DNA from: Nitrosopumilaceae archaeon
Lineage (GTDB): Archaea; Thermoproteota; Nitrososphaeria; Nitrososphaerales; Nitrosopumilaceae
Direction of reading: 5' to 3'
NCBI GenBank assembly: GCA_965208905.1
Contig: OZ242365.1
Location: 352,001-416,000, forward strand
DNA: 64,000 bases
Part shown: piece by piece, positions 1 through 64,000 of the stretch
Position numbering within the stretch: position 1 is the stretch's first letter
Layout of the letters: every line of letters begins with the position of its first letter
Notes under the pieces: generated by a model
Databases searched by the model: none
Seen by the model: only the letters and a program-made list of their open reading frames with translations
What the model was told of the DNA's origin: nothing
Translations under genes and position numbers: made by a program

Positions 1-57
1 TCAGCTGAATTTACAATATTTCTCCTTTTAGTATATAAAGAACATAGTATTGTTTAT

Positions 58-1477
58 GGGAATTATATACCTGGGTAGACAAGGCTAGTTCTGGAGGGTA
101 CATGTTTATAAAGTATTATGATGTATAAAACTACATGTATCGATCTTATGGCTTCCGCGTAAACCTGACGCGCTCTCAGGCGCGTCACATATCCAAAATA
201 CGGGACTCACAGCGGTTCGTGTACAACTGGGCCGTGGAGCGGCTGCTTACTAACCCCACACTCACTACATATGACCTCTCCAGAGAGTTCACCAAGGTGA
301 GGCGTTCCGTATCGTGGCTGCAAACAGTGGAGCGCATATACCAAAATACGGCCATCCATCAGGCCCGCACTGCTGCGGATGTCTCGAACAAATACGGCAA
401 CGGCGAGCTGAGTTTCCGCGCCAGAAAGCGCGATAATAAAAAGGCAGTATCATGTGATGTACAGCCGCGATTTGTGGACAACAGGCACGCGTCATTGCCG
501 GGCCTTGGTGTTGTTGAGTTGCCTGAGGAGCAGCCATATCAATTTCCACACAACTGGCTGTATGGCTCAAGGTCTTTCCATTTGGTGCAGGTTACACCAA
601 AGTCGTGGGGGCACGTCAAGTCATGTGACCATATCTATCGGCTGCACATAACATATGACGTACCAGTACCCGAACGGCGCGCCAAGACCGGTGTTGTTGC
701 CGGCATAGACAGGGGGATAACAAATCCAACGGTTGTCTGTAAGACAGACCACAACACTTCGTGTATAATATCGTATGACACGGCAACCGCATTCCGCACG
801 AACCGTACATGGAATGATGGTGTGCGCCGTACCATATCACACCACAACAAGCATTCTCATACAACACACAAGATGAAACGCAAACGAGAAAAGTACAATC
901 GTGGTAATGCGAATGACCGCGAGTATGCGGAGTGGCTTCTAGCCAAGAAGATATGCGAGGGCGTGGATGTAATATATGTCGAACAGCTCAACCTTGAGGC
1001 CATGAGCAGGCGCGGTGGTAGGCACAAGAAAGGTCTGAACAGGGGAATGAGGTTTATTCGGCATTATGCAATATTGCGAAAGATCCGCACCATCGCAGAG
1101 CGGCTGGGCATCCGTGTAGTAGAGGTAAGTCCAAAGCACACAAGCCAGGAGTGCAGTGTGTGCGGCTACACAAACAAGGAGAACCGAGACGGGGAGATGT
1201 TCAAGTGTCTCAAATGTGACCACGTGGCAAACGCCGACGGCAATGCGTCGGTGAATATGATTCAACGGGGGACCGGTATGAAGGTTCCCGCGGGGGAAGG
1301 AATGGCCCTCGAAAGGCGTGAAATGGGCCGGACCCGGAAGCCACCTGTTTGTGCAGTTCCGGACGCCAGACGGCGGCGTGAGAATCAAGCGTGCAATCGA
1401 CCCAAAACATCAAGCGTCATGAAGCACCTGGGAATGTACGCGTATGTTACGCGTGCATACCCAGGTATATAATTCCC
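58..1477 (+). mobile_element. Non-autonomous TIR element carrying tnpB (element A1; IS1595/ISNwi-like ends)
   Basis: Perfect 20-bp TIR GGGAATTATATACCTGGGTA at 58-77, inverted at 1458-1477. Flanking 8-bp direct repeat TTGTTTAT (50-57) / TTGTTCAT (1478-1485). Only ORF is tnpB. Confidence 0.88.
135..1472 (+). CDS. tnpB: TnpB RNA-guided endonuclease (subfamily A)
   Basis: RuvC-I GIDRG, RuvC-II VEQL, TSQECSVCG...CLKC zinc finger, RuvC-III NADGNASVNM; ~70-aa C-terminal tail with stop inside the TIR. Confidence 0.92.
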   Translation: MYRSYGFRVNLTRSQARHISKIRDSQRFVYNWAVERLLTNPTLTTYDLSREFTKVRRSVSWLQTVERIYQNTAIHQARTAADVSNKYGNGELSFRARKRDNKKAVSCDVQPRFVDNRHASLPGLGVVELPEEQPYQFPHNWLYGSRSFHLVQVTPKSWGHVKSCDHIYRLHITYDVPVPERRAKTGVVAGIDRGITNPTVVCKTDHNTSCIISYDTATAFRTNRTWNDGVRRTISHHNKHSHTTHKMKRKREKYNRGNANDREYAEWLLAKKICEGVDVIYVEQLNLEAMSRRGGRHKKGLNRGMRFIRHYAILRKIRTIAERLGIRVVEVSPKHTSQECSVCGYTNKENRDGEMFKCLKCDHVANADGNASVNMIQRGTGMKVPAGEGMALERREMGRTRKPPVCAVPDARRRRENQACNRPKTSSVMKHLGMYAYVTRAYPGI

Positions 1478-1560
1478 TTGTTCATGAAACAGTTGTTCCA
1501 CACAGGCGTAAAGAAGTGTTTCATAACACTCCTCTTAATACCTCTTGATGTATACTCAGT

Positions 1561-1848
1561 ATGGTAAAGAAACAGTACAGGTCCGAGATTGGAATAGTCG
1601 GAGACATACTTGATGTTACAGCAGATGCAGGGAGAGATGGTGCCCTAGTTTCAGAGATTACAAGATGCGCCAACCTCTCACACTATGTAACTCTAGCAAA
1701 ATGTGACAAACTGGTTAGTGCTGGCTTGGTAAAGCCAGACAGAAATGGACGTAGTCGTGTATTTCTGATAACTGACAAGGGTCGACAGTTTATCCATGAG
1801 TTAGAGAGATTTCGTATCACCGCCCAAGGCCTTAATTTGAGGTTTTGA
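1561..1848 (+). CDS. Winged-helix transcriptional regulator (archaeal HTH_45-like)
   Basis: YRSEIGIVGDIL...ANLSH...LITDKG pattern. Confidence 0.8.
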   Translation: MVKKQYRSEIGIVGDILDVTADAGRDGALVSEITRCANLSHYVTLAKCDKLVSAGLVKPDRNGRSRVFLITDKGRQFIHELERFRITAQGLNLRF

Positions 1849-1916
1849 TATGTCTGCGCAGGCTGTCGTATGTGTAACGACAAACTTTGATCTAGGGAAT
1901 AGTTTTTGTAACAATC

Positions 1917-2885
1917 ATGTTAATATCATACCTGATGCTGTCCTTGAAAGTTGTTTTTATTGTGGTGATTGTTTGCAGTGTAATGGGTATGGCATATGGC
2001 TCAACCCAGACAATGAGTGTGGAGGTGTATTCGGATGGTCTTGCCCACATATCCACATACATAACACCAGAAGAGGAGAGTCCAGCCTTGAATATCGCCC
2101 TTTTAGGTTCGGAGATAGACAACTTTATAGCAATGGGACAGAACGACGTATTGCTGGCCGCCGAGGTTGCGGGGGATTCAGCTTTGCTTAACACATTCGA
2201 CTCGGGTACTGTATCTGTAAAGTATGATGTGCATGATCTGATATCCAAAGATGGGCGTGTCTGGACTTTTGCTCTCAACTCTACCATAAAATATACGCTG
2301 ATAATGCCCAGTGGGGCGGTCATTGTGGGGATGAACATCATACCAATATCATTAGATATGATAGATGGAAAGACGCATCTAGAGTTACCATCAGGAGATG
2401 CGGTAATAACATACATTCTTAGCGCAGTCCGAGACTCTGTTGAGTCTGACATGAGTTCTGATAATACATCTGAGGATAGCACAGTATTATGGGTGTTGAT
2501 TGCTTTTGGTGCTGTGGGCGCTTTTATAGCTGTATGGTACTACAAGAGGCCTGCTGCAGGTGTACAAGTCAATGATACCACACCAGAGAAGACCAGAGAA
2601 ATGTATATGTCTGAAGGTGTACAAGTCAATGATACCACACCCACGCCTGAGAGTATCTTTGAGCGCATACCTGATTTGAGGGAGGATGATAAGGAGATAG
2701 TTAGGTATCTCTTTCAAAATGGCGGAGAAGCATCCGAGAGTAGTATTCGTAAAAAGTTCCTACAACCGCGCACCACTATGTGGAGGACGATAAAAAGATT
2801 AGAGAGGGTTGGAGCCGTCAGTGTCGTAAAAAAGGACTCTCTTAATGTTGTAAGATTAAAGTCTAATTCGGAGGTCGTACCATGA
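1917..2885 (+). CDS. Membrane-anchored protein with extracellular N-domain and C-terminal winged HTH
   Basis: Signal-like N-terminus, TM segment VLWVLIAFGAVGAFIAVWYY, C-terminal HTH PRTTMWRTIKRLER. Confidence 0.75.
   Translation: MLISYLMLSLKVVFIVVIVCSVMGMAYGSTQTMSVEVYSDGLAHISTYITPEEESPALNIALLGSEIDNFIAMGQNDVLLAAEVAGDSALLNTFDSGTVSVKYDVHDLISKDGRVWTFALNSTIKYTLIMPSGAVIVGMNIIPISLDMIDGKTHLELPSGDAVITYILSAVRDSVESDMSSDNTSEDSTVLWVLIAFGAVGAFIAVWYYKRPAAGVQVNDTTPEKTREMYMSEGVQVNDTTPTPESIFERIPDLREDDKEIVRYLFQNGGEASESSIRKKFLQPRTTMWRTIKRLERVGAVSVVKKDSLNVVRLKSNSEVVP
2558..2641 (+). repeat. 27-bp in-frame direct repeat (GVQVNDTTP x2)
   Basis: AGGTGTACAAGTCAATGATACCACACC at 2558-2584 and 2615-2641. Confidence 0.9.
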
Positions 2886-3838
2886 TTATACCAACACTGG
2901 TAGTTACGGTTTTGGTGGCAGTTCTAATACCCATGGCCAGTGCGGAGACGGAGACTGAGACTGACCCGGCAATACTACATAAACTGGCAACGGAGGCGCA
3001 GATTCACGTTGAGGAGCAGATACAAGAGTCTGATGCGCCTCAGGTGTGGAATCTTTTGAACAATGGTACTGCACATGTAAATTTTATACTCAATGCTACA
3101 ACCGTTGAGGAGTCATCAGATCATTTTCTAGCTGCCATGGAGGCGTTTAGACAGGCAGTCGAGATAATGGGGAAGGATACGCCTATTGAGGATATATCTG
3201 ACTATTCAGAGAGGCTTGAAAGAGATGCTCGATACTTTGAGCAGTTGTTGTACCTGGTCGACGCATACGACATGAGTATAGATGTAGCAGAGCTAGAAGG
3301 CCTGTTTAGTACGGCCAGAGCCATGCTGCAAGATAATGATGGGGACGTTGAAGAGGTGCTAGACAGTATAGCATTAGGTATTGAGAGTCTGCGGGAAGAG
3401 ATAACAGTAGTTGCCACAGAGAAGGAACAAGAACGCGCCATTCAATACGCCCAGGAGTATCTGATTCAGCTGGACAGGTTTTTGGAGGTCGCCGATGACT
3501 CGGACATACCAGATGATGTTATAGAAGAGATACAGGCATTGCGTAGTAAATTAGAGGAGGCCACACAGTCCGATGTCATTGTATCTATAATACTAGAGAT
3601 AATATCCATAAAGGAGGGCTTAAGTTTGGATACTGTTGATCAGTTACAGTTATGGGGCCTGCAACTTGAGGATACTGTCAGGCAATTTTGGATAGATGAC
3701 AAAATAGATGATGCCGAATATACATCGGCTTTAGTGACACTAGAAAAGTGCCGATTCTTTTTGGATATAGAAGAGATAGATGAGGCCGAAACGCTACTAG
3801 ATGAGTTGAACAACTGGCTTGTGGATATAGAAGGTTAG
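2882..3838 (+). CDS. Exported acidic alpha-helical hypothetical protein
   Basis: Signal peptide, very D/E-rich, ATGA overlap with the upstream gene. Confidence 0.7.
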   Translation: MIIPTLVVTVLVAVLIPMASAETETETDPAILHKLATEAQIHVEEQIQESDAPQVWNLLNNGTAHVNFILNATTVEESSDHFLAAMEAFRQAVEIMGKDTPIEDISDYSERLERDARYFEQLLYLVDAYDMSIDVAELEGLFSTARAMLQDNDGDVEEVLDSIALGIESLREEITVVATEKEQERAIQYAQEYLIQLDRFLEVADDSDIPDDVIEEIQALRSKLEEATQSDVIVSIILEIISIKEGLSLDTVDQLQLWGLQLEDTVRQFWIDDKIDDAEYTSALVTLEKCRFFLDIEEIDEAETLLDELNNWLVDIEG

Positions 3839-3885
3839 TGGTGAGCAGACCAAAAATTCATATATTTTCCAATTGTGTCAACTTT

Positions 3886-4080
3886 ATGGCATCTAGGGCT
3901 ATTACAGTTGGGGTAGGAATACCCATGATTGTGGTGGGCGCCCTTATGGCAGTATTATGGGCTCCGTTGGAGGGGGATATACAGCCAACAGTTGAGTTTG
4001 TAGGTAGTCTGATTGGAATATTAGGGGTGGTCTTTTTCATATCTGGACTCTTTTACACAAAAGAGCCGGTACTACATTAG
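3886..4080 (+). CDS. Small two-TM membrane protein
   Basis: Two hydrophobic helices; ATG at 3886 preferred over GTG at 3838. Confidence 0.7.
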   Translation: MASRAITVGVGIPMIVVGALMAVLWAPLEGDIQPTVEFVGSLIGILGVVFFISGLFYTKEPVLH

Positions 4081-4114
4081 ATATAATGAGACGTTTGTAT
4101 GATGTGTGGGAGAC

Positions 4115-4828
4115 ATGAGTGTTCGCGTATTTGAGGTGTTTACATCGATTGAGGGTGAGGGTATATTGTGTGGAACAAAGACACTCTTCTTTAGGCTGGC
4201 TGGTTGTCCGTTCTCGTGTTTTTACTGTGACACTACTGAGGCACTGCCTGCTGACTCGGGGGTTGAGTATTCACTGCATGATGCGCAGGTTTTGATAGAC
4301 AAAAATCTACAAGAACACACCCATAAAGTAAATTTTACAGGTGGAGATCCTTTAATACAGTATAAATCCGTGGCATTACTAGCCAAATATGTTCAGACGT
4401 TGGGAGTATTCACATATCTGGAATCCGCGTGTTTTGATTCAAAACGATTCGCTCATGTGCTACCTTACTTTGACTACATCAAGATAGAGTTCAAGACTCC
4501 GGATTCAGAATTTGTTAAATCGCATAATTATAGCACGGTATATGAAAATATGTTACAGTGTTTGGCCAAGTCGGTTCAGTCTGATAAAACCACCTATATC
4601 AAAGTGGTGGTGAGTAGTCGTACCACTTTAGAGTACATGCAAAGGCTCATTCAGGACATATGTGGTGTTGCAACCCCGCAGGAGTTATCTGGATTTATTA
4701 TACAGCCAACGTATGGTGTTGAAGAGCCATCATTAGGTAGTCTATTAGAGATGTATGATACAATACATACAAGATACTCGGATGTTAGAGTAGTGCCCCA
4801 ATTGCACAAGTATTTAGGCGCTCCATAA
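4115..4828 (+). CDS. queE: 7-carboxy-7-deazaguanine synthase (radical SAM)
   Basis: EVFTSIEGEG, RLAGCPFSCFYCDT, TGGDP, VPQLHK. Confidence 0.9.
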   Translation: MSVRVFEVFTSIEGEGILCGTKTLFFRLAGCPFSCFYCDTTEALPADSGVEYSLHDAQVLIDKNLQEHTHKVNFTGGDPLIQYKSVALLAKYVQTLGVFTYLESACFDSKRFAHVLPYFDYIKIEFKTPDSEFVKSHNYSTVYENMLQCLAKSVQSDKTTYIKVVVSSRTTLEYMQRLIQDICGVATPQELSGFIIQPTYGVEEPSLGSLLEMYDTIHTRYSDVRVVPQLHKYLGAP

Positions 4829-4894
4829 CATTTGTGTTCTAACTTTTTGTTATCATGCGCACGGTTCAAATAACACAGTACAATATTATATTAC

Positions 4895-5449
4895 ATGGAT
4901 AGCGAGAGAGTACAAAAACTTGTTCGAGAGTTGATAATAGAGATAGGTGAGGACCCCACACGTGAGGGGCTTCGGGACACCCCTGCAAGAATAGCAAATA
5001 TGTATAAGGAGATATTTGCAGGATATGATGCCCCATCTGAATTGGAGGTACAGTTCTGTGAAGATTCAGATGTCGTAGTGGTCCGGGACATACAGTTCTA
5101 CTCAATGTGTGAACATCATATGATGCCATTTTATGGTAAGGTCAGCATCGCATACTCCCCCAATGGCCGAGTCTTTGGAATATCAAAGTTGGTGCGCGTA
5201 GTAGAAAAGTATGCAAAACGTCTCCAGATACAGGAGCGACTCACAAAAAATGTTGCAGACGAGTTATACTCCCGAGGAGTCCGGGGTGTGGCAGTATTTG
5301 CTGATGCCGAGCATCTCTGTATGAAGATGCGGGGTGTGCGCAGCCATGCCAAAGTGACTTCGGCTGCATATCGTGGAATATTTGAGAGTCGTGAGGAGAA
5401 GGATGCCATCCTCTCAATGGTGCGTCGCCGTGCCGCGGATCCCGTTTGA
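4895..5449 (+). CDS. folE: GTP cyclohydrolase I
   Basis: REGLRDTPAR, SMCEHH, GISK, LQIQERLT, HLCMKMRG. Confidence 0.95.
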   Translation: MDSERVQKLVRELIIEIGEDPTREGLRDTPARIANMYKEIFAGYDAPSELEVQFCEDSDVVVVRDIQFYSMCEHHMMPFYGKVSIAYSPNGRVFGISKLVRVVEKYAKRLQIQERLTKNVADELYSRGVRGVAVFADAEHLCMKMRGVRSHAKVTSAAYRGIFESREEKDAILSMVRRRAADPV

Positions 5450-5584
5450 GTGTCTTCGGGTAGATCCAGTATTGTAAATTCTACTAAAATTATAACTTTC
5501 ATGGTCCGACTTCGGCACAAGTCCTCCTCCGCACAAGTTTGGGGGTTCAAGTAAACATTTTTAGAGACCAAAATTGCACGCAAC

Positions 5585-6325
5585 GTGTTGACTGATAAAG
5601 TTGCCATAGTCACTGGTGCCAGTAGTGGTATTGGTCGTGCTACAGCTCAAAGTCTGGCAAAGAAAGGAGTTCGAGTAGTCTTGGGAGCTAGAAGGCGTGA
5701 TAGACTAGATGAGTTGGTGTCTGAGATTCAAAGTGTTGGAGGTCAGGCCTTATCGTTTGTAACTGATGTTGCGCAACGACAGAGTTGTGAGGATTTAATA
5801 CGGTACGCCATAGAACAGTGGGGCCGTATAGACATCTTAGTGAACAATGCTGGCCTTATGCCTCTCAGTTTCATAAAGAATCTACATGTAGACGAATGGG
5901 ATAGGATGATTGATGTAAACATCAAGGGTGTGCTGTATTGTACGGCTGCCGCCTTACCCCACATGCTAACTGCAAAGTCCGGTCACATAATCAACGTCTC
6001 GTCAGTTGCGGGCCGCATAGTGTTTCCGGCCGGCAGTGTTTACTGCGCAACAAAGCATGCGGTTACAGCCTTTAGTGAAGGGTTACGACAAGAGTTAAGC
6101 ACACGAAAGAATATTCGGGTGACATGTATTGAACCGGGGGTTGTTGCGACCGAGCTTACCAGTACAATAACAGATGAGTCGCTACAGGAATATGTTGAGG
6201 GCGCAAAGAAGATGGCGGCCTTACAGTCTCAAGATATAGCAGATGCTATACTATATGCAGTATTCTCACCCAATCACGTTAATGTCAACGAGATACTAAT
6301 TCGCCCCACCGCTCAGGAGCGATAG
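5585..6325 (+). CDS. Short-chain dehydrogenase/reductase
   Basis: TGASSGIG, NNAG, YCATK. Confidence 0.93.
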   Translation: MLTDKVAIVTGASSGIGRATAQSLAKKGVRVVLGARRRDRLDELVSEIQSVGGQALSFVTDVAQRQSCEDLIRYAIEQWGRIDILVNNAGLMPLSFIKNLHVDEWDRMIDVNIKGVLYCTAAALPHMLTAKSGHIINVSSVAGRIVFPAGSVYCATKHAVTAFSEGLRQELSTRKNIRVTCIEPGVVATELTSTITDESLQEYVEGAKKMAALQSQDIADAILYAVFSPNHVNVNEILIRPTAQER

Positions 6326-6326
6326 A

Positions 6327-7460
6327 GTGGCAAAGATTCCTCATATTGTGATATTAGGTGGTGGATTTGGAGGGCTATCTGCCGCATTAGAGATTCGTAC
6401 TCGGTTGTCTGCTGCGCAAGCTCGCGTGACAGTTGTGGATAGAAAGGATTGGTTCATGGTGGGTTTTGCCAAGCTCTGGATAATTCAAGGAACACGTACA
6501 TTTGAAGAGTCCATCGCCCCTTTGGAGAACCTCTCAAAAAAGGATATAGAATTTGTCAGAGCAGAAGTACGAGAGTTAGACACTATACAGAAACATGTGG
6601 AGACATCCAAAGGACGACTATCCTATGACTATCTGATAGTGGCCATGGGTGCCCACTTGGCACCAAATAGTATACCGGGTCTGGCCGAGTATGGTCTCAA
6701 CCTGTATGATCATGACCATCTAGAAACCATACGTAAAAGATTAATGGATATAAAGTCCGGTTCAGTTGCCATCGTCATATCATCCATGCCTTACAAATGC
6801 CCGCCGGCTCCCTTTGAGGCGGCCATGTTGATAGACTCGCTACTCAACGAAATAGGGAGTCGTAAAAGCATATCGATAGAGGTGTATGGTCCAGGGCCCA
6901 TTACACTGCCTGCAGCAGGTCCAGAGATCAGCGGCCGCATCTTAGATATGATACGGCAGAGAGATATACAGTTTCATGGATCTCACAAGTTGGTTTCAGT
7001 GAAAGAGTCCGACATTATATTTGAAGATGTAACCAAAAAGTTCGATGTATTGCTTGTTGTTCCACCCCATGTAGTGCCACCAGTAGTATCAGTTTTAACA
7101 GATTCAGAACCATTTATTAAAATAGATCGTTTTGGAAGAACACGTCTACATAATGTCTATGCAGTGGGCGACATCACCACACTACCTGGTGGCAAGGGTC
7201 CGGTTCCAAAGGCGGGTGTATTTGCCGAAGGGGAAGGGGCGGTGGTTGCCAGAGATATCATAGCAAAGATAACAGATGGTGATGGTCCTGAGCCCTACGA
7301 TGGTAAGGGAGGCTGTTTTATAGAGTCTGGCCAGAGTACAGCATCCATAATACAGGTAGATGCTTTTGAGCCGTCAACCACACTGAGTGAGCCCACACAG
7401 TCTAATCTTGAAGCAAAGCTGCAGTTTGAGAAAGACCATCTGCAGGGCTGGCTGGGCTAG
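6327..7460 (+). CDS. FAD-dependent oxidoreductase, sulfide:quinone oxidoreductase-like
   Basis: GGGFGG, YKCPPAPFE, YAVGD, PKAG, GGCFIE. Confidence 0.8.
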   Translation: MAKIPHIVILGGGFGGLSAALEIRTRLSAAQARVTVVDRKDWFMVGFAKLWIIQGTRTFEESIAPLENLSKKDIEFVRAEVRELDTIQKHVETSKGRLSYDYLIVAMGAHLAPNSIPGLAEYGLNLYDHDHLETIRKRLMDIKSGSVAIVISSMPYKCPPAPFEAAMLIDSLLNEIGSRKSISIEVYGPGPITLPAAGPEISGRILDMIRQRDIQFHGSHKLVSVKESDIIFEDVTKKFDVLLVVPPHVVPPVVSVLTDSEPFIKIDRFGRTRLHNVYAVGDITTLPGGKGPVPKAGVFAEGEGAVVARDIIAKITDGDGPEPYDGKGGCFIESGQSTASIIQVDAFEPSTTLSEPTQSNLEAKLQFEKDHLQGWLG

Positions 7461-7651
7461 TTTGTATCACTTTTATTCATATGTTCCAAGAGGGCCTGGA
7501 GCTCCTTTCCAAGCTTAATATCGCTGGAGCCCAAATTTGTTATAGCCTTCTTCTTCAAGTCCTCATTCTCCATCTCCAACCTTGCTTTCTCTATGCAGTC
7601 TATGTGGTCTCTGCCTGTGGCAGATATGCGATTGCAGATTGAACACAACAT
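7457..7651 (-). CDS. Small hypothetical protein, possible zinc binder
   Basis: CxxC...HxxC at the N-terminus; fills the intergenic gap. Confidence 0.55.
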   Translation of the reverse strand: MLCSICNRISATGRDHIDCIEKARLEMENEDLKKKAITNLGSSDIKLGKELQALLEHMNKSDTN

Positions 7652-7710
7652 GTTATAGTTATTAAAAAAAACGACAATTTAATAATTTCAAAATATGTGC
7701 TGTATAGTAT

Positions 7711-7788
7711 GGGACCGTCGTCTAGCTTGGCCATGATGCTAGCCTGGGGTGCTAGAGGTCGTGAGTTCGAATCTCACCGGTCCCACCA
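7711..7788 (+). tRNA. tRNA-Pro(GGG)
   Basis: Acceptor stem GGGACCG/CGGTCCC, anticodon arm CTAGC-CTGGGGT-GCTAG, T-loop GTTCGAATC, encoded CCA. Confidence 0.93.
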
Positions 7789-7956
7789 TTCTGTGGTATT
7801 ATTATAGAGGGGAAGGATTGGTTCAAAAAATTGATAGTCCTTTGTGCTCGGCCTAGCGTACAGCAAACTACCTTTGGTGTTGCATATAGTATTTTTTAGT
7901 GATCTATATTGTTAAATAGCATTATATACATGAATAAACATTCATATATAATTCCC

Positions 7957-8760
7957 TTAAATTTGTCCCTGTTTTTCGCTTTCAGATGTGGTTGAGGCAT
8001 CACCGCCCATAACTACGTCTAGTAGTCTTTGAAACGTCTCGTATGATGGATTGCGTTTGTAAATGCGTAGTTCAGGTATCAGTGTGGAGGGTTTTGGCGA
8101 ATCATATATTGTATGTATCTTTGATGCCAGTGCCGAGTTTATCAGCATGCTTTGAGTTGCTGAGGTTACATTGGATACGCGTCTATCCAGACTACTACTC
8201 TCAAAGTCGATTAGTGTAGGAGTATTATTATTTATGATGACATGTTTGTATATGTTGGTTAGCTCACCATGATCCAACCCCAGGCAATCCAGACGGAAAC
8301 AATCTTTCAATATATTACGTATTACGCGCTTTAGTTGCTGAGCATTACTAACAATATTTAATATCCATTCACCAATACCAAATCCACTCAGATACTCCAT
8401 GACAATAATATCATCATGAAACTCCAATAAACGCGGACCCACATCCACCCCATTTGCCAGCTTTAACAGTCTGGCCTCGGGTACCATCGTATCCCTAACA
8501 GAGTCGGAGCGCTTAATCTTTAGTGCCACTCTTTGGTTGTTTAAGAGTGCCAGTAAAACTATACCAGAGTGACCTTTGCCCAATATGGGAATCCCCTGTA
8601 ATTGAATACGACCAGCAAATGATATACCATCTACTCCCATATCAGACAGAATAGATATTCTGTCCAAGCTAATGCCAAAGTCTGCGCGGGGGTAGTCAAA
8701 GATGATACTGTATCGTTTGGCATCTAGTGTATCAATGGGAAGAAACTGCGGCTCCATCAT
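7957..8760 (-). CDS. RIO-like Ser/Thr protein kinase
   Basis: LGKGHSGIV, ALK, DHGEL, IDFE. Confidence 0.85.
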   Translation of the reverse strand: MMEPQFLPIDTLDAKRYSIIFDYPRADFGISLDRISILSDMGVDGISFAGRIQLQGIPILGKGHSGIVLLALLNNQRVALKIKRSDSVRDTMVPEARLLKLANGVDVGPRLLEFHDDIIVMEYLSGFGIGEWILNIVSNAQQLKRVIRNILKDCFRLDCLGLDHGELTNIYKHVIINNNTPTLIDFESSSLDRRVSNVTSATQSMLINSALASKIHTIYDSPKPSTLIPELRIYKRNPSYETFQRLLDVVMGGDASTTSESEKQGQI

Positions 8761-10045
8761 CAGACATCAAAGGGGCGGCGTATTGTTTAATTAAATCATT
8801 AAATTGCTCTCCGCCTGTTAGTGTGTACGTCTTTATATCGTTGTGCAGACCAGCAGGGATTCCTGCTACAGTAGGGTTTGTTAAAAGATGATCTAATATC
8901 TCAAATATGCTGGTGTACTGCCTGTCCTCCAGGCATAGCAATGTCATGTCATCAGAGACCCAAATAATATTATTATTTTTTGCAATAAAACTAGTTATAG
9001 CGTTCTTTAAAAATACACTCGGGCCTTGGCGGATAAATATTTTAGATAGGTAGAATGACTCCAAAAAAAGAAATATGTATATCTGCTGCTCAAGTATGGC
9101 AATATGGTGTTTTATTACTATAAAATTGTGTAATTGTAACTGGCGTTTCAATGCCGAAAGTGTCTTTTTGGTCTGTCCCCACACCACATCAAGAGATTTA
9201 TCGGTATGTCTAAATTTTATACATATCACATTACTCCAATTGTTATGATTTTTGGTATGTCTATTCTCAAATGTATAACGAGACGGATTTTTTAAAAAAG
9301 CTCGGCAAGCAAGTATGAATAATGCAATATTTCTCTTGGATATGGCGGCTGCCAGATTGCGATTATTATCTATGGGGTCTGTAATGGTAACTGCGGTATC
9401 AAAGTTTTTAGATGTAATACCAATAACGCCACCAGGTTTTATGTGGGCAATGTTTTGTATTACGTTTAAAAATCCTCCAAAGTTTAGTATTAATGTCTCA
9501 GCAGCATATCCACTAAATCCTTGGCTTGCTATCTCTGCGCCATATATGTTATAATTTTTAAGAAATTTTTTTAGAGTGCGTACCTCGTCTTTTTGAGATT
9601 CTGTAAGGTGTTCTTGCATGTGTCTTGTATGATATGGGGACCTATCTGCGGCGCTCTGCCATCTGCCTTTTTCAACATCATAACATGGTACTACATTTAT
9701 TATTACACCATCAACCTCTGCAATGAGATATGGGTGTTCGGCATACTTCTCATATGGATCAAAGTCTTTGAGGGCATTATACCCCACCCTTTTTGATAGT
9801 TTTGTAAACATCTCTCGGCGTACATCCTTGTTAAATTTTACAAAAACATCAATATCCGCCGAGTTAGCCAACCATGTACCCTTGGCGTATGACCCACCCA
9901 CTTCTATACCAGATATCTGGGGCACCTTCTCTGCTTCGTTTGATATCAATGTTAAAACTTTATCCACCGTACAGGATTTTTCTTTTATCTCTTCTTCTGT
10001 GGGCCGTGCCTCTTGAATTATGTCTTGTATGTTTATCAATTGCAA
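8732..10045 (-). CDS. cca: Class I CCA-adding enzyme
   Basis: GGSYAKGTWL...DIDVF, AEHPY, SAADRSPYHT, GFSGY. Confidence 0.93.
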   Translation of the reverse strand: MQLINIQDIIQEARPTEEEIKEKSCTVDKVLTLISNEAEKVPQISGIEVGGSYAKGTWLANSADIDVFVKFNKDVRREMFTKLSKRVGYNALKDFDPYEKYAEHPYLIAEVDGVIINVVPCYDVEKGRWQSAADRSPYHTRHMQEHLTESQKDEVRTLKKFLKNYNIYGAEIASQGFSGYAAETLILNFGGFLNVIQNIAHIKPGGVIGITSKNFDTAVTITDPIDNNRNLAAAISKRNIALFILACRAFLKNPSRYTFENRHTKNHNNWSNVICIKFRHTDKSLDVVWGQTKKTLSALKRQLQLHNFIVIKHHIAILEQQIYIFLFLESFYLSKIFIRQGPSVFLKNAITSFIAKNNNIIWVSDDMTLLCLEDRQYTSIFEILDHLLTNPTVAGIPAGLHNDIKTYTLTGGEQFNDLIKQYAAPLMSDDGAAVSSH

Positions 10046-10542
10046 GTCACCTCGGCCATATCAGTATATACAGGTCCTGTCGGAGCTAGAACACTTCTTT
10101 TTATTTTAAATCTGTCCATATGTTGTACGCCCCAAGTGTAATCCTTGTATGGTGTGATGTTAATTTTATCGTTCTTCTTTAAGCGGGAGATTGTAAGGTG
10201 GGGCGTAAATTTTTTATTAGATTTTTGTTCTAGTGTATGGCCTATACTGTCGGAGAGCTCTTGGAGTGGTGTGTGATCAGTTACGCCGACCCAGATTAAT
10301 CTAGCTGGCCTTCCAAATGTACCAATGCCATGTAGTGTCACATCAAACCCATCAAATTTTATAGTTTGAAGTTTATTAATTATATCTGGAATAGATGACT
10401 CATCTACCTCCCCCAAAAACTGTAGTGTAAAATGTAGATTTTCCTGTTTGACATTTCGTCCTCCTATAACGCTTTGCGCAGATATTATATTGTTTATAAG
10501 GACATTATCAGTTATGTCAGCTGCCACAAATACTCTCATCAT
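10036..10542 (-). CDS. thpR: RNA 2',3'-cyclic phosphodiesterase (2H family)
   Basis: Two HxT motifs (HFTLQFLG, PHLT). Confidence 0.88.
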   Translation of the reverse strand: MMRVFVAADITDNVLINNIISAQSVIGGRNVKQENLHFTLQFLGEVDESSIPDIINKLQTIKFDGFDVTLHGIGTFGRPARLIWVGVTDHTPLQELSDSIGHTLEQKSNKKFTPHLTISRLKKNDKINITPYKDYTWGVQHMDRFKIKRSVLAPTGPVYTDMAEVTCN

Positions 10543-10729
10543 ATAGTACGTTTAATTAGACATTAATAGAATTTACCATCTTTTTGTTATGAATTATTTG
10601 TGGATGTGTTTTCTATCAGTCTTTTAGTTGGTTCTAGATTATGTGGGCAATACCAACCCAAAGAGTAAGAATGCAAATAAACACCACAACACCGAACCAA
10701 GTAAATATGAGGTAGAATGTTCATCCATT

Positions 10730-11281
10730 ATGCCAAAGTTAATTGTCTGTCTTGTGGGAATGCCCGGGGCAGGTAAATCCACAATTGCCAATGGCTTGGC
10801 CAGTCAAGGATATGATATGGTAAATATGGGCGACTCTATTCGCGCAGAGGCTACAAAGCGCCAGATAGAACCCACTAGTAAAAATTTAGGCAAGATAATG
10901 GTGGAGATGCGTTCACATTATGGGCCAGGAGCCGTTGCTCATCTAATAAAACCACAGGTTATTAGCGCCCAATCAGATATTGTAATAGTAGATGGAATAC
11001 GTTCCTCAGATGAGATCAAAGTGTTGCAGGAGTGTGGTGTTGTAAAGGTGCTAGCCATTCATGCATCTCAGGATACACGATTTACATTTCTAAAGAAGAG
11101 GAGACGTTCTGATGATCCAGACAGCCAAGAGATGCTTCAAAAACGGGATCAGAGAGAGATGGGTATTGGTATCAGTGATCCTATAGCTCTTGCTGATGAA
11201 TCCATATCAAATAATAATTTAGATAAAAATATGCTAATAAGCACAGCAGCAGATACAATACAAAGATGGAGACAATTATAG
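10730..11281 (+). CDS. P-loop nucleotide kinase (dephospho-CoA kinase-like)
   Basis: GMPGAGKST, VDGIRS; ATG at 10730 likely. Confidence 0.8.
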   Translation: MPKLIVCLVGMPGAGKSTIANGLASQGYDMVNMGDSIRAEATKRQIEPTSKNLGKIMVEMRSHYGPGAVAHLIKPQVISAQSDIVIVDGIRSSDEIKVLQECGVVKVLAIHASQDTRFTFLKKRRRSDDPDSQEMLQKRDQREMGIGISDPIALADESISNNNLDKNMLISTAADTIQRWRQL

Positions 11282-11658
11282 ACTGTCAAGTACACGCAGA
11301 GTCTCAGATTAGTCCATCAGAGAGTCACAAAAAGGTGTTAAAGGCCATGCTCAATATACTACCGGATTGTGAGTACAGAACCACACACAATACAGTTCAG
11401 GTACACTCCAAAAATATTATGGATTTAGATACCATACGCAAATCGATGTTATCCAGGCAGTTATCAAACAGTTTAAGGAAGAGTCTATTGCGCAATGCAG
11501 ATGATACAAGCACGTGGCTCTTTTTGAATCGCCAAGCTGCCTTTGTGGGTATTGCTGCCATATGTGAAGAGGCCGGCGAGTCCCCACTAGGCCCCATTAA
11601 AATTACACTAACATCTCCAGATATACAAGGTGTCATAGAGTGGTTTTCACATATTTAA
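11266..11658 (+). CDS. DUF54-type putative RNA-binding protein
   Basis: PSE...KV..A..N, NRQAAFVG, ESPLGPI; usual partner of the upstream kinase. Confidence 0.8.
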   Translation: METIIDCQVHAESQISPSESHKKVLKAMLNILPDCEYRTTHNTVQVHSKNIMDLDTIRKSMLSRQLSNSLRKSLLRNADDTSTWLFLNRQAAFVGIAAICEEAGESPLGPIKITLTSPDIQGVIEWFSHI

Positions 11659-11693
11659 TGTGAAAAGAACGTTGTGTTTTTAAGCAGTTTTGT

Positions 11694-11930
11694 GTGATAT
11701 GTAATATGCTGATAAAGCTTCTCTTAATAGCAACAGTACTGGTAGCTGGCGCCATAATATTTCAGACCCAGTTACAAACGATACTTCCCAATACAGTATC
11801 CACAATACCTGACACAATCAGAGAAGATGTGGATGCCATCACATCGAGAATAGAGGAGCAGGCAAGTGATGCGCTAGATACAATTACCGAAGAAGTTCTA
11901 AACACCACTGCTAATATTATACAGCCTTAG
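11694..11930 (+). CDS. Small exported or membrane-anchored hypothetical protein
   Basis: N-terminal hydrophobic helix, acidic helical tail. Confidence 0.55.
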   Translation: MICNMLIKLLLIATVLVAGAIIFQTQLQTILPNTVSTIPDTIREDVDAITSRIEEQASDALDTITEEVLNTTANIIQP

Positions 11931-12639
11931 CCCATTGCCAAGGGTAGTTCATATACGAGTCAGATTTATTCTGATCAATCACCATTACGGTCATATCTGA
12001 AAACTCTCTTCCTATCAATTCAGCCATACTGCCCTCAAAGACCTTCTCTGTAGGCATTGTAAGATACTCATATACTAGTACCCTCTGTTGCTTTGTGTCA
12101 AACCCCTTATCAGCTAAATACTTTGAGACATCTGATGGCATAAAAGACAAGTCCGGTCTGCTAGGCCAGGGTCTTGGTACTAATATCACACTAAGTTTAT
12201 CTTTTAGAGCTTGTATCATGCGATGTTTCTTATCTTCAATATCCCCTGTTATATGCATCGATATAACTTGACATTTATCAGTGGGAATACAAGCTCGAGA
12301 GGCGGCCACCTGAGTGGAGCTGACACCAGGTATTAGTGTCACATCACTAAATATCTGTATGAGTCTGTCTATCACCTCGGACTCGGAGAAGTTAACATCT
12401 CCTGTAAATGGTATCACCAAGGTTTCATCTCTCAAGTCTTTTGCCAGTCTTTGATATGCATTCTCCTGATTGCTCATTGTAATGTGGTGTACTTTTTTTC
12501 CGATTAAATGCTGGTTTATTGTATTTAATGTGTAGTCGTATCCAGCCACCACATCAGCGTTCTGTATTATATCCATGACTATTTTTGTGATATATTCGGG
12601 AGAGCCAGGCCCCACACCGACCGCGTATACTTTTGCCAA
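11917..12639 (-). CDS. cbiE: Cobalt-precorrin-7 / precorrin-6Y C5-methyltransferase
   Basis: VGVGPG, IPGVSSTQVAA, EYLTMPTEK tetrapyrrole methylase pattern. Confidence 0.8.
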   Translation of the reverse strand: MAKVYAVGVGPGSPEYITKIVMDIIQNADVVAGYDYTLNTINQHLIGKKVHHITMSNQENAYQRLAKDLRDETLVIPFTGDVNFSESEVIDRLIQIFSDVTLIPGVSSTQVAASRACIPTDKCQVISMHITGDIEDKKHRMIQALKDKLSVILVPRPWPSRPDLSFMPSDVSKYLADKGFDTKQQRVLVYEYLTMPTEKVFEGSMAELIGREFSDMTVMVIDQNKSDSYMNYPWQWAKAV

Positions 12640-12640
12640 T

Positions 12641-13135
12641 CTATCTTGTTATCCTCTGGCGCTCTTTTATGAATGCGACAAATGGTTGCCAATCCACATG
12701 CATAAATTTGAGGGCATCCTTCATGGGATACTTTACCCAATCCTGAGCTATGCTGTATTGATATTTCTGGGCCGTGCCATTATGTGTATACTCTATATAC
12801 AATACACTGCCCCAATCTTTTTCGTCATACCACACATCAGATATGTCATCAAAGTTCAGCTTCTCATTCTTTGGATTTTCCATATCGACTTTGAGGTTAT
12901 CCTCATCGTACCCATCATGTAATATCATGACATCTTTGGACTTCATAAAATTCAAGGCTTGTCGTCGTCGTATCGCCTGCCACCATGCCGACTTGGCTTT
13001 GGTCTTTTGTATAAAGTATATGTGCTTATCAGTTAGCACCAACATTCCCTCTCGCCCCCCTAAACTAAAGAATTTTGCTGACTCTCGCCATACAGACACC
13101 AAATGCGCCTCCATTGTTTCATCATAATCTGGCAT
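12641..13135 (-). CDS. Hypothetical protein (PH-like fold possible)
   Basis: GMLVLTDKHIYF motif; 1 bp from cbiE. Confidence 0.7.
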   Translation of the reverse strand: MPDYDETMEAHLVSVWRESAKFFSLGGREGMLVLTDKHIYFIQKTKAKSAWWQAIRRRQALNFMKSKDVMILHDGYDEDNLKVDMENPKNEKLNFDDISDVWYDEKDWGSVLYIEYTHNGTAQKYQYSIAQDWVKYPMKDALKFMHVDWQPFVAFIKERQRITR

Positions 13136-13337
13136 GTTGATAGGGAGACATACTCCATTAAAAAGGATGGTTATGTATCAGATACTGCAATGTTGACCAA
13201 CCTGCCATATGTTCAATTATGAGTGTGTGTCGCGCATTGGCATCATACCAAGATGTACATCATCTGATTTTACATTAGTTGGCACTAGAAAGATTGTCAT
13301 ATTATCGCTAAAATATGATTAACAACACATTATACAT

Positions 13338-14687
13338 ATGAAATCCTCGGTAATAATAGTAGGCGCAGGTGTTGGAGGGTTATCCATGGGGGCCCTTTTG
13401 GCACGTGACGGATATGCAGTCACCATATTTGAGAAGGACAAGAAGATAGGTGGTCGTACAGCGTCAACCACCTACAAAAACCACACACTGGATAATGGAT
13501 TTCACATAATGCCATTCTACAAAAAGTCCGCCTTGTATGATGTGCTGTCCATGACGGGCATACTACACAAGACTGGTCTATCACTAGTATCTGATATTGC
13601 ATTCTACTCCAAGAATAAATTTCACAGGTATCCAAAAGGCATGCTGGACATACTTAGGATGAGTCTTATTCCATTCAAGAGTAGAATGGTACTACTTCGA
13701 ATATTGTTACCCATGGCGTTTAGTACAATGACTGCTGCCGAGAAGAAGGATAACATGTCGTTGTCGTCCATAACCACATCCATGGACAGTCGTACCCGGG
13801 CTTTCTTTGATGCCGTATGTATGTTAGCCTTTGCAGACACACCTGATCGTGTCTCGTTGGGGGAGTTCATTCGAACCATAATAAGGGCCAATCCTTTTCG
13901 GGGTGGAACCAGCCAATTTGCCTATCCAGCCAAGGGATACGACACCATATGTAAAATGTTGGCTACATATATAGAGAGTCATGGTGGCCGGATACTCTTA
14001 TCATCACCCATACAAAAGATAGAGATACGTCAAGATTCCGCATGTGGTGTAATTGACTCTAAAGGGAACATAATAAAGGCAAGTTGTGTGGTAGCATCAC
14101 CGCCTGCCTACCAGATACCTAATCTTTTAGATGACCACATATTGAATAATAGTACAAAACGCCACATAGACAGCCTAAAGAGTAGTACTGCCGTTGTGGA
14201 GGTACACTACGCCACTAACAGGCGAATCGATACCCGTCAGATAGTCTTTCCTGTGGGCGACTATACCGCCAAGGGCATATTCTTTACATCCAACATATCC
14301 TCCCAACTCTGTCCTTCTGGAGAGCACCAGCTCATATGTGGAGCGCCCATAGATCCTAATCATATGACCGGTTCAAAACTCCGACAGACTACCAGTGAGA
14401 TGCGTCAGGATTTAGAGTCAATATATCCCGGATTCCAAGATAGTATCATCTGGGAGAGGCCGCAGGCGTGGAAGTTGGTGGAATCGGTTGCAAAGATGCC
14501 TGGCATGGTCTGGCGGTCCAAGATGCCTCACTATACATCAGAGGTGAATGGGTTGTTTTTTGTGGGTGACTCGACCATAAGCTATGGTATAGGTACAGAT
14601 TCGGCGGCTCACAGCGCGCTACTGTGCTACCCCCACGTAAAGGCGCATATTTTGGGGGCGGCGCCCATCATATCAGCGCCAGCCTAG
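13338..14687 (+). CDS. Phytoene desaturase-like FAD oxidoreductase
   Basis: GAGVGG, GGR, DNGFH, LFFVGD. Confidence 0.82.
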   Translation: MKSSVIIVGAGVGGLSMGALLARDGYAVTIFEKDKKIGGRTASTTYKNHTLDNGFHIMPFYKKSALYDVLSMTGILHKTGLSLVSDIAFYSKNKFHRYPKGMLDILRMSLIPFKSRMVLLRILLPMAFSTMTAAEKKDNMSLSSITTSMDSRTRAFFDAVCMLAFADTPDRVSLGEFIRTIIRANPFRGGTSQFAYPAKGYDTICKMLATYIESHGGRILLSSPIQKIEIRQDSACGVIDSKGNIIKASCVVASPPAYQIPNLLDDHILNNSTKRHIDSLKSSTAVVEVHYATNRRIDTRQIVFPVGDYTAKGIFFTSNISSQLCPSGEHQLICGAPIDPNHMTGSKLRQTTSEMRQDLESIYPGFQDSIIWERPQAWKLVESVAKMPGMVWRSKMPHYTSEVNGLFFVGDSTISYGIGTDSAAHSALLCYPHVKAHILGAAPIISAPA

Positions 14688-14930
14688 ATATACACACAGC
14701 ATAATGTTGTAAATTCAACATTTAATAGAAAAAACCAAAGATAATCTTCTGTTTTATTCCAAGTGTGTACATCTCTTGTTTACGATGACCAGAGTACTAT
14801 AATAAATTCTGATGTATTTGATGTGTAATTCGTTGAGGTCTGTCGGCGTTCTGATATCAGGTGCTGGGAGTGGCTTCTCAGTATATGCAGAACACTAGAG
14901 CTTTTATAGAGTGGGTATTTTTAACAGTCA

Positions 14931-16490
14931 TTGAATGGTATTGTGTTTGTCTTAATAGCGGCACTGATATTGGGCTCAACGAGTCTGGTGTATGGCCAGA
15001 ATACAGACACAGTAGTGGTACTGCAGACAGAGCAAGGTCCGCTGGTTATCGAGTTCTTCCCTGAAGATGCACCAAATCATGTAGCAAACTTTATTGAACT
15101 ATCTCGTAGCGGCTTTTATGACAACACCTTATTTCATCGCATCATACCTAACTTTATGATACAGGGTGGAGATCCGCACACAAAGCCCGATTCCGGAGTC
15201 GGACAAGACCGGTGGGGTATGGGCGGACCCGATGCCACCTTAGATGCAGAGTTTAATGATATAATGCACAATCGTGGCATAGTATCCATGGCCCGCTCCA
15301 GTGACCCAAATAGTGCAGGTTCACAGTTCTTTATAGTACATCAGGACTCTAACTTTTTAGATGCATCATATACGGTCTTTGGTCGTTTAGCTACTGCTGA
15401 GAGTTATGAAACATTGGATGCCATAGCTGGTATAGAGGTGGATGCCATAGACCGTCCCGTATCGCCAGACTTGGTTCGAATAATCTCTGCGCAGGTGTTG
15501 ACTCGTGATCAGGTTGCCGATATACAAGATATGGACCCGCCCCTGCGAATGCAATCAGGTTTTGAGGAGCCTTCTTCCAGTGGAGAGTATACAAGTGAGA
15601 TATACAACTTTTCCATTAAATTTCCTGAAGGGTGGGTAGTACAAAATATCGATAGTGAAGGCGGACCAAACATAGCAGCAGTAAGTTCTAGTGATGCTCC
15701 GATACCTCCAAGTATCGCTGTATACATCGAAGAGGCCGGCAATCACACGATAAATACTGTTCGTGAGAGCAAACTCGCAGACGTAGAGGCGATGGGGGAC
15801 AGTCTGCAGATTGTAAATCATGAGCTGACGACCATAAACAACTTTGATGCGTTTGTATTAGATGCCACTGGTATATTTGATATAGGTACTGGGCCTTTTG
15901 ATATTGGATATCGCGAAGTGACCATAGTGTCATCAGGTAAAATCTACACTTTTCTGTTTAGCTCAGTCTTGAGTGACTATGACTCAGATGTGCGCTCCTT
16001 TTCTGAATCATTAGATTCGTTTACAGTGTTAACGGTAGATACTCCTGAAGAGACTCCAGCCGAGGAGCCTGATGATACAACATCAGAAGGGGGCGGGTGT
16101 CTAATTGCGACTGCAGCCTTTGGCTCGGAACTATCTTCTCCCATACAACAACTTCGGGAGCTGCGGGATGAGACATTGATGCAGACTGATGCCGGATACA
16201 GTTTTGTAACTGGATTTAACACCATATATTACACGTTCAGTCCCAGTATAGCAGATTATGAGCGTGAAAATCCTCTATTTCGTGACTTGGTACGCCTCTC
16301 CATAACACCGATGATACATACACTATCAATACTGACTCTTGTGGATATGAATAGTGATATTGAAGTTGTTGTGTATGGCGTTTCGGTCATACTTTTGACA
16401 CTGTTGATATATGTTGGTCCACCCATTCTAGCCGCTATATTGATACGTCGCAGAGTAGCACCATACAGCACATCACCAAAAGTCGTCTAA
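14931..16490 (+). CDS. Exported cyclophilin PPIase with PsbP-like domain and CFI-box-CTERM anchor
   Basis: FHRIIPNFMIQGGD, SAGSQFFI; GGGCLIATAAFGSEL and C-terminal TM. Confidence 0.9.
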   Translation: MNGIVFVLIAALILGSTSLVYGQNTDTVVVLQTEQGPLVIEFFPEDAPNHVANFIELSRSGFYDNTLFHRIIPNFMIQGGDPHTKPDSGVGQDRWGMGGPDATLDAEFNDIMHNRGIVSMARSSDPNSAGSQFFIVHQDSNFLDASYTVFGRLATAESYETLDAIAGIEVDAIDRPVSPDLVRIISAQVLTRDQVADIQDMDPPLRMQSGFEEPSSSGEYTSEIYNFSIKFPEGWVVQNIDSEGGPNIAAVSSSDAPIPPSIAVYIEEAGNHTINTVRESKLADVEAMGDSLQIVNHELTTINNFDAFVLDATGIFDIGTGPFDIGYREVTIVSSGKIYTFLFSSVLSDYDSDVRSFSESLDSFTVLTVDTPEETPAEEPDDTTSEGGGCLIATAAFGSELSSPIQQLRELRDETLMQTDAGYSFVTGFNTIYYTFSPSIADYERENPLFRDLVRLSITPMIHTLSILTLVDMNSDIEVVVYGVSVILLTLLIYVGPPILAAILIRRRVAPYSTSPKVV

Positions 16491-17795
16491 CTCGGCCTCG
16501 GTCTCATACTCTTTGACTTTCTTGTTGTTGGTAAACTTTAGTCTGGATATATCCCTATCAAATATGGCATCGCCGGTCCAGTCTAATATGAGTCGAATCT
16601 TTTTGGAGAAGGTCGGTACTTTGGTGATAAATAGATTCCTCCACATCATCCAAGCTAGAATCCCTCCCACACTCATGCCAAAGAGAGAGGCTATTCCGGA
16701 GCGTTTTCCTATTAGGGCCATATGTGATTTATGTTTGAACTCATAGGTACGTATGGGTTTGCCGTTTATTATTGAGACTAAATTGTCTGCTACACATTTA
16801 GCTTGAGATGAAGCCACTTGAGCAGTGGGTGGCAATGGTTTACCATCCACATCATGAAATAATGCACAGTCTCCTGCAACAAAGACGTTTTTGTACTCCT
16901 TGGCCTCTAGATGGTCGTCTACTTCTATCTTTCCTTGTTTTGTCTTGAAGACAGATCTCTTTACGGTATTCACTGGTGTGACACCTGCCGTCCATATCAC
17001 TGTTTTAGTATGTATGTCATCATGCATGTTACCATCGACATCCTCTACTCCAACAGTATCCCCATCAAAAGATACTACGACAGTCCTTAAGCGAACATCA
17101 ATGCCATCTTGTAGTATCTTTGTATGAGCAATGTGGGCCAGTTTTTTAGTAATACTAGGCAGTATGACATCGCCCGATTCCAGAACTATAACATGTATCT
17201 CCTCCCTTGATATGGTATGGTAGTACTTGACGGCATCCGTTAAAAGGTCATGCAGCTCGCCTGCCGTCTCTATACCTGCAAAACCTCCCCCCACGATTAC
17301 AATTGTAAGCAGACTCTTTTTTATATCGGGATCACTTTCATTATCGGCCTGTTCTAATATGTCAATTACTCTGTTTCGTACATCGACCGCATCTTTTAGT
17401 GTCTTCATCTTAAACGAGTTATCCTCCACGTCTTGCATACCAAAGAAGTTAGTCTCACTACCTAAAGCCACCACTAAAAAATCATAGTCTAGTGTAATGC
17501 CATGCCTTTCAGGAGTGCCCCACAGACTCACCTTTTGGGATACTGGGTCTATGCCCTGTACTCTGTTCTCATAAAATTTTGTCTTCTTTAATATGGTTCG
17601 AATTGGTATCACAATATTTCTGGTCTGCACCATACCAGAGGCTACTTGCGGTAGAAGGGGCGTAAATAGTAAAAAGTTGTCTTCACTGACCAGTGCAATC
17701 TCGGTTGATGAGTTACTTCGCACGTGCTTCTCTATTCTACGGGCGCACTCGACCCCCGCAAAACCACCACCTAATATCACTATCCTTTTTTTCAT
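16473..17795 (-). CDS. Type II NADH dehydrogenase-like flavoprotein (paralog 1)
   Basis: Two GGGFAG motifs, FTPLL, WTAG, AGD, PTAQ. Confidence 0.88.
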   Translation of the reverse strand: MKKRIVILGGGFAGVECARRIEKHVRSNSSTEIALVSEDNFLLFTPLLPQVASGMVQTRNIVIPIRTILKKTKFYENRVQGIDPVSQKVSLWGTPERHGITLDYDFLVVALGSETNFFGMQDVEDNSFKMKTLKDAVDVRNRVIDILEQADNESDPDIKKSLLTIVIVGGGFAGIETAGELHDLLTDAVKYYHTISREEIHVIVLESGDVILPSITKKLAHIAHTKILQDGIDVRLRTVVVSFDGDTVGVEDVDGNMHDDIHTKTVIWTAGVTPVNTVKRSVFKTKQGKIEVDDHLEAKEYKNVFVAGDCALFHDVDGKPLPPTAQVASSQAKCVADNLVSIINGKPIRTYEFKHKSHMALIGKRSGIASLFGMSVGGILAWMMWRNLFITKVPTFSKKIRLILDWTGDAIFDRDISRLKFTNNKKVKEYETEAELDDFW

Positions 17796-17821
17796 TACAC
17801 ATGAAATATAGCAAATTTTAC

Positions 17822-18496
17822 TTATAAGGCTCTCACTGAACGCAGTATTTCATAAGCTCTAGAAGCATGACTCTCTTCGACCACCAATGTTATGTAATCC
17901 AAGTTAAAGAATGCATCTCTTAGCTCTATGCCATTGTTATGAAGTACGTCTGCTATAAACGATATAGCATCAGGCCAAGACCTATTGGTGGGCACACTAA
18001 TCCTTATTCGTGCCAATCCTCTAACATATGTACGCTTACCTAGTATGTTGTCCAAAATTTCTCGTATGGACTCTTCATCTTCCACCAAAAACCTTACCGA
18101 ATCAGACATTCTAAAAAAGTCATAGTTATCTGTAGCTTCCGAGAACTTTGTCAAGATATCTGCAGTGTCTAGGCCCTCTTCGCTCACAGAGACACGCACA
18201 TCGAGCATTCCGTCAGTTAGTGTCATTCGAGAGTTCTCCAATACACGTTCATTCTCCCCCCAGTCCTGATCTTTGAAAGAGTCGGCGTATCTCTTGATGG
18301 CCACCACCAGTGTATTGAGGTTAACTGGTCTACTGATCTCAACTTCGACTTCGTGTTGTATACGAACTGCCAAGGCAGTGTAATTGATTACATTCATTCT
18401 GAGACAGTCATATACTGCACGATTTCTGGATATGACCTCACGAACGGCCTCTGGTACTGATACACCACTTGTGCGCATACTTGTATATGTACACAA
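17822..18496 (-). CDS. ACT-domain protein
   Basis: INYTALA...VAIKRY N-domain and C-terminal ACT-like fold; start may be 18478. Confidence 0.78.
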   Translation of the reverse strand: MCTYTSMRTSGVSVPEAVREVISRNRAVYDCLRMNVINYTALAVRIQHEVEVEISRPVNLNTLVVAIKRYADSFKDQDWGENERVLENSRMTLTDGMLDVRVSVSEEGLDTADILTKFSEATDNYDFFRMSDSVRFLVEDEESIREILDNILGKRTYVRGLARIRISVPTNRSWPDAISFIADVLHNNGIELRDAFFNLDYITLVVEESHASRAYEILRSVRAL

Positions 18497-18573
18497 TCAA
18501 GATATTAGCGTTGCCCAAATTAGTTATTGCTGGACCATGATGTTGAATTTATTTGCCGAAATGATATGGTATT

Positions 18574-19899
18574 TTACCAAAAGTCATCCAACGCCTGTAA
18601 TGTCTCATACTCTTTGACTGGGGCGTCTCTCATTATCTTTAGTCTGGATATGTCTCGATCAAAGAGGGCATCCTGAAACCAGTCCATCAACAATCTAACA
18701 CGTTTGGATATTGAAGGCATCTTTGATAGATATACATTTCTCCACAATAACCAAGCAGTCATTCCTTGAATGTTCAACCCAAAGATGGATGCAATGCCTG
18801 TTCGCTTGCCAATTATCGCCATCTGTCCTCGGGGTGTGTATGTGAACTCTTCCATCGAATTATTATTTATTAATAAGAATAGATTGGAGGCTATTTTTTT
18901 GGCTTGAGCCTCGGCCAATTGGGCGGTGGCCGCAAATGGTTTCTGTGTGGCCGGATCTATACATAATGCGCAGTCTCCAGCTGCAAATACGCCTTTGTAT
19001 CCATCAGCTTCTAGATATTCATTTATCAGCATTTTACCCTTCTCGGTCTTGAATATTGACCGTTTTATTGTATTTGTAGGAGTAACACCTGCCGTCCATA
19101 TCACCGTCTTTGTAGATATGTTGTCTGTCATTTGATCATCCAAGTTTTTAGTGGTTATTGTAGCTCCATCAAATCCAGTCACTGCTGTTCGAAGGTTTAT
19201 CTCTATACCCCTCTGTATCATCTGGTTCTTTGTAAATTGAGCCAGTCTTTGAGAGAAGCCGGGTAGTATGGTAGGCAAGGCCTCCAGCACCTTTACAGAT
19301 ATGTCACTCATACTTATTTTAGGATAATATTTTGTTGCATCGTTTAGAAAATCATTCAGCTCTCCCGCCGTCTCTATACCTGCAAAGCCACCTCCAACTA
19401 TAACAATGGTCAAGAGACTCTTTCTTGTCTCGGTATCAGGTTCATTGTTGGCCTGCTCCAGCATATCTATAATACGGTTGCGCACAATGACTGCATCGTT
19501 CAATGTCTTCATTCTAAAGGCATTATTCTCCAAGTCATTCATACCAAAAAAGTTGGTCTCACTACCTAAAGCCACCACCAGATAATCATAATTTAATACA
19601 ATGCCGGGCTTCTCGGGTGTACCCCACAAACTTATCCGGCGTGCAACAGGGTCTATGTGCCTTACCCTCCCCTCATAAAATGTTGTTTTTTTAATCATAG
19701 CCCTTATCGGTATGACTATATTTCTGGTCTGCACCGTTCCAGAGGCCACCTGAGGCAGCATTGGTGTGAATAATAAAAAGTTGTCTTCGCTGACCAGTAT
19801 AATCTCGGTTAAAGAGTTACTTCGCATGCGCTTCTCTAGTCTACGGGCGCACTCGACCCCCGCAAAACCACCACCTAATATTATAATTGTCGTTTTCAT
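18574..19899 (-). CDS. Type II NADH dehydrogenase-like flavoprotein (paralog 2)
   Basis: Same motifs as 16473-17795. Confidence 0.88.
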   Translation of the reverse strand: MKTTIIILGGGFAGVECARRLEKRMRSNSLTEIILVSEDNFLLFTPMLPQVASGTVQTRNIVIPIRAMIKKTTFYEGRVRHIDPVARRISLWGTPEKPGIVLNYDYLVVALGSETNFFGMNDLENNAFRMKTLNDAVIVRNRIIDMLEQANNEPDTETRKSLLTIVIVGGGFAGIETAGELNDFLNDATKYYPKISMSDISVKVLEALPTILPGFSQRLAQFTKNQMIQRGIEINLRTAVTGFDGATITTKNLDDQMTDNISTKTVIWTAGVTPTNTIKRSIFKTEKGKMLINEYLEADGYKGVFAAGDCALCIDPATQKPFAATAQLAEAQAKKIASNLFLLINNNSMEEFTYTPRGQMAIIGKRTGIASIFGLNIQGMTAWLLWRNVYLSKMPSISKRVRLLMDWFQDALFDRDISRLKIMRDAPVKEYETLQALDDFW

Positions 19900-20229
19900 A
19901 GTGTATAATATCTCCAGTACATTCTGATGTAGCAGTCCCCAACTCTCTGTGATGGGTCATCTACACTCCGACTTACATGGGCAGGCATAACTAAATTGTA
20001 TATGTAAAATACTAGTATATATTTGAGTTGCGACATAAAGATTGATACTATACGTCAAGCACAATTATTTAGACAGTATGTCATTTTGTTATATTGCATA
20101 TATATCAAAAGAGCATGTTGCAATCTATTTTTTGGCAAAATATATGCAGGCTGTATGTAAGCGACATTTTTAATGTTGTTTAATTTGACAGTATGCTTTA
20201 TATTATGTCATATATGTTACATAAGTAAC

Positions 20230-20661
20230 ATGAAAATGACAATATTTGAGGAATTCGACAGAGTCTTTGACAGAATGCTCTCGGATTCATCATTTATGAC
20301 CAACCCTGTATGGTATGGATGTCGTGTTGAATCAAGACCAGATGGGCCACCAAAGATACAAGAGTTTGGAAACTTACAAAGGAACACCATTGAGGTAGAT
20401 GTAATACCAAATGAAGAAAATAGTGAGATAAAGGTGGTTGCTGAAATGCCAGGTGTGGCAAAAGATGACATAAACGTCTATGTCGATGAAGACGATTTGG
20501 TGATTGATGCTACGCGCGCAGACAAAAAGTATCATGCTCGCGTACCAATTCAACACACAATTATTGATGATGACATAAAGGCATCGTACAGAAACGGCAT
20601 ACTAGAGATTGTCTTTAGTACAGAGAATAAACCTAAGGGTAAAAAGATAAGGGTGGATTAA
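20230..20661 (+). CDS. hsp20: Small heat-shock protein
   Basis: AEMPGV, ASYRNGILEI alpha-crystallin motifs. Confidence 0.9.
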   Translation: MKMTIFEEFDRVFDRMLSDSSFMTNPVWYGCRVESRPDGPPKIQEFGNLQRNTIEVDVIPNEENSEIKVVAEMPGVAKDDINVYVDEDDLVIDATRADKKYHARVPIQHTIIDDDIKASYRNGILEIVFSTENKPKGKKIRVD

Positions 20662-20676
20662 CCCCCTCTTTTTTTA
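20662..20676 (+). terminator. Oligo-T archaeal terminator after hsp20
   Basis: CCCCCTCTTTTTTTT directly after the stop codon. Confidence 0.5.
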
Positions 20677-20767
20677 TTCATAAAAATATACAACAGATAA
20701 TCGAGTAAAAATTGTTGTACCAAATGTATCATACAACAAATAAAACAAAATAAAAAAACCTGTAAAA

Positions 20768-21076
20768 TTAAGCTGCGAGTTCGTCCCAACCCTTTACGAA
20801 GAGACCATTCTCACGTAGTGGAATTGGTTGTCCAACAGTGAACTCTGTTGGTCTCATCCAAAAGATTGCCTTTGTGGGACACACACCTATACATGCGCCA
20901 TCAGAGATACATCTCTCTGGATAAAAGACGAATGCTTTGCTTCGGCTCCAGCCTTCAACGGACTTAATTCTGAGAACATCTGGTCCCAGAGCAGTGCAGA
21001 CCTGTACACAAAGTGCACATCCAATACACATTGCATCGTTGATGTCTGGTAGTATTGCTACTGGCATACCATACAA
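20768..21076 (-). CDS. 4Fe-4S ferredoxin
   Basis: CIGCALCVQVC and CISDGACIGVCP. Confidence 0.9.
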   Translation of the reverse strand: MYGMPVAILPDINDAMCIGCALCVQVCTALGPDVLRIKSVEGWSRSKAFVFYPERCISDGACIGVCPTKAIFWMRPTEFTVGQPIPLRENGLFVKGWDELAA

Positions 21077-21158
21077 AATGCTGTTTTAGTTAATATAGCT
21101 TATTGCAGTCTGTACACTCATAACACCGTTTAAAACCACTAGCAGTGTCACGTTTAGT

Positions 21159-21692
21159 TTAAGTCGCTTTTGTCAGTTTTGCAGAGTTATCTGCAATATC
21201 TAGTGTATACATGTTGTTTGGTAAGTTGGTATGACCGCCAGGAATCTTCCAGCTGTCCGTGGTCTTTTTTGTTATGGCAGCAATTATTACTCGAGTATTG
21301 ACATTAACTCCTAATGATGACATCAGCATTATGGAATGAAGTGTCAGACGCTTATGTCCAAAGGATGTCATCATTCCGTTTAGTGAATCTATTATAATCA
21401 TATACTCATGTGCAGATGTTGTTTGTATTATACTTGTGATCTCTGCTCGCCAATCTGATAAATTGGGACGACGCACCAGTACATTGACGGGGAGGTCAAA
21501 TATGCCTGAATTAACATAACCACTATACAACATATCAAAATCCAGATATATTACGCCATGATTGGTATGATGTACTAACTTCTCTAAAAAAACACATTTC
21601 AAGAGAGGGTTTGAACATAATATAATATCGGGACCCGTTGTTTTTTGGGATAAAAATTTGTCCAGTATCTGTTTTATGTTGTGCAGCTGCAT
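21159..21692 (-). CDS. Hypothetical protein, degenerate RecA-like fold
   Basis: IYLDFD and IIIDSLNG motifs, no Walker A. Confidence 0.65.
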   Translation of the reverse strand: MQLHNIKQILDKFLSQKTTGPDIILCSNPLLKCVFLEKLVHHTNHGVIYLDFDMLYSGYVNSGIFDLPVNVLVRRPNLSDWRAEITSIIQTTSAHEYMIIIDSLNGMMTSFGHKRLTLHSIMLMSSLGVNVNTRVIIAAITKKTTDSWKIPGGHTNLPNNMYTLDIADNSAKLTKAT

Positions 21693-21823
21693 CTATTATT
21701 GTGTCATATATTGTCAAATAAACCTGCTGTGATTTAGAATTTTTTCTCTTATAATATTTGGTGAACGAACCTTGTATAGAATTAGCCATAATTTATAATG
21801 AAAACATGCCACTAATCAGATAC

Positions 21824-22972
21824 ATGTCAAGACAAGATATAGAGTCGGATTATTATGAAGAGTTTCCCGGTGAAGGCCGCATATACCTGAACAATGCCTC
21901 GATATCCCGAATGCCAACCTCAACAATTACAGCCATGTCTGATTTTATTACAGAATATAATAGTGTCGGACCGGACTCAGCGACGGGCAGACAGATGGTA
22001 CTAGATCTGGGGCGCCAGATACGACGCATCATCTCTAATATGATACACTGCCAACCCGATGAGATAGTATTGACACAGAGCATAACAGATGGCGTAAATA
22101 TCATATCCAATGGACTTGATGTAAAACTACACAATAATGTGGTAATACGTGATGTGACACACGAGCACCACGCCAACTCATTTCCCTGGCTCAATCTACA
22201 GGCAGAGCACAGAATACTCAAAGTTGATCAAAACGGACTGTTTGATATCAGAGATATAGAGTCGTATATTGATAATAATACTGTTGTAGTAGCCTTGACC
22301 CATGCGCTATACAATACGGGCGCCATCCTACCATTAGAGCAGGTGGGCCGCATGACAAAAGGGACTAGTCACTTTTTTGTAGACGCTGCGCAGACTATGG
22401 GAAATTTTGGTAGTTATGATTTCTCAAGACTGTACTGTGATTCTATGGCGTTTAATGGTTCAAAGTGGCTCTGCGGCCCCATGGGAACAGGACTCCTCTA
22501 TTGTAGCAGGAAGGCCGCATCGCAACTGCGTCCTGTTGCCATTGGTGGGGAGTCTGCCATGCTCTATGATAACACAAAGATAGCATTCAAAGATATGCCT
22601 GATAAGTTTGAAGCTGGATACCGCAACTATGCAGGTCTAGCAGGCCTTGCGGCCTCTTTAGAATACATCACAGGCATAGGGCTTGACACAATACAATACA
22701 AGAACAACAAGTTGAGTCAGGCGTTTAGAGAGAGTATATCTGATATGTCCGGCGTTACCATATACGGACCAGAGGATGAGCACATTGGCATTGTGTCGTT
22801 TCGTATTGATAATCAAAAGTCATCAGATGTGGTAAAGATGTTGGACGAACGGGGTGTGGTTGTAGCTCAGCGAGAGATCGGCGACCTGGACATAGTACGA
22901 GTATCACCACATTTTTACAACACATATAACGAGATCGATGCGACTGTAGATATAATTAAAGAGTGTTTATGA
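21824..22972 (+). CDS. Aminotransferase class V PLP enzyme
   Basis: YLNNAS, EHHAN, DAAQ, GSKWLCGP, RVSPHFYN. Confidence 0.88.
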   Translation: MSRQDIESDYYEEFPGEGRIYLNNASISRMPTSTITAMSDFITEYNSVGPDSATGRQMVLDLGRQIRRIISNMIHCQPDEIVLTQSITDGVNIISNGLDVKLHNNVVIRDVTHEHHANSFPWLNLQAEHRILKVDQNGLFDIRDIESYIDNNTVVVALTHALYNTGAILPLEQVGRMTKGTSHFFVDAAQTMGNFGSYDFSRLYCDSMAFNGSKWLCGPMGTGLLYCSRKAASQLRPVAIGGESAMLYDNTKIAFKDMPDKFEAGYRNYAGLAGLAASLEYITGIGLDTIQYKNNKLSQAFRESISDMSGVTIYGPEDEHIGIVSFRIDNQKSSDVVKMLDERGVVVAQREIGDLDIVRVSPHFYNTYNEIDATVDIIKECL

Positions 22973-23227
22973 TGTTTCTTGTTCTTCTATAACCATCATG
23001 GTTAATGTTGATTGAACTTTTGTTATCTTGCGTATCTTGTTGGTAATTACAAATCGTAGATTCTCTGTCTTTTGAGCAGTTAACTTTAAGACGATATCAT
23101 AGACACCATAGACACCCTGCAGTTCAAAATCTATATCTGACTCTTCAGCTAAAACTCTCTTTATGTCTGTGATAACTGATGCGTCAGAGCCCAGATCAGA
23201 ATTCAATAATACATACGCCGTTGGCAC
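22967..23227 (-). CDS. Lrp/AsnC ligand-binding domain protein
   Basis: GVYGVYDIVLK...KIRK...TLTM. Confidence 0.88.
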   Translation of the reverse strand: MPTAYVLLNSDLGSDASVITDIKRVLAEESDIDFELQGVYGVYDIVLKLTAQKTENLRFVITNKIRKITKVQSTLTMMVIEEQETS

Positions 23228-23308
23228 AATGTAACTACTGATAGTTGATATTTAACTTTTAAGGATTCAAAACAGCAGCGTTAAATGTGCAACTACACTA
23301 TGTAGTGT

Positions 23309-23953
23309 ATGTTATTGGATTTGACATTGGAGATGTCCGATACACTGCCTGTGTTCCCAGGCTCGCCATCAATGCACACGATACCATGGAGCACCATAAA
23401 AGGGGAGGGATACAACTCTGAGATGTTGTTTCTAAGTTCACATTTGGGAACTCATATGGACGCACCATATCACTTTAGACAAGATGGTCTACGCATACAC
23501 CAAATCCCCCTGAATGTATTGGTTGGTAGAGCCACACTGCTTCATATACATAAAGATGCCAACGGGTATATTCAAAGAGACGATATTATACGGTGGCAGA
23601 AGGAAAACTGTACAATTCCGCACGGCTCGCCGGTAATATTTCGGACCGGGTGGCAGACGCACATCAATGATGACAATTACTTTTCTGAGAATCCAGGTCT
23701 TTCAAAGGACGCGGCCGAATATTTGGCATCCATATCAGTCTCACTGGTGGGGATGGACTCGCCTAGCATTGATGCTGGATTGGATGCTACATTTCCTGCG
23801 CACCACATATTGGCTCGTGCAGGTACGATAAATGTGGAAAATCTTGCCCATCTCGACAAGATACCAGGTATGCAATTTAACTATATTATTTTGCCCCTCA
23901 AAATATTAGACAGTACAGCTTCGCCAGTTCGAGCAGTAGCAGTCTTAGAATAA
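23309..23953 (+). CDS. Cyclase / kynurenine formamidase-family metallohydrolase
   Basis: HLGTHMDAPYH, GMDSPS, ENL, SPVRA. Confidence 0.9.
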   Translation: MLLDLTLEMSDTLPVFPGSPSMHTIPWSTIKGEGYNSEMLFLSSHLGTHMDAPYHFRQDGLRIHQIPLNVLVGRATLLHIHKDANGYIQRDDIIRWQKENCTIPHGSPVIFRTGWQTHINDDNYFSENPGLSKDAAEYLASISVSLVGMDSPSIDAGLDATFPAHHILARAGTINVENLAHLDKIPGMQFNYIILPLKILDSTASPVRAVAVLE

Positions 23954-23985
23954 TTTTAAAAGGATTATTGCTTGTGTGTATATGC

Positions 23986-24486
23986 ATGAGTCGGCCTGGA
24001 AATCTATGGAGAAGCATACATGGACGTGTCACACGCCGACCCACCAACTTCTCTTGGGTCTTACCAGACATATTGGCGGGATCAGGGTTTCCCACCTCAG
24101 AGAATGAGTTTGAGTGGTTGTTAAGTCAGGGAGTAGAATGTGTGGTTACAATGACCGAGGAACCACTACCAAAATCATGGACTAATAATGTACAATACAA
24201 ACACACTCCCACGCCAGACATGACGGCTCCCACGCCAGAAGAGATAGATGAGACTGTAGATTTTATACATCAGAATATAATAGCAAAGAGGCCGGTCATG
24301 GTGCACTGCGCAGCGGGTCTGGGACGGGCGGGAACCATTCTAGCATGCTATCTGATAAAATACAAGGATTATGATGCGCAGCAGGCCATCGACACCATAC
24401 GAAGAGAGAGGCACGGCTCCATACAGTCAGAGGTACAGGAGATTGCCATCTCTATGTATAAAAAACACACACTTCAGGACACTTGA
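23986..24486 (+). CDS. Dual-specificity protein phosphatase
   Basis: VHCAAGLGRAG P-loop. Confidence 0.9.
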   Translation: MSRPGNLWRSIHGRVTRRPTNFSWVLPDILAGSGFPTSENEFEWLLSQGVECVVTMTEEPLPKSWTNNVQYKHTPTPDMTAPTPEEIDETVDFIHQNIIAKRPVMVHCAAGLGRAGTILACYLIKYKDYDAQQAIDTIRRERHGSIQSEVQEIAISMYKKHTLQDT

Positions 24487-24614
24487 GATTGTAGTCTTCC
24501 ATCCTGTATACTGATTATAACTCGCCGGCCCTCTTGAAACTGCAATATTATCTGGTCGTTCTCCTCTTGTACGCCCACTAGTTCGGTCATCTTGAGTTTT
24601 TCATAGTCAGCCAT
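24474..24614 (-). CDS. 46-aa hypothetical microprotein (not in ORF track)
   Basis: Hand translation MADYEKLKMTELVGVQEENDQIILQFQEGRRVIISIQDGRLQSQVS; resembles the upstream microprotein. Confidence 0.55.
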   Translation of the reverse strand: MADYEKLKMTELVGVQEENDQIILQFQEGRRVIISIQDGRLQSQVS

Positions 24615-24619
24615 CTCAA

Positions 24620-24772
24620 TCACTCGGGTATCGATATGGTCTGTATCTTGCCATCTTCAGCCTTTACAAACAAAAACCGATTATCTTTAAAGATGAAGGT
24701 GATTCCTCCTTCCTTGTCTGGTTCTTCCACTTCTAGGAGAGGTTGTCCTAGTAGACCATCATACTTTGCCAT
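24620..24772 (-). CDS. 50-aa hypothetical microprotein (not in ORF track)
   Basis: Hand translation MAKYDGLLGQPLLEVEEPDKEGGITFIFKDNRFLFVKAEDGKIQTISIPE. Confidence 0.65.
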   Translation of the reverse strand: MAKYDGLLGQPLLEVEEPDKEGGITFIFKDNRFLFVKAEDGKIQTISIPE

Positions 24773-24971
24773 ACAATCTACACTTGAGCGACTTTTTTAT
24801 ATCTTAGGTTCCTCTGATCAATATACAGTGTGCCACCTGCACTATCCAAAAGGGGTATTAGTCATTATGATGATACGGCATTATTCCGGCTGTCCTCCCC
24901 GTATTGTACACTCCAATATCTGAGCACTACGCATGCGTTTTATCTCTAGTGTATAACTACATCTTAGTCTA

Positions 24972-26456
24972 TGAGCTGGTAACTAAACGTCGCGTAGGTT
25001 ACCGGCCTGCCGTGCGGCAGATGTTGGTGGCGAACCACCATCCAGAGGAGTTACATTGAGACGTTCTTTGTTGGCTGGACTTTGACGCCCGACCTTTGGA
25101 CATCCTGTACCGGCCATCACGTCGTTAACACTTGGAGGAGGCATGCAAGTGCCAAGATGTATCTTCCCTCTCAAGACCATTCCGGCCTTGTCTTGCAGCG
25201 CGTAAACGGCTTGCGCACGCTTAGACCACTGCACTGTGTAAAAAGTGAATAATATGTTGAATGCCGCGTTGACATCCGCGTGCATCAGAACACCGCAATC
25301 ATAACACCGAAACTGGCTGCTTTTGCGCCATGTGTTTGTGTTGCCGCATACACAGCACTGTTGTGAGGTGCCTTTCTGGTCTATCTCGACATACTCTGTA
25401 TTATACTTGAGTGATTGTTGCGCAAGCAAGTTCCGCGCCTCACCACACTTGCTTTGTCGCATCAATTTATTCTTGGCTTTCTGACCCTTCCCTTTTGTGG
25501 TCATGGTTCTGAGGTTCATGCCCTCCATGATGATTTTATCGCACTGCAGCATCAGTTTTTTGGAGAACTTGCGCAGATCATCCATCTGTTTATTTCCCAT
25601 CTTCTTGTAGACCGATTGCAGCTGCGCATGCAAGTTGCGCCACTTGTGAGAATGAAGCTTGCACCGCGCCATCTTCTTTTGTGTTCGCGCGATGTTCCGC
25701 ATGGTATCTTTTTCACGAAGTGTCAGCATCGCAATACCCCCATCCGACTTTCCAACTATAAGCGTGTGCTTGCCGCCCATGTCAATACCCGCGTGTATGC
25801 CGGTACATACACGGTCCGGGACGTGCTCACGAATAGTTACGTGCAACTCGAACTGCCTCTCTTTATCATCGTGATTTGTAACATCCACAATCTTGTAGGA
25901 CTGTGAGGATTTTGGAAGCGTGTCCTTTTGCAGTTTGAAGGGTTTGTCGCACTTTGGGAAGTATACAGTATTACCCTTGGACTTTTTGCCCAATGGAACC
26001 GCGCTGTATAGTGGATATATCTTACGCCCGTACTTTACATGTGCACAACCCTCCATCTTATAGCCTTCTTGTATTGCGCCACGAACCCAAGCTTGGGGGA
26101 TTGTCTGGCATATGGTGGCTACTTTATTGGTATCAAATACCGACAGGCCGGCCCGACGCGCCTCAATTCCGGCATTGAGCCACATGTGCGATTCAGAATA
26201 CATGGAGTCAAAGTATTGTGTTAGTTTGGTTGATGTCTTTAAACGGTACTGCAGAGTCCTAATGATGTACTTTTCATCTTTGTACTTCATATATTACACA
26301 TGATTCGGTGATATTTAAGCGGTGTTCCTATCCAAAGGTTGTACAAAGTCCAGCCAACAAAGAACGTCTCAATGTAACTCCTCTGAATGGCGGTTTGCCG
26401 CCAACATCTGCCATACGGCAGGCCGGTAACCTACGCGACGTTTAGTTACCAGCCCA
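24972..26456 (-). mobile_element. Non-autonomous TIR element carrying tnpB (element B1, 113-bp TIRs)
   Basis: TIR 24972-25084 vs 26344-26456, 106/113 identical, starting TG(A/G)GCTGGTAACTAAA. Perfect 8-bp TSD TTAGTCTA at 24964-24971 and 26457-26464. Confidence 0.93.
24983..26290 (-). CDS. tnpB: TnpB RNA-guided endonuclease (subfamily B)
   Basis: GIDMG, IMEGMNL, TSQQCCVCG...CYDC, HADVNAAFNI. Confidence 0.9.
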   Translation of the reverse strand: MKYKDEKYIIRTLQYRLKTSTKLTQYFDSMYSESHMWLNAGIEARRAGLSVFDTNKVATICQTIPQAWVRGAIQEGYKMEGCAHVKYGRKIYPLYSAVPLGKKSKGNTVYFPKCDKPFKLQKDTLPKSSQSYKIVDVTNHDDKERQFELHVTIREHVPDRVCTGIHAGIDMGGKHTLIVGKSDGGIAMLTLREKDTMRNIARTQKKMARCKLHSHKWRNLHAQLQSVYKKMGNKQMDDLRKFSKKLMLQCDKIIMEGMNLRTMTTKGKGQKAKNKLMRQSKCGEARNLLAQQSLKYNTEYVEIDQKGTSQQCCVCGNTNTWRKSSQFRCYDCGVLMHADVNAAFNILFTFYTVQWSKRAQAVYALQDKAGMVLRGKIHLGTCMPPPSVNDVMAGTGCPKVGRQSPANKERLNVTPLDGGSPPTSAARQAGNLRDV

Positions 26457-26987
26457 TTAGTCTACCTGTATATCTACAGGTAGAATATCACCATGTACAT
26501 CGTTCTTGTCTAAGAAATGATGTTTCTGCCATGACACTTGCACGTTGCCTCTTACTTTGTGTGTACCCTTACCCAGCTCTGATGCTTTGATGGTATAGTC
26601 CTCCTCAAAGTCGAACAGCTCTTGGCGTACATCTTCTTCAGTCAGTTTTATGATGGGCGTAAAATTCTTTGCAACCTGCACCCAGACCCGCTTCTCCTTC
26701 ATGGGATTTACTAGTTTTGGGTTTCTGGTCCAAAATATTGCTGCCTTCTTGTATGATATGATGGGTTTGCCCAGTTTTTGGCGCCTCAACCCTGTAGAGG
26801 TTATATGAACCTCATACTTCATCTTGACGGATACATCGTTGGCATTGTACGCCTCAGTCCAGTTCTGTTCGGTGAATGACTCCCGGTTCTTGCCTTGTAC
26901 AGAAAACTTTACCAGCAAATGTATTGTGTCATCAAGTGAATATGACGACTTTGATGGTATAACCTCTATCTTATCAATTCGATCCAT
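26457..26987 (-). CDS. Hypothetical protein
   Basis: 176-aa ORF; its stop codon lies within the TSD of element B1. Confidence 0.75.
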   Translation of the reverse strand: MDRIDKIEVIPSKSSYSLDDTIHLLVKFSVQGKNRESFTEQNWTEAYNANDVSVKMKYEVHITSTGLRRQKLGKPIISYKKAAIFWTRNPKLVNPMKEKRVWVQVAKNFTPIIKLTEEDVRQELFDFEEDYTIKASELGKGTHKVRGNVQVSWQKHHFLDKNDVHGDILPVDIQVD

Positions 26988-27030
26988 GCTCGGTTGATTT
27001 ATATCCGTAATATGTTCTTTTTTTAATTAT

Positions 27031-27306
27031 ATGAAGGTCGAAGCTATCAGCTCCACCGCCAACGAGGTAGGATTATCATTTACAGATGTGGATATCGCGA
27101 CACTATACATAATACAACACGAACTCCAAAAGAACCCAGATGTGGAGTTTGTGGGAGTTATTCTCAAACATCCCCTCACAAACGAGTGCTGGATGCGGGT
27201 GACCTCAAAATCAGACCCCAAACAAAACATACGCGATGCAGTAGATGCAGCCATCATCTCCGCCAACGAAATGAAAGATATAATGGCCATGGATGTTTTG
27301 GTTTGA
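27031..27306 (+). CDS. rpoL: RNA polymerase subunit Rpo11/L
   Basis: VEFVGVILKHPL; upstream of TFS. Confidence 0.82.
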   Translation: MKVEAISSTANEVGLSFTDVDIATLYIIQHELQKNPDVEFVGVILKHPLTNECWMRVTSKSDPKQNIRDAVDAAIISANEMKDIMAMDVLV

Positions 27307-27307
27307 G

Positions 27308-27613
27308 ATGAAGTTTTGTCCCAGTTGCAATACACGTCTTCGAAAGATGGATGGTGTCCTAATATGCTCAAAGTGCGACCATAAGGAAGACGGCTCAAGC
27401 GTCACATCTCAACATACAGATGTGGTTCCCGAATTGGATGTTCTAACCGAGGAGGATGGTAAAGATATGCTGCCAACCACAAAGATAGACTGTGACAGAT
27501 GTGGTCATGATGAGGCAGTATGGTGGATGCTACAGACTCGTAGTGCAGATGAGCCCACAACACAGTTTTACAGATGTGTCAAATGCGGCCACACTTGGCG
27601 TGACTACTCTTAA
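27308..27613 (+). CDS. tfs: Transcription factor S
   Basis: MKFCPSC...CSKC, QTRSADEP, CVKC. Confidence 0.92.
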   Translation: MKFCPSCNTRLRKMDGVLICSKCDHKEDGSSVTSQHTDVVPELDVLTEEDGKDMLPTTKIDCDRCGHDEAVWWMLQTRSADEPTTQFYRCVKCGHTWRDYS

Positions 27614-29031
27614 AGATCTGTTAAATGAAACTCGGCGTGTAAGGCTTGTACGACGGTCTTTACATCAGAGTTTTTTATCACAAAGGAGAGATTAATCTCT
27701 GAGGAGCCCTGCGTTATCATTATTACGTTTACATCTTTGTTGCTTACAGTATTGAATACTCGAGATGCTGTTCCAACGGTTCCACGCAGTCCCAAACCTA
27801 TCAGGGATACGACGGCTACATTGGTGGTGACATTAAGGTTTTTGATCTTTTTGCCCAAGTGTTCCATCTCTAAAACATTTACGGCCTTATGCAAGTCCTG
27901 ATTCTTCAATACAATACTGATACTGGACTCTGACGGGTTCTGCGATATCATCATTACGCTGATACCTGGTGCGGCCAGTGTACCAAATATTGCAGCTGCC
28001 GTACCCGGAGAGGCCGCCATTCCAAATCCCTGCATGTCGATAAGGCCGCTATCCCTTATCATACTGACACATTTTATTGTGTTATCAACTATATGAGAGG
28101 GCACAATGAGTGTTCCAGAATTTTTAGTGTTGGTGGCGCTGCGTATGCGCAGAGGTATCCCTCTGTCTAAGACAGGCTCAAAGGTACGTGGGTGTATCTC
28201 CCTTTCGCCAAACATCGACATTTCACGAGCTTCAGAGTATGATATCTTTTGTAATGTTTGTGCCTCAGGTACGATATATGGATCGGCAGTCATCATGCCA
28301 TCCATCTCACCCATAAGCCATACTTGATCAGCATCAATACATGCAGCGATTATGGTGGCCGTATAGTCAGAGCCGCCTCTCCCAAATGTTGTAATGCGGC
28401 CATGCTGGTCGGCAGCAGTATATCCCCCCAACACAGGAACCACGCCTTTATCGATGTGTTCATTTAGATTCTTTGATACCCGTAGTTTGGTGGTATCCAT
28501 TAATGGTTTGGACTTGCCAAATCTTGAATCAGTGAGTATGCCGGCCTCCTTACCACTGAGAGGTACTGTATCCACACCCATAGATTGTAGTGCCGAGGCC
28601 ATCAAGAGTGTGGAGAACCGCTCACCAAAAGAGACCAGATAGTCTCGTGAGCGGGGGGTCTCTTCAGATAACAGTATGAGGCCATCCACCAATACTTGTA
28701 GTTCATCAAATGTTTGGTCTAGTGATTCATCAAGGTTTTGTGATATCGTATGATCAGTTATTATGGTATCTTTTAGATTGTCAGATGTTGTTCTGTGATA
28801 GTCTATTATATCATGGAGTATTTTGATTATCTCTTGCCGCTCGCCAGTCTCCATACTAGAAGACAGTTTTAGTAGATGGTTGGTGGTCTCTCCCATAGCA
28901 GAGCAGACTACCACTAGTTTGTAGTGGTGCGATATCTCAGATAGATATTTTGTGATCTTTGCAATGTCATCTGCTCCAGAGATGGTAGAACCGCCGTACT
29001 TTATTACCAGTCTTGGTCTATCAGAAGGCAT
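27610..29031 (-). CDS. lysC: Aspartate kinase
   Basis: KYGGS, SFGE, TTFGRGGSDYTA, two ACT domains, QGSSEINLS. Confidence 0.93.
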   Translation of the reverse strand: MPSDRPRLVIKYGGSTISGADDIAKITKYLSEISHHYKLVVVCSAMGETTNHLLKLSSSMETGERQEIIKILHDIIDYHRTTSDNLKDTIITDHTISQNLDESLDQTFDELQVLVDGLILLSEETPRSRDYLVSFGERFSTLLMASALQSMGVDTVPLSGKEAGILTDSRFGKSKPLMDTTKLRVSKNLNEHIDKGVVPVLGGYTAADQHGRITTFGRGGSDYTATIIAACIDADQVWLMGEMDGMMTADPYIVPEAQTLQKISYSEAREMSMFGEREIHPRTFEPVLDRGIPLRIRSATNTKNSGTLIVPSHIVDNTIKCVSMIRDSGLIDMQGFGMAASPGTAAAIFGTLAAPGISVMMISQNPSESSISIVLKNQDLHKAVNVLEMEHLGKKIKNLNVTTNVAVVSLIGLGLRGTVGTASRVFNTVSNKDVNVIMITQGSSEINLSFVIKNSDVKTVVQALHAEFHLTDL

Positions 29032-29792
29032 CAGGACTCTGTACGGGGAGCCATGTAAAAGTGAATATGACCCATGTTGGATATGTCAAATCCCACTCGG
29101 AGGGGTTTCTTGTTGGAGAACTCACATGTTATTATACTTGAAGCACCGCCCACGGCCTTTACCACGGGGGTCAGATATTCGAGGCTATAAGTACCCTCAC
29201 TCTGTTGTTCCGCCGATATGGTAACAGAGTTCTCTGTATCTTGTGGTACATCTATACTGGCCTCACCAGAGTCACCCTTACCTGAAAAGGTGGCATTGTT
29301 GTTGTCTATCTGTATAGTCACATAGTCGGTCACGACGCTGACATCTCCTAGTATTTTGTCTAGTGTTGCTGGTGGCATTGTTATCTTTGCATCAAATGTT
29401 AATTTTGGTAGAGGCGCTTCAGTAGCCAAGCTCTCTACTAGTCTCATCTTGTAACGTTTACTGGTACCCATATACAATTGTAGAAAGTTGTCATCGGTTA
29501 ATGTAATTTTGACATCATCACTCTTTGATGCTCGGCGAATCAGTTTTGCAAGCTCGTCTATACGTACACCAAACCTTATCTCCGAGTCACAGATATAGGA
29601 GGCAAATGCCGCGTTCGGCCAATACACATCTATCAATGCTATATGTGAGGGGTCCATTCCCTTGAAGGATATCCCTTCGGTGGTGGCCTCAAAGGTCGCC
29701 TCCTCGACAAGTGTGGCAATGGCGCCAACCACAGCCTTTAGATCATTAGGCCCGCTGGTCTTTGCCTCAAAAGTCAATAAATCTACTATCAA
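29031..29792 (-). CDS. pcn: DNA polymerase sliding clamp PCNA
   Basis: MDPSHIAL, YSLEYL, FYMAPR. Confidence 0.93.
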   Translation of the reverse strand: MIVDLLTFEAKTSGPNDLKAVVGAIATLVEEATFEATTEGISFKGMDPSHIALIDVYWPNAAFASYICDSEIRFGVRIDELAKLIRRASKSDDVKITLTDDNFLQLYMGTSKRYKMRLVESLATEAPLPKLTFDAKITMPPATLDKILGDVSVVTDYVTIQIDNNNATFSGKGDSGEASIDVPQDTENSVTISAEQQSEGTYSLEYLTPVVKAVGGASSIITCEFSNKKPLRVGFDISNMGHIHFYMAPRTES

Positions 29793-30005
29793 ATACTCTA
29801 TTTTTAAGTCTTATAGGATATGTTGGATCTCTTACACAAATCTGAGTGATACTACATCTTTTTGCACAAGTACGCCGGAGCAGTGCACCCCAGCGGCCCG
29901 TAATAGAACCACACCGTACCAGACTCTTTTATTTGGAACGGCGCCGCGCGACCACCTCATGACTCAATGAAAACAAAGTATGTGGCCGTATCTGGGGCCA
30001 TATGA

Positions 30006-30179
30006 CTAGCCGTGCCGCTTGTCCAGCTGCTCTATGACAGTCCCTATCAACTGGGAGTTCGCCTGTATGGCCGCCGCATTCGCCTCTATCTTTGCCGCAT
30101 TTGACTCCAGACGCTCAAGTGCCTTAGCTAGGTTCTGGTTTGTGCGCCGTAACTCCTGTATGAGTGTTTGCTCGTCCAT
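30006..30179 (-). CDS. Small coiled-coil hypothetical protein
   Basis: Heptad pattern LESNAAKIEANAAAIQANSQLI; TATA-like sequence upstream. Confidence 0.55.
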   Translation of the reverse strand: MDEQTLIQELRRTNQNLAKALERLESNAAKIEANAAAIQANSQLIGTVIEQLDKRHG

Positions 30180-30341
30180 GCTACCTAAACATAAGTCAGA
30201 CGATATATTAATCATAACGCCTCGCGGTTCATAGTAGAATACGGTGTGTTTTCTGAGGATGCCAGGGCATCCGGCACCCGCGATTAGGATGGAAATTCTA
30301 AAAGCCTAAACAATTTATAATAGTTTATTGGTATTCAAGCA

Positions 30342-31796
30342 TTGAACCGTATCTTACTTGCCATCATAGTGTCTGGAGTAGCAGCAGGTCTGATATTTGC
30401 AGCATCCATGCCCGAGCAGACCGCTCAGGCCGGTTCTAATAAAAAATTTCATTTTACAGAGACGGTTGTCTCATCATTATCCCCAGGAGTAGGTCATGAG
30501 ACGCACCAACTAAGCATGATACTCTCGCCTAACAAAGGCACAATATATGATGGTTCCATGACGTATACGGCCAGTACCCCTGTACAGTTGGTGGTACTAC
30601 ATGAGATTGACGAGTCAGACGCTCGTGGCCAACCCACATGGACTGTAGATGGTGAAACAGTATATGGTTGGACTTTCATTGATGAGGGCAAATCCTCGGG
30701 TTCGTTTGAGTATACAGGGGCCGCAGTAGGTCTACACACCCGGGGTGATGAGTTTACTGCTACTGTAAGTGTGGATGGATGGATTCGTGGTCAACCCACC
30801 GATATAATACTGCAAAATCCAAGTGTCGACATACCAGAACCCTCCATAGAGTTGGGTGATGCCAGTGTACCTGCCACCATACCCCTACATGCGGGAATGC
30901 ATGATGGTGGAGATATATTATACATAATAACCGATGCCAGTGATGCGGAATGGGCCGAGGATGTATCCGAACGCCAAGAGTGGAGGGTAGAGCTGGCTCC
31001 GCCGCTAGCAAGTGCAGACAATTTGAATACCATGTATGTATTCACCAATGGTGAGAAGGGTGATGGCATATATGGATATCAGAGTGAGGTGTTTGCATAC
31101 ACACCAGAACAGAGCGACAAGTATAACGCCCTAAGCAAACTAGTCGAGATAACCTGGAAGCCAGGCCAAAACCAACAGGTGCAAGAGTACGCATCAGATA
31201 TACTAGATCTCATAGATGCAGGCCGTGTGCTTGTCAGAGACGAGGGCATTGTGGTAAATGCTCCTCAGATAGTGTGGCCAGATGGTCAGATGATGGTACG
31301 CTCTGACCCTACCATAACAAATGATATGGAGTATGGAGGCGGTCAAATAACCGAGATAAATGAAGAAGAGATGACGGTCACATTTGTAGCCCACAGAGGG
31401 TGGGGTCCAGATGGCCGAACCATATATTATATAGTTACAGATGCCACGCCTTCAGACCCAGCAGGGGCCATGGGCGTACTACACACTCCTACAACAGCCA
31501 GTCTCATAACAAACGCAGCGGCCGTGGATCTCTTCCAGTTCTCAAACGGATTGATGAGTTCAGGTCCATTAGGGTTCCAACCCGGCATAGCATCAGCTGC
31601 TCCTGGTGATGAGGAGTACAGTCCCATGTGGCGTATTTACTTGGTATCATGGAATGATCCATCTGCAGCCACTCTCTTGGAGACTCGCGCAGATATTGAC
31701 CGTTATGTAAGTAACGAGATGGTAACCACATCTTTAGCTCGGCCCATGAATACAGACCACATAGTGAACTGTCCGTTTATAGACCCGTTCCAGTGA
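30342..31796 (+). CDS. Exported protein with two internally repeated domains
   Basis: Signal peptide; repeated YI(I/V)TDA...F(T/S)NG...G(Y/F)Q...VN(A/C)P units. Confidence 0.78.
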   Translation: MNRILLAIIVSGVAAGLIFAASMPEQTAQAGSNKKFHFTETVVSSLSPGVGHETHQLSMILSPNKGTIYDGSMTYTASTPVQLVVLHEIDESDARGQPTWTVDGETVYGWTFIDEGKSSGSFEYTGAAVGLHTRGDEFTATVSVDGWIRGQPTDIILQNPSVDIPEPSIELGDASVPATIPLHAGMHDGGDILYIITDASDAEWAEDVSERQEWRVELAPPLASADNLNTMYVFTNGEKGDGIYGYQSEVFAYTPEQSDKYNALSKLVEITWKPGQNQQVQEYASDILDLIDAGRVLVRDEGIVVNAPQIVWPDGQMMVRSDPTITNDMEYGGGQITEINEEEMTVTFVAHRGWGPDGRTIYYIVTDATPSDPAGAMGVLHTPTTASLITNAAAVDLFQFSNGLMSSGPLGFQPGIASAAPGDEEYSPMWRIYLVSWNDPSAATLLETRADIDRYVSNEMVTTSLARPMNTDHIVNCPFIDPFQ

Positions 31797-32004
31797 GTGT
31801 CTCGTATTTGTAGTTTGATTAGATGCAAGTAAGAGAATCAATACCCATCATGTATAACGTATCTACAAAGACTCGACTACAAAACCGTACAATGATGCTG
31901 CGGGTGGAGCGCAAGGCGCCAGAGTTGGAGGCATTTACCTGTGAGACAAGCCCCGATATGTTTAAACTATAATTAATCGCCACAATATCATACTGTGATA
32001 TATT

Positions 32005-32772
32005 ATGGCTGGGAAATTGTACATTGTGGGTGTGGGTCCTGGTCACCATGACCACATGACTTTTCGTGCCAAAGAGGCCATAGCAGAGAGTGACACCATT
32101 GTAGGGTATACTACATATGTAAATCTGGTCGAAGATCTGATAGTAGATAAAGACGTATACAGGTACGCCATGACACAAGAGGTCGAGAGAGCTCATCAGT
32201 GTATAGAGCTGGCAAAGTCTGGCAGTATTGTATCGTTGGTGTCCAGTGGAGACCCAGGAATATACGGTATGGCCGGTCTAATATACGAAGTACTGGCAAA
32301 GTCTGGTTGGAATCCAGATACGGACCTTCCTGTGGAGATAATCCCTGGTGTTTCGGCTCTAAACTCCTGCTCTGCCATAATAGGCTCCCCATTAATGGCC
32401 GACTTTGCCGTTCTAAGTATGAGTGATTTACTAGTACCCTGGGAGATAATTACAAAACGTGTAGAGTCTGCTGCAGCAGGAGACTTTGTAATTGTAATAT
32501 ATAATCCCGCCAGTAAGAAGCGCATTCACCAGCTGCAAGACTCTAGAAATATAATACTAAAGTATAGAAAACCCGAGACTCCTGTAGCCATAATAAAAGG
32601 GGCATATAGAGACTCTCAGACTGTCATACTAACAACACTCGATGATCTTCCAAAACATTCAGAGCATCTAGGTATGATAAGCACTGTAATAGTTGGTAAC
32701 TCATCCACATATACATACAAAGATCTAATGATAAACCCCCGCGGCTACAAATCAAAGTATAACATTACGTGA
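32005..32772 (+). CDS. cbiH: Precorrin-3B C17-methyltransferase
   Basis: GVGPG, SSGDPGIYGMAG, SDLLVPWE, YNPAS, PRGY. Confidence 0.92.
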   Translation: MAGKLYIVGVGPGHHDHMTFRAKEAIAESDTIVGYTTYVNLVEDLIVDKDVYRYAMTQEVERAHQCIELAKSGSIVSLVSSGDPGIYGMAGLIYEVLAKSGWNPDTDLPVEIIPGVSALNSCSAIIGSPLMADFAVLSMSDLLVPWEIITKRVESAAAGDFVIVIYNPASKKRIHQLQDSRNIILKYRKPETPVAIIKGAYRDSQTVILTTLDDLPKHSEHLGMISTVIVGNSSTYTYKDLMINPRGYKSKYNIT

Positions 32773-33805
32773 TGGTTCTCTGAATATCACTGTATAATTC
32801 ATCATTTAGTGGTATTTTGTCTCGTATTGGCTGTAATATTTCAATTAAATTATCCGATACGGTCTTTTTTAAATCGGCAGGATGTATCTTTTTAGCAGCA
32901 AAGTCATTCTGTAGATCATCAAAGTTGTAATATGACATATTGCCGCCAAACTTTTCAGGTCTGTATATTGTTATGTCGTCCCGCCTGTGAAATATTATAT
33001 TTTGTAGAATCTCCAGCAATGGATTGTTCTGTGTATGACCTTGTGGGCACCATGCTCGGGATATCTTTGTTGCAATCTCTTTGTTAGTGTCATGTATTAG
33101 TATACCCGAGTTGGGATCCGACTTGCTCATCTTGCCGGGTATCTTTGTATCTGTGGGCGCCGACAGGCCAGGTAACAGTTTGTGATGTATAGCAACAGGC
33201 ACCTTCCAGTCTACCTTTGGAAATATATCGCGAACCACCATGTGAATTCTTCTCTGATCCATACCTGCATGTACTATATCCAAGTCCAGCATGTGAATGT
33301 CTGTTGCCTGCATGGGAGGATATAGTAGTTTTGCCAGATCAAGGTTGTCCGAGTCGGTCCTGCCCATTATTGTGATTGCCCTTCTGGTTCGTGCCAGACT
33401 CAAATGTTTTGTAAAACGTACAAAATCAGACCAGTACTCTCTTTTATCATCATAAAGGTCTGTTCCCAGTATAATATTTACACCCGGGCAGACCACCTCA
33501 AATGCTCGTTTGTAGTATTTGGCCACTTTAGATATAATATCCCAGTTGCCTTCTAGTTTGTCGTTGATAAAAGTGTGCCAGTCGGCCAGAAATATAGTAC
33601 ATCTTACGCCAGCGCTCATCATATCGTTTATCTTAAAGCCTGTACTGATTAGGCTGCCCAGATGTAGAAATCCGGATATCTCTAAGCCGATGTAGTGTTT
33701 TGGAGAATCGTTTGTCTGAAAGAGGTTTACCAGCTCGTCTCTTGTAACTACCTCTTGTGTGGGTGGCTCGTACATTAAACGTATCTTCTCTTCTATATCC
33801 ACCAT
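32765..33805 (-). CDS. tyrS: Tyrosine--tRNA ligase
   Basis: YIGLEISGFLHLG, YPPMQATD, KMSKS. Confidence 0.95.
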   Translation of the reverse strand: MVDIEEKIRLMYEPPTQEVVTRDELVNLFQTNDSPKHYIGLEISGFLHLGSLISTGFKINDMMSAGVRCTIFLADWHTFINDKLEGNWDIISKVAKYYKRAFEVVCPGVNIILGTDLYDDKREYWSDFVRFTKHLSLARTRRAITIMGRTDSDNLDLAKLLYPPMQATDIHMLDLDIVHAGMDQRRIHMVVRDIFPKVDWKVPVAIHHKLLPGLSAPTDTKIPGKMSKSDPNSGILIHDTNKEIATKISRAWCPQGHTQNNPLLEILQNIIFHRRDDITIYRPEKFGGNMSYYNFDDLQNDFAAKKIHPADLKKTVSDNLIEILQPIRDKIPLNDELYSDIQRTIT

Positions 33806-33884
33806 GATTGTATGTATGAGAAATTGTATAAACCTATGTTCTATGATTTGTCAATTTTTATACGGAGAGTAAAAAGATGTAGTC

Positions 33885-34442
33885 ATGCCTGAGCATCTAG
33901 AAGAGACCGATGCCGCTTACAAGGTGTATCTGTACATATTTTATGTATGTGGCGCCATAATGCTTGGTATAACCATCTTTGGGTTTTATCATTCCACTAT
34001 AGAATGGTTGGAGAATGGCACTTATGTGATGGGTGAGGTAATACATAATACCACAATACCCTTTGAGAACTTTGCCCGACTATCCACCTGGTTGTTCTTT
34101 TCCAGTATAATAGGGTGGTACTGTGTCTCCCGAATAGGTTGGAAGAGGACGGTTGCAGGTAAGATTTCTAGCCGGAGAATGGCGCTACTCCAGTTAATGT
34201 TACTGGGCCTTTTGATAATATCACTATACGAGGTGCTCTACAACTTTACCGTATTAAATGCAAAAATATCTGCGGGTGTCATAAATGGTGTAGTTCCCGA
34301 TATAGATAGATTATACGTGGCGTATCCGGATGCTAACGCTCCATGGAACCTGGTATTTGCAACAAAGGTATTTCTGGCTGCATTATTAATTAGCGCTCAT
34401 GCATTCTATCTTAGTACACGCCCCCGCAAAATTCTAAAATAA
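33885..34442 (+). CDS. Multi-TM membrane hypothetical protein
   Basis: About four hydrophobic helices. Confidence 0.72.
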   Translation: MPEHLEETDAAYKVYLYIFYVCGAIMLGITIFGFYHSTIEWLENGTYVMGEVIHNTTIPFENFARLSTWLFFSSIIGWYCVSRIGWKRTVAGKISSRRMALLQLMLLGLLIISLYEVLYNFTVLNAKISAGVINGVVPDIDRLYVAYPDANAPWNLVFATKVFLAALLISAHAFYLSTRPRKILK

Positions 34443-34461
34443 CTCTCGTTATTCTAATAAA

Positions 34462-35562
34462 ATGATGTTTGATGATTACATACCAATTAATCGTCCCATA
34501 CTAGGTGATGCCGAGATTGATGCTGCTACATCTGTGATAAAGTCTGGCATATTGACATCACCCAAACCTGAAGGTGGGGAGATGGTACAGAGATTAGAGG
34601 GGGCAGTCTGTGACTTTACAGGGGCTCAGTATGCAGTGGCAGTAAATTCAGGTACTGTGGCTCTGCAGGCGGCATTACTGTCACTAAACATAGGACCAAA
34701 CGACGAGGTGATAGTTCCATCATTTACTTATGTAGCCACGGCCAATGCAGTAAGATCGGTGGGAGCTACGCCGGTCTTTGCAGATATATCATTAGACAAC
34801 TATACAATAAGTCCAGATGCCATACGGGATTGTATTACAAGTCGTACTACAGCCATCATACCTGTACATCTGTACGGATTGGTCGCAGACATAAGACAGA
34901 TACAAGAGATATCTGGCAGTATTCCAGTTATAGAGGATGCGGCCCAATCGTTGGGCTCCACCATGTATAATAGACATACAGGTACGCTGGCAGACGTGGG
35001 ATGTTATAGTCTATACCCGGGCAAGGTGGCTACTGCAGGGGAGGGGGGCATAATAGTAACTAATGATCATAAAACATATGAAAGTCTACTGGCCATACGC
35101 AACCACGGCAATGTACGAGGTACTTTTGCAACCTTTGGCATAAATGCTCGTATGCCCGAGGTGTCTGCTGCCATTGCTTGTGTTCAGATTGAGAAGCTGC
35201 CATCATTCTTGGATATACGTCGGCGGAATGCTGCCATATTGAATAGTAGTTTAGATAGTGATGTGGTGAGGTTTCCTGTAATACGGTCTGGCGAGAGCCC
35301 AAACTGGAATCTATATACTGTATCTATAAGGGCACGCGATAAACTACTTTCTACATTAAATCAGAATAATGTGGGCGCCGCCATTTACTACAAGACACCC
35401 ATACATAGGATGTCGCATTACTCATCTAAAACTATACTGCCACATACTGATGAGGCCGCTGCCAATGTAATGTCTATACCCGTCCATCCTGCAATAACGC
35501 CTGATGATATATCAGGGATCTCCAGAATAATCAATAACCACTCTTTTGACGCTGTACATTGA
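34462..35562 (+). CDS. DegT/DnrJ/EryC1/StrS aminotransferase
   Basis: NSGT, PVHLYG, EDAAQ, SLYPGK, GEGG. Confidence 0.92.
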   Translation: MMFDDYIPINRPILGDAEIDAATSVIKSGILTSPKPEGGEMVQRLEGAVCDFTGAQYAVAVNSGTVALQAALLSLNIGPNDEVIVPSFTYVATANAVRSVGATPVFADISLDNYTISPDAIRDCITSRTTAIIPVHLYGLVADIRQIQEISGSIPVIEDAAQSLGSTMYNRHTGTLADVGCYSLYPGKVATAGEGGIIVTNDHKTYESLLAIRNHGNVRGTFATFGINARMPEVSAAIACVQIEKLPSFLDIRRRNAAILNSSLDSDVVRFPVIRSGESPNWNLYTVSIRARDKLLSTLNQNNVGAAIYYKTPIHRMSHYSSKTILPHTDEAAANVMSIPVHPAITPDDISGISRIINNHSFDAVH

Positions 35563-36754
35563 TGTGATTCTTCTTTGTGTATTCGTCTAGTATGTCTTGA
35601 GGCGACATTCCCAGCTCTATGGACGCCTGTACTACAAAGTGCCAGATATCGGCCAACTCTTCCCGGGCAGCCGCATCATCAAATGGTACGGGCCTCTTCC
35701 ACCACTTCCAGTCTGTCAGTCGTTGCAACTCGACCGCCTCGTGTATTATAGCTGTACATAGAGCAGAAACTCTCTTGTTGTTATCATCTGGATACCTGCT
35801 AGAGTCCATTATGGATGCTAGGCTCTTTTGCATTCTGAATATCTCACTTAGTCTATCATCATACATGGATATCATTGAGCTGTATCTTTTGGTACGGTCT
35901 TGAATGTCTGGGGGGGTGAGGTGTAATAGTCCTGTTATATTGTATTGTTCTACTGTGATGGAACCCACCACGTTGCCGTATATGCAGGCTCGTCTCAAAT
36001 TCTCCATACTTACAGTGTTTGTGGAGTTTAAGTATCCCATCACAGCTCCGGCAAAGGAGTCACCAGCTCCGGTGGGGTCTTGTAGCCTGTCTATGGGAAA
36101 TCCTGGAAGTGAATATGTATGGTTATTATGAAATAGTAGTGAGCCATGCTCGGCCTTTTTTATTATTACATATTTTGCGCCCCAACCCTGTATAGTATCT
36201 GCGCACTCTTTTAGGTTATATCTATCTGTAAGAAGGCGCGCCTCATCTTCGTTTATTATAACGGCATCGACCATCTGTATCAACTCTATTATTCTGTCTG
36301 GTACAGACTTTATCCAGTGTTGTATGGTATCACACATCACAAACTTTGGTGCATCAAACTGTTGTAGTATTGCAATGTGTTGGTTCGGGTCAGTATTTGC
36401 CAGATATACAAACTCAGACTTTTTGTATTGTGAAGGGAGATGTGGTTCATAATTTAGTGATACGTTAGGCTCCACGAGTATGTCTATACGGTCCTTAAAG
36501 TTGTTCTCGTAGCGGGCCTCATATCTGAATGTCTTTCCTTCTCTTGTGTCTATACCAGATGTGTTTACTATACCAGACAGTACATCTATGTATGATTTGG
36601 GAAAGTCTGTTCCTGCCACCGCCACTAAATTGGTCTTTGAGAAGCGGCTGGCGGCCAAGGCCGCATATGTGGATGAACCCCCCAAGGCTTCTTTATACGT
36701 ATGATTAGGTGTATGAATGGTATCAAGCACCATCGAGCCAAATATTGTTAACAT
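35531..36754 (-). CDS. PfkB-family kinase fused to a dimeric (all-alpha) dUTPase-like domain
   Basis: GGS, DPTGAGDSFAG; C-terminal EAVEL...WKWWK...EELADIWHF...N..RQ..GY. Confidence 0.82.
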   Translation of the reverse strand: MLTIFGSMVLDTIHTPNHTYKEALGGSSTYAALAASRFSKTNLVAVAGTDFPKSYIDVLSGIVNTSGIDTREGKTFRYEARYENNFKDRIDILVEPNVSLNYEPHLPSQYKKSEFVYLANTDPNQHIAILQQFDAPKFVMCDTIQHWIKSVPDRIIELIQMVDAVIINEDEARLLTDRYNLKECADTIQGWGAKYVIIKKAEHGSLLFHNNHTYSLPGFPIDRLQDPTGAGDSFAGAVMGYLNSTNTVSMENLRRACIYGNVVGSITVEQYNITGLLHLTPPDIQDRTKRYSSMISMYDDRLSEIFRMQKSLASIMDSSRYPDDNNKRVSALCTAIIHEAVELQRLTDWKWWKRPVPFDDAAAREELADIWHFVVQASIELGMSPQDILDEYTKKNHINVQRQKSGY

Positions 36755-36758
36755 TGTA

Positions 36759-36941
36759 TTACACACCACATTTTGTGCATGTCTCAAAGATTGTACCGTC
36801 TAGATGATCAAAGTGAGTTCCACATGTTTTACATGTATGATGCATGTCATAGTATCCGTCCTGTTCGGTTGGCCCTACCTTTTGTGATGTCAAGTCTGTA
36901 CTTTTACATCGTATACAACGGCAGCCGCATTTTGGTGTCAT
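36759..36941 (-). CDS. Small zinc-ribbon protein
   Basis: CxC, CIRC, CKTC, CTKC. Confidence 0.7.
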   Translation of the reverse strand: MTPKCGCRCIRCKSTDLTSQKVGPTEQDGYYDMHHTCKTCGTHFDHLDGTIFETCTKCGV

Positions 36942-36995
36942 GTATGGTATTGTATTAGTTAGAGTCTATATACGTATAATGTCTATCTATAATAG

Positions 36996-37151
36996 ATGGA
37001 TGAGGAGCGTATAATACCTGAAGAGATAGATGATCATTTCAAAATGTATGGCAAAGAGCCTTGGGAGATTGAATACACCAACAAATGTTCGTTGTGCGGT
37101 TCTCGGATTGACGAGTACGGTTTCTGCTCTTGTGGTTCCTGCGGTGAGTAG
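36996..37151 (+). CDS. 51-aa zinc-finger microprotein (not in ORF track)
   Basis: Hand translation MDEERIIPEEIDDHFKMYGKEPWEIEYTNKCSLCGSRIDEYGFCSCGSCGE. Confidence 0.7.
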   Translation: MDEERIIPEEIDDHFKMYGKEPWEIEYTNKCSLCGSRIDEYGFCSCGSCGE

Positions 37152-37210
37152 ATCAAGATTTATTGATGGTCTGTATTATTGCAGAGTTTTCGTTTTAGTG
37201 GTGTGTACTA

Positions 37211-37687
37211 TCATTGTATAGTAACTTTGAGCATCTTGGCTTCCTGCAAAGGGCAGTCGTTGCTGTCTCGGGGCAGGTTGACTATCTTGTCGGCCACATC
37301 CATGCCAGAGACTACCTCGCCAAATACGGTATACTGACGGTCTAAGAATGCTGAGTCTGTAGTCACTATAAAGAACTGTGAGCCTGCGCTGTCAGGGTCT
37401 TGCGCTCTAGCCATGGATACTATTCCTCTCTTGTGTGAGCGAGAGTTAAACTCGGCCTTTATGGTGTAGCCTGGACCTCCCTGGCCCCATGTGCGTTTAT
37501 TATTTGTTTTAGTGTTGGGGTCTCCGCCCTGTATCATAAAGCCGGGTATAACGCGGTGAAAGAGTGTGTTATTGTAAAAGTTGGATTTTGCCAGAGATTC
37601 AAAGTTTCTTACGGTTTCGGGTGCCAATTCAGGCAATAAATGAAAGGATATTGTTCCATGATTCGTCTCTATTACAACTATACTCAT
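37211..37687 (-). CDS. Cytoplasmic cyclophilin PPIase
   Basis: FHRVIPGFMIQGGD, SAGSQFFI, YTVFGEV. Confidence 0.93.
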   Translation of the reverse strand: MSIVVIETNHGTISFHLLPELAPETVRNFESLAKSNFYNNTLFHRVIPGFMIQGGDPNTKTNNKRTWGQGGPGYTIKAEFNSRSHKRGIVSMARAQDPDSAGSQFFIVTTDSAFLDRQYTVFGEVVSGMDVADKIVNLPRDSNDCPLQEAKMLKVTIQ

Positions 37688-37810
37688 TGAATTTTTGTCT
37701 TAACTACATAATAATAGTGTATACTTGTTTGAAATATATGATCAAAAACTCTATAGATCATGGTAAAAAATGGGTAATACCCATCATATGGTCATAAAAA
37801 ATTTAGTATT

Positions 37811-39481
37811 TTATTGTCCTGGCGTGCATTCTCCACCCGTTACGGTGTCATATGTGAACTGTATCACTAATTCTGAACCGGAGATTGCCTTACCTTCTAT
37901 CGTCAAGTCCGCGTCTTCAAACTCTATTGGATAACTATACTTCTCGTTTAGTATTGAGGTGTTGTCTGCAAATGTGAACTCTGCCTTTGTATCATCGCCA
38001 ACCTTTAACTCCATAGTAACAAAGTTGTTAAAGTCAGCAGCACCACTAATACCTGCAGTAACATCTGTAATCCTTACAGTGTTAAGGTCACAATCTAAAG
38101 ATGAGCCATATGTTTCTATTATATCTGCATCTGGTCCCGAAGGTATTGTCGGACTCACAAATACTATCTGATCAACGTTATCAAGTGGAGCTACATCTGC
38201 TGGGGTTATCCTACATTTAGCATCTGCAGCTTCAGAGTGATAGTTTACTGTTACTGAATATACAGTGGCAGCACCAAGTTGTGCTTTGGTAGCGTTCAAA
38301 TTCGTGGCGGTAAGGCCTGTAAGGGCGGTGAACTCAGTCGCTAATGTATCAGCAGTATCACCGATACCCGTAGCATTAGCGGTATTCAACATTGTTTTTG
38401 CATAATGAAATAGTGCAGTTTGTCCAGTACCAGTAATCGCATCACTTTGCTCTGTCGTGGATTTAAATGTCAACGTCTTGCCGGCCTTTAGTTCCATAAG
38501 CTCAAAGTCATGTGCATTGTCATATACTGTGGGACTAGTAATTGTTCCACCAAACTTACTATCAAATAGTACGTTACCACCAACATACAAGGTAGCATCT
38601 GGCTCATTAGCATCGGCAGTTGCATTATAATACACTGGGTTGGCAACATGATCATTGCTTGTCAGAGACCCAGCTCCAGTCCCATTGTACTTGAGTGTGA
38701 TGCTGTTTGTTCCACTAGCAAGAGCACCTTCAGTACCCGCACCAATGGTAGAGCTCACAGTACCAATAAAGACATCAGATTCGCAAGTAAAGTGGTATTC
38801 GGTCGTGTATTTGTTATCTGTGGGTGCTTCGCTTAGTCTATGAGCATACCACGCCAGTTTGACTTCTTGTTCAACTTTATCGTTGGACAGCTGTTCAGGT
38901 GCTGATCCAACTACGGCCTGGGCGGTCTCCTTGACTAAACCTAACTCACCCTGTATTGATTCAACCTCGGTCTGAATTGTAGCAAGTGTACTACTAAACT
39001 CATTAAGTTGGGTCGTTATAGAATCAACCTTATCTGCAAGGTCTCCTACACTGGCATCTCCTGCCAATGTAGATATTTTGTTTTGTATGTCTGGCAAAGC
39101 ATCTGACAGACTTTCAATCTGTGCTTTGAGTTCTGCAGAGTCACTTGCTCTTGTTGTGGCGTAGTTATCAAGTTTGTCCTCAAGTGTATCTACCTTTGCA
39201 CTAGTGGCCATTACATCATCAGATAAATCAGATATTTCACCCGATATTGTGGTTATCTCTGCAGCAACCATATTAAGGGCATCTGTTATAGGTGTAAATT
39301 GACTACCGAAGTTGTTCCAAATTTCGGTAAGTTGTGCAACTTTACTATTAGTATCAGAAGTAGTATCGACAACGGTCGCTAATCTCTCTGTATTTGTCTG
39401 CGCAAAAGCGTCATTAATCGTCACTGCTCCTGCAATCATTACAGCTGATAACAGGAGTGCATGAAATGTTTTTACTTTCAT
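37811..39481 (-). CDS. Secreted surface protein: coiled-coil stalk plus Thr/Ala-rich beta domains
   Basis: Signal peptide ending AFA-Q, ~170-aa heptad region, Cys-containing C-terminal beta region. Confidence 0.75.
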   Translation of the reverse strand: MKVKTFHALLLSAVMIAGAVTINDAFAQTNTERLATVVDTTSDTNSKVAQLTEIWNNFGSQFTPITDALNMVAAEITTISGEISDLSDDVMATSAKVDTLEDKLDNYATTRASDSAELKAQIESLSDALPDIQNKISTLAGDASVGDLADKVDSITTQLNEFSSTLATIQTEVESIQGELGLVKETAQAVVGSAPEQLSNDKVEQEVKLAWYAHRLSEAPTDNKYTTEYHFTCESDVFIGTVSSTIGAGTEGALASGTNSITLKYNGTGAGSLTSNDHVANPVYYNATADANEPDATLYVGGNVLFDSKFGGTITSPTVYDNAHDFELMELKAGKTLTFKSTTEQSDAITGTGQTALFHYAKTMLNTANATGIGDTADTLATEFTALTGLTATNLNATKAQLGAATVYSVTVNYHSEAADAKCRITPADVAPLDNVDQIVFVSPTIPSGPDADIIETYGSSLDCDLNTVRITDVTAGISGAADFNNFVTMELKVGDDTKAEFTFADNTSILNEKYSYPIEFEDADLTIEGKAISGSELVIQFTYDTVTGGECTPGQ

Positions 39482-39841
39482 TTTACATAGATAAACTACT
39501 GTTTTTATATAAACATAATGGATAATGTACTATAAATTTTATCAAAATAGTATAGGTCACCCATCGTATGATGACTGTACAGGCCAGACAGCATTAGAGC
39601 ATTACGATGTACTCAACGGCGGTAAAATATCAAATAGTTCCCCAGAACACTACATCCAAATGCTCTACAATTTTTCTGTCCAAATCTCAGTAAAGTTTAC
39701 CTTCGGCACTCTGCCAGATTTGGAGCAGCCGCATCAAACCAAGGGAACCATATATTCAAGTAAACACGCGTGGTATGCACGTACCTCCCCTAGTGCTTCT
39801 TGGTGCTTGATGTCTTGGGAGCCGTCTGGCGAATGGCCGCA

Positions 39842-39991
39842 TTCTAGACTTTGTAAACATGATGTGGTGTGTTGCAGCTTGGCGAATCTCCCGGGCAGGT
39901 CGTGTGTGGTGTGTATAGTAGCCGTTGGGCGGGCCACAGTATACACAAAGCGCTGGGCATCTTGTGTAATGCTGGCATGGCGCGCTTGCGA
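39842..39991 (-). pseudogene. Decayed N-terminal relic of subfamily-A tnpB
   Basis: SQARHASITQDAQRFVY...TTHDLPGRFAKLQHTTSCLQSLE aligns with SQARHISKIRDSQRFVY...TTYDLSREFTKVRRSVSWLQTVE of 135-1472. Confidence 0.7.
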
Positions 39992-40138
39992 GTTGTACGG
40001 GAGCCGCCCGGGCAACATATGGTGGCACAGTAGCCTCCTTGAAAAATGTGAAACTATGATATTAGGTGTATTCACTCAAATGTATAACTCCTAAACCGAA
40101 TAGAGCCTCTTTAAATACACAATAAATGAGCTTAGTGT

Positions 40139-40384
40139 ATGAGTAAGCCTCAAAGCCAGACCATAAAAGACACAATCATGATACATCTAGGCGAGGGTAT
40201 TACAGATAAACAAGAGATATACACCAAAGTTGCTACAGCCCTAAAGGTTCCTAGGCCAACCGTACGTCGGGTAGCTGGAGACCTGCGTCGCGAAATCGAA
40301 GAGAAGATACAGAGTATGGAGGCACAAAGACAACATATTGAGGGGCAGTTAAGAGTATCCACAAAACCTGCAGGTACATCTTGA
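40139..40384 (+). CDS. Small HTH plus coiled-coil protein
   Basis: VATALKVPRPTVRRVA HTH pattern; TTTAAATA TATA box upstream. Confidence 0.7.
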   Translation: MSKPQSQTIKDTIMIHLGEGITDKQEIYTKVATALKVPRPTVRRVAGDLRREIEEKIQSMEAQRQHIEGQLRVSTKPAGTS

Positions 40385-40459
40385 ACTATTAAAATCACAG
40401 AATGTTATAGAACAATAAGTGTCTGTTACATTTTTTAAACGTACTTTGGGCTTTAAAAT

Positions 40460-41089
40460 ATGAGACTATTTGTTATTGTTGTATGCCTCATTACAGTCTC
40501 ATACTTTGGGATGGCACATGCACATACTCTTGATTCATACGACAAGTACAGGTTAGAGATTGGGTGGGAGAACACCCCTCCCTACTCAGGCGAGGTCAAT
40601 GCCATTCTAATATATGTGAGCCCACTAGTCGAGGGAATAGAGTTGGAGGAGCAACCCTTCAAAGATGGTATTACCGGCTTGGAAGATACACTTAGGATGG
40701 AGGTGCTAAATCGTGACTCCAGCATCACCTTACTTCTTACGCCTTCGGAAATAGATGGTCTATATCGTACATTTGTCAAAATAGACAAAGCTGGTTTCTA
40801 TCAAGTCAATCTGATTGGAGATATACAGGGTACGCCCATCAGCCTCTCCATGCACCCGCCCCAAGTCATGAGCTCAGAGGACATATCTTTCCCACCCAAT
40901 TATGATATCATTGGCATAGAGTTGCAAGAGCAGTTAGACGCACTAAACGCCACATATAGTGCCGAATTAGACTCTCTTCGTAGTAGTATGGAAGGGCATA
41001 ATGCTTCATTGTTGGCCGCTCAGATTCTGGGAGGTGCCGGTATAATAGTAGGTATAATATCTTTGGTTCGCAGCCGCAAAGGTGCATAA
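40460..41089 (+). CDS. Exported membrane-anchored hypothetical protein
   Basis: Signal peptide ending AHA-H, Ig-like middle, C-terminal TM. Confidence 0.72.
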   Translation: MRLFVIVVCLITVSYFGMAHAHTLDSYDKYRLEIGWENTPPYSGEVNAILIYVSPLVEGIELEEQPFKDGITGLEDTLRMEVLNRDSSITLLLTPSEIDGLYRTFVKIDKAGFYQVNLIGDIQGTPISLSMHPPQVMSSEDISFPPNYDIIGIELQEQLDALNATYSAELDSLRSSMEGHNASLLAAQILGGAGIIVGIISLVRSRKGA

Positions 41090-41428
41090 TGTCATGATTA
41101 GCAGTATTTGGTTGCGCAGGCAAATAGTAGAACCGGGAAGGGTATGCTGTATTATATTTGCAGGCATCATCTAAAACCGTTAATTGACTTCCAGTTTAGA
41201 GGTAAGATATCTGTTTAGCGCTCTAATATACACACGGCATGTGGTATGGCGGCGCAGAGCACAATGGCAGAACCATACACAAGGAGGCTGTACGTTATAT
41301 GTGATTTATTGTTGATATGTGCAAATTTTCAAAGTCGTAGAACATCAAAGGGTGATGGTATTTGAGATATTCGCTTGACTGTACCATTTTCCCAAATGAA
41401 CAAAAGGTCATATGGCATTGTGTAGACT

Positions 41429-42325
41429 CTATACGTCAATTACCAACAGGTCTTGAGCGGCAATCACTGAATCGTGTATGCGACAGGCCTCCTTTAGATG
41501 CGTATCAGCATCTTTGTATCTGGTAGAGAAGTGTGTAAGTATCAGATTTTTGACTTTGGCATCTTTAGCCAATGTTGCCGCTTCTTCTGATGTGGAGTGG
41601 CCTGTTTTAATGGCGCGTTGTGCCATATTACTGGCAAACGTAGAGTCAAATATTAGATAGTCACAGCCGGCAAAGAAGCGCCTCAGTTCAGGACTAGGCC
41701 TGGTATCTCCCGAATATCCTATCATCATACCAGGCCTAGATGGGCCTAGAACCTGTTCGGGCGTGACCTGGCCGCCCTGTATAGATATACTGTTGCCCTT
41801 TTGCAGTTCCCCCCACAAGATGCCCTCTGGTACTCCCAACTTGTGAGCTTTTTGTGTATCAAACCTGCCCGCTTTATCACGCTCTTTAAACAGATACGCA
41901 AGCGCCCGAATGCTATGATCTGCTACACAAGCATGTACTGCATATGATGCGGTCTCGCATATCTCGCCTTCAGTTATATCCTCAACAACGACCTCAAAGC
42001 GCGGCACAGTGCCCAACATACGCATATTCTCCTGAACAAACTTCTCTATACCTAGGGGTCCGTATATTGATAGTCTCTTGTCACGATCTTGTAAAGACAT
42101 GGTCTGTATCATGCCTAAAAGTCCCAGACAGTGATCTCCGTGCAGGTGGGATACAAATATGGACATTCTCTTATTCCAGCCCAAACCCGCTGTGCGATAA
42201 GATATCTGTGATCCCTCGCCAACATCAAACATCAATATCTCACCATCCCTCTGTACACATACACATGGGGAGGCGCGTTGCTCGGTAGGGACTGCAGCAG
42301 ATGTACCCAAAAATACAATCTTCAC
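41429..42325 (-). CDS. rnz: Ribonuclease Z
   Basis: FLGT, SHLHGDH, SGDTRP, GHST, THFS. Confidence 0.95.
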   Translation of the reverse strand: MKIVFLGTSAAVPTEQRASPCVCVQRDGEILMFDVGEGSQISYRTAGLGWNKRMSIFVSHLHGDHCLGLLGMIQTMSLQDRDKRLSIYGPLGIEKFVQENMRMLGTVPRFEVVVEDITEGEICETASYAVHACVADHSIRALAYLFKERDKAGRFDTQKAHKLGVPEGILWGELQKGNSISIQGGQVTPEQVLGPSRPGMMIGYSGDTRPSPELRRFFAGCDYLIFDSTFASNMAQRAIKTGHSTSEEAATLAKDAKVKNLILTHFSTRYKDADTHLKEACRIHDSVIAAQDLLVIDV

Positions 42326-42395
42326 TATAGTGTAACATTATATCCTGCTTATTATCGGCATCGGTTCGGATTCTTCTTACAGGGAACTGTCCCAT

Positions 42396-43718
42396 CTACA
42401 GCGCGTGTCCCAAGACAGCGCGTAGATTGACAGCCTGTTGTACAACAGGTGTTGGTGGCGAACCACCATCCAGAGGAGTTACATTGAGATGTTCTTTGTT
42501 GGTTGGATGTTGACACCCATCCTTTGGACAGCCTGTGCCGGCCATCACGTCATTAGCACTTGGAGGAATCATGCAAGTGCCAAGATGTATCTTTCCTCTC
42601 AAGACCATTCCAGCCTTGGCTTGCAGACTATATGCGGTCTGCGCGCGCTTGCTCCAAGATATTACATCTGGAACGTATAGTATATTGTACGCGGCATTGA
42701 TGTCCGCGTGCATTAATACACCACATGTATGGCACCAAAACCTACTGCTCTTGCGCGTTGTGTTCTTACCACCGCACATACAGCACTGTTGAGATGTACC
42801 ACATTGATTGGTTTCCACATATTCTATACTGTGTTGCAGGGAACTCTGCGCGATGTGGCTTCGCGCCTCACCACATTTGGACTGCCGCATTAGACGGTTC
42901 TTGTTTTTCTGACCCTTCCCTTTTGTGGTTATGGTTCTGAGGTTCATGCCCTCCATGATGATTTTGTCGCACTGCGCGAATAGTTTTTTGGCGAACTTGC
43001 GCAGCCTGTCCGTCTGCCTATTTCCCATCTTACGGTATATACATTGCAGTTGCGCATGCAGGTTGCGCCACTTGTGTGAATAAAGTCTGCAATGAGACAT
43101 CCTTTTCTGTATTCGCGCTATGTTCCGCATGGTATCTTTTTCACGAAGTGTCAGCATCGCAATACTCCCATCCGACTTTCCAACAATGAGTGTGTGCTTG
43201 CCACCCATGTCTATGCCCGCATGTACGCCGGTCGTCTTGCGCTTTGGGATGTGTTCACGTATAGTAATATGCAACTCGAACTGCCTCTCCTTATCACTGT
43301 GGTTTGTAACATCCACAAGCTTGTATAACTGGGATGTATTCGGGAGTGTGCCTTTCTGTAGTTTGAAGGGCTTGTCGCATTTTGGGAAATACACCGTATC
43401 ACCCTTGGACTTCTTACCCAACGGGACCGCGCTGTATAGTGGATATATCTTACGCTCGTACTTTACATGCGCACAACCTTTCATCTTATGACCTTCCCGT
43501 ATGGCGCCGTGAACCCAGGCCTGTGGTATACCCTGACACATGGTGGCTACTTTATTGGTGTCGAACACTGACAGACCGGCCCGACGCGCCTCAATCCCCG
43601 CATTGAGCCATATGTGTGATTCCGAATACATCGAGTCAAAATATCTGGTGAGTTTGGTTGATGTCTTGAGACGGTACCGCAGAGTCCTAACAACGTACTT
43701 TCCACCTTTATACTTCAT
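42396..43718 (-). CDS. tnpB: TnpB RNA-guided endonuclease (subfamily B)
   Basis: GIDMG, IMEGMNL, CCMCG...CHTC, HADINAAYNI. Confidence 0.9.
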   Translation of the reverse strand: MKYKGGKYVVRTLRYRLKTSTKLTRYFDSMYSESHIWLNAGIEARRAGLSVFDTNKVATMCQGIPQAWVHGAIREGHKMKGCAHVKYERKIYPLYSAVPLGKKSKGDTVYFPKCDKPFKLQKGTLPNTSQLYKLVDVTNHSDKERQFELHITIREHIPKRKTTGVHAGIDMGGKHTLIVGKSDGSIAMLTLREKDTMRNIARIQKRMSHCRLYSHKWRNLHAQLQCIYRKMGNRQTDRLRKFAKKLFAQCDKIIMEGMNLRTITTKGKGQKNKNRLMRQSKCGEARSHIAQSSLQHSIEYVETNQCGTSQQCCMCGGKNTTRKSSRFWCHTCGVLMHADINAAYNILYVPDVISWSKRAQTAYSLQAKAGMVLRGKIHLGTCMIPPSANDVMAGTGCPKDGCQHPTNKEHLNVTPLDGGSPPTPVVQQAVNLRAVLGHAL

Positions 43719-43786
43719 GTATTATTCACCACTCGGTGATATTTAAGCTTCTTGTTTGCCCAACATCTAAAGCAGGATGTCAATCT

Positions 43787-43820
43787 ACGCGCTGTTTTGG
43801 GACACGCGCTGTTTTGGGAC
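43787..43820 (+). repeat. Perfect 17-bp tandem repeat inside TIR (putative transposase-binding iterations)
   Basis: ACGCGCTGTTTTGGGAC x2; degenerate copies in the other B2/B3 ends. Confidence 0.85.
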
Positions 43821-43849
43821 AGTTCATCCTACAGACATACAAGGTATTC

Positions 43850-44220
43850 TAAACTCAAATCTGGTCGTATCAAGGTATAGCTGTAAGGTCTTGGAGTATA
43901 CTACTAAGAGTTTATGCGTAATTGCACAACTTGGCAGTATTGGATCATTAAATCGGTGGCGTACAGCCATTCGTCCCTGCCGCGGAGGGTGACCATTGTA
44001 TCGAACGCGTCCTTTTTGGTCGGCTTTATGTTTTCCCACAAGATTCCGTTAGAGTCCATCATGTTTACCAATCTTGCCGTTTTGTTCCGCTTGTCCTGGT
44101 CGGACTCAAAGTCGCGAAAAATGACCCCGCAGAACAACGTGCGGTACGAAAACCTCAAAGGTGTTGAATCGAGGGTGGTATAGCATGTGCTCTGCCTCCC
44201 GCGCTACATCTTCCTTCATC
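43850..44220 (-). pseudogene. Frameshifted probable PIN-domain gene remnant
   Basis: Joining three frames gives ...FEVFVPHVVL/GVIFRD...YATDLMI/LPSCAITH, resembling VapC-like motifs. Confidence 0.35.
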
Positions 44221-44305
44221 CTGTGCCAAAGTCTGGCAGGTACTAAGAGATGATCTGTTATGTACGACCTGCTAACTTAATATTGGGAGCGGCGATGAAA
44301 AAGTC

Positions 44306-44977
44306 TTGATGAGTACAAATAATCCGAGGCTGGTACTGGTGGACTTTACTGCTAGACTGCCAGATGGTTCTGTAATCGACACCACACAGAGTGATCACAG
44401 CACAGATATACCCACTAAACCTCTAAGGCCAAGATTAGTATCTTTAGGGCACCCATCATTTGTAGTAGTCAAGGGTTTAGAAAGGGCACTCGAAGATGCC
44501 GAATTAAACGTACCACAAACCATAGAGGTGGAACCAAAGGATGCCTATGGTGAATGGAATCGTAAGTTGCTGCGGATGGTGACCGCCAGAAAACTAGAGG
44601 ATCCAGAAAAATCTGCCGTAGGGGATGAAATAAAGATTAACGGTAGAACAGGATTCATTAAATTTATGAGTTCTGGGAGAGTCCAGGTAGACTACAATCA
44701 CAGGTATGCAGGTAAAAAGATACGATATGACTTTACTGTTACCGACCTTTTGGATGCCGATAAGGCAAAGGTAGAAGCCATCTTGGAAGAGGCTGGTTTT
44801 GGCGATGAGCCCAACTACCAACTTGATGAGGGTTCACTGGAGATATCAATACCAAACGATATGCTTAAGGACGAAAAATTTCAGAACAGGATATTCCAGC
44901 TTCAAATGAACATATTCCGTTTTGTATCAGATCTCAAAGACATACGATTCACAATAGAGTTTACAGCGCCAGCTTAG
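44306..44977 (+). CDS. FKBP-type PPIase (archaeal long type, SlyD-like)
   Basis: VIDTT, KGLERAL, PKDAYGE, VDYNHRYAGK. Confidence 0.88.
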   Translation: MMSTNNPRLVLVDFTARLPDGSVIDTTQSDHSTDIPTKPLRPRLVSLGHPSFVVVKGLERALEDAELNVPQTIEVEPKDAYGEWNRKLLRMVTARKLEDPEKSAVGDEIKINGRTGFIKFMSSGRVQVDYNHRYAGKKIRYDFTVTDLLDADKAKVEAILEEAGFGDEPNYQLDEGSLEISIPNDMLKDEKFQNRIFQLQMNIFRFVSDLKDIRFTIEFTAPA

Positions 44978-46029
44978 ATTATGCCGCTCTCCAGAGCCAG
45001 TCTCTTGGCGGAGGATGCATCTAGTGATACCTCTTTTAGTATCGTGTAGCGCTCTGGCCGTAGGCTCTGGGCCATGCATAGTGCCTGGACAACATCCTCA
45101 TCAGAGAGCCCTATGTCGGCAGCAGTTGTGGGGGCGCCCACATTCTTAAGGGCAGTAGTTATACTCTGATGGTCCAAGCCATGTAGTTTGGCCATTACTA
45201 TAGAGCCAATTCCGCACTTTTCACCGTGCAGTCCCTTCCCTGGAGTTATCTTGTCCAGTGCATGTGAGAAGAGATGCTCAGCTCCCGAACACGGTCGGCT
45301 ACTACCGGCTATACATGATGCCACACCCGCACTGATCAAAGCTTCCACAATAAGACGTACTTCTGGGCCCTTCTCGGCAAAGGTGGCCGCATTCTCCATA
45401 ATCATGTTGGCGCTCATCATGGCCAAGCTGGCAGAGTATCTCCCATAGTACTCGCCGGTTTTTTCGTGAGATAGTTGCCAGTCCTGGACGGCTATTATAT
45501 TAGCCACCAAATCACCACAGCCACTGGCCAGTAATTTGGCAGGGGCGCTCTTTATGATATCCAAATCAACAAACACTCCCAAAGGCGACCTCGCCACTCT
45601 AGAGTGGGGACGATCTCCCTTTACAGACACAAAGGGGCTGGCCATACCATCATGTGAGGCTGCCGTAGGAACACTGACGTATGGTCTATCCAGACTGGTA
45701 GCGGTCATCTTTGCGATATCAACGGACCTGCCTCCGCCTATACCCACCACAACATCTGGTCTATCCTGCGTGATGGCGCTCTTGGCCATCGTAAATGACA
45801 CAGTATTGTTGTCCTGAAAGATATGCCATGTGTATCTTATATTTGCCGCCTCCAGTGAGGCCTCAATTATACTACCTAGAACTCTTTTGACGTTCGCCCC
45901 AGAGACCAACGATGCGCAGCCGCCCTTTATCAAATGTATTAAAAAGTCTCCTATCTCTTGTATGTTATTCTCGCCTATAACTATACGGCGGGGCAGCTCC
46001 ATAATATGAGGGGCATTTGACACCAACAT
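44974..46029 (-). CDS. egsA: sn-glycerol-1-phosphate dehydrogenase
   Basis: GGGRSVD, PTAASHDG, SRPCSGAEHLFSHALD, HGE. Confidence 0.95.
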   Translation of the reverse strand: MLVSNAPHIMELPRRIVIGENNIQEIGDFLIHLIKGGCASLVSGANVKRVLGSIIEASLEAANIRYTWHIFQDNNTVSFTMAKSAITQDRPDVVVGIGGGRSVDIAKMTATSLDRPYVSVPTAASHDGMASPFVSVKGDRPHSRVARSPLGVFVDLDIIKSAPAKLLASGCGDLVANIIAVQDWQLSHEKTGEYYGRYSASLAMMSANMIMENAATFAEKGPEVRLIVEALISAGVASCIAGSSRPCSGAEHLFSHALDKITPGKGLHGEKCGIGSIVMAKLHGLDHQSITTALKNVGAPTTAADIGLSDEDVVQALCMAQSLRPERYTILKEVSLDASSAKRLALESGII

Positions 46030-46090
46030 ACATCAGAATTATAAAGTTATTTAAAAGGGTGCCATACTAACAGAGTTACAAGGTGAACTT

Positions 46091-46720
46091 TTGGAGATCA
46101 TACAGGATAAAATTCTACATGGGACAACTACAGTTGGCATAAAGGCCGATGAAGGTGTGGTGCTATGCGCCGATATGCGAGCCAGCGCTGGATACTTTAT
46201 CGCCAACAACAACACAATGAAGATACAAAAGATAGACCATCATGCCGGTCTCACATTGGCCGGCGGTGTAGCTGACGCTCAAAATATAGTAGACATCCTT
46301 CGGTATCACGCAAACTTACACCGTCTAACAAATAATATCCCCATACCAATCAGATCATTGGCCCGTCTTACATCCCTACTGTTTCATAGAAATCGTGGAT
46401 ACCCGTTTATCGCGGATATTCTAGTGGGTGGATATGATAGTGACGGAGCTGCCTTATTCAATATAGACATGTTCGGCTCCGTAGAGGAGAAGCCATTTGT
46501 CACCACAGGAAGTGGTTCGCCGGTTGCCTATGGTGTTCTTGAGAACGAGTATACGGACAATTTGACCATACAAGATGCCAAAAGAGTTGCGTTGCAAGCA
46601 GTCAAGGCGGCCATAGTCAGGAATATTGGTACCGGAGATGGCATCAACATTGCCATTATAGATAAAGATGGATTCCGTCTACTAACCGAAGAACGGAAGA
46701 AGGCCATAATCAACCTCTAG
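46091..46720 (+). CDS. psmB: Proteasome beta subunit
   Basis: HGTTTVG, AGGVADAQ, TGSGS. Confidence 0.95.
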   Translation: MEIIQDKILHGTTTVGIKADEGVVLCADMRASAGYFIANNNTMKIQKIDHHAGLTLAGGVADAQNIVDILRYHANLHRLTNNIPIPIRSLARLTSLLFHRNRGYPFIADILVGGYDSDGAALFNIDMFGSVEEKPFVTTGSGSPVAYGVLENEYTDNLTIQDAKRVALQAVKAAIVRNIGTGDGINIAIIDKDGFRLLTEERKKAIINL

Positions 46721-46727
46721 AGGTACA

Positions 46728-48656
46728 ATGTCCAAAAAGAGTGATAGGGATAATCCCAATCAAAACATAATTGCAACCATACTTCAAAAGATACCACCGG
46801 GTTCCCAGATAACAAAGATTGAGTATGAAGGGCCCCGCATAGCCATATACACCACATCCCCAAAGTTCCTATTAGAGAGAAACAAGACATTATCGAATTT
46901 AGTAAGCACCATAAAGAAGAGAATAGTAGTACGGACAGACCAATCCATACGCAAGCCCGAAGCAGAGGCCAAAAAGATTTTGACAAAACTTGTACCCAAA
47001 GATGCAAAACTGCAAGGTGCCTTCTTTGATGATACCATAGGCGAAGTAACTATAGAGGTCAAGCGTCCATGGCTCTTGCAGAAGAACCCAGAATTTTTAC
47101 ATAATGATGTTGTAGAGCAGTTGGGGTGGCGTATCCGTGTGCGAAAAGCCACAACTACATCCTCATCTACCATTCAGACCATAAACTATATGCTAAAAGT
47201 TTCGACGCAGGAACGCTCAAAGCAGCTCCGCCAGATTGGTGATGACATATTTCGGCCCAAGATAGCACCAAAGTCCGAAGTGTCGCTACTGACATTGGGC
47301 GGATTCGGACAGGTGGGCCGCTCGTGCATGTTGCTGACTACGCCTGAGAGTCGCATTCTGCTGGACTGTGGTGTCAATCCTGGAGCACGCACCGCCAGTG
47401 AGGCATACCCTCGTCTGGACTGGGCAAATATCGCACTATCAGATATAGATGCCGTGGTGATAGGGCATGCGCATCTGGATCATACTGGTTTTCTGCCGGT
47501 GTTGTGTAAATACGGGTATGGAGGTCCCATATACTGTACGGAACCCACACTCCCCATGATGAATCTTATACAGTTGGATGCCATAAAGGTGGCTAGCGCG
47601 CAAGGTAGAATACCATTATACTCAGAGCGGGATGTAAAACAGGTGATGAAGCAGTCCATCACACTTTCGTATAATATGGTTACCGACATATCACCAGATA
47701 TAAAGTTGGTATTGGCCAATGCAGGCCACATATTGGGCTCGGCATTGTGCCACTTTCACATAGGTAATGGGGATCATAACTTTGTATACTCGGGCGATAT
47801 AAAATTTGGTAAGAGTATTCTGTTTGAGGCGGCAGACTGGCGCTTCCCCCGGGTGGAGACGCTGCTTATAGAGAGTACATACGGTCTAAAAGAGGACATA
47901 CAACCCAATCGTCAAGAGGTGGAGTCGGCATTCGTCAATGTGGTAAACCAGACTCTGGCCGATGGTGGCAAAGTACTCATACCCATACCCGCTGTAGGGC
48001 GTGCGCAAGAGATAATGATGGTAATTGATCATTACATGAAGGCCGGCAAGATGGTCGAGGCTCCGGTCTTTACGGAAGGCATGATATCTGAGGCATCAGC
48101 CATACATGAGTCATATCCGGAGTATTTGGCCCGAGAACTACGCCAAAAGATACTAGAGACTGATGATAACCCCTTTGACTCAGAGTACTTTACCAATATA
48201 GAACATACTAGTTCTCGGGGCGAGGCCCTGCGTGAAGACTCACCGGGAATAGTTTTGGCCACATCAGGAATGTTGGAGGGCGGTCCTGTTCTGGAGTACT
48301 TTAAGAATATAGCTCCCCACAAACAGAACAAGATATTGTTTGTATCATATCAGGTGAACGGCACAATGGGTAGACGCGTTCTAGATGGCGCACACCAAGT
48401 CTCAATGTTGGGCAGAGGAGGAAAGGTTGAGGCTGTAACCATAAACGCAGGTATAGAGAAGTTGGATGGTTTCAGCGGCCACAGTGACTACAACCAACTA
48501 ATGTCATTTGTACATAGGCTACGGCCAAAACTCAAGCGTGTATTAGTAAATCATGGTGAGAGGCGAAAGTCTGAAAACCTGGCAGCGAACATTCGGCGCA
48601 TGTATAGACTGCATGCGCACAACCCTCAGATACAAGAGGCAATAAAATTATTTTAA
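46728..48656 (+). CDS. fttA: beta-CASP ribonuclease aCPSF1 / transcription termination factor FttA
   Basis: KH domains (EYEGP), HAHLDH, AGHILGS, FSGHSD; follows psmB. Confidence 0.95.
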   Translation: MSKKSDRDNPNQNIIATILQKIPPGSQITKIEYEGPRIAIYTTSPKFLLERNKTLSNLVSTIKKRIVVRTDQSIRKPEAEAKKILTKLVPKDAKLQGAFFDDTIGEVTIEVKRPWLLQKNPEFLHNDVVEQLGWRIRVRKATTTSSSTIQTINYMLKVSTQERSKQLRQIGDDIFRPKIAPKSEVSLLTLGGFGQVGRSCMLLTTPESRILLDCGVNPGARTASEAYPRLDWANIALSDIDAVVIGHAHLDHTGFLPVLCKYGYGGPIYCTEPTLPMMNLIQLDAIKVASAQGRIPLYSERDVKQVMKQSITLSYNMVTDISPDIKLVLANAGHILGSALCHFHIGNGDHNFVYSGDIKFGKSILFEAADWRFPRVETLLIESTYGLKEDIQPNRQEVESAFVNVVNQTLADGGKVLIPIPAVGRAQEIMMVIDHYMKAGKMVEAPVFTEGMISEASAIHESYPEYLARELRQKILETDDNPFDSEYFTNIEHTSSRGEALREDSPGIVLATSGMLEGGPVLEYFKNIAPHKQNKILFVSYQVNGTMGRRVLDGAHQVSMLGRGGKVEAVTINAGIEKLDGFSGHSDYNQLMSFVHRLRPKLKRVLVNHGERRKSENLAANIRRMYRLHAHNPQIQEAIKLF

Positions 48657-48923
48657 TCCGTATTCAGGCTTCCATATACGCACATCTTTGGGTGCAATTA
48701 TAATTCTCTCATCACCTAGACGAGCAATCTCGGCATCCTCCTTCCTTGTAATTGCGTATAACTCTTCCACCATGCTTCGCAGCTCCTGAACATCTTTCTG
48801 TGACATGGGCCCGACACGTATTATGAGAATCAGGCCGTTTTGGATATCCTTCTTTATGATGTCAATATCAGTATGATCATGTACAGTAAAGGCTTTCAGG
48901 TATAATGGTTTTGTTGGGGCCAT
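48648..48923 (-). CDS. sepF: Cell division protein SepF
   Basis: IARLGDERIIIAP. Confidence 0.8.
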   Translation of the reverse strand: MAPTKPLYLKAFTVHDHTDIDIIKKDIQNGLILIIRVGPMSQKDVQELRSMVEELYAITRKEDAEIARLGDERIIIAPKDVRIWKPEYGLK

Positions 48924-49062
48924 GGTATATTATAATTCTTGTGACAAAAAAATCTTGTGGATCGTTGTTGCTTAGAAAAATTAGACTATAGCACACAATA
49001 CCACTACTGTGGGGCTACATTCACAAGATGGTTATAAATTGGGAGGAAAAAACCATAATACC

Positions 49063-50376
49063 ATGTCTGTAAAAGAGTCGTATAGTGATATTTTTGAAAA
49101 ACTAGAGAGGCACCATAAATGGTTCAACGAGTCTTTGCCTCTTATAGCCAGTGAGAATATACCCAGTCCGGCAGTTCGGGAGGTGTTGGTTTCAGACTTT
49201 GGAAATAGGTATGCCGAGGGGTGGCCCGGTGAGCGAGTTTATGCAGGGTGTACCTACATAGATGAGGTTGAAGTAATATGCATGCGGCTGGCCCAAAAGT
49301 TATACAACGCGGAGTTTGCCGATGTACGGCCGCCATCCGGCGTACTAGCCAATCTGGCCATATATTCAGCGTTTGCACAGCCGCATGATATTATGATGGC
49401 GCCATCCATACCGGCCGGAGGACACATCTCCCATGGCAAGCGCGAGCACGCAGGGACTGCAGGGTTGGTACATGGACTTGATGTGGAGTTCTATTCCTTT
49501 GATGCCACACAGATGAATATTGATGTTGATAAGACAAAGCAGAAGGTACGACAGATGGTACAAGATGGCAGAACCCCCAAGATGGCCATGTTTGGCGGCT
49601 CACTCTTTCTGTTCCCTCATCCCGTAAAAGAGCTGGCAGACTTTCTAAAAGGGTATGATATTCACATAAACTATGATGCAGCCCATGTGGCGGGCCTCAT
49701 CGCCGGGGGTGTATTTCAAGACCCTCTAAGAGAGGGAGTAGACACCATGACCATGAGTACACACAAGACACTCTTTGGACCTCAGGGAGGGCTGATATTG
49801 GGGTTCGAGAGGCACATGGAGGATATAAAAAAATCGGTATTCCCGGGCACGACTAGCAGCCATCACATACATCACATGGCAGCTAAGGCCGTTGCATTTG
49901 CTGAAATGTTAGAGTTTGGTGTGTCATACGCACAACAGGTGGTTGCAAACGCAAAGGCATTGGCAGAGTCTTTGAGCGATATGGGATTCAAGGTGCTGGG
50001 CGAAGATAACGGATTTACCAAGTCGCACCAGGTGGCAGTCAACGTTTTGGATTATTCGGACGGGGGCAATGTGGAGGCGGACTTGGAGAAGGCCAACATT
50101 ATAGTGAATCGGCAGTTGATACCTGGTGATATAAAGGCGGGCCGAAACTACTTTCATCCGGGCGGTATACGTCTAGGTGTTTCTGAAATTACAAGGTTAG
50201 GTATGAAGGAATCTGCCATGAAGGAGGTGGCCAATTATATCAAACAGGTAATAATAGACAAAAAGAATGCCGATACAATAAAGGATAGTGTTAGGTTATT
50301 CCGGCAGGACTACCAAAACGTGCAGTATTGTTTTGATGGGAAGCTTGGCGCCTACGAGTACATCAAACTGCGATGA
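49063..50376 (+). CDS. glyA: Serine hydroxymethyltransferase
   Basis: LIASEN, YAEGWPG, GGHISH, STHKT, GIRLG. Confidence 0.96.
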   Translation: MSVKESYSDIFEKLERHHKWFNESLPLIASENIPSPAVREVLVSDFGNRYAEGWPGERVYAGCTYIDEVEVICMRLAQKLYNAEFADVRPPSGVLANLAIYSAFAQPHDIMMAPSIPAGGHISHGKREHAGTAGLVHGLDVEFYSFDATQMNIDVDKTKQKVRQMVQDGRTPKMAMFGGSLFLFPHPVKELADFLKGYDIHINYDAAHVAGLIAGGVFQDPLREGVDTMTMSTHKTLFGPQGGLILGFERHMEDIKKSVFPGTTSSHHIHHMAAKAVAFAEMLEFGVSYAQQVVANAKALAESLSDMGFKVLGEDNGFTKSHQVAVNVLDYSDGGNVEADLEKANIIVNRQLIPGDIKAGRNYFHPGGIRLGVSEITRLGMKESAMKEVANYIKQVIIDKKNADTIKDSVRLFRQDYQNVQYCFDGKLGAYEYIKLR

Positions 50377-50422
50377 TTACACTATATCTATTGGTCCTTT
50401 CAAAATTCGACGATATATCATA

Positions 50423-51864
50423 GGAACTGTCCCATCTACAGCGCGTGTCCCAGGACAGCGCGTAGATTGACATCCTATTTTAGATGTTGGGCAAACAAGA
50501 AGCTTAAATATCATCAAGTGGTAAACCACACATGAAGTACAGAGGCGAAAAGTACGTCATTAGAACTCTTCGGTACCGTCTCAAGACATCAACCAAACTC
50601 ACCAGATATTTTGACTCGATATATTCGGAATCACACATATGGCTCAATGCGGGGATTGAGGCGCGTCGGGCCGGTCTGTCAGTATTCGACACCAACAAAA
50701 TAGCCACCATATGCCAGACAATCCCCCAAGCTTGGGTTCATGGCGCGATACGGGAAGGCCACAAGATGGAGGGATGTACTCACGTAAAGTATAGCAAAAA
50801 GGTTTACCCCCTGTTTAGTAGCGTGCCGCTCGGCAAAAAGTCCAAGGGTGACACGGTGTACTTTCCAAAGTGTGATACTTCTTTCAAACTGCAAAAAGGG
50901 TGTCTACCTGACACATCACAGTCGTATAAAATCGTAGATGTGTCGAATAGTACAGACAGGGAAAGACAGTTCGAGCTGCATGTAACTGTACGTGAACATG
51001 TCCCGGACCGTGTATGTACCGGCATACATGCGGGTATTGACATGGGCGGCAAGCACACACTGATTGTTGGAAAGTCTGACGGTACAATTGATATGCTTAC
51101 ATTGCGCGAGAAGGATACTATACGGAATATCGCACGGATTCAAAAGAAGATGTCCCATTGCAGACTTCACTCCCACAAGTGGTGTACACTGCACGCGCAG
51201 CTGCAAAGCACATACCGCAAGATGGGGAATAGGCAGACAGACAAGCTGCGTAAGTTTGCCAAAAAACTGTTCGCGCAATGCGATAAAATCATCATGGAGG
51301 GGATGAACCTCAGAACCATGACCACAAAAGGGAAGGATCAGAAAAACAAGAACCGTCTAATGCGACAATCAAAATGTGGCGAGGCGCGGGCCTTGCTGGC
51401 GCAACAATCACTTAAACATAACACCGAGTATGTCGAGATTGACCAGAAATATACATCACAGTTATGCTGTGTGTGCGGTAGTAAAAACACGGGGCGCAAA
51501 AGCAGCCAGTTCAGGTGTTATGATTGTAATGTTCTGATGCACGCTGATATAAACGCCGCATTCAACATCCTTTTCACTTTTCGTACTGTACAGTGGAGCA
51601 AGCGGGTGCAAGCCGTTTACGCACTGTACAACAAGGCCGGAATGGTCTTGAGAGGGAAGATACATCTCGCGACACTCACTATACCCAGTGTCGTTGGTGA
51701 TGTGATGGCCGGTACAGGCTGTCCAAAGGATGGGCGTCAAAGTCCAACCAACAAGGAACGTCTCAATGGAGCTCCTCTGGATGGTAATTTGCCAACATCT
51801 GTGTTAACACAGGATGTCAATCAACGCGCTGTCTTGGGACACGCGCTGTAGATAGGACAGTTCC
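50423..51864 (+). mobile_element. Non-autonomous TIR element carrying tnpB (element B3)
   Basis: 54-bp TIR 50423-50476 / 51811-51864, 51/54 identical, same type as B2. No matching TSD (ATATCATA vs CACAAATT). Confidence 0.88.
50532..51851 (+). CDS. tnpB: TnpB RNA-guided endonuclease (subfamily B)
   Basis: GIDMG, IMEGMNL, CCVCG...CYDC, HADINAAFNI; TATA-like CTTAAATA ~25 bp upstream. Confidence 0.9.
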   Translation: MKYRGEKYVIRTLRYRLKTSTKLTRYFDSIYSESHIWLNAGIEARRAGLSVFDTNKIATICQTIPQAWVHGAIREGHKMEGCTHVKYSKKVYPLFSSVPLGKKSKGDTVYFPKCDTSFKLQKGCLPDTSQSYKIVDVSNSTDRERQFELHVTVREHVPDRVCTGIHAGIDMGGKHTLIVGKSDGTIDMLTLREKDTIRNIARIQKKMSHCRLHSHKWCTLHAQLQSTYRKMGNRQTDKLRKFAKKLFAQCDKIIMEGMNLRTMTTKGKDQKNKNRLMRQSKCGEARALLAQQSLKHNTEYVEIDQKYTSQLCCVCGSKNTGRKSSQFRCYDCNVLMHADINAAFNILFTFRTVQWSKRVQAVYALYNKAGMVLRGKIHLATLTIPSVVGDVMAGTGCPKDGRQSPTNKERLNGAPLDGNLPTSVLTQDVNQRAVLGHAL

Positions 51865-51883
51865 CACAAATTAGAATATTCAC

Positions 51884-52875
51884 TCTATAGTCCTGAAATC
51901 AGTTCGCTATTTAAGATATGAGTTGGGCAGTCGATATGTTTGGAATAGGGGCAAACGCCACAGGATCATGGCAAAACTTGATCCAGTCAAAGTAAGATAC
52001 ATCGTACGGCAAAAGGAGTTTGGAAGAAGCACTAAGGAAATAGCAGCGGAGATGAAGGTGAGTGGGCGATGGGTCCAAAAGTTGTATACCAAGTATCGCA
52101 AAATAAGGGAGATTCCATCCCTCAAAAAGCCTGGCAGGCCCAAGGCTGTCATTACAGACCGCATGCGCAAGATGGTATTGATATGCGTTGAACAGTACCA
52201 GATAGGTGCTGTAGGAATAGAAAAGGAGCTGGACAGATGGGGAATCCATATACCACACAACACCATTCACAGAATAATGATAGTCTGGACTGGCTACTAG
52301 TCAGCCAAAAAAAGTCACGTAGGCGCAGATGGATACGGTACGAGCGTACTCACTCAAACTCGATGTGGCATGCCGACTATAAACTGCTAGACGATGGTAG
52401 ATGGTTCATAGTATATCAGGATGATGCCTCGTGGTTCATAGTAGGATACGGCGTGTTCTCTGAGGCCACTGGCAGGCACGTAATAGACGTACTACATAAT
52501 GCAATATCAAAGCACGGCACGCCTGCCTCGATACTTACCGACCACGGCAGTTAGTTCTATGCAAGCGAGTCAGAACACAAGAAAAAGGGTGCTTCGGAGT
52601 TTGAGCAGGAACTGATTAGGTTAGGTATACGGCACATACCGGTACGGGTAAACCATCCCCAAACAAACGGCAAGCTGGATCGGTTTGAGGATATACGCAG
52701 GTTCGTAACCTGGTGGAACCATATCCGGCCTCACATGTCATTGGACTGGGACAGTCTGGAGACGCCTGCCGAGGCGTTTATACGCAAGATGCCGCCTAAA
52801 GGAACCACCGTGGTAGACGAGCAATCCAGGGGGCGTATGATGTCACGTGGGGCGAACTAATTTCGGGATTGCACA
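51884..52875 (+). mobile_element. Defective IS481-family insertion sequence
   Basis: Imperfect 24-bp TIR 51884-51907 / 52852-52875 with right end ...ACA; contains an integrase-core transposase remnant. Confidence 0.75.
51968..52860 (+). pseudogene. IS481-type DDE transposase pseudogene
   Basis: HTH and PGRP, then frameshift; WHADYK, TDHGS*FY (in-frame TAG at 52552), HPQTNGKLDR, RPHMSL. Confidence 0.85.
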
Positions 52876-55800
52876 TCATGTGTAGTCGGTCAGCAACATC
52901 TGTTCTCCACTACCTTTGCCAAATACCAGTTCAATCTCTTCGGATAAGGCACGTACACGATCCTTCTGATATTCGCCCACATCATACTTTGACACCAGCC
53001 TTTGAGTTATTTGGAGATATTTTGACACGGATGCTCGAGATATTGTAGGTATGGGGACTTTGCCGCAGGTGCACCGCCCGGTCAGTGGTGGACGACGAAA
53101 CTTCCCATTACAGGATGTGCATCTGAATGTTTGCCTGGCGTACGCCCGCAAGTTTCCCATTATATCTGGTACAAGGTGGGTATTTATCACATTATTTACT
53201 GTCTCGGGCGTGTCCACAGCGTCTATCAGGTTGGCGTTTTTAATCTGCATATCCAACTTGTCCAACATAGAACCAAGTGTAGAGTAGGCGCTCTGGGACC
53301 GTGATGTAACCAAAGTTGATGTATCATGTGTAAACAGATAATCAGAGAATTGTTTTGGTGTGTCAAGACGATCACGGGCCAGCTCTATACTTGTGATGTC
53401 AGCAGCCTTCTTCTTCATCAGCGTATCCTCAAAGAATTGTATGGAGTAAGCATCACAGACCTCCAGATTATGAGCCTGAGATGGAGATTCGTGGGGAAGA
53501 ACCGTGGGTTGTATCAGTAGAGGCGCATCCATCAGGCCGCCAATTTTGTCGGAGAGGAATTTTTTAGAAAAGTTCAACAGGGCATCCAGTAATAATATGA
53601 CTGAATCTGCATCACCATCAGCATCTCGACGTTTGGCTGCATGCCAGTTTGGGGTTGCAAAGCAGACCTGCGTGTTGGTAAACCCGATTATGCGGCCTGC
53701 CACTCCGACTGAGGTATGGGGAGCTAAACCTGCCACAAGATGACCCACCAGATCATCGATGGATTGTACATTGTAGAACCGCTCTTTATTATAGAATTTA
53801 GATAATAGATCGTCCACATATGCCGCTGCCTGCGCAAAGTATCTACCACATTCAGCTGGGAGTATAATGTCTTGTATGAATAACTCTACTGTTTGGTCTT
53901 TGTCTGTGAGTGGTCTTCCATGCATGTCATGTGTATAGCCCAATCTTTTGAGGGACTCAAGGGAGGTGCTAATCCAAGAGGGTTTAAAGTGGGTTAGTGT
54001 GACGTTGGTGGCATCAAAGCGAACCGTGCCATCTTTGAATACAGTTAGATTGTGGGCTTGTCGTAGCAGTCCTTTCTCTAATGGTTCAGGTACTTTATCA
54101 TAACTTATCAAAGATTCGACGCCTTTGAAGGGTTCATGTGCACGATATTTTATACGAGCCTGTGCTCTAACAAGTTCAGACTTTAATGGAAATTCACGTC
54201 TTTGGTGCGCATATGTGTCCTTGTGACATTTAGGGCACGTTAAGTCATCTGAGAATATCTTACACCATTTACACCATCTCTTAGTGCCGGTGTCACTGTT
54301 ACACTGGCGACAGACCAGACCTAGTGAAGTCTCACCGCAGTCTACGCATCCGCGCAACATTATATCAGTGAGGAAGGGTTCGGTGCGGGAGGCCTTTATT
54401 ATGTCTCGAGTAGGACCCCCGTCATTATTTATGGGAAAGAGGGAATGTATAGGTGGGTTCATGGTACGGGGCGCAGCCTTTTCGGGACGGCCAATTCGTA
54501 CCCCTATAGATATTGAAGATTTGGGGCGCAGTGTTATTCCCGAGGCTTGACTTAGCGCCAATATTGGCGGTACATCAAGTGCGGGCCGCTTATTTAGTAC
54601 AATTGTTCTGAATAGTTTGGCCTCATCTCCCGTCAATATTGCCAAACCACTCTGCATAACATGTGGAACGCCCAACTTTTCTAGTACTCTTTTGGCTTTA
54701 CTACCATATGTTATAGAGTTATCATCTGAACCTTCGGGCTCTAACAATAGTTGTAGCTCGTTACTGGATAAAAGATCCCAAAAGTACAGATATTTGGGGT
54801 GTAAGGGCACAGATAGTTTAGCGGATATGTCTAGCGCCTCTGAGAGTGTGGGGGTGTTGTCCAGTACTACCTGTTGTTGTGCCGCCTCTCTACTCCAAAA
54901 CTCCTCGACATATCCGGAAGGTACCAGTGTAGAGTTGTTCTCTAAAAAGTCACCGAATGGTATTAGTATATCGCCTAGATGTAGTATTCGGTGTACACTG
55001 TTTTTTAATGTCAGGGCATGTTGCGCATCTGTGATTTTAACAACGTCCCCGTTATGTAACATGACAGTTGGAGTCTCTATAGAGTCAACAAAGGCAATAG
55101 TTGCGCCTTTACCGGGTATGTTGGTCTTTATCTGCGTGCCGGCTACAATGGTATACTCTAGTAACTCTGCCACGGCGGGATGAAGGCCCACAGTTGCGAA
55201 TCCGGTATTGCACGCGCGTCCATATCTTAGACGGAAACCTCCTATCTTTCCGGCAGTGGATAGTACCGAACGTCCTGTAATCACACCCCGCATGCGTTTT
55301 GTCGAGTCGTCTTCTGCGTCTTGTGACTTTTTTGCGCCTTCTATCTCCTCAAGCCACTCCCAGCCTTTTAGTTTGTACATCTCTACACGTTTGCGCAGTT
55401 TCTTTGCCCTGCCTATCAGGCCATCATTGAGTACACGGAGGGCACCTCCCCGAACCCGGTCCGTCTTTATCCGGTGCATATTTCTGTGGTTTACGACCTC
55501 TACGTTGTCTGTATCCACTCCGGCCAACTCGACAGGCAAGTTTGAGATAACATGTATGATATCCTCATCTATAACATTATACTGAAAGTTGCCAGCATCC
55601 CTCTCGTATATCCTCAACTCCTCTACAAAACGGCCAGTCTCATCATCACCAAAAGAGTTTGCCTTGTACTTGTCGAGTCCGGCAATTGTTCTGGCATGGT
55701 CTGCAATCAACATTGTAACTGCAGACTCGGTACCGCCTGCAGACCTCATGGGGCCAGCAATTGAGACGGACAGATACTTTGTCCCATCCCTATTCTCCTT

Positions 55801-56205
55801 TATGTCAACACTGCTTATACCTTGTAGTGGTGCTATTGTAACCCCTTCAGTAACAATTGCCAATCCTACACGAACAGCCATATCAAGACGCTCTTCTAAT
55901 GATACATTAGGTGGTAGAAATTCACCCTTTACAATACGACTGGCCATCTCCAAAGCAGACATCTCTTTGTTCGTCTTGGCTAGCATATCTCGAAGTGTCT
56001 CTGCAATGTCAACATCGTGCATTTTTGCAACGCGGTCGGATAGGTCAAAGGCCACCTTTGGTTCGACCATATAAGATACATCAAATTTTGTAGATTTAGC
56101 GTCGGCTGCCACTTTATAAGTACTGGTAGTATAGTCTACCAATGAATGGTAGTACAGCCTATACTCATTAGGCATGGGTATGTCATCTAGTGGTGTGTTA
56201 GGCAA
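52876..56205 (-). CDS. polC: DNA polymerase D large subunit DP2
   Basis: GPMRSAGGT, GGFRLRYGR, GRPEKA, HAAKRRDADGDAD, C-terminal zinc finger. Confidence 0.97.
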   Translation of the reverse strand: MPNTPLDDIPMPNEYRLYYHSLVDYTTSTYKVAADAKSTKFDVSYMVEPKVAFDLSDRVAKMHDVDIAETLRDMLAKTNKEMSALEMASRIVKGEFLPPNVSLEERLDMAVRVGLAIVTEGVTIAPLQGISSVDIKENRDGTKYLSVSIAGPMRSAGGTESAVTMLIADHARTIAGLDKYKANSFGDDETGRFVEELRIYERDAGNFQYNVIDEDIIHVISNLPVELAGVDTDNVEVVNHRNMHRIKTDRVRGGALRVLNDGLIGRAKKLRKRVEMYKLKGWEWLEEIEGAKKSQDAEDDSTKRMRGVITGRSVLSTAGKIGGFRLRYGRACNTGFATVGLHPAVAELLEYTIVAGTQIKTNIPGKGATIAFVDSIETPTVMLHNGDVVKITDAQHALTLKNSVHRILHLGDILIPFGDFLENNSTLVPSGYVEEFWSREAAQQQVVLDNTPTLSEALDISAKLSVPLHPKYLYFWDLLSSNELQLLLEPEGSDDNSITYGSKAKRVLEKLGVPHVMQSGLAILTGDEAKLFRTIVLNKRPALDVPPILALSQASGITLRPKSSISIGVRIGRPEKAAPRTMNPPIHSLFPINNDGGPTRDIIKASRTEPFLTDIMLRGCVDCGETSLGLVCRQCNSDTGTKRWCKWCKIFSDDLTCPKCHKDTYAHQRREFPLKSELVRAQARIKYRAHEPFKGVESLISYDKVPEPLEKGLLRQAHNLTVFKDGTVRFDATNVTLTHFKPSWISTSLESLKRLGYTHDMHGRPLTDKDQTVELFIQDIILPAECGRYFAQAAAYVDDLLSKFYNKERFYNVQSIDDLVGHLVAGLAPHTSVGVAGRIIGFTNTQVCFATPNWHAAKRRDADGDADSVILLLDALLNFSKKFLSDKIGGLMDAPLLIQPTVLPHESPSQAHNLEVCDAYSIQFFEDTLMKKKAADITSIELARDRLDTPKQFSDYLFTHDTSTLVTSRSQSAYSTLGSMLDKLDMQIKNANLIDAVDTPETVNNVINTHLVPDIMGNLRAYARQTFRCTSCNGKFRRPPLTGRCTCGKVPIPTISRASVSKYLQITQRLVSKYDVGEYQKDRVRALSEEIELVFGKGSGEQMLLTDYT

Positions 56206-56207
56206 TT

Positions 56208-56954
56208 TTAGACTGATATAACCGCCTGTGCCATCTCTGAAAGTTTGTGCTGATTCTCCTTCTGCTCAAAGAGGGTGCCTATAACAAGTGCATTGGCTCC
56301 GGCCTCCACCAAATCTTTGGCGGTCTGTGTATCGGCTATGCCACCTCCCACAATCAAGAATCCATCAAAGACCTTACGAACGGCTCGTACCATCTCCGAA
56401 GTGATGGCCCTCTTTGAGCCTGAACCAGCCTCTAGATACACAAATCGCATGCCAAAGAATCTGGCCGCCAATGAGTATGCAGCAGCTATTTTTGGTTTAT
56501 CAAAGGGTATGCCACGAGCAGACCCTACAAACCAGGCAGATGTTCCATCGCCTATGACCAAGTATGCTGTAGGGAGTGGTTCTATACCAAATTTTAGAAT
56601 ATTTGGGGCGCCCAGCGCCTGAGCCTGAGTAATATAGTAGGGATTCTCAGAGTTTAAAAGAGAACTAAATAGTATTGCGTCCGCATCTGGAACTATTCCT
56701 GTAATGTTGCCGGGAAACAACACAACAGGTATCTGAATGTTTTGTTTTACACTTTTAACCACGCCGGCCATCTCAAATGAGTTTGTAGCTGATGAGCCGC
56801 CCACCAGTATCACCGAAGCTCCTGCTCGCTCGGCTGCAGCTGCTCGCTCGGCTGCTTCAGCCTCACTGGAGTCTTCTGAGTCTAAAAGAACAAAGAGTAG
56901 TGCTCTTTTGGTTTTCAGCTCTTCATTGAGATACCTTTCTATCGACTTCATCAT
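56208..56954 (-). CDS. Geranylgeranylglyceryl phosphate synthase
   Basis: VGGS, LFPG, YLEAGSG, VGGGI. Confidence 0.93.
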   Translation of the reverse strand: MMKSIERYLNEELKTKRALLFVLLDSEDSSEAEAAERAAAAERAGASVILVGGSSATNSFEMAGVVKSVKQNIQIPVVLFPGNITGIVPDADAILFSSLLNSENPYYITQAQALGAPNILKFGIEPLPTAYLVIGDGTSAWFVGSARGIPFDKPKIAAAYSLAARFFGMRFVYLEAGSGSKRAITSEMVRAVRKVFDGFLIVGGGIADTQTAKDLVEAGANALVIGTLFEQKENQHKLSEMAQAVISV

Positions 56955-57019
56955 ACCACAAGATAAGATGTACCCTTTAAAGTCTTTAATAGTTGTATAT
57001 ACAATATTGTATAGTAAAT

Positions 57020-57364
57020 ATGGTCTCTAATGAATACAGTTTTAATAAGATATTGAACAAAATTATAGAAAAATCATCATTTACAAAAAGAAATGTTGAG
57101 ATAATGTTAAGTAAAAGCCATCGACAGTTACAGATAAGCAGTGGCGCGTACTATAGACAAAAGAGTCAGATAAAGCAAAAGACCGAGTCAATCATATACT
57201 CACTGGTGTTACTGCAGGCGTTAAATATGCTCTCAAAAGAGAGTTTATATAGTATGGAGCAAATGTCCGAGAGTGTGAGTGTGATATTAGACAGTGATGT
57301 TAGTGAGGAGAGTGATATCATGCGTCTTTTGGATGAGATTGTAAAGAGGAGTGTTGTGATGTGA
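57020..57364 (+). CDS. Hypothetical helical protein, possibly DNA-binding
   Basis: SSFTKR...ISSGAYYRQ pattern; divergent from GGGP synthase. Confidence 0.75.
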   Translation: MVSNEYSFNKILNKIIEKSSFTKRNVEIMLSKSHRQLQISSGAYYRQKSQIKQKTESIIYSLVLLQALNMLSKESLYSMEQMSESVSVILDSDVSEESDIMRLLDEIVKRSVVM

Positions 57365-57658
57365 TTAACGTACGCCTGTGTTGTGATATCTAAGGGGTTT
57401 GGAGAGGGGATGTATAACTGTGATAATGTATGTTGTGATATTTGTTTATATTGTGAGTGATTGTGATTAAGGTATGGATTATGTGATGTTGTTCTTAGTG
57501 GGAATGGGAATATTTAGTGTGAGCCTTGTAACTGCATATATCACAATGAAAAATAGATGTGATGTGTACCGTGATGAGTTGATCAAACTAAAAATTAAAG
57601 TTGATATGTTATCACAACCTGAAGAATCACCTAGACAATCACGTTTTGATAATATCAC
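57281..57658. repeat. Array of 18 GTGAT/ATCAC pentamers
   Basis: GTGAT at 57281, 57294, 57312, 57356, 57361, 57383, 57420, 57435, 57457, 57463, 57483, 57559, 57571; ATCAC at 57540, 57611, 57626, 57638, 57654. Confidence 0.8.
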
Positions 57659-57869
57659 ACATGAGGTTTTAAGGTTGGTTAGGGAGAAATCCTTGACTGC
57701 ACGGGAGATACAAGGCGTGTTAGGCCAGAGCCGAGAGCATGTAGCCCGGCTTGTCAAGAAGATGGCCGATGATGGATATTTGAAGCGGATGAACACAAGA
57801 CCCTACACATATAAGATAACAGAGAAGGGCCTAGATTTACTCAAAGATGCCACCCAAAAGTCTGGGTGA
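57474..57869 (+). CDS. Membrane-anchored winged-helix DNA-binding protein
   Basis: N-terminal TM helix, short coiled coil, LTAREIQ...SREHVARLVKK...GYL...YKITEKG. Confidence 0.82.
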   Translation: MDYVMLFLVGMGIFSVSLVTAYITMKNRCDVYRDELIKLKIKVDMLSQPEESPRQSRFDNITHEVLRLVREKSLTAREIQGVLGQSREHVARLVKKMADDGYLKRMNTRPYTYKITEKGLDLLKDATQKSG

Positions 57870-57912
57870 TGGTAAACAAAGGTAATCATACATAAGGGTA
57901 GGAGCGCCGCTA

Positions 57913-58208
57913 GGGTAGGGCTGGATATAGTAGCAAGATGTCATTCATGATTGAGATCGTAGTAAGTTTGATGTAAGGGTAACCGAGAACGACTTCTCTT
58001 TTATTCCAAGGACAATCTGGACTTCATCTGTATGCTGATGGTCACCAGACATAAGATCTCGCGCCACATGGAGAGTGACCTGTCGGTGATAAGGGTACAG
58101 GGGTGAAATGGCGAGCCCGTCCCGTATCACAACACCATAGATATGCACCTGCGGACTATCCCGTACTGTTGGCTGGCCGGGATGTTGGTCAGGCTGTGCA
58201 TGGCCGAG
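57913..58208 (+). ncRNA. Candidate archaeal SRP RNA (divergent)
   Basis: ~295-nt GC-richer intergenic segment; ends can pair (GGCTG/TGGCC); long nested pairings (GACTTCTC/GGGATGTT, ATGG/CCAT) enclose two hairpins like helices 6 and 8; canonical helix-8 motif absent. Confidence 0.42.
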
Positions 58209-58276
58209 TAGTTGTGTAAACTTTTTGGTGTATATGGTAGGGTTGTGTTAGGTATCATAGAATGGTTAGACGTTGA

Positions 58277-58663
58277 TCAACGCCCAACTTTGAGATGGGG
58301 GTTTACATTAGTAGGAATGATATATGTCCATTCCCGGCCAGTTTTATGTCTCTGCATCTTTAACTTATCTGAAAAGCGGGCTAAGTATGTAGATACAACA
58401 CTAAGTTTGATGGGTTCGTTGTATTCATCCTCATACTTCTCCAACACCATATTAGAGGTAAAGTTCCCAGGAGTAAAGTATTTTTCAGCTACATGCCAAA
58501 TTTTCGCACCAATAGAGTCTAGTGGTGCAGTCTTTTTACCATCCATTAACTCTATCATCTCATATACTTTCAACAACTTTTCTTTGGTGACCTCACCTTC
58601 CAACTTTATATCAAAACGGACACCATCACCATCATCTACATCAATGCGTATGCGTTTTCTCAT
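58277..58663 (-). CDS. Origin-adjacent hypothetical protein with winged-helix-like C-terminus
   Basis: FTSNMVLEKY...LSVVSTYLARF...GREWTY. Confidence 0.78.
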   Translation of the reverse strand: MRKRIRIDVDDGDGVRFDIKLEGEVTKEKLLKVYEMIELMDGKKTAPLDSIGAKIWHVAEKYFTPGNFTSNMVLEKYEDEYNEPIKLSVVSTYLARFSDKLKMQRHKTGREWTYIIPTNVNPHLKVGR

Positions 58664-58800
58664 CTATAAGATATTAACAATTGTTCACTTATTACCACCT
58701 TTGTCAAAATCTGTTAACAACTAACATTGTTAATTTTGACAAGTGAATTTTCCATATATTATTTTTGGATTTAATGTATAATATAGAAGGAGAGGGTAGA

Positions 58801-59066
58801 ATGACGCCTGGAGTGGAAATGAAGGGGTCAGAATCAGTGATTAACATGTTAACCACACATGATGACGCCTGGAGTGGAAATGAAGGGGTCAGAATCAGCC
58901 TATTTCTTATTCTAGTTAACTTGATATTAACTACTGATTAACAGAGGCCCCCTCCCCACCATTTCCACTCCACTATAATAAAAAATAAAAAAAGAGTGAT
59001 CAAGAATAGATATCAGTATGAGATGTATTATATTCATAATGAGATGGAATGGAAATGAAGGGGTGA
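58801..59066. promoter_or_regulatory. Replication origin oriC with four ORB-like boxes and an AT-rich unwinding element
   Basis: GGAGTGGAAATGAAGGGG within a 37-bp direct repeat (58801-58837, 58862-58898); inverted copy ~58954-58972; fourth copy 59045-59063; AT-rich 58973-59040; directly upstream of cdc6. Confidence 0.88.
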
Positions 59067-59073
59067 GTGTCAG

Positions 59074-60273
59074 GTGGATCCAATAGACCGTCTCTTAGAT
59101 GAAGCAGAATCAGGCCTCTCTCTGATTAAGAATCGGGATGCCTTACGCTTTACATTCATCCCAGATAGAATACAACATAGAGATAACGAATTAACACAAG
59201 TAACACAATCATTACTACCCATACTTAAACAATCTAGACCATCCAATCTACTAGTGTATGGTAAACCAGGTACGGGAAAGACTCTTGTAGTTAAAAAAGT
59301 GATATCAAAGATTCAAGAGCGTGTGAAATCCACCAACTTTCCCATAAAATTAGTGTATACTAACTCAAAGGTTGAGACTACTCTGTACGGTCTGTTGTTG
59401 AACTTTGGTCGTCAATTAGATATGTCTGAGAAGGAACTACCATGGACTGGAATATCCATAAGTGAGGTATTTAGGAGAATTCTGGATGTTATAAACAACA
59501 AAAAACTAAACGTCATACTGGTGATCGATGAGATAGACTTTCTAGTCAAATTAGTTACAAAAGGAAATAAAGACATTCTATACCATATCACAAGAGCTAA
59601 TGAGAGATTGAATAATGGTTCTCTTACTCTGGTGGGAATATCTAATAATTTAACATTCAAAGATCATCTTGATCCTAGGGTAATAAGCACATTAGGTGAA
59701 GAAGAGGTTGTCTTTACAAGTTATACTATAGAGCAACTACGCTCTATAATACAAGAGAGAATAAGAATGGCATTTGATAGAGATGTAGTATATGACTCCA
59801 CACTGAATCTCTGCGCAGCGTATGCAGGCCGTGAGCATGGTGATGCCCGCCGAGCAATAGACTTGATTCGTGTAGCAGGTGAGATTGCCGAACGGGATCA
59901 ATCTACATCTGTACAACCAGACCATATTGAAGAGGCATTAAAGAAAATTGAAGAAGACAAAGAGACGGCAGCCCTAAAATCCTACCCACTACACGAGAAA
60001 CTTTTGATATTGGGTGTAATGCGTACGGATGGTTCTACTACTGGGAGTATATACAATGTATACAAAGAGATGTGTAGAAAGATACAACAGAAAGAGCTCT
60101 CATATCGTCGCATAACACAAATGCTTAGTGAGATAGAGATGTCTGGTTTAATATCCAGTCGTTTGGTCCATCAAGGCGTACATGGCAACACAAAAAAATT
60201 CAAACTGACCATATCACAAAGTATAGTCAAAGAGACATTATACCTAGATGATACATTAAGAGAGTTAATTTGA
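59074..60273 (+). CDS. cdc6: Orc1/Cdc6 replication initiator
   Basis: GKPGTGKT, IDEID, GISN, GDARRAIDL, C-terminal winged helix. Confidence 0.96.
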   Translation: MDPIDRLLDEAESGLSLIKNRDALRFTFIPDRIQHRDNELTQVTQSLLPILKQSRPSNLLVYGKPGTGKTLVVKKVISKIQERVKSTNFPIKLVYTNSKVETTLYGLLLNFGRQLDMSEKELPWTGISISEVFRRILDVINNKKLNVILVIDEIDFLVKLVTKGNKDILYHITRANERLNNGSLTLVGISNNLTFKDHLDPRVISTLGEEEVVFTSYTIEQLRSIIQERIRMAFDRDVVYDSTLNLCAAYAGREHGDARRAIDLIRVAGEIAERDQSTSVQPDHIEEALKKIEEDKETAALKSYPLHEKLLILGVMRTDGSTTGSIYNVYKEMCRKIQQKELSYRRITQMLSEIEMSGLISSRLVHQGVHGNTKKFKLTISQSIVKETLYLDDTLRELI

Positions 60274-61677
60274 GAAATCCCTTAAGACTATCTGATGAGT
60301 CTTTAAGTTGAACAATACTGCAATACCGGGTGTAGGTACCTGACCCACGCGTAATTGAAAAGGTGTCTGTCTCTGCCAAGCGCCAGAGTTTATCACCTTT
60401 ACTCCCTTGTATACATCTATCTCAGTTACATGGACATGGCCTGCATGAAACACATCAGGTATATTCTCTATAACCAACAAATCCTCTTTTTCTGGGGCAA
60501 TGGGGGTCTGGCTCCCAAATATGGGAGATAGATGCCTCGCACGCAGTATACTTCTCATTACATCTGCCGGATGAGCGTACTCCATACCGGCCACCCCCTT
60601 TACTATATCATCAATACTCTGTCCGTGAAACATCAATACTTTGATATTATTTACGCTTATCATGGCAGGATTTCCCAACATGAATATATTCTCCTTATTC
60701 CAAAGGTTTGGAGCACTACCTTGTGGTATGGCTGGTTGGGGCAGGGCGCGGCGGCCCGGGTCGTGATTACCAGGAGAGATAAAGACTTTGATATAATCAG
60801 GTATTAACGAGAGTAACTCAGCAGCCTTCTCTAACTGTTTGTATGTAGTCTTCTCTTCCAACTCTTTATCTTGATCCGGAAATATACCCACACCATCTAT
60901 GATATCCCCAGCTATCAGAATGAACCGTACCTTTAAGGCGTATGGATCAGAACTTGACAACCAATCCAGAAACTCCCTAAACTCCCTCTCCATGAAATAC
61001 TTACTTCCTATATGTAAATCCGAGAGTAGTATGGCAAACGCTTCACTGTCACCTTTATTTGTGCTATGCAGGGGCACGTCTGGTTGTATTATATCGGTGA
61101 ATTTTACATCATCACCCTGCTTGTCAACCTTTACCATCACAAATTGATCTAGAAACAACTCTCTGAGCGTATTACGAGCCTGGTCTACAATAAATCCCTC
61201 CAGAGTTCCAGTCATATCCTCTACAGTAAGCCGAAAAGTGTTGTCTTTGATGACTTTATTATTTACAAGACCACAAACATAGGAATCCTGCTCATCTTTG
61301 TTATGTATGTTTGATATATTTTTTAGATTCTTAGCTTCAGGACGCTGTTCCATTATATTTTTTAATTTTTCAAATCTACTTTTAAAAAGTGAATCAAAAC
61401 CCTCACTTTCTCCCGGCATGGTTAGACGGGCAGTACAGTCAAAGAGTATCTCATGTTTACTCTGTATGTTTGTGTCTACTTCAAGTCCCAAATATCTTAT
61501 AATATCATTACCGGTTATGTGAAAATCTTGGTCAATCGACTTTTCTCGTATTATCTCTTTGATGATTTTATCGAGGTTTTTGTCTTCCACACCACCTAAT
61601 ATCTCTACGACCTCTGGATGTATTTGGAAACCCTTCTTGAAAGCATAATCTAGGGCTCTTTTTACATTTCTTCGCAT
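60265..61677 (-). CDS. polB: DNA polymerase D small subunit DP1
   Basis: SDLHIGS, GDIIDGVG, PGNHD, HGQS, GHVH, NSGAWQ. Confidence 0.95.
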   Translation of the reverse strand: MRRNVKRALDYAFKKGFQIHPEVVEILGGVEDKNLDKIIKEIIREKSIDQDFHITGNDIIRYLGLEVDTNIQSKHEILFDCTARLTMPGESEGFDSLFKSRFEKLKNIMEQRPEAKNLKNISNIHNKDEQDSYVCGLVNNKVIKDNTFRLTVEDMTGTLEGFIVDQARNTLRELFLDQFVMVKVDKQGDDVKFTDIIQPDVPLHSTNKGDSEAFAILLSDLHIGSKYFMEREFREFLDWLSSSDPYALKVRFILIAGDIIDGVGIFPDQDKELEEKTTYKQLEKAAELLSLIPDYIKVFISPGNHDPGRRALPQPAIPQGSAPNLWNKENIFMLGNPAMISVNNIKVLMFHGQSIDDIVKGVAGMEYAHPADVMRSILRARHLSPIFGSQTPIAPEKEDLLVIENIPDVFHAGHVHVTEIDVYKGVKVINSGAWQRQTPFQLRVGQVPTPGIAVLFNLKTHQIVLRDFSN

Positions 61678-61794
61678 ACAACACTACTATATTGTATGCA
61701 GAATAAAACCTAAGGCTTCCTACAAATTTTGAACTACATTCCTCTACAAGGTAGCCTGCAGGCCCGCGGCTTGTAAAGGATCGACTCGGCGCCG

Positions 61795-61852
61795 GCATCG
61801 CCAACATCTGCCGTACGGCAGGCTGGTATGTACCTGTAACTTCCCAGTTCCC
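61795..61852 (+). other. Orphan tnpB-element right-end / omega-RNA-like fragment
   Basis: CCAACATCTGCCGTACGGCAGGCTGGTA (61801-61828) matches the B1 end motif and the fragment ends in CAGTTCC like the B2/B3 TIR. Confidence 0.65.
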
Positions 61853-61895
61853 ATGAACCCAACCACAAATATGTCACTACACATTAGACATTTTA

Positions 61896-62411
61896 GTGAA
61901 CCGCATCTATGCCTTCTTTGGTTTTATGGTAGTCTTTACCTCGGCATTTTATGCGGGATCCCTCTTTGAGCATGACCCATTGCAAGCTCAGTTGTTAGTG
62001 GATGAGTTTATGGAGAGTATAGAGGGTATAGACGGGCTGGGAATATTTACGCATAACCTATCTTTGTCACTTCCAATGTTTATACCAGGCTTTGGCGTGG
62101 CCTGGGGAATATTTTCAGGCATATCCACAGGGTATATACTCTCTGCCATTATTACACTCAACCCGGAGGTGGCAATATCACCCTTGGAGTTGTTGTTTTT
62201 ATCACCATTTGGCCTTTTAGAGATAACGGCCTACTCTCTGGCAGGCTCACGCAGTTTTTTGTTGGTTTACAAAATGATACAGAAAGTTAGCATAAGACCC
62301 GACGCCAGAATAGTTGCTACGGAAGTAGGGATAGTCGCCGGTCTACTGTTTGCTGGCGGGATTATAGAGTATTATATGATTGAGATGGCAAGAGAGGCAG
62401 GCATCTTTTAA
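61896..62411 (+). CDS. Stage II sporulation protein M-like membrane protein
   Basis: IFTHN, PFGLLE, AGGIIE. Confidence 0.82.
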   Translation: MNRIYAFFGFMVVFTSAFYAGSLFEHDPLQAQLLVDEFMESIEGIDGLGIFTHNLSLSLPMFIPGFGVAWGIFSGISTGYILSAIITLNPEVAISPLELLFLSPFGLLEITAYSLAGSRSFLLVYKMIQKVSIRPDARIVATEVGIVAGLLFAGGIIEYYMIEMAREAGIF

Positions 62412-63529
62412 TGTCTTCCAAAGACGCCCCAGCGGCTCTTCTTGTATCCCCCTATTACACGGTCTAGCATATCATATGTGATGGTAAAACCATTTCCAAC
62501 CATGGTGTCATTCTTGTCATATTTACCTGGGTCGTCCACGACATCTCTTATCTTTCTGGATTTGATGTCTCGAAGGAACAACCTCTTTCCATCCTCTAAT
62601 GATACAATCATATCATCACTCAGACCTATTATGGAATACTTTTCAAAGAAGCGTATGGAGCCACCCTTTCGTACCATCACACTACAGTCGTATGTAGCTT
62701 TACTCCCATAGATGGAGATGTCGTGGCCTATAATGCGAACATCATCTTCCATGTTTTTGATGATTATGTTCTCCCCCTCCAATAGTACAGTGTCAGTAGC
62801 GTTCTCCAACACCACACTTCCATGAGGCGCATACAGGTGCGTTCTATGCTCTTGTACTGTGTACAGACCCACGCGGCCGTCCGGGTCATTAACCCTGTAC
62901 TTTCTACCGCGAACATCCCCCACCACAATGTTGCCTCTCTCGGCAGTTATGTTGGCCCCGTTCTCTATACGGTATCTATTCTTTAAAGGGTCAACCATCT
63001 TAAAGTCGCCCGATTGTAGTTTGATATCAGTCTTGAACTCTTTGGTCCATGATGGACTGTTTATGCTGCCCTGCATCAGCATAGGGCCAGCATATGTCAG
63101 GGCACCTGCCATGTAGTTTCCCTTCATGTATAATGTTTTATTGGCTTTCACCTCAAACTCCATCTCACCAAACGTCTTTGAGCCGAACATTCGGGTTCCA
63201 GTTACACCACTGCGCAGGAGGGCTCCGGCCCACTCTTGCGCAGCATTCATCTGGGCGCTTATCTCCTGTCCTAATATCTCATTTCTCTTCTTTATCTCCC
63301 GGTCCGTATCACCCGAGAAGACCCGAGAGTTTCGTAATTTTTCCAGAGGTGTGTCTGGATACTTCTTTCCCCTCTTTAGATCCTCGTAAGCCTGCTTTAT
63401 CTTCATGAATCTACTACTGTCCCCACCCCGGTCTGAATGCTCTAATAGTGCCATGTGCCGGAAGGCATCCCGGATGTCTTTCTGAGTAGCCCCCTCTTTT
63501 ATCCCTAGAATATCATAGTTGCTCTCCAT
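62408..63529 (-). CDS. J-domain protein with C-terminal beta-rich domain
   Basis: YDILG...HSDRGG...IKQAYE. Confidence 0.8.
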   Translation of the reverse strand: MESNYDILGIKEGATQKDIRDAFRHMALLEHSDRGGDSSRFMKIKQAYEDLKRGKKYPDTPLEKLRNSRVFSGDTDREIKKRNEILGQEISAQMNAAQEWAGALLRSGVTGTRMFGSKTFGEMEFEVKANKTLYMKGNYMAGALTYAGPMLMQGSINSPSWTKEFKTDIKLQSGDFKMVDPLKNRYRIENGANITAERGNIVVGDVRGRKYRVNDPDGRVGLYTVQEHRTHLYAPHGSVVLENATDTVLLEGENIIIKNMEDDVRIIGHDISIYGSKATYDCSVMVRKGGSIRFFEKYSIIGLSDDMIVSLEDGKRLFLRDIKSRKIRDVVDDPGKYDKNDTMVGNGFTITYDMLDRVIGGYKKSRWGVFGRH

Positions 63530-63596
63530 GAGTATGTAATGCTATATTATCACTTTTTTATGATTCTTTTTTTGACTCTGGTGCCACTGACCTTAA

Positions 63597-64000
63597 GGGA
63601 ATTATATACAAAAGTACACAGCCTCGGCTGTACACTCATGCCTTTTCTGACGGCTTTTTTGTATACAGTGGAGCATAGAAGGTGTTGGCTTGTAGTCCTC
63701 CTTGTGCCCCGGCCGTCTTAGGACGACCTTCCCCGCCGCCCTATGCAGAATATTCCAGGCGGCATTGACATCCGCGTGGAATACCCTGGTACAATTAGTG
63801 CAAATGAATTTGTCGCGTGATATACGCGACTCTGAATCTACGTAACCACACACATGGCACGTCTGGCTCGTATATTTGGCCGATGCCCCCAACAGCGGTA
63901 TGTTGTGCATCTCACACCACTGCGCAAGCTTGCGCAGGAACTCCCCAACATGGTTCTCCCGCATTGAACGGTTCATGGCGCGTTTGTAATTCCCGCCATA
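63597..64000 (-). mobile_element. Partial TIR element carrying tnpB (element A2, truncated by window edge)
   Basis: GGGAATTATATAC at 63597-63609, identical to the first 13 bp of the A1 TIR. Confidence 0.8.
63602..64000 (-). CDS. tnpB: TnpB, C-terminal part
   Basis: YTSQTCHVCG...CTNC, HADVNAAWNI; frame continues off the window; stop inside the TIR. Confidence 0.88.
   Translation of the reverse strand, partial: YGGNYKRAMNRSMRENHVGEFLRKLAQWCEMHNIPLLGASAKYTSQTCHVCGYVDSESRISRDKFICTNCTRVFHADVNAAWNILHRAAGKVVLRRPGHKEDYKPTPSMLHCIQKSRQKRHECTAEAVYFCI

What the first reader, a model, noticed from the sequence alone, without database searches (positions are those of the whole stretch)
58..64000. Family of tnpB genes packaged in TIR elements with 8-bp TSDs (IS1595-like ends) instead of IS200/IS605 ends
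Seen: four complete ~1.4-1.5 kb elements (58-1477, 24972-26456, 42383-43826, 50423-51864) plus one partial (from 63597). Each holds only tnpB, and the complete ones have intact RuvC D/E/D motifs. All complete elements are bounded by TIRs, and three have 8-bp flanking direct repeats (one perfect, two with 1 mismatch). Established: prokaryotic tnpB normally travels in IS200/IS605 (Y1 HUH; no TIR, no TSD) or IS607 (serine) elements, while 8-bp TSDs with TIRs are typical of IS1595-family DDE elements. From memory, the ISNwi-group end consensus ggnnatTAT fits GGGAATTAT. Inference: TnpB has been captured by DDE-mobilised non-autonomous elements moved in trans, a prokaryotic parallel to Fanzor capture by eukaryotic DDE transposons. 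I am not aware of this being described but cannot search the literature.
Basis: partly seen in the sequence, partly recalled or inferred. Interest (0 to 1): 0.93.

Follow-up and report, generated by a model that had tools for sequence, protein, structure and literature searches.

The report
TnpB genes riding DDE transposon ends
In this sponge-associated archaeon the RNA-guided nuclease gene tnpB sits alone in small elements that borrow the ends of ordinary cut-and-paste transposons, and their insertion sites carry a short flanking motif suggesting that the nuclease still targets the empty site.

Summary
The window has four complete tnpB-only elements and one partial, with terminal inverted repeats (TIRs). 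Three complete ones have 8-bp target-site duplications (TSDs); a close relative has matching empty sites.

Only E1 (58-1477) and the partial copy (from 63597) have IS1595-type ends. Their first 12-13 bases match intact IS1595-family elements in the same genome, which also make 8-bp TSDs. E2-E4 have other ends, shared with an IS6-like SWIM/DDE transposon.

The complete genome has at least 60 tnpB loci. It has no Y1 TnpA and no serine recombinase. 45 of 47 TnpB ORFs keep the RuvC triad.

New here: oriented by tnpB, the bases just 5' of the upstream TSD copy are conserved in three end/TnpB groups of the genome. That is G in 20 of 20 IS1595-ended copies, TT in 6 of 6 in group F, and TA in 12 of 13 in group G (F and G lie outside the window). 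The mirror position shows nothing, and elements with the same ends but no tnpB lack the motif. This looks like a target-adjacent motif (TAM), with the guide starting in the TSD.

The principle (DDE-linked TnpB, solo copies moved in trans) was published in 2023. I found neither the IS1595 link nor this geometry in print.

The parts
58..1477 (+). E1: tnpB-only non-autonomous element with IS1595-type (type A) ends. The TIRs are 58-77 and 1458-1477.
   Evidence: Sequence read. A second copy at G000 2062478-2063897 differs at 2 of 1420 bases and has its own perfect TSD. The empty site in G005 has a single TTGTTCAT.
50..57 (.). E1 left TSD copy, TTGTTTAT. The right copy, TTGTTCAT, is at 1478-1485.
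135..1472 (+). E1 tnpB (445 aa). The stop codon TAA lies inside the right TIR, 5 nt from the element end.
   Evidence: Pfam OrfB_IS605, Cas12f1-like_TNB and HTH_OrfB_IS605. NCBIfam guided_TnpB scores 123 bits against a cut-off of 100. GIDRG, VEQLN and NADGNA align to the Cas12f RuvC motifs.
1274..1477 (+). Predicted omegaRNA scaffold region of E1. A strong hairpin sits directly before the last 12 nt, UAUAUAAUUCCC. This is inferred, not shown.
   Evidence: strand folding gives MFE -75.3 kcal/mol, z = -2.07.
24972..26456 (-). E2: tnpB-only element with type B ends (TGRGCTGGTAAC...). The TIR arms are about 24972-25084 and 26344-26456. The TSD TTAGTCTA is at 24964-24971 and 26457-26464.
   Evidence: The site is empty in G005, with a single CTAGTCTA.
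24983..26290 (-). E2 tnpB (435 aa). The ORF ends 11 nt from the element end. Its 3' coding part is repeated, inverted, in the other TIR arm.
42383..43826 (-). E3: tnpB-only element with type C ends (KGAACTGTCCCA...). tnpB is at 42396-43718 (-). The TSD TCTTACAG/TCCTACAG is at 42375-42382 and 43827-43834.
   Evidence: The site is empty in G005, with a single TCTTACAA-like 8-mer.
50423..51864 (+). E4: tnpB-only element with type C ends. tnpB is at 50532-51851 (+). There is no TSD (ATATCATA / CACAAATT).
63597..64000 (-). Partial type-A element of the A1 clade. The 3' end of its tnpB lies in the window. The full element is G000 415597-417068. The TSD copy on the tnpB-downstream side, GACCTTAA, is at 63589-63596.
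   Evidence: The empty site in G005 has a single TTAAGGTA in tnpB orientation. The 3' region folds with z = -4.05.

Best explanation
The five window elements are non-autonomous transposable elements whose only gene is tnpB. DDE transposases encoded elsewhere in the genome most likely move them in trans.

There are two end types in the window:
- Type A (E1 and the partial copy) ends in GGGAATTATATAC. This is the terminus of intact IS1595-family elements in the same genome. Those elements carry the transposase plus a DNA methyltransferase-HNH passenger and also make 8-bp TSDs.
- Types B and C (E2-E4) end in GGnnCTGT... This is the kind of terminus used by an IS6-like DDE transposon with SWIM and zinc-ribbon domains, which also makes 8-bp TSDs.

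Shown:
- TIRs, 8-bp TSDs and empty sites.
- Shared termini with the DDE elements.
- Intact RuvC triads.
- No Y1 or serine transposase in a complete genome.

Inferred:
- TnpB still works as in IS605.
- The omegaRNA scaffold lies in the 3' end of the ORF and ends at the right TIR.
- The guide is the right TSD copy plus the flank.
- The conserved bases just 5' of the left TSD copy are the TAM.
- Under this reading TnpB would cut the empty or precisely excised site, and repair from a copy that still holds the element would put it back. Insertions next to a TAM would then persist.
For: (1) TIRs and 8-bp TSDs are general. 13 of 18 type-A tnpB elements have perfect TSDs, as do 3 of 3 A2 copies. For types B, C and E; 5 of the 10 elements listed there have a perfect TSD.

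(2) Seven of eight tested sites are cleanly empty in G005, each with one 8-mer.

(3) IS1595 partners are present. Four intact copies of three variants end in GGGAATTATA and have perfect 8-bp TSDs. They score 173-177 bits on NCBIfam transpos_IS1595 (cut-off 75). Two copies are 99.86% identical with different TSDs.

(4) The IS6-like SWIM/DDE element at G000 157876-161563 has TIRs starting GGAACTGTCAAAAAC and a perfect TSD. Type C ends lie next to such DDE genes at 1102513 and 1285965.

(5) No Y1_Tnp and no Resolvase match was found in the one-contig genome, which is 99.6% complete. Controls gave matches in 6 and 12 of 14 genomes.

(6) 45 of 47 TnpB ORFs of at least 300 aa keep D-E-D and CCCC.

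(7) Type-A ends sit on three deeply separated TnpB clades (quick tree). In relatives they sit on TnpBs that are at best 26-32% identical to the G000 clades in 7 of 8 cases; the eighth, L067, is about 82% identical to the T913967/T1455349 clade.

(8) TAM-like signal, oriented by tnpB:
- Type-A elements with a TSD: G at -1 in 13 of 13 in G000 and 7 of 7 in relatives (binomial p = 1.5e-13). The mirror position has G in 5 of 20.
- Family F: TT at -3,-2 in 6 of 6.
- Family G: TA at -2,-1 in 12 of 13 with no TSD filter.
- F and G share GGTTCC ends but differ in motif.

(9) Elements with type-A ends but no tnpB lack the rule. G occurs on 5 of 12 sides, by eye. It occurs at 0 of 5 transposase-proximal ends.

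(10) G is already present in 3 of 4 empty alleles.

(11) The last 4 nt of each element (TCCC, AACC) do not match its own motif, as self-avoidance would require.
Against: - No experiment or read-level data shows mobilisation in trans or an omegaRNA.
- The shared terminus is only 12-13 nt for type A. No element found holds both a DDE transposase and tnpB.
- In G023, five type-A tnpB elements (three with perfect and two with 7/8 TSDs) coexist with an IS1595 transposase. That locus, about 1.5 kb each side of the match, shows no GGGAATTATA ends.
- G375 and G266 have type-A tnpB elements but no IS1595 transposase.
- The partner for GGTTCC ends (families F and G) was not found in this genome.
- The E1/A2 clade shows no clear flank motif (6 copies). 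Types B, C and E show only a weak one.
- G at -1 is shared by TnpB lineages only about 30% identical. It could therefore belong to the end subtype rather than to TnpB.
- Of five type-A copies without a clean TSD, two have A at -1. One G008 copy has A under an 8-bp reading.
- One empty allele has T, not G.
- The control set without tnpB is small.
Confidence: 0.75

Rival explanations
1. The elements are moved by DDE transposases as above. But the one-sided flank motif is an asymmetric target preference of the transposase-end complex, and TnpB is a passenger whose activity has nothing to do with the insertion site.
For: G at -1 is shared by TnpB lineages only 26-32% identical that share the same 24-nt TIR subtype. 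The E1/A2 clade has a different inner TIR and lacks it. G pre-exists in 3 of 4 empty alleles, which fits site choice at integration as well as later retention.
Against: - DDE target preferences are normally symmetric (established knowledge), and the mirror position shows no signal.
- Type-A elements without tnpB do not follow the rule. G is on 5 of 12 sides by eye, with two elements having none. It is at 0 of 5 transposase-proximal ends.
- Families F and G share the first 14 nt of their ends but show ATTG against CTTA.
Confidence: 0.17
2. These are ordinary IS200/IS605 (IS1341-type) elements that happened to insert into MITEs, so the TIRs and TSDs belong to the MITE.
For: MITEs with the same ends exist, for example G000 658457-658571 (115 bp, perfect TSD).
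Against: - The tnpB stop codon lies inside the right TIR, 5 nt from the end in the E1 and A1 types and 11-13 nt in E2-E4. That leaves no room for a nested right end.
- The flank motif lies outside the TSD, not inside the TIR.
- Three TnpB clades carry the same ends.
- The genome has no Y1 transposase.
- Near-identical copies move as whole TIR-bounded units with new TSDs.
Confidence: 0.03
3. The tnpB genes are domesticated or inactive passengers (regulator-like) with no nuclease role.
For: Nothing specific. Altae-Tran 2023 (PMC10691335, passages read) describe inactivated TnpBs in some associations outside IS605.
Against: 45 of 47 ORFs keep D-E-D and the zinc finger. ORFs are intact across many diverged copies.
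Confidence: 0.05

Closest known systems
DDE-transposase-associated TnpB branches (DDE-1 to DDE-6) of Altae-Tran et al. 2023, PNAS (PMC10691335; section 9 and passages read)
   Same: TnpB sits inside elements with inverted terminal repeats. Solo TnpBs are flanked by the same ends as transposase-bearing copies and are inferred to move in trans. The 3' end of TnpB lies close to a transposon end.
   Different: The main text names only IS630. A 2026 review (PMC13565253, passages read) lists ISL2, IS630 and IS1031. Neither IS1595 nor IS6-like partners are named in what I could read; the supplements were closed. Here no copy found holds both genes. At least three end types occur in one genome. A flank motif lies outside a variable 8-bp TSD.
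IS1595 family insertion sequences carrying passenger genes
   Same: The autonomous partners have a DDE_Tnp_IS1595 domain, a zinc ribbon, TIRs starting GGGAATTAT, 8-bp TSDs and a passenger gene (methyltransferase-HNH).
   Different: The tnpB elements lack the transposase and share only the terminal 12-13 nt. Assignment to the ISNwi1 subgroup rests on a recalled end consensus and was not tested.
IS200/IS605 family, IS1341 group (tnpB-only elements)
   Same: Same cargo, an RNA-guided TnpB with intact RuvC. Same implied logic of a TAM directly next to guide-matching DNA in the empty site.
   Different: IS200/IS605 elements have no TIRs and no TSDs and depend on a Y1 TnpA (stated in PMC13565253). 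Here there are TIRs and 8-bp TSDs, and the genome has no Y1 gene.
Fanzor in eukaryotic DDE transposons (Bao & Jurka 2013, PMC3627910, search listing and abstract only; review PMC13565253, passages read)
   Same: A TnpB homologue is carried by TIR/TSD transposons of DDE families.
   Different: In the reported Fanzor structures the 5' TSD is part of the TAM and the 3' TSD is part of the RNA scaffold (review). Here the TSD is 8 bp and variable, and the conserved motif lies upstream of it. The TSD would therefore be the start of the guide.

Membership tests
TnpB (RNA-guided nuclease, OrfB_IS605) | Matches to the OrfB_IS605 and TNB/zinc-ribbon domains above the curated cut-offs | tested here: met
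   Pfam. One ORF, E4, scores 30.1 against a cut-off of 30.5 for OrfB_IS605, but its TNB domain scores 55.7. NCBIfam guided_TnpB gives 123 and 114 bits against a cut-off of 100.
TnpB (RNA-guided nuclease, OrfB_IS605) | RuvC D-E-D triad and CCCC zinc finger | tested here: met
   45 of 47 ORFs. The E1 motifs align to Cas12f.
TnpB (RNA-guided nuclease, OrfB_IS605) | An omegaRNA from the 3' end, with a guide taken from the flank | tested here: inconclusive
   The 3' regions are structured (z = -4.05 and -2.07). Rfam gave no match at gathering scores. Only RNA-library contigs were available.
IS200/IS605 family (IS1341 group) | No TIRs and no TSD; subterminal hairpins; insertion 3' of a fixed 4-5 nt target | tested here: not met
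   TIRs of 20 to about 113 nt and 8-bp TSDs, with empty sites.
IS200/IS605 family (IS1341 group) | A Y1 HUH TnpA available to move it | tested here: not met
   No PF01797 match in the complete genome. No PF00239 match either.
IS1595 family (the autonomous partners) | DDE_Tnp_IS1595 transposase with an N-terminal zinc ribbon | tested here: met
   PF12762 at E about 1e-40. The zinc-ribbon domain is at or just below its cut-off. NF033547 scores 173-177 bits.
IS1595 family (the autonomous partners) | TIRs and 8-bp TSDs | tested here: met
   Four copies in G000 have perfect TSDs. L068 in G005 does as well.
Non-autonomous IS1595 derivative (E1 and the partial copy) | Same termini and TSD length as the autonomous element, with no transposase gene | tested here: met
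   12-13 nt are identical, the TSD is 8 bp, and tnpB is the only ORF.
Non-autonomous IS1595 derivative (E1 and the partial copy) | Actually mobilised by that transposase | not testable with these tools
   Co-occurrence only. The transposase is present in G000, G005, G008 and G023 and absent from G375 and G266.
IS6 family (partner of E2-E4) | IS6 transposase above the NCBIfam cut-off | tested here: not met
   NF033587 scores 81-104 bits, below the cut-off of 125. Pfam DDE_Tnp_IS240 is above its cut-off, and there are extra SWIM and zinc domains. It works like a DDE element with 8-bp TSDs, but I do not file it as IS6.

The most novel reading that the evidence does not exclude
In this archaeal lineage TnpB has been taken up repeatedly by at least three kinds of DDE-type TIR/TSD elements and has entirely lost its usual Y1 or serine partners. 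It still acts as a homing nuclease. The guide begins with the 8-bp TSD and the TAM lies just outside it. The nuclease, not the transposase, would then decide which random DDE insertions persist. That would be a prokaryotic solution to the TSD problem different from the one described for Fanzor.
Probability: 0.5. Interest if true: 0.82.

Novelty: new variant of a known kind. Interest (0 to 1): 0.66.

Why it matters
The general rule that TnpB needs scarless Y1 or serine transposition has a stated exception, the DDE-linked branches, but those are little studied. A 2026 review calls for work on exactly such systems.

This genome is a clean natural case:
- It has at least 60 tnpB loci and no TnpA.
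- It holds identifiable DDE partners.
- A sister genome has the matching empty sites.
- The flank signal gives testable TAM predictions: NTNG or ATAG for the A1 clade, ATTG for family F, TTA(C) for family G.

If the TAM reading holds, it shows how an RNA-guided nuclease can serve a cut-and-paste element that makes variable TSDs. It would also add compact archaeal TnpBs with new TAMs.

Tried and rejected
- RNA evidence. The look-up of sequencing runs gave sponge and marine metatranscriptome runs, but only as contigs. Read laying showed RNA-library contigs over parts of E1-family sequence. One ran to the element end and 2 nt beyond. Contigs cannot show RNA ends or strand, and DNA carry-over is possible, so I draw no conclusion on an omegaRNA.
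- Rfam at gathering scores found only a tRNA in the window.
- A metagenome scan for the 23-nt TIR found nothing.
- Partner for GGTTCC ends. ORFs next to solitary ends were ordinary genes. G007 has 38 such ends at contig breaks, and the 20 I fetched share the same 50 or more nt. I could not see the inside of these elements, and their flanks (TA in 4 of 20) are uninformative without orientation.
- Full ends of most IS6-like DDE copies could not be defined. Only one complete element was.
- The site of the 33496 element is not cleanly empty in G005.
- Nucleotide conservation along 14 A1 copies is only slightly higher in the 3' 200 nt (0.90-0.95 against about 0.85). That is not decisive.
- The careful tree did not finish, so a quick IQ-TREE was used on 47 of 49 loci. 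Two loci with 250-aa ORFs were dropped. Of the 65 tblastn clusters, I carried 49 forward and dropped 16 shorter fragments.
- Literature. I ran six searches. None showed TnpB with IS1595 or a TAM outside a TSD. Filee 2007 was not held. The supplements of PMC10691335 were closed and may list the DDE families.
- In two coordinate rows (the A2 copies at 1469341 and 2182266) I set the ends 2 nt off.

Full report

- E1 (58-1477) has a perfect 20-nt TIR and a 7/8 TSD.
- E2 (24972-26456) has a TIR of about 113 nt and a perfect TSD, TTAGTCTA.
- E3 (42383-43826) has a TIR of about 55 nt and a 7/8 TSD.
- E4 (50423-51864) has the same TIR type as E3 and no TSD.
- The copy starting at 63597 runs out of the window to genome position 417068 and has a 7/8 TSD.

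Each complete element holds one ORF of 435-445 aa. These ORFs match OrfB_IS605 and Cas12f1-like_TNB and NCBIfam guided_TnpB.

**Is it more than chance, and is the duplication real?** Genome-wide, tblastn with the four proteins gave 65 loci.

The 12-mer GGGAATTATATA (up to 1 mismatch) occurs 47 and 45 times on the two strands, against about 7.5 expected. Properly oriented pairs bound 18 tnpB-bearing elements. Of these, 13 have a perfect 8-bp TSD, 2 have one mismatch, 1 has two, and 2 have none.

A sister genome, G005 (93-98% identical in flanks), has clean empty sites for seven elements. They are E1, E2, E3, the partial copy, and three type-A copies at 339644, 1344785 and 1760171. In five of them the two flank alignments overlap by exactly 8 bases. 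For E2 and E3 a single 8-mer was read directly from the G005 sequence. One further site (33496) was not clean.

Two E1 copies differ at 2 of 1420 bases yet have different TSDs. So whole TIR-bounded units have moved recently.

**Who moves them? Type A.** The genome has IS1595-family transposase genes.

- The elements at 1043578-1046414 and 1770047-1772736 have GGGAATTATATAC ends and perfect 8-bp TSDs. Each encodes a transposase of about 320 aa plus a DNA methyltransferase-HNH protein.
- A third variant occurs twice at 99.86% identity. It ends in GGGAATTATAGTGATGG and has perfect TSDs.
- All score 173-177 bits on NCBIfam transpos_IS1595, against a cut-off of 75.

The tnpB elements share the first 12-13 nt of these ends and then differ.

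**Who moves them? Types B, C and E.** E2-E4 have different ends, TGRGCTGGTAAC and KGAACTGTCCCA. These belong with a group of ends of the form GGnnCTGT.

The genome has 13 genes for an IS6-like DDE protein with SWIM and zinc-ribbon domains. It scores 81-104 bits on NF033587, below the cut-off of 125.

One complete element, 157876-161563, has TIRs of about 52 nt starting GGAACTGTCAAAAAC and a perfect TSD, GTCAATAC. It carries this DDE gene and, again, a methyltransferase-HNH gene. Type C ends also lie next to such DDE genes at 1102513 and 1285965.

So three of the four complete window elements are not IS1595-ended.

**No classical partner.** The genome is 99.6% complete. Searches for Y1_Tnp and Resolvase found nothing, while the controls gave matches in 6 and 12 of 14 genomes.

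**State of TnpB.** 45 of 47 ORFs of at least 300 aa keep D-E-D and the four zinc-finger cysteines. The E1 motifs align with those of Cas12f.

The ORF runs into the 3' TIR. In the E1 and A1 types the stop codon is the TAA inside TATATAATTCCC, 5 nt from the element end. In E2-E4 it lies 11-13 nt from the end. That leaves no room for a nested IS605 right end.

The last 204 nt fold with z = -4.05 (A1 type) and -2.07 (E1). In both, a strong hairpin sits just before the terminal 12-17 nt.

**Modularity.** A quick maximum-likelihood tree covered 47 proteins; two of the 49 loci were dropped. Type-A ends fall on three deep clades, interleaved with clades that carry other ends.

In relatives, the same 23-nt TIR (up to 2 mismatches) occurs in 8 of 401 genomes of the family, in 3 of 27 genera. 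The reversed-pattern control gave 0.

In those relatives the TIR bounds tnpB elements of 1.4-2.1 kb, or 5.9 kb where other ISs are nested inside. Seven of the eight have a perfect or 7/8 TSD; L075 has none. In 7 of 8 cases the TnpB is at best 26-32% identical to the G000 clades. The eighth, L067, is about 82% identical to the T913967/T1455349 clade.

Relatives are labelled Cenarchaeum sp. MAGs. The RNA runs that hold the stretch are sponge and marine metatranscriptomes.

**A one-sided flank motif.** I oriented each element by tnpB and looked at the bases just 5' of the upstream TSD copy.

| Group | Ends | Motif | Count |
|---|---|---|---|
| Type A, G000 A1 clade (TSD with up to 1 mismatch) | GGGAATTATATAC | G at -1; T at -3; A at -4 | 13/13; 10/13; 9/13 |
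| Type A, relatives | same | G at -1 | 7/7 |
| Type A, both sets, mirror position | same | G | 5/20 |
| Family F | GGTTCC | TT at -3,-2 (ATTG-like) | 6/6 |
| Family G (about 520-aa TnpB-like) | GGTTCC | TA at -2,-1, no TSD filter | 12/13 |

- For the 20 type-A elements the binomial p is 1.5e-13.
- In family G the 13th copy fits after a 1-nt shift. The first TSD base is C in 7 of the 8 clean copies.
- In G008, two upstream ends have G at -1. A third has A under an 8-bp reading, or G under a 7-bp reading.

Results against the rule:

- Of five type-A copies without a clean TSD, three have G and two have A.
- The E1/A2 clade (6 copies) shows no clear motif, and types B, C and E only a weak one.

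Controls:

- Type-A elements without tnpB have G on 5 of 12 sides, by eye. Two of those elements have none.
- Five transposase-proximal ends in G005 and G008 have no G.
- The G is already there in 3 of 4 empty alleles. The fourth has T.

**Reading.** The geometry matches IS605 logic. In the empty site the motif directly abuts the 8-mer and the right flank. That is the DNA an RNA reading out through the right TIR would carry as its guide. The last four bases of each element (TCCC, AACC) differ from its own motif, so the occupied site would be spared.

I therefore read the motif as a TAM. The bias would be retention or homing acting on otherwise unselective DDE insertions. This is inference. The main rival is an asymmetric transposase preference. 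G at -1 being shared among TnpBs only about 30% identical, which also share one TIR subtype, keeps that rival alive.

**What is known.** Altae-Tran et al. 2023 (PMC10691335, section 9 read) report six DDE-associated TnpB branches, all with inverted terminal repeats. They also report solo TnpBs with nearly identical ends, inferred to move in trans. The main text names only IS630.

A 2026 review (PMC13565253, passages read) lists ISL2, IS630 and IS1031. It says that in the Fanzor structures the 5' TSD is part of the TAM and the 3' TSD part of the scaffold.

My six searches found no paper linking TnpB with IS1595, or placing a TAM outside a variable TSD. The 2023 supplements were closed and may hold the DDE families. 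The 'ISNwi1' end consensus is recalled, not tested.

**Verdict.** What appears new is:

- the IS1595 and IS6-like partners,
- a genome with no TnpA at all, and
- the TAM-like signal next to the TSD.

Noticed in passing
G000:C1:1043578-1046414, 1770047-1772736 and 157876-161563; L072 (G005): Two unrelated DDE transposon types (IS1595 and the IS6-like SWIM type) both carry a DNA methyltransferase fused to an HNH nuclease as a passenger. G005 also has a copy with the methyltransferase only, type-A ends and a perfect TSD.
   Followed up: partly
G000:C1, for example 239554-241169, 60267-61884, 329442-331057 (13 copies): A 1.6-kb element family has GGTTCCTCCCGCAAAGTCGGGTGAT ends and 8-bp TSDs. It encodes a protein of about 520 aa with only a weak TnpB signature (Pfam TNB 28 bits). 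TTA precedes the upstream TSD copy in 12 of 13. The TTA is kept even in the copies whose TSD is lost.
   Followed up: partly
G007, ends of many contigs (L092-L111): There are 38 ends with the GGTTCC terminus, and the 20 I fetched share an identical stretch of 50 nt or more; most lie at contig breaks. This may be the autonomous partner of families F and G. I did not see its interior.
   Followed up: no
window 50423-51864; G000:C1:1455264-1456902 and 2049469-2051107: E4 has no TSD. In the two other copies the 8-mer GGAAATTA flanks the 3' end of one and the 5' end of the other, as if the copies had recombined and swapped flanks.
   Followed up: partly
G000:C1:1972621-1975198; L069 (G375): tnpB elements are themselves hit by other ISs. 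One holds an IS630-like DDE gene. Another holds DDE_Tnp_1, IS110 and rve-type genes. The outer TSDs are still perfect.
   Followed up: partly
G005 empty site for G000 339644-341109 (L026 pos 1150-1157): The empty allele has T where the occupied allele has the conserved G at -1. This is one case of four.
   Followed up: partly
G000:C1:139459-139773, 781017-781343, 1403835-1404161: A second, weaker class of IS1595-like DDE genes (54-56 bits) has different ends, not defined here.
   Followed up: no
G000:C1:63122-64592, 1028506-1029980, 1561190-1562635, 1570174-1571619: A further group of tnpB elements (type D) has TAGAGTTTATGCGTAAT-type TIRs and no detectable TSD. Two of them lie in an inverted duplication and lack the third RuvC residue.
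   Followed up: no
window 24972-25084 and 26344-26456: The 113-nt TIR of E2 includes the last 34 or so codons of tnpB. The left end therefore carries an antisense copy of the 3' coding and presumed RNA region.
   Followed up: no

Follow-up and report, generated by a model that had tools for sequence, protein, structure and literature searches.

Three elements of the genome of a marine Nitrosopumilaceae archaeon, B1, B2 and B3, found between positions 24,972 and 51,864 of an analysed stretch of 64,000 nucleotides (GCA_965208905.1 OZ242365.1:352001-416000, hereafter the window), are in our judgement likely to be DDE-end cargo elements which carry a tnpB-RNA module, are probably moved in trans, have exchanged their outer ends several times and take their guide from the flank. 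The observed part of this explanation comprises the anatomy, the TSDs, the empty sites, the ends matching transposase-bearing elements, the lack of TnpA, the conflict between tree and tips, and the covariation. The cargo would consist of an archaeal promoter, an intact tnpB and an omegaRNA-like 3' region within DDE-transposon TIRs. Each element measures 1.44-1.49 kb and contains one intact tnpB surrounded by long TIRs, as follows (window coordinates):

24972..26456, minus strand: element B1, a tnpB-bearing non-autonomous TIR element; left tip TGGGCTGGTAAC and right tip TGAGCTGGTAAC, read inward
24971-25084 and 26344-26457: inverted arms of B1, 114 nt, 94% complementary
26344..26456, minus strand: left end of B1, which repeats about 113 nt of the right end in inverted orientation, hp1, hp2 and hp3 included
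24983-26290, minus strand: TnpB ORF of B1, 435 aa, stop codon within the right TIR
24972..25190, minus strand: omegaRNA-like region of B1, spanning the 3' end of the ORF and the right TIR
25025-25040, 25007-25020 and 24975-25006, minus strand: parts of that region, namely hp1, followed by ACAT, hp2 (CTGCCG-CA-CGGCAG) and the TIR-encoded hp3, with a 3-nt tail
24964..24971 and 26457-26464: TSD of B1, 8/8 identical; the first is the right-end copy (TTAGTCTA on the plus strand)
42383..43826, minus strand: element B2; left tip TGAACTGTCCCA, right tip GGAACTGTCCCA
42396-43718, minus strand: TnpB ORF of B2, 440 aa
42386..42448, minus strand: hp2 (CTGTTG-TA-CAACAG, 42435-42448) and TIR-encoded hp3 (42386-42434) of B2
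42375-42382 and 43827-43834: TSD of B2, 7/8
50423..51864, plus strand: element B3, with GGAACTGTCCCA as the tip of both ends and without TSD
50423-50482 and 51805-51864: inverted arms of B3, 60 nt, 92%
50532-51851, plus strand: TnpB ORF of B3, 439 aa
51799..51860, plus strand: hp2 (CTGTGT-TA-ACACAG, 51799-51812) and TIR-encoded hp3 (from 51813) of B3

The inverted arms of B2 are 45 nt long and 91% complementary, the tips being located farther out, beyond a 1-nt indel. In the three elements, the tnpB ORF terminates within the right TIR, and a tblastn search with the B1 protein matched its residues 398-435 to the left end of B1. The tips quoted in the original prediction, its CCAACA(T/C) motif and its three hairpins were found exactly in the sequence, as were the closing stems (GGTAAC..GTTACC in B1; CTGTC..GACAG around ATCTAC..GTAGAT in B2). 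The proposal of two TIR types held for the outer 20-45 nt and failed in so far as it implied wholly unrelated ends: the inner TIR is common to the B1 type and the B2/B3 type (...CGCGTAG(G/A)TT(A/G)AC...CCTG...CAGATGTTGG), and the difference is therefore confined to those outer nucleotides.

The three proteins are co-linear almost end to end, as had been claimed, B2 and B3 being 79% and 81% identical to B1. Profile matches, a RuvC D-E-D triad and a CxxC...CxxC zinc finger identify them as TnpBs. The Pfam model Cas12f1-like_TNB was matched with 44.9-56.1 bits (cut-off 26.3) and OrfB_IS605 with 35.1 (B1), 35.3 (B2) and 30.1 bits (B3), the latter slightly under the cut-off of 30.5, whereas the NCBIfam model guided_TnpB gave 113.7 bits for B1 against a cut-off of 100. 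The residues D170, E256 and D339 of B1 align with the GVDLG, VED and DRDxN motifs of chain 9yyg, the best-matching solved chain for B1 and an AI-designed TnpB-type nuclease; ISDra2 TnpB (8bf8, 8exa, 8h1j) matches B1 across the same residues with E 1.7e-5. The triad and the zinc-finger residues C312/C313, C315, C329 and C332 are unchanged among B1-B3, and the proteins would be expected to be active nucleases.

The insertions were compared with the genome G083 of the same genus. B1 is missing at the matching locus, the flanks of which are 97-98% identical, and the empty site shows one TSD copy with one SNP. B2 is likewise missing, with one copy of the 8-mer in place. B3 is also missing, and G083 retains 52 nt of target DNA gone from the genome carrying B1-B3. 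Among 11 loci examined in G083, eight are precise empty sites with a single 8-mer, the B3 locus is empty with the 52-nt target difference, and two (c1948594 and A102957) are rearranged and unusable as empty sites. A TSD of 8/8 was also found at the copies c2211166, c769407 and c1380945. Cleavage scars or escape changes were sought in the empty alleles of G083, and 17/160 positions were changed in the TAM+16 window versus 58/1004 outside (8 loci; Fisher p 0.035, indel positions counted singly); this candidate was rejected, the signal being weak because a change is expected in 7 of the 8 loci at the background rate anyway.

No transposase gene is encoded in B1-B3, of which TnpB is the sole product, none adjoins them, and none lies inside the 11 full-length B-subfamily elements of this genome. 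The sole adjacency is an IS6-like gene (2095856-2097109) beside a truncated tnpB, which is an insertion interrupting that tnpB. The single-contig, 99.6%-complete genome is without Y1 or serine TnpA: Y1_Tnp (PF01797) and Resolvase (PF00239) gave no match, whereas control searches of 14 genomes matched PF01797 in 6 and PF00239 in 12. Thirteen open frames exceed the DDE_Tnp_IS240 cut-off and are IS6-like (SWIM + DDE_Tnp_IS240) transposase genes. The partner transposases score 45.6-58.4 bits with this Pfam model (cut-off 27); their best NCBIfam model is IS6, matched over the full profile at 86-92 bits, under the cut-off of 125.

The tip types recur on TnpB-free elements and on transposase-bearing elements. 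The B2/B3-type tip precedes the IS6-like transposase gene D1101066 by 184 nt, and a B1-type tip lies 84 nt past the stop of the transposase gene D157224, the two products being only 41% identical. Two transposase-bearing elements of 3.6 kb (1337692-1341293 and 1851328-1854929) have at either end the tip type seen at the left end of copy c741838. Tip types T1, T3 and T5 were found beside IS6-like transposase genes, and T2 and T4 tips are without transposase-bearing partner in this genome. In some transposase-bearing elements, the boundaries of which were defined for part of them, the left end is unlike the right end. Elements of this kind do move without a transposase gene, as is evident from the 170-bp MITEs with T6 tips, some of which have 8-bp TSDs. 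B1-B3 would most likely have been moved in trans, with 8-bp duplications, by the IS6-like (SWIM + DDE_Tnp_IS240) transposases of the same genome, a mobilisation suggested by the shared tips alone because no transposase lies in or beside them.

A second kind of end belongs to the IS1595 family. Four transposase-bearing elements of 2.1-2.8 kb, the IS1595 copies of the genome, terminate in the GGGAATTATATA tip, which also encloses a second TnpB subfamily of about 20 copies. The two IS1595 transposases scanned gave 138 bits with Pfam DDE_Tnp_IS1595 and 176 bits with NF033547 (cut-off 75). These ends are of the IS1595 family, with tips common to the transposase-encoding copies and an 8-bp TSD (at least 7/8 in 14 of 21 tip pairs). 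In G083, the B-subfamily copies, 68-78% identical, carry IS1595-type tips as well; copies L005, L010, L012 and L014 finish in ...ATAATTCCC, which is such a tip.

The 3' regions were compared as RNA structures. The predicted hairpin covariation survived the enlargement of the alignment to 22 sequences, in which 4 of the 6 pairs of the hp2 helix show two-sided changes that preserve pairing; the whole predicted structure is 94.7% paired, versus 33-50% with slid partners, and was matched by 0/500 shuffles. Homology between ends breaks directly 3' of the conserved CCAACAT-hairpin, where the exchange point of the right end would lie. From there to the tip, the sequence forms one closed hairpin (hp3) in 15 of 17 distinct right ends; that of B2 folds as a single sequence at -26.3 kcal/mol (z -4.3). 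Each tip type brings its own closing hairpin, so that a new TIR would provide the terminal hairpin, and since it closes 3-5 nt before the tip, the scaffold could reach the end of the element and the guide would come from the flank. Tip-proximal bases are paired in 19/20 TnpB right ends versus 8/23 IS6-like ends without TnpB, and 5/8 left ends score as paired as well. The paired fraction separates TnpB right ends from others moderately, whereas a simple measure of unpaired 3' length gives no separation. Autonomous IS1595 ends already possess tip-proximal palindromes, so in the IS1595-tip class hp3 may belong to the TIR rather than to the RNA. In type T4, the closing arm is found in the right end and not in the left end, an asymmetry which suggests selection on the transcript. 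No Rfam family was meaningfully matched, even with E values up to 1 admitted, and inspection by eye for a pseudoknot joining the 3-4-nt tail to conserved bases upstream revealed no pairing consistent over the tip types.

The original prediction had also considered that the TIR itself serves as guide, TnpB then targeting related IS ends; in this model the scaffold would stop at the conserved hairpin or shortly behind it, and the inner TIR would be the guide. The conserved sequence does stop at CCAACAT-hp2, all behind it varies as a guide would, and the same sequence is inverted in the left ends, which would provide targets. This proposal was not supported and we consider it improbable: the stretch behind hp2 is internally paired in every tip type and 25 to 71 nt long, whereas a free guide would measure about 16-20 nt, the right-only T4 arm suggests selection on the transcript, the ends of the element itself would be matched by such a guide, and an orientation-specific motif sits in the flank, at the place expected of a TAM for a flank guide. 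In the second subfamily, the base directly 5' of the left TSD copy is G in 12/12 sites, A-T-N-G fits 8/12, and a mirror motif after the right TSD copy was not found at these 12 sites. The same base is G in 5/6 G065 sites, whereas in the B subfamily a G occurs two bases 5' of the TSD in 6/7 sites, and two G083 B-subfamily sites are without the B motif. The motif was noticed post hoc over these 12 + 6 + 7 sites; in the few controls without TnpB, nine elements, G occupies that position on 7/18 sides. This asymmetric, TAM-like motif speaks more for a guide taken from the flank than for one taken from the TIR, and the flank guide would consist of the TSD copy and the following bases.

It is equally unlikely, in our estimation, that MITE-like DDE derivatives merely trapped a tnpB and that nuclease and RNA play no role in the life cycle of the element. 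Such a relic would account for the in-frame stop in 2 of the 11 full-length B-subfamily copies of the genome and for several truncated ones, and it agrees with the RNA data (9 runs, all as assembled contigs): in four sponge metatranscriptomes mapped on window positions 42300-52000, the neighbouring genes are covered and the TnpB 3' regions are represented by short pieces only, including two contigs, 104 and 117 nt long, from a T2-type copy, which as assembled contigs are without ends, strand or level. Against it, 9 of the 11 copies are open, the catalytic and zinc-finger residues are invariant in B1-B3, the 3' structure is preserved by compensatory changes, the module outlasts repeated exchange of its ends, and the flank motif is oriented with respect to TnpB.

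The TnpB tree conflicts with the tip types: AU tests rejected a single clade for the B1 type (T1, p 0.006) and for T2 (p 0.017), whereas a single B2/B3-type clade was not rejected (p 0.11). Another possible source of this conflict is gene conversion between tnpB copies. The hypothesis that one ancestral TIR gave rise to the tip types by gradual mutation, diverging together with tnpB under one transposase, would fit the (T/G)GnnCTG common to all IS6-like tips, the recognisably homologous inner TIRs of B1 and B2/B3 and the unrejected B2/B3 clade, but it is very improbable given that each type is marked by a hexamer of its own behind CTG, which is repeated subterminally (GTCCCA, GGTGCA, GGGAAA, GTTCAG and others), and recurs on TnpB-free and transposase-bearing elements, that the associated IS6-like transposases form three groups 38-65% identical to one another, that T1 and T2 are rejected as single clades, and that the IS1595-type tips on G083 B-subfamily TnpBs cannot belong to such a series. 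Movement of the module between the ends of different helper transposases, with reconstruction of its last stem, is supported by the tips on DDE transposons of the same genome, the tree conflict, the IS1595 tips in G083 and hp3 in 15/17 right ends. The promoter-tnpB-RNA module would have changed its outer ends several times, among IS6-like specificities and to the IS1595 type in the sister genome; how the ends were exchanged and which transposase moves which element, we infer.

Like the IS1341 group of IS200/IS605, these elements possess a lone tnpB gene with an RNA-coding 3' end and occur as many dispersed copies without adjacent transposase. The accessible parts of PMC13565253 and PMC3119063 describe IS200/IS605 elements as devoid of TIRs and TSD, with subterminal hairpins and a Y1 TnpA, whereas here TIRs of 45-114 nt, an 8-bp TSD checked against empty sites and no Y1 or serine TnpA were found. 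Resemblance to the IS6 (IS26) family, characterized in the available portion of Varani et al. (2021, PMC7986276) by an 8-bp duplication, G-rich tips and a CTGT motif, resides in the GG or TG tips, the CTGT motif, the 8-bp duplication and the DDE_Tnp_IS240-type partner transposase. Of the IS6 tip motifs (GG tips, cTGTt / caaa), the B2/B3 GGAACTGTCCCA and the T4 tip GGCACTGTCAAA conform and the B1 TGGGCTGGTAAC does so partly; the TIRs are far over 15-20 bp and B1-B3 lack the IS6-type DDE transposase of their own that marks members. The same portion of that article gives 700-890 bp and IRs of 15-20 bp for canonical members, with one passenger-gene member and two MITEs reported, whereas the partners here, cargo transposons with SWIM fingers, measure 3.4-3.6 kb, the TIRs reach 45-114 nt and the cargo is TnpB.

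DDE-associated TnpBs with inverted terminal repeats are already published: IS630 is named in the accessible part of Altae-Tran et al. (2023, PNAS, PMC10691335), and ISL2, IS630 and IS1031 in that of the 2026 review PMC13565253. The likeness, as far as the available text of PMC10691335 extends, concerns a TnpB within inverted-repeat elements, a tnpB 3' end near the transposon end (within the 250 bp applied there, in B1-B3) and solo TnpBs bounded by the ends of transposase-bearing copies. A DDE transposase in the same element, another mark of that group, is absent from the 11 full-length B elements. Relative to that text, the elements differ by IS6-like and IS1595-type ends, a helper which is never adjacent, and TnpBs 68-82% identical with ends of different specificities and families. 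In one supplementary file of PMC10691335, IS6 and IS1595 appear as profile names only, and the other supplementary files may bear on this; among the papers found on TnpB with either family, titles and abstract openings contain no description of such elements. What is new here is thus the IS6-like and IS1595 ends, the helper in trans and the repeated end exchange. Fanzor, according to the accessible part of PMC13565253, is similarly a single nuclease-RNA lineage housed by TIR/TSD transposons from several superfamilies, and its RNA extends to the transposon end. Unlike Fanzor, the present elements are prokaryotic (Nitrosopumilaceae) with TnpBs of typical size, the 8-bp TSD varies in sequence instead of being TA or TTAA, and the exchange can be seen between copies within a single genus.

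TnpB, the ancestor of Cas12, has a biology known almost wholly from IS200/IS605 and IS607, in which scarless excision explains the usefulness of a flank guide. In the present genome, the whole TnpB complement (11 full-length B-subfamily copies, about 20 of the second subfamily, plus others) is carried by DDE-type TIR elements with 8-bp duplications and without TnpA. It is conceivable, although we hold it short of probable, that TnpB-omegaRNA is a portable retention or homing cassette which moves between unrelated DDE families (IS6-like, IS1595), rebuilds its last stem from each new TIR and uses a guide starting with the 8-bp duplication, copies persisting mainly where a TAM happens to adjoin the 5' side of the 8-mer. 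If so, it would parallel in prokaryotes, and possibly foreshadow, the association of Fanzor with many superfamilies, and RNA-guided retention would work for DDE elements without a scarless donor site. Near-identical nucleases with different ends constitute a natural series, in which the RNA part up to CCAACAT-hp2 is fixed and the TIR hairpin is replaceable, a division which bears on the engineering of shorter or modular omegaRNAs and on the origin of Fanzor-like associations with many transposon families. The TSD-adjacent, orientation-specific motif makes a role of TnpB in the persistence of DDE transposons directly testable.

Three related TnpB genes, B1, B2 and B3, were located in the window G000:C1:352001-416000 of the 2.21-Mb archaeal genome G000, which is assembled as one contig:

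24983-26290, minus strand: B1 TnpB ORF (ORF call, Pfam, NCBIfam)
42396-43718, minus strand: B2 TnpB ORF (ORF call, Pfam)
50532-51851, plus strand: B3 TnpB ORF (ORF call, Pfam)

Over the full length, protein identity to B1 is 79% for B2 and 81% for B3, and the RuvC triad (D170, E256, D339) and four Zn-finger cysteines are kept in all three. Solved TnpB structures align with B1 residues 132-348; residues 349-435 lack a structural counterpart, and their coding stretch overlaps a conserved nucleic-acid structure. Each element measures 1.44-1.49 kb and carries long inverted repeats at both ends (B1: 114 nt, 94% complementary; B2: 45 nt, 91%, plus tips; B3: 60 nt, 92%), the right one containing the end of the tnpB ORF in each case. 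The flanking direct repeat is 8/8 for B1, 7/8 for B2 and absent for B3. In the same-genus genome G083, the flanks of the three loci are 96-98% identical and all three elements are absent. Since the empty B1 and B2 loci of G083 hold a single copy of the 8-mer, the direct repeats of B1 and B2 are true target-site duplications (TSDs). At the B3 locus, 52 nt present in G083 were lost from G000. Over 11 loci compared between the two genomes, 8 were precise empty sites, one (B3) was accompanied by a deletion and two were rearranged. An IS remnant of about 1 kb (window 51884-52867, plus strand) lies 19 nt past the B3 right end, its two overlapping frames (ORFs 51923-52300 and 52237-52554) covering an HTH_32 domain followed by an rve integrase core; the remnant is missing at the matching G083 locus, and copies up to 87% identical occur elsewhere in G083.

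Neither a Y1 TnpA nor a serine recombinase was found in the complete G000 genome. The DDE_Tnp_IS240 cut-off was exceeded by 13 open frames of 355-462 aa with SWIM-type fingers, for which the best NCBIfam model is IS6, the full profile being covered with a score below cut-off. These IS6-like transposases form three groups, with a between-group identity of 38-65%. GG/TG tips, a CTGT motif and an 8-bp duplication are described as traits of the IS6 family (PMC7986276). The outermost inverted-repeat sequences (tips) of the G000 TnpB elements were sorted into five types, c-numbers denoting copies other than B1-B3:

T1: TGGGCTGGTAAC, B1 and c1948594
T2: TGGGCTGTGACG, c250723 and c2211166
T3: GGAACTGTCCCA, B2, B3 and c1692734
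T4: GG(A/C)(G/A)CTGTCAAA, three copies
T5: GGAACTGGTGCA, left end of c741838

A T3 tip lies 184 nt upstream of the IS6-like transposase gene D1101066, and a near variant downstream of another, D1285267. A T1 tip was detected 84 nt past a third such gene, D157224, and T1 tips also enclose a 714-bp element without TnpB. T5 tips stand at both ends of two 3.6-kb elements carrying a transposase with methylase and nuclease-like cargo. For T2 and T4, no transposase-bearing partner was found in G000.

IS6-like elements were also recorded outside the window in G000. Transposons of 3.4-3.6 kb, whose cargo includes a DNA methyltransferase together with a nuclease-like ORF, occupy genome positions 18695-22054 (TSD 8/8, GAATTTTT), 1337692-1341293 and 1851328-1854929, the last two being the T5-tipped pair. 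A sixth IS6-like tip, T6, bounds 170-bp MITEs at 347829-347999, 470002-470172, 470822-470992, 474681-474851, 489410-489580, 644882-645052, 1779678-1779848 and 1928312-1928482, two of them with intact 8-bp TSDs. The flanking 8-mers of several others are, read by eye, reverse complements of those of another copy (for example 489580/645052 and 1779848/1928482), a pattern that copy-to-copy inversions or intramolecular replicative transposition should leave. At 2094919-2097109, a T6-ended IS6-like transposase element is inserted in a B-subfamily tnpB of which the first ~135 codons are gone. Solo T3, T1 and T4 ends, one with a TnpB 3' fragment, lie at 421369, 422919 and 424739, within a 3.4-kb stretch 5-9 kb past the window end that is perhaps a graveyard, or else a hotspot, for such elements. 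A long ACTAC/CACTA pentanucleotide run begins ~30 nt past the right tip of c1692734 (genome ~1691300-1691400).

A second family of ends was found on other TnpBs. The second G000 subfamily, with ~20 copies of 1.47 kb about 30% identical to B1, has GGGAATTATATAC at its tips and is flanked by 8-bp duplications; of 21 such tip pairs, 14 show a TSD of 7/8 or better, and one pair belongs to an autonomous IS. The same tips enclose four elements encoding IS1595 transposases. Two elements with IS1595-type ends fall at the borders of the window:

58-1477, plus strand: third-subfamily TnpB element, 1420 bp, ~26% identical to B1, tips GGGAATTATATACCTGGGTA, TSD 7/8
63597-64000 and on to genome 417068, minus strand: IS1595-tipped TnpB element, 1472 bp, TSD 7/8

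In G083, the B subfamily itself (68-78% identity to B1) has 5 full-length copies, 4 of which end in the IS1595-type tip; the duplications, read by eye, are 8/8 for copy L012 and 7/8 for L014.

The original prediction was that closely related TnpBs carry swapped ends, and a tree of the nuclease part was compared with the tip types (17 rows over the first 350 columns of the alignment, a 56%-identical copy as outgroup). In this tree, c1948594 (T1) pairs with c2211166 (T2), B1 (T1) groups with T3, T4 and T5 copies, and B3 (T3) joins the T4 trio (support 97/98), away from B2 and c1692734. A single clade per tip type was rejected by AU tests for T1 (p 0.006) and T2 (p 0.017), in agreement with the prediction, and was not rejected for T3 (p 0.11). 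Part of the conflict between tree and tips could stem from gene conversion among copies. The IS1595-tipped B-subfamily relatives are evidence for end exchange that is independent of the tree.

The right ends were aligned over 22 regions (16 from G000, 5 from G083 and one from a further genome, G018). The consensus structure comprises 36 pairs in 8 helices and is 94.7% paired, versus 33-50% with slid partners; 11 pairs have changes on both sides, and the observed values were reached by 0 of 500 shuffles. The covarying hairpin originally proposed after CCAACA(T/C) (helix 8, hp2) was recovered, with double-sided changes in 4 of its 6 pairs. Between tip types, homology stops directly past hp2, and 25-71 nt separate it from the tip. 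This stretch folds as a single closed hairpin in 15 of the 17 distinct right ends (z -1.5 to -7.9, mononucleotide shuffles), starting 0-3 nt past hp2 and ending 3-5 nt short of the tip; T2 right ends have one additional hairpin. Tip-proximal bases are paired in 19/20 TnpB right ends, 8/23 IS6-like ends without TnpB and 5/8 left ends, and palindromes also occur in the ends of autonomous IS1595 elements. Upstream, the TnpB C-terminal coding tail (alignment columns 101-125; B1 ~window 25125-25150, minus strand) exists in two forms among copies, GCACTTG...CAAGTGC and CGACACT...AGTGTCG, each with its own 6-7-bp stem. This stem, which RNAalifold left uncalled owing to a one-column difference in register, adds support for a putative RNA structure.

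Both the flank and the inverted repeat itself had been considered as the guide. For the main IS1595-tipped subfamily, with sites oriented by tnpB direction, a G stands directly 5' of the left TSD copy at 12 of 12 sites, 8 of which match A-T-N-G, and no mirror signal past the right TSD copy was found at these sites. The G is in the same position at 5/6 sites of the further genome G065 and two bases 5' of the TSD at 6/7 B-subfamily sites; two third-subfamily sites with IS1595-type tips are without it. A one-sided, tnpB-oriented motif is unlike a symmetric DDE target preference and fits a TAM for a guide beginning with the TSD. The motif was recognised post hoc and set against few controls. Compared with the empty G083 alleles, the right-end flanks differ within the first ~13 nt by a 9-nt indel at B1 (window 24950-24971) and by a 3-nt indel and SNPs at B2 (window 42360-42382); taken over 8 loci, this part of the right flank shows a weak excess of changes (p 0.035).

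TnpBs associated with DDE transposases and bounded by inverted terminal repeats have been published, as have solo TnpBs whose ends match transposase-bearing copies (PMC10691335), and ISL2, IS630 and IS1031 are the families named in a 2026 review (PMC13565253). No link of TnpB to IS6 or IS1595 ends was found in the titles and abstract openings of the papers retrieved. New here are the IS6-like and IS1595 end families carrying TnpB, helper transposases that would act strictly in trans in a genome lacking TnpA, and the repeated exchange of ends among close TnpB relatives with a rebuilt terminal stem.
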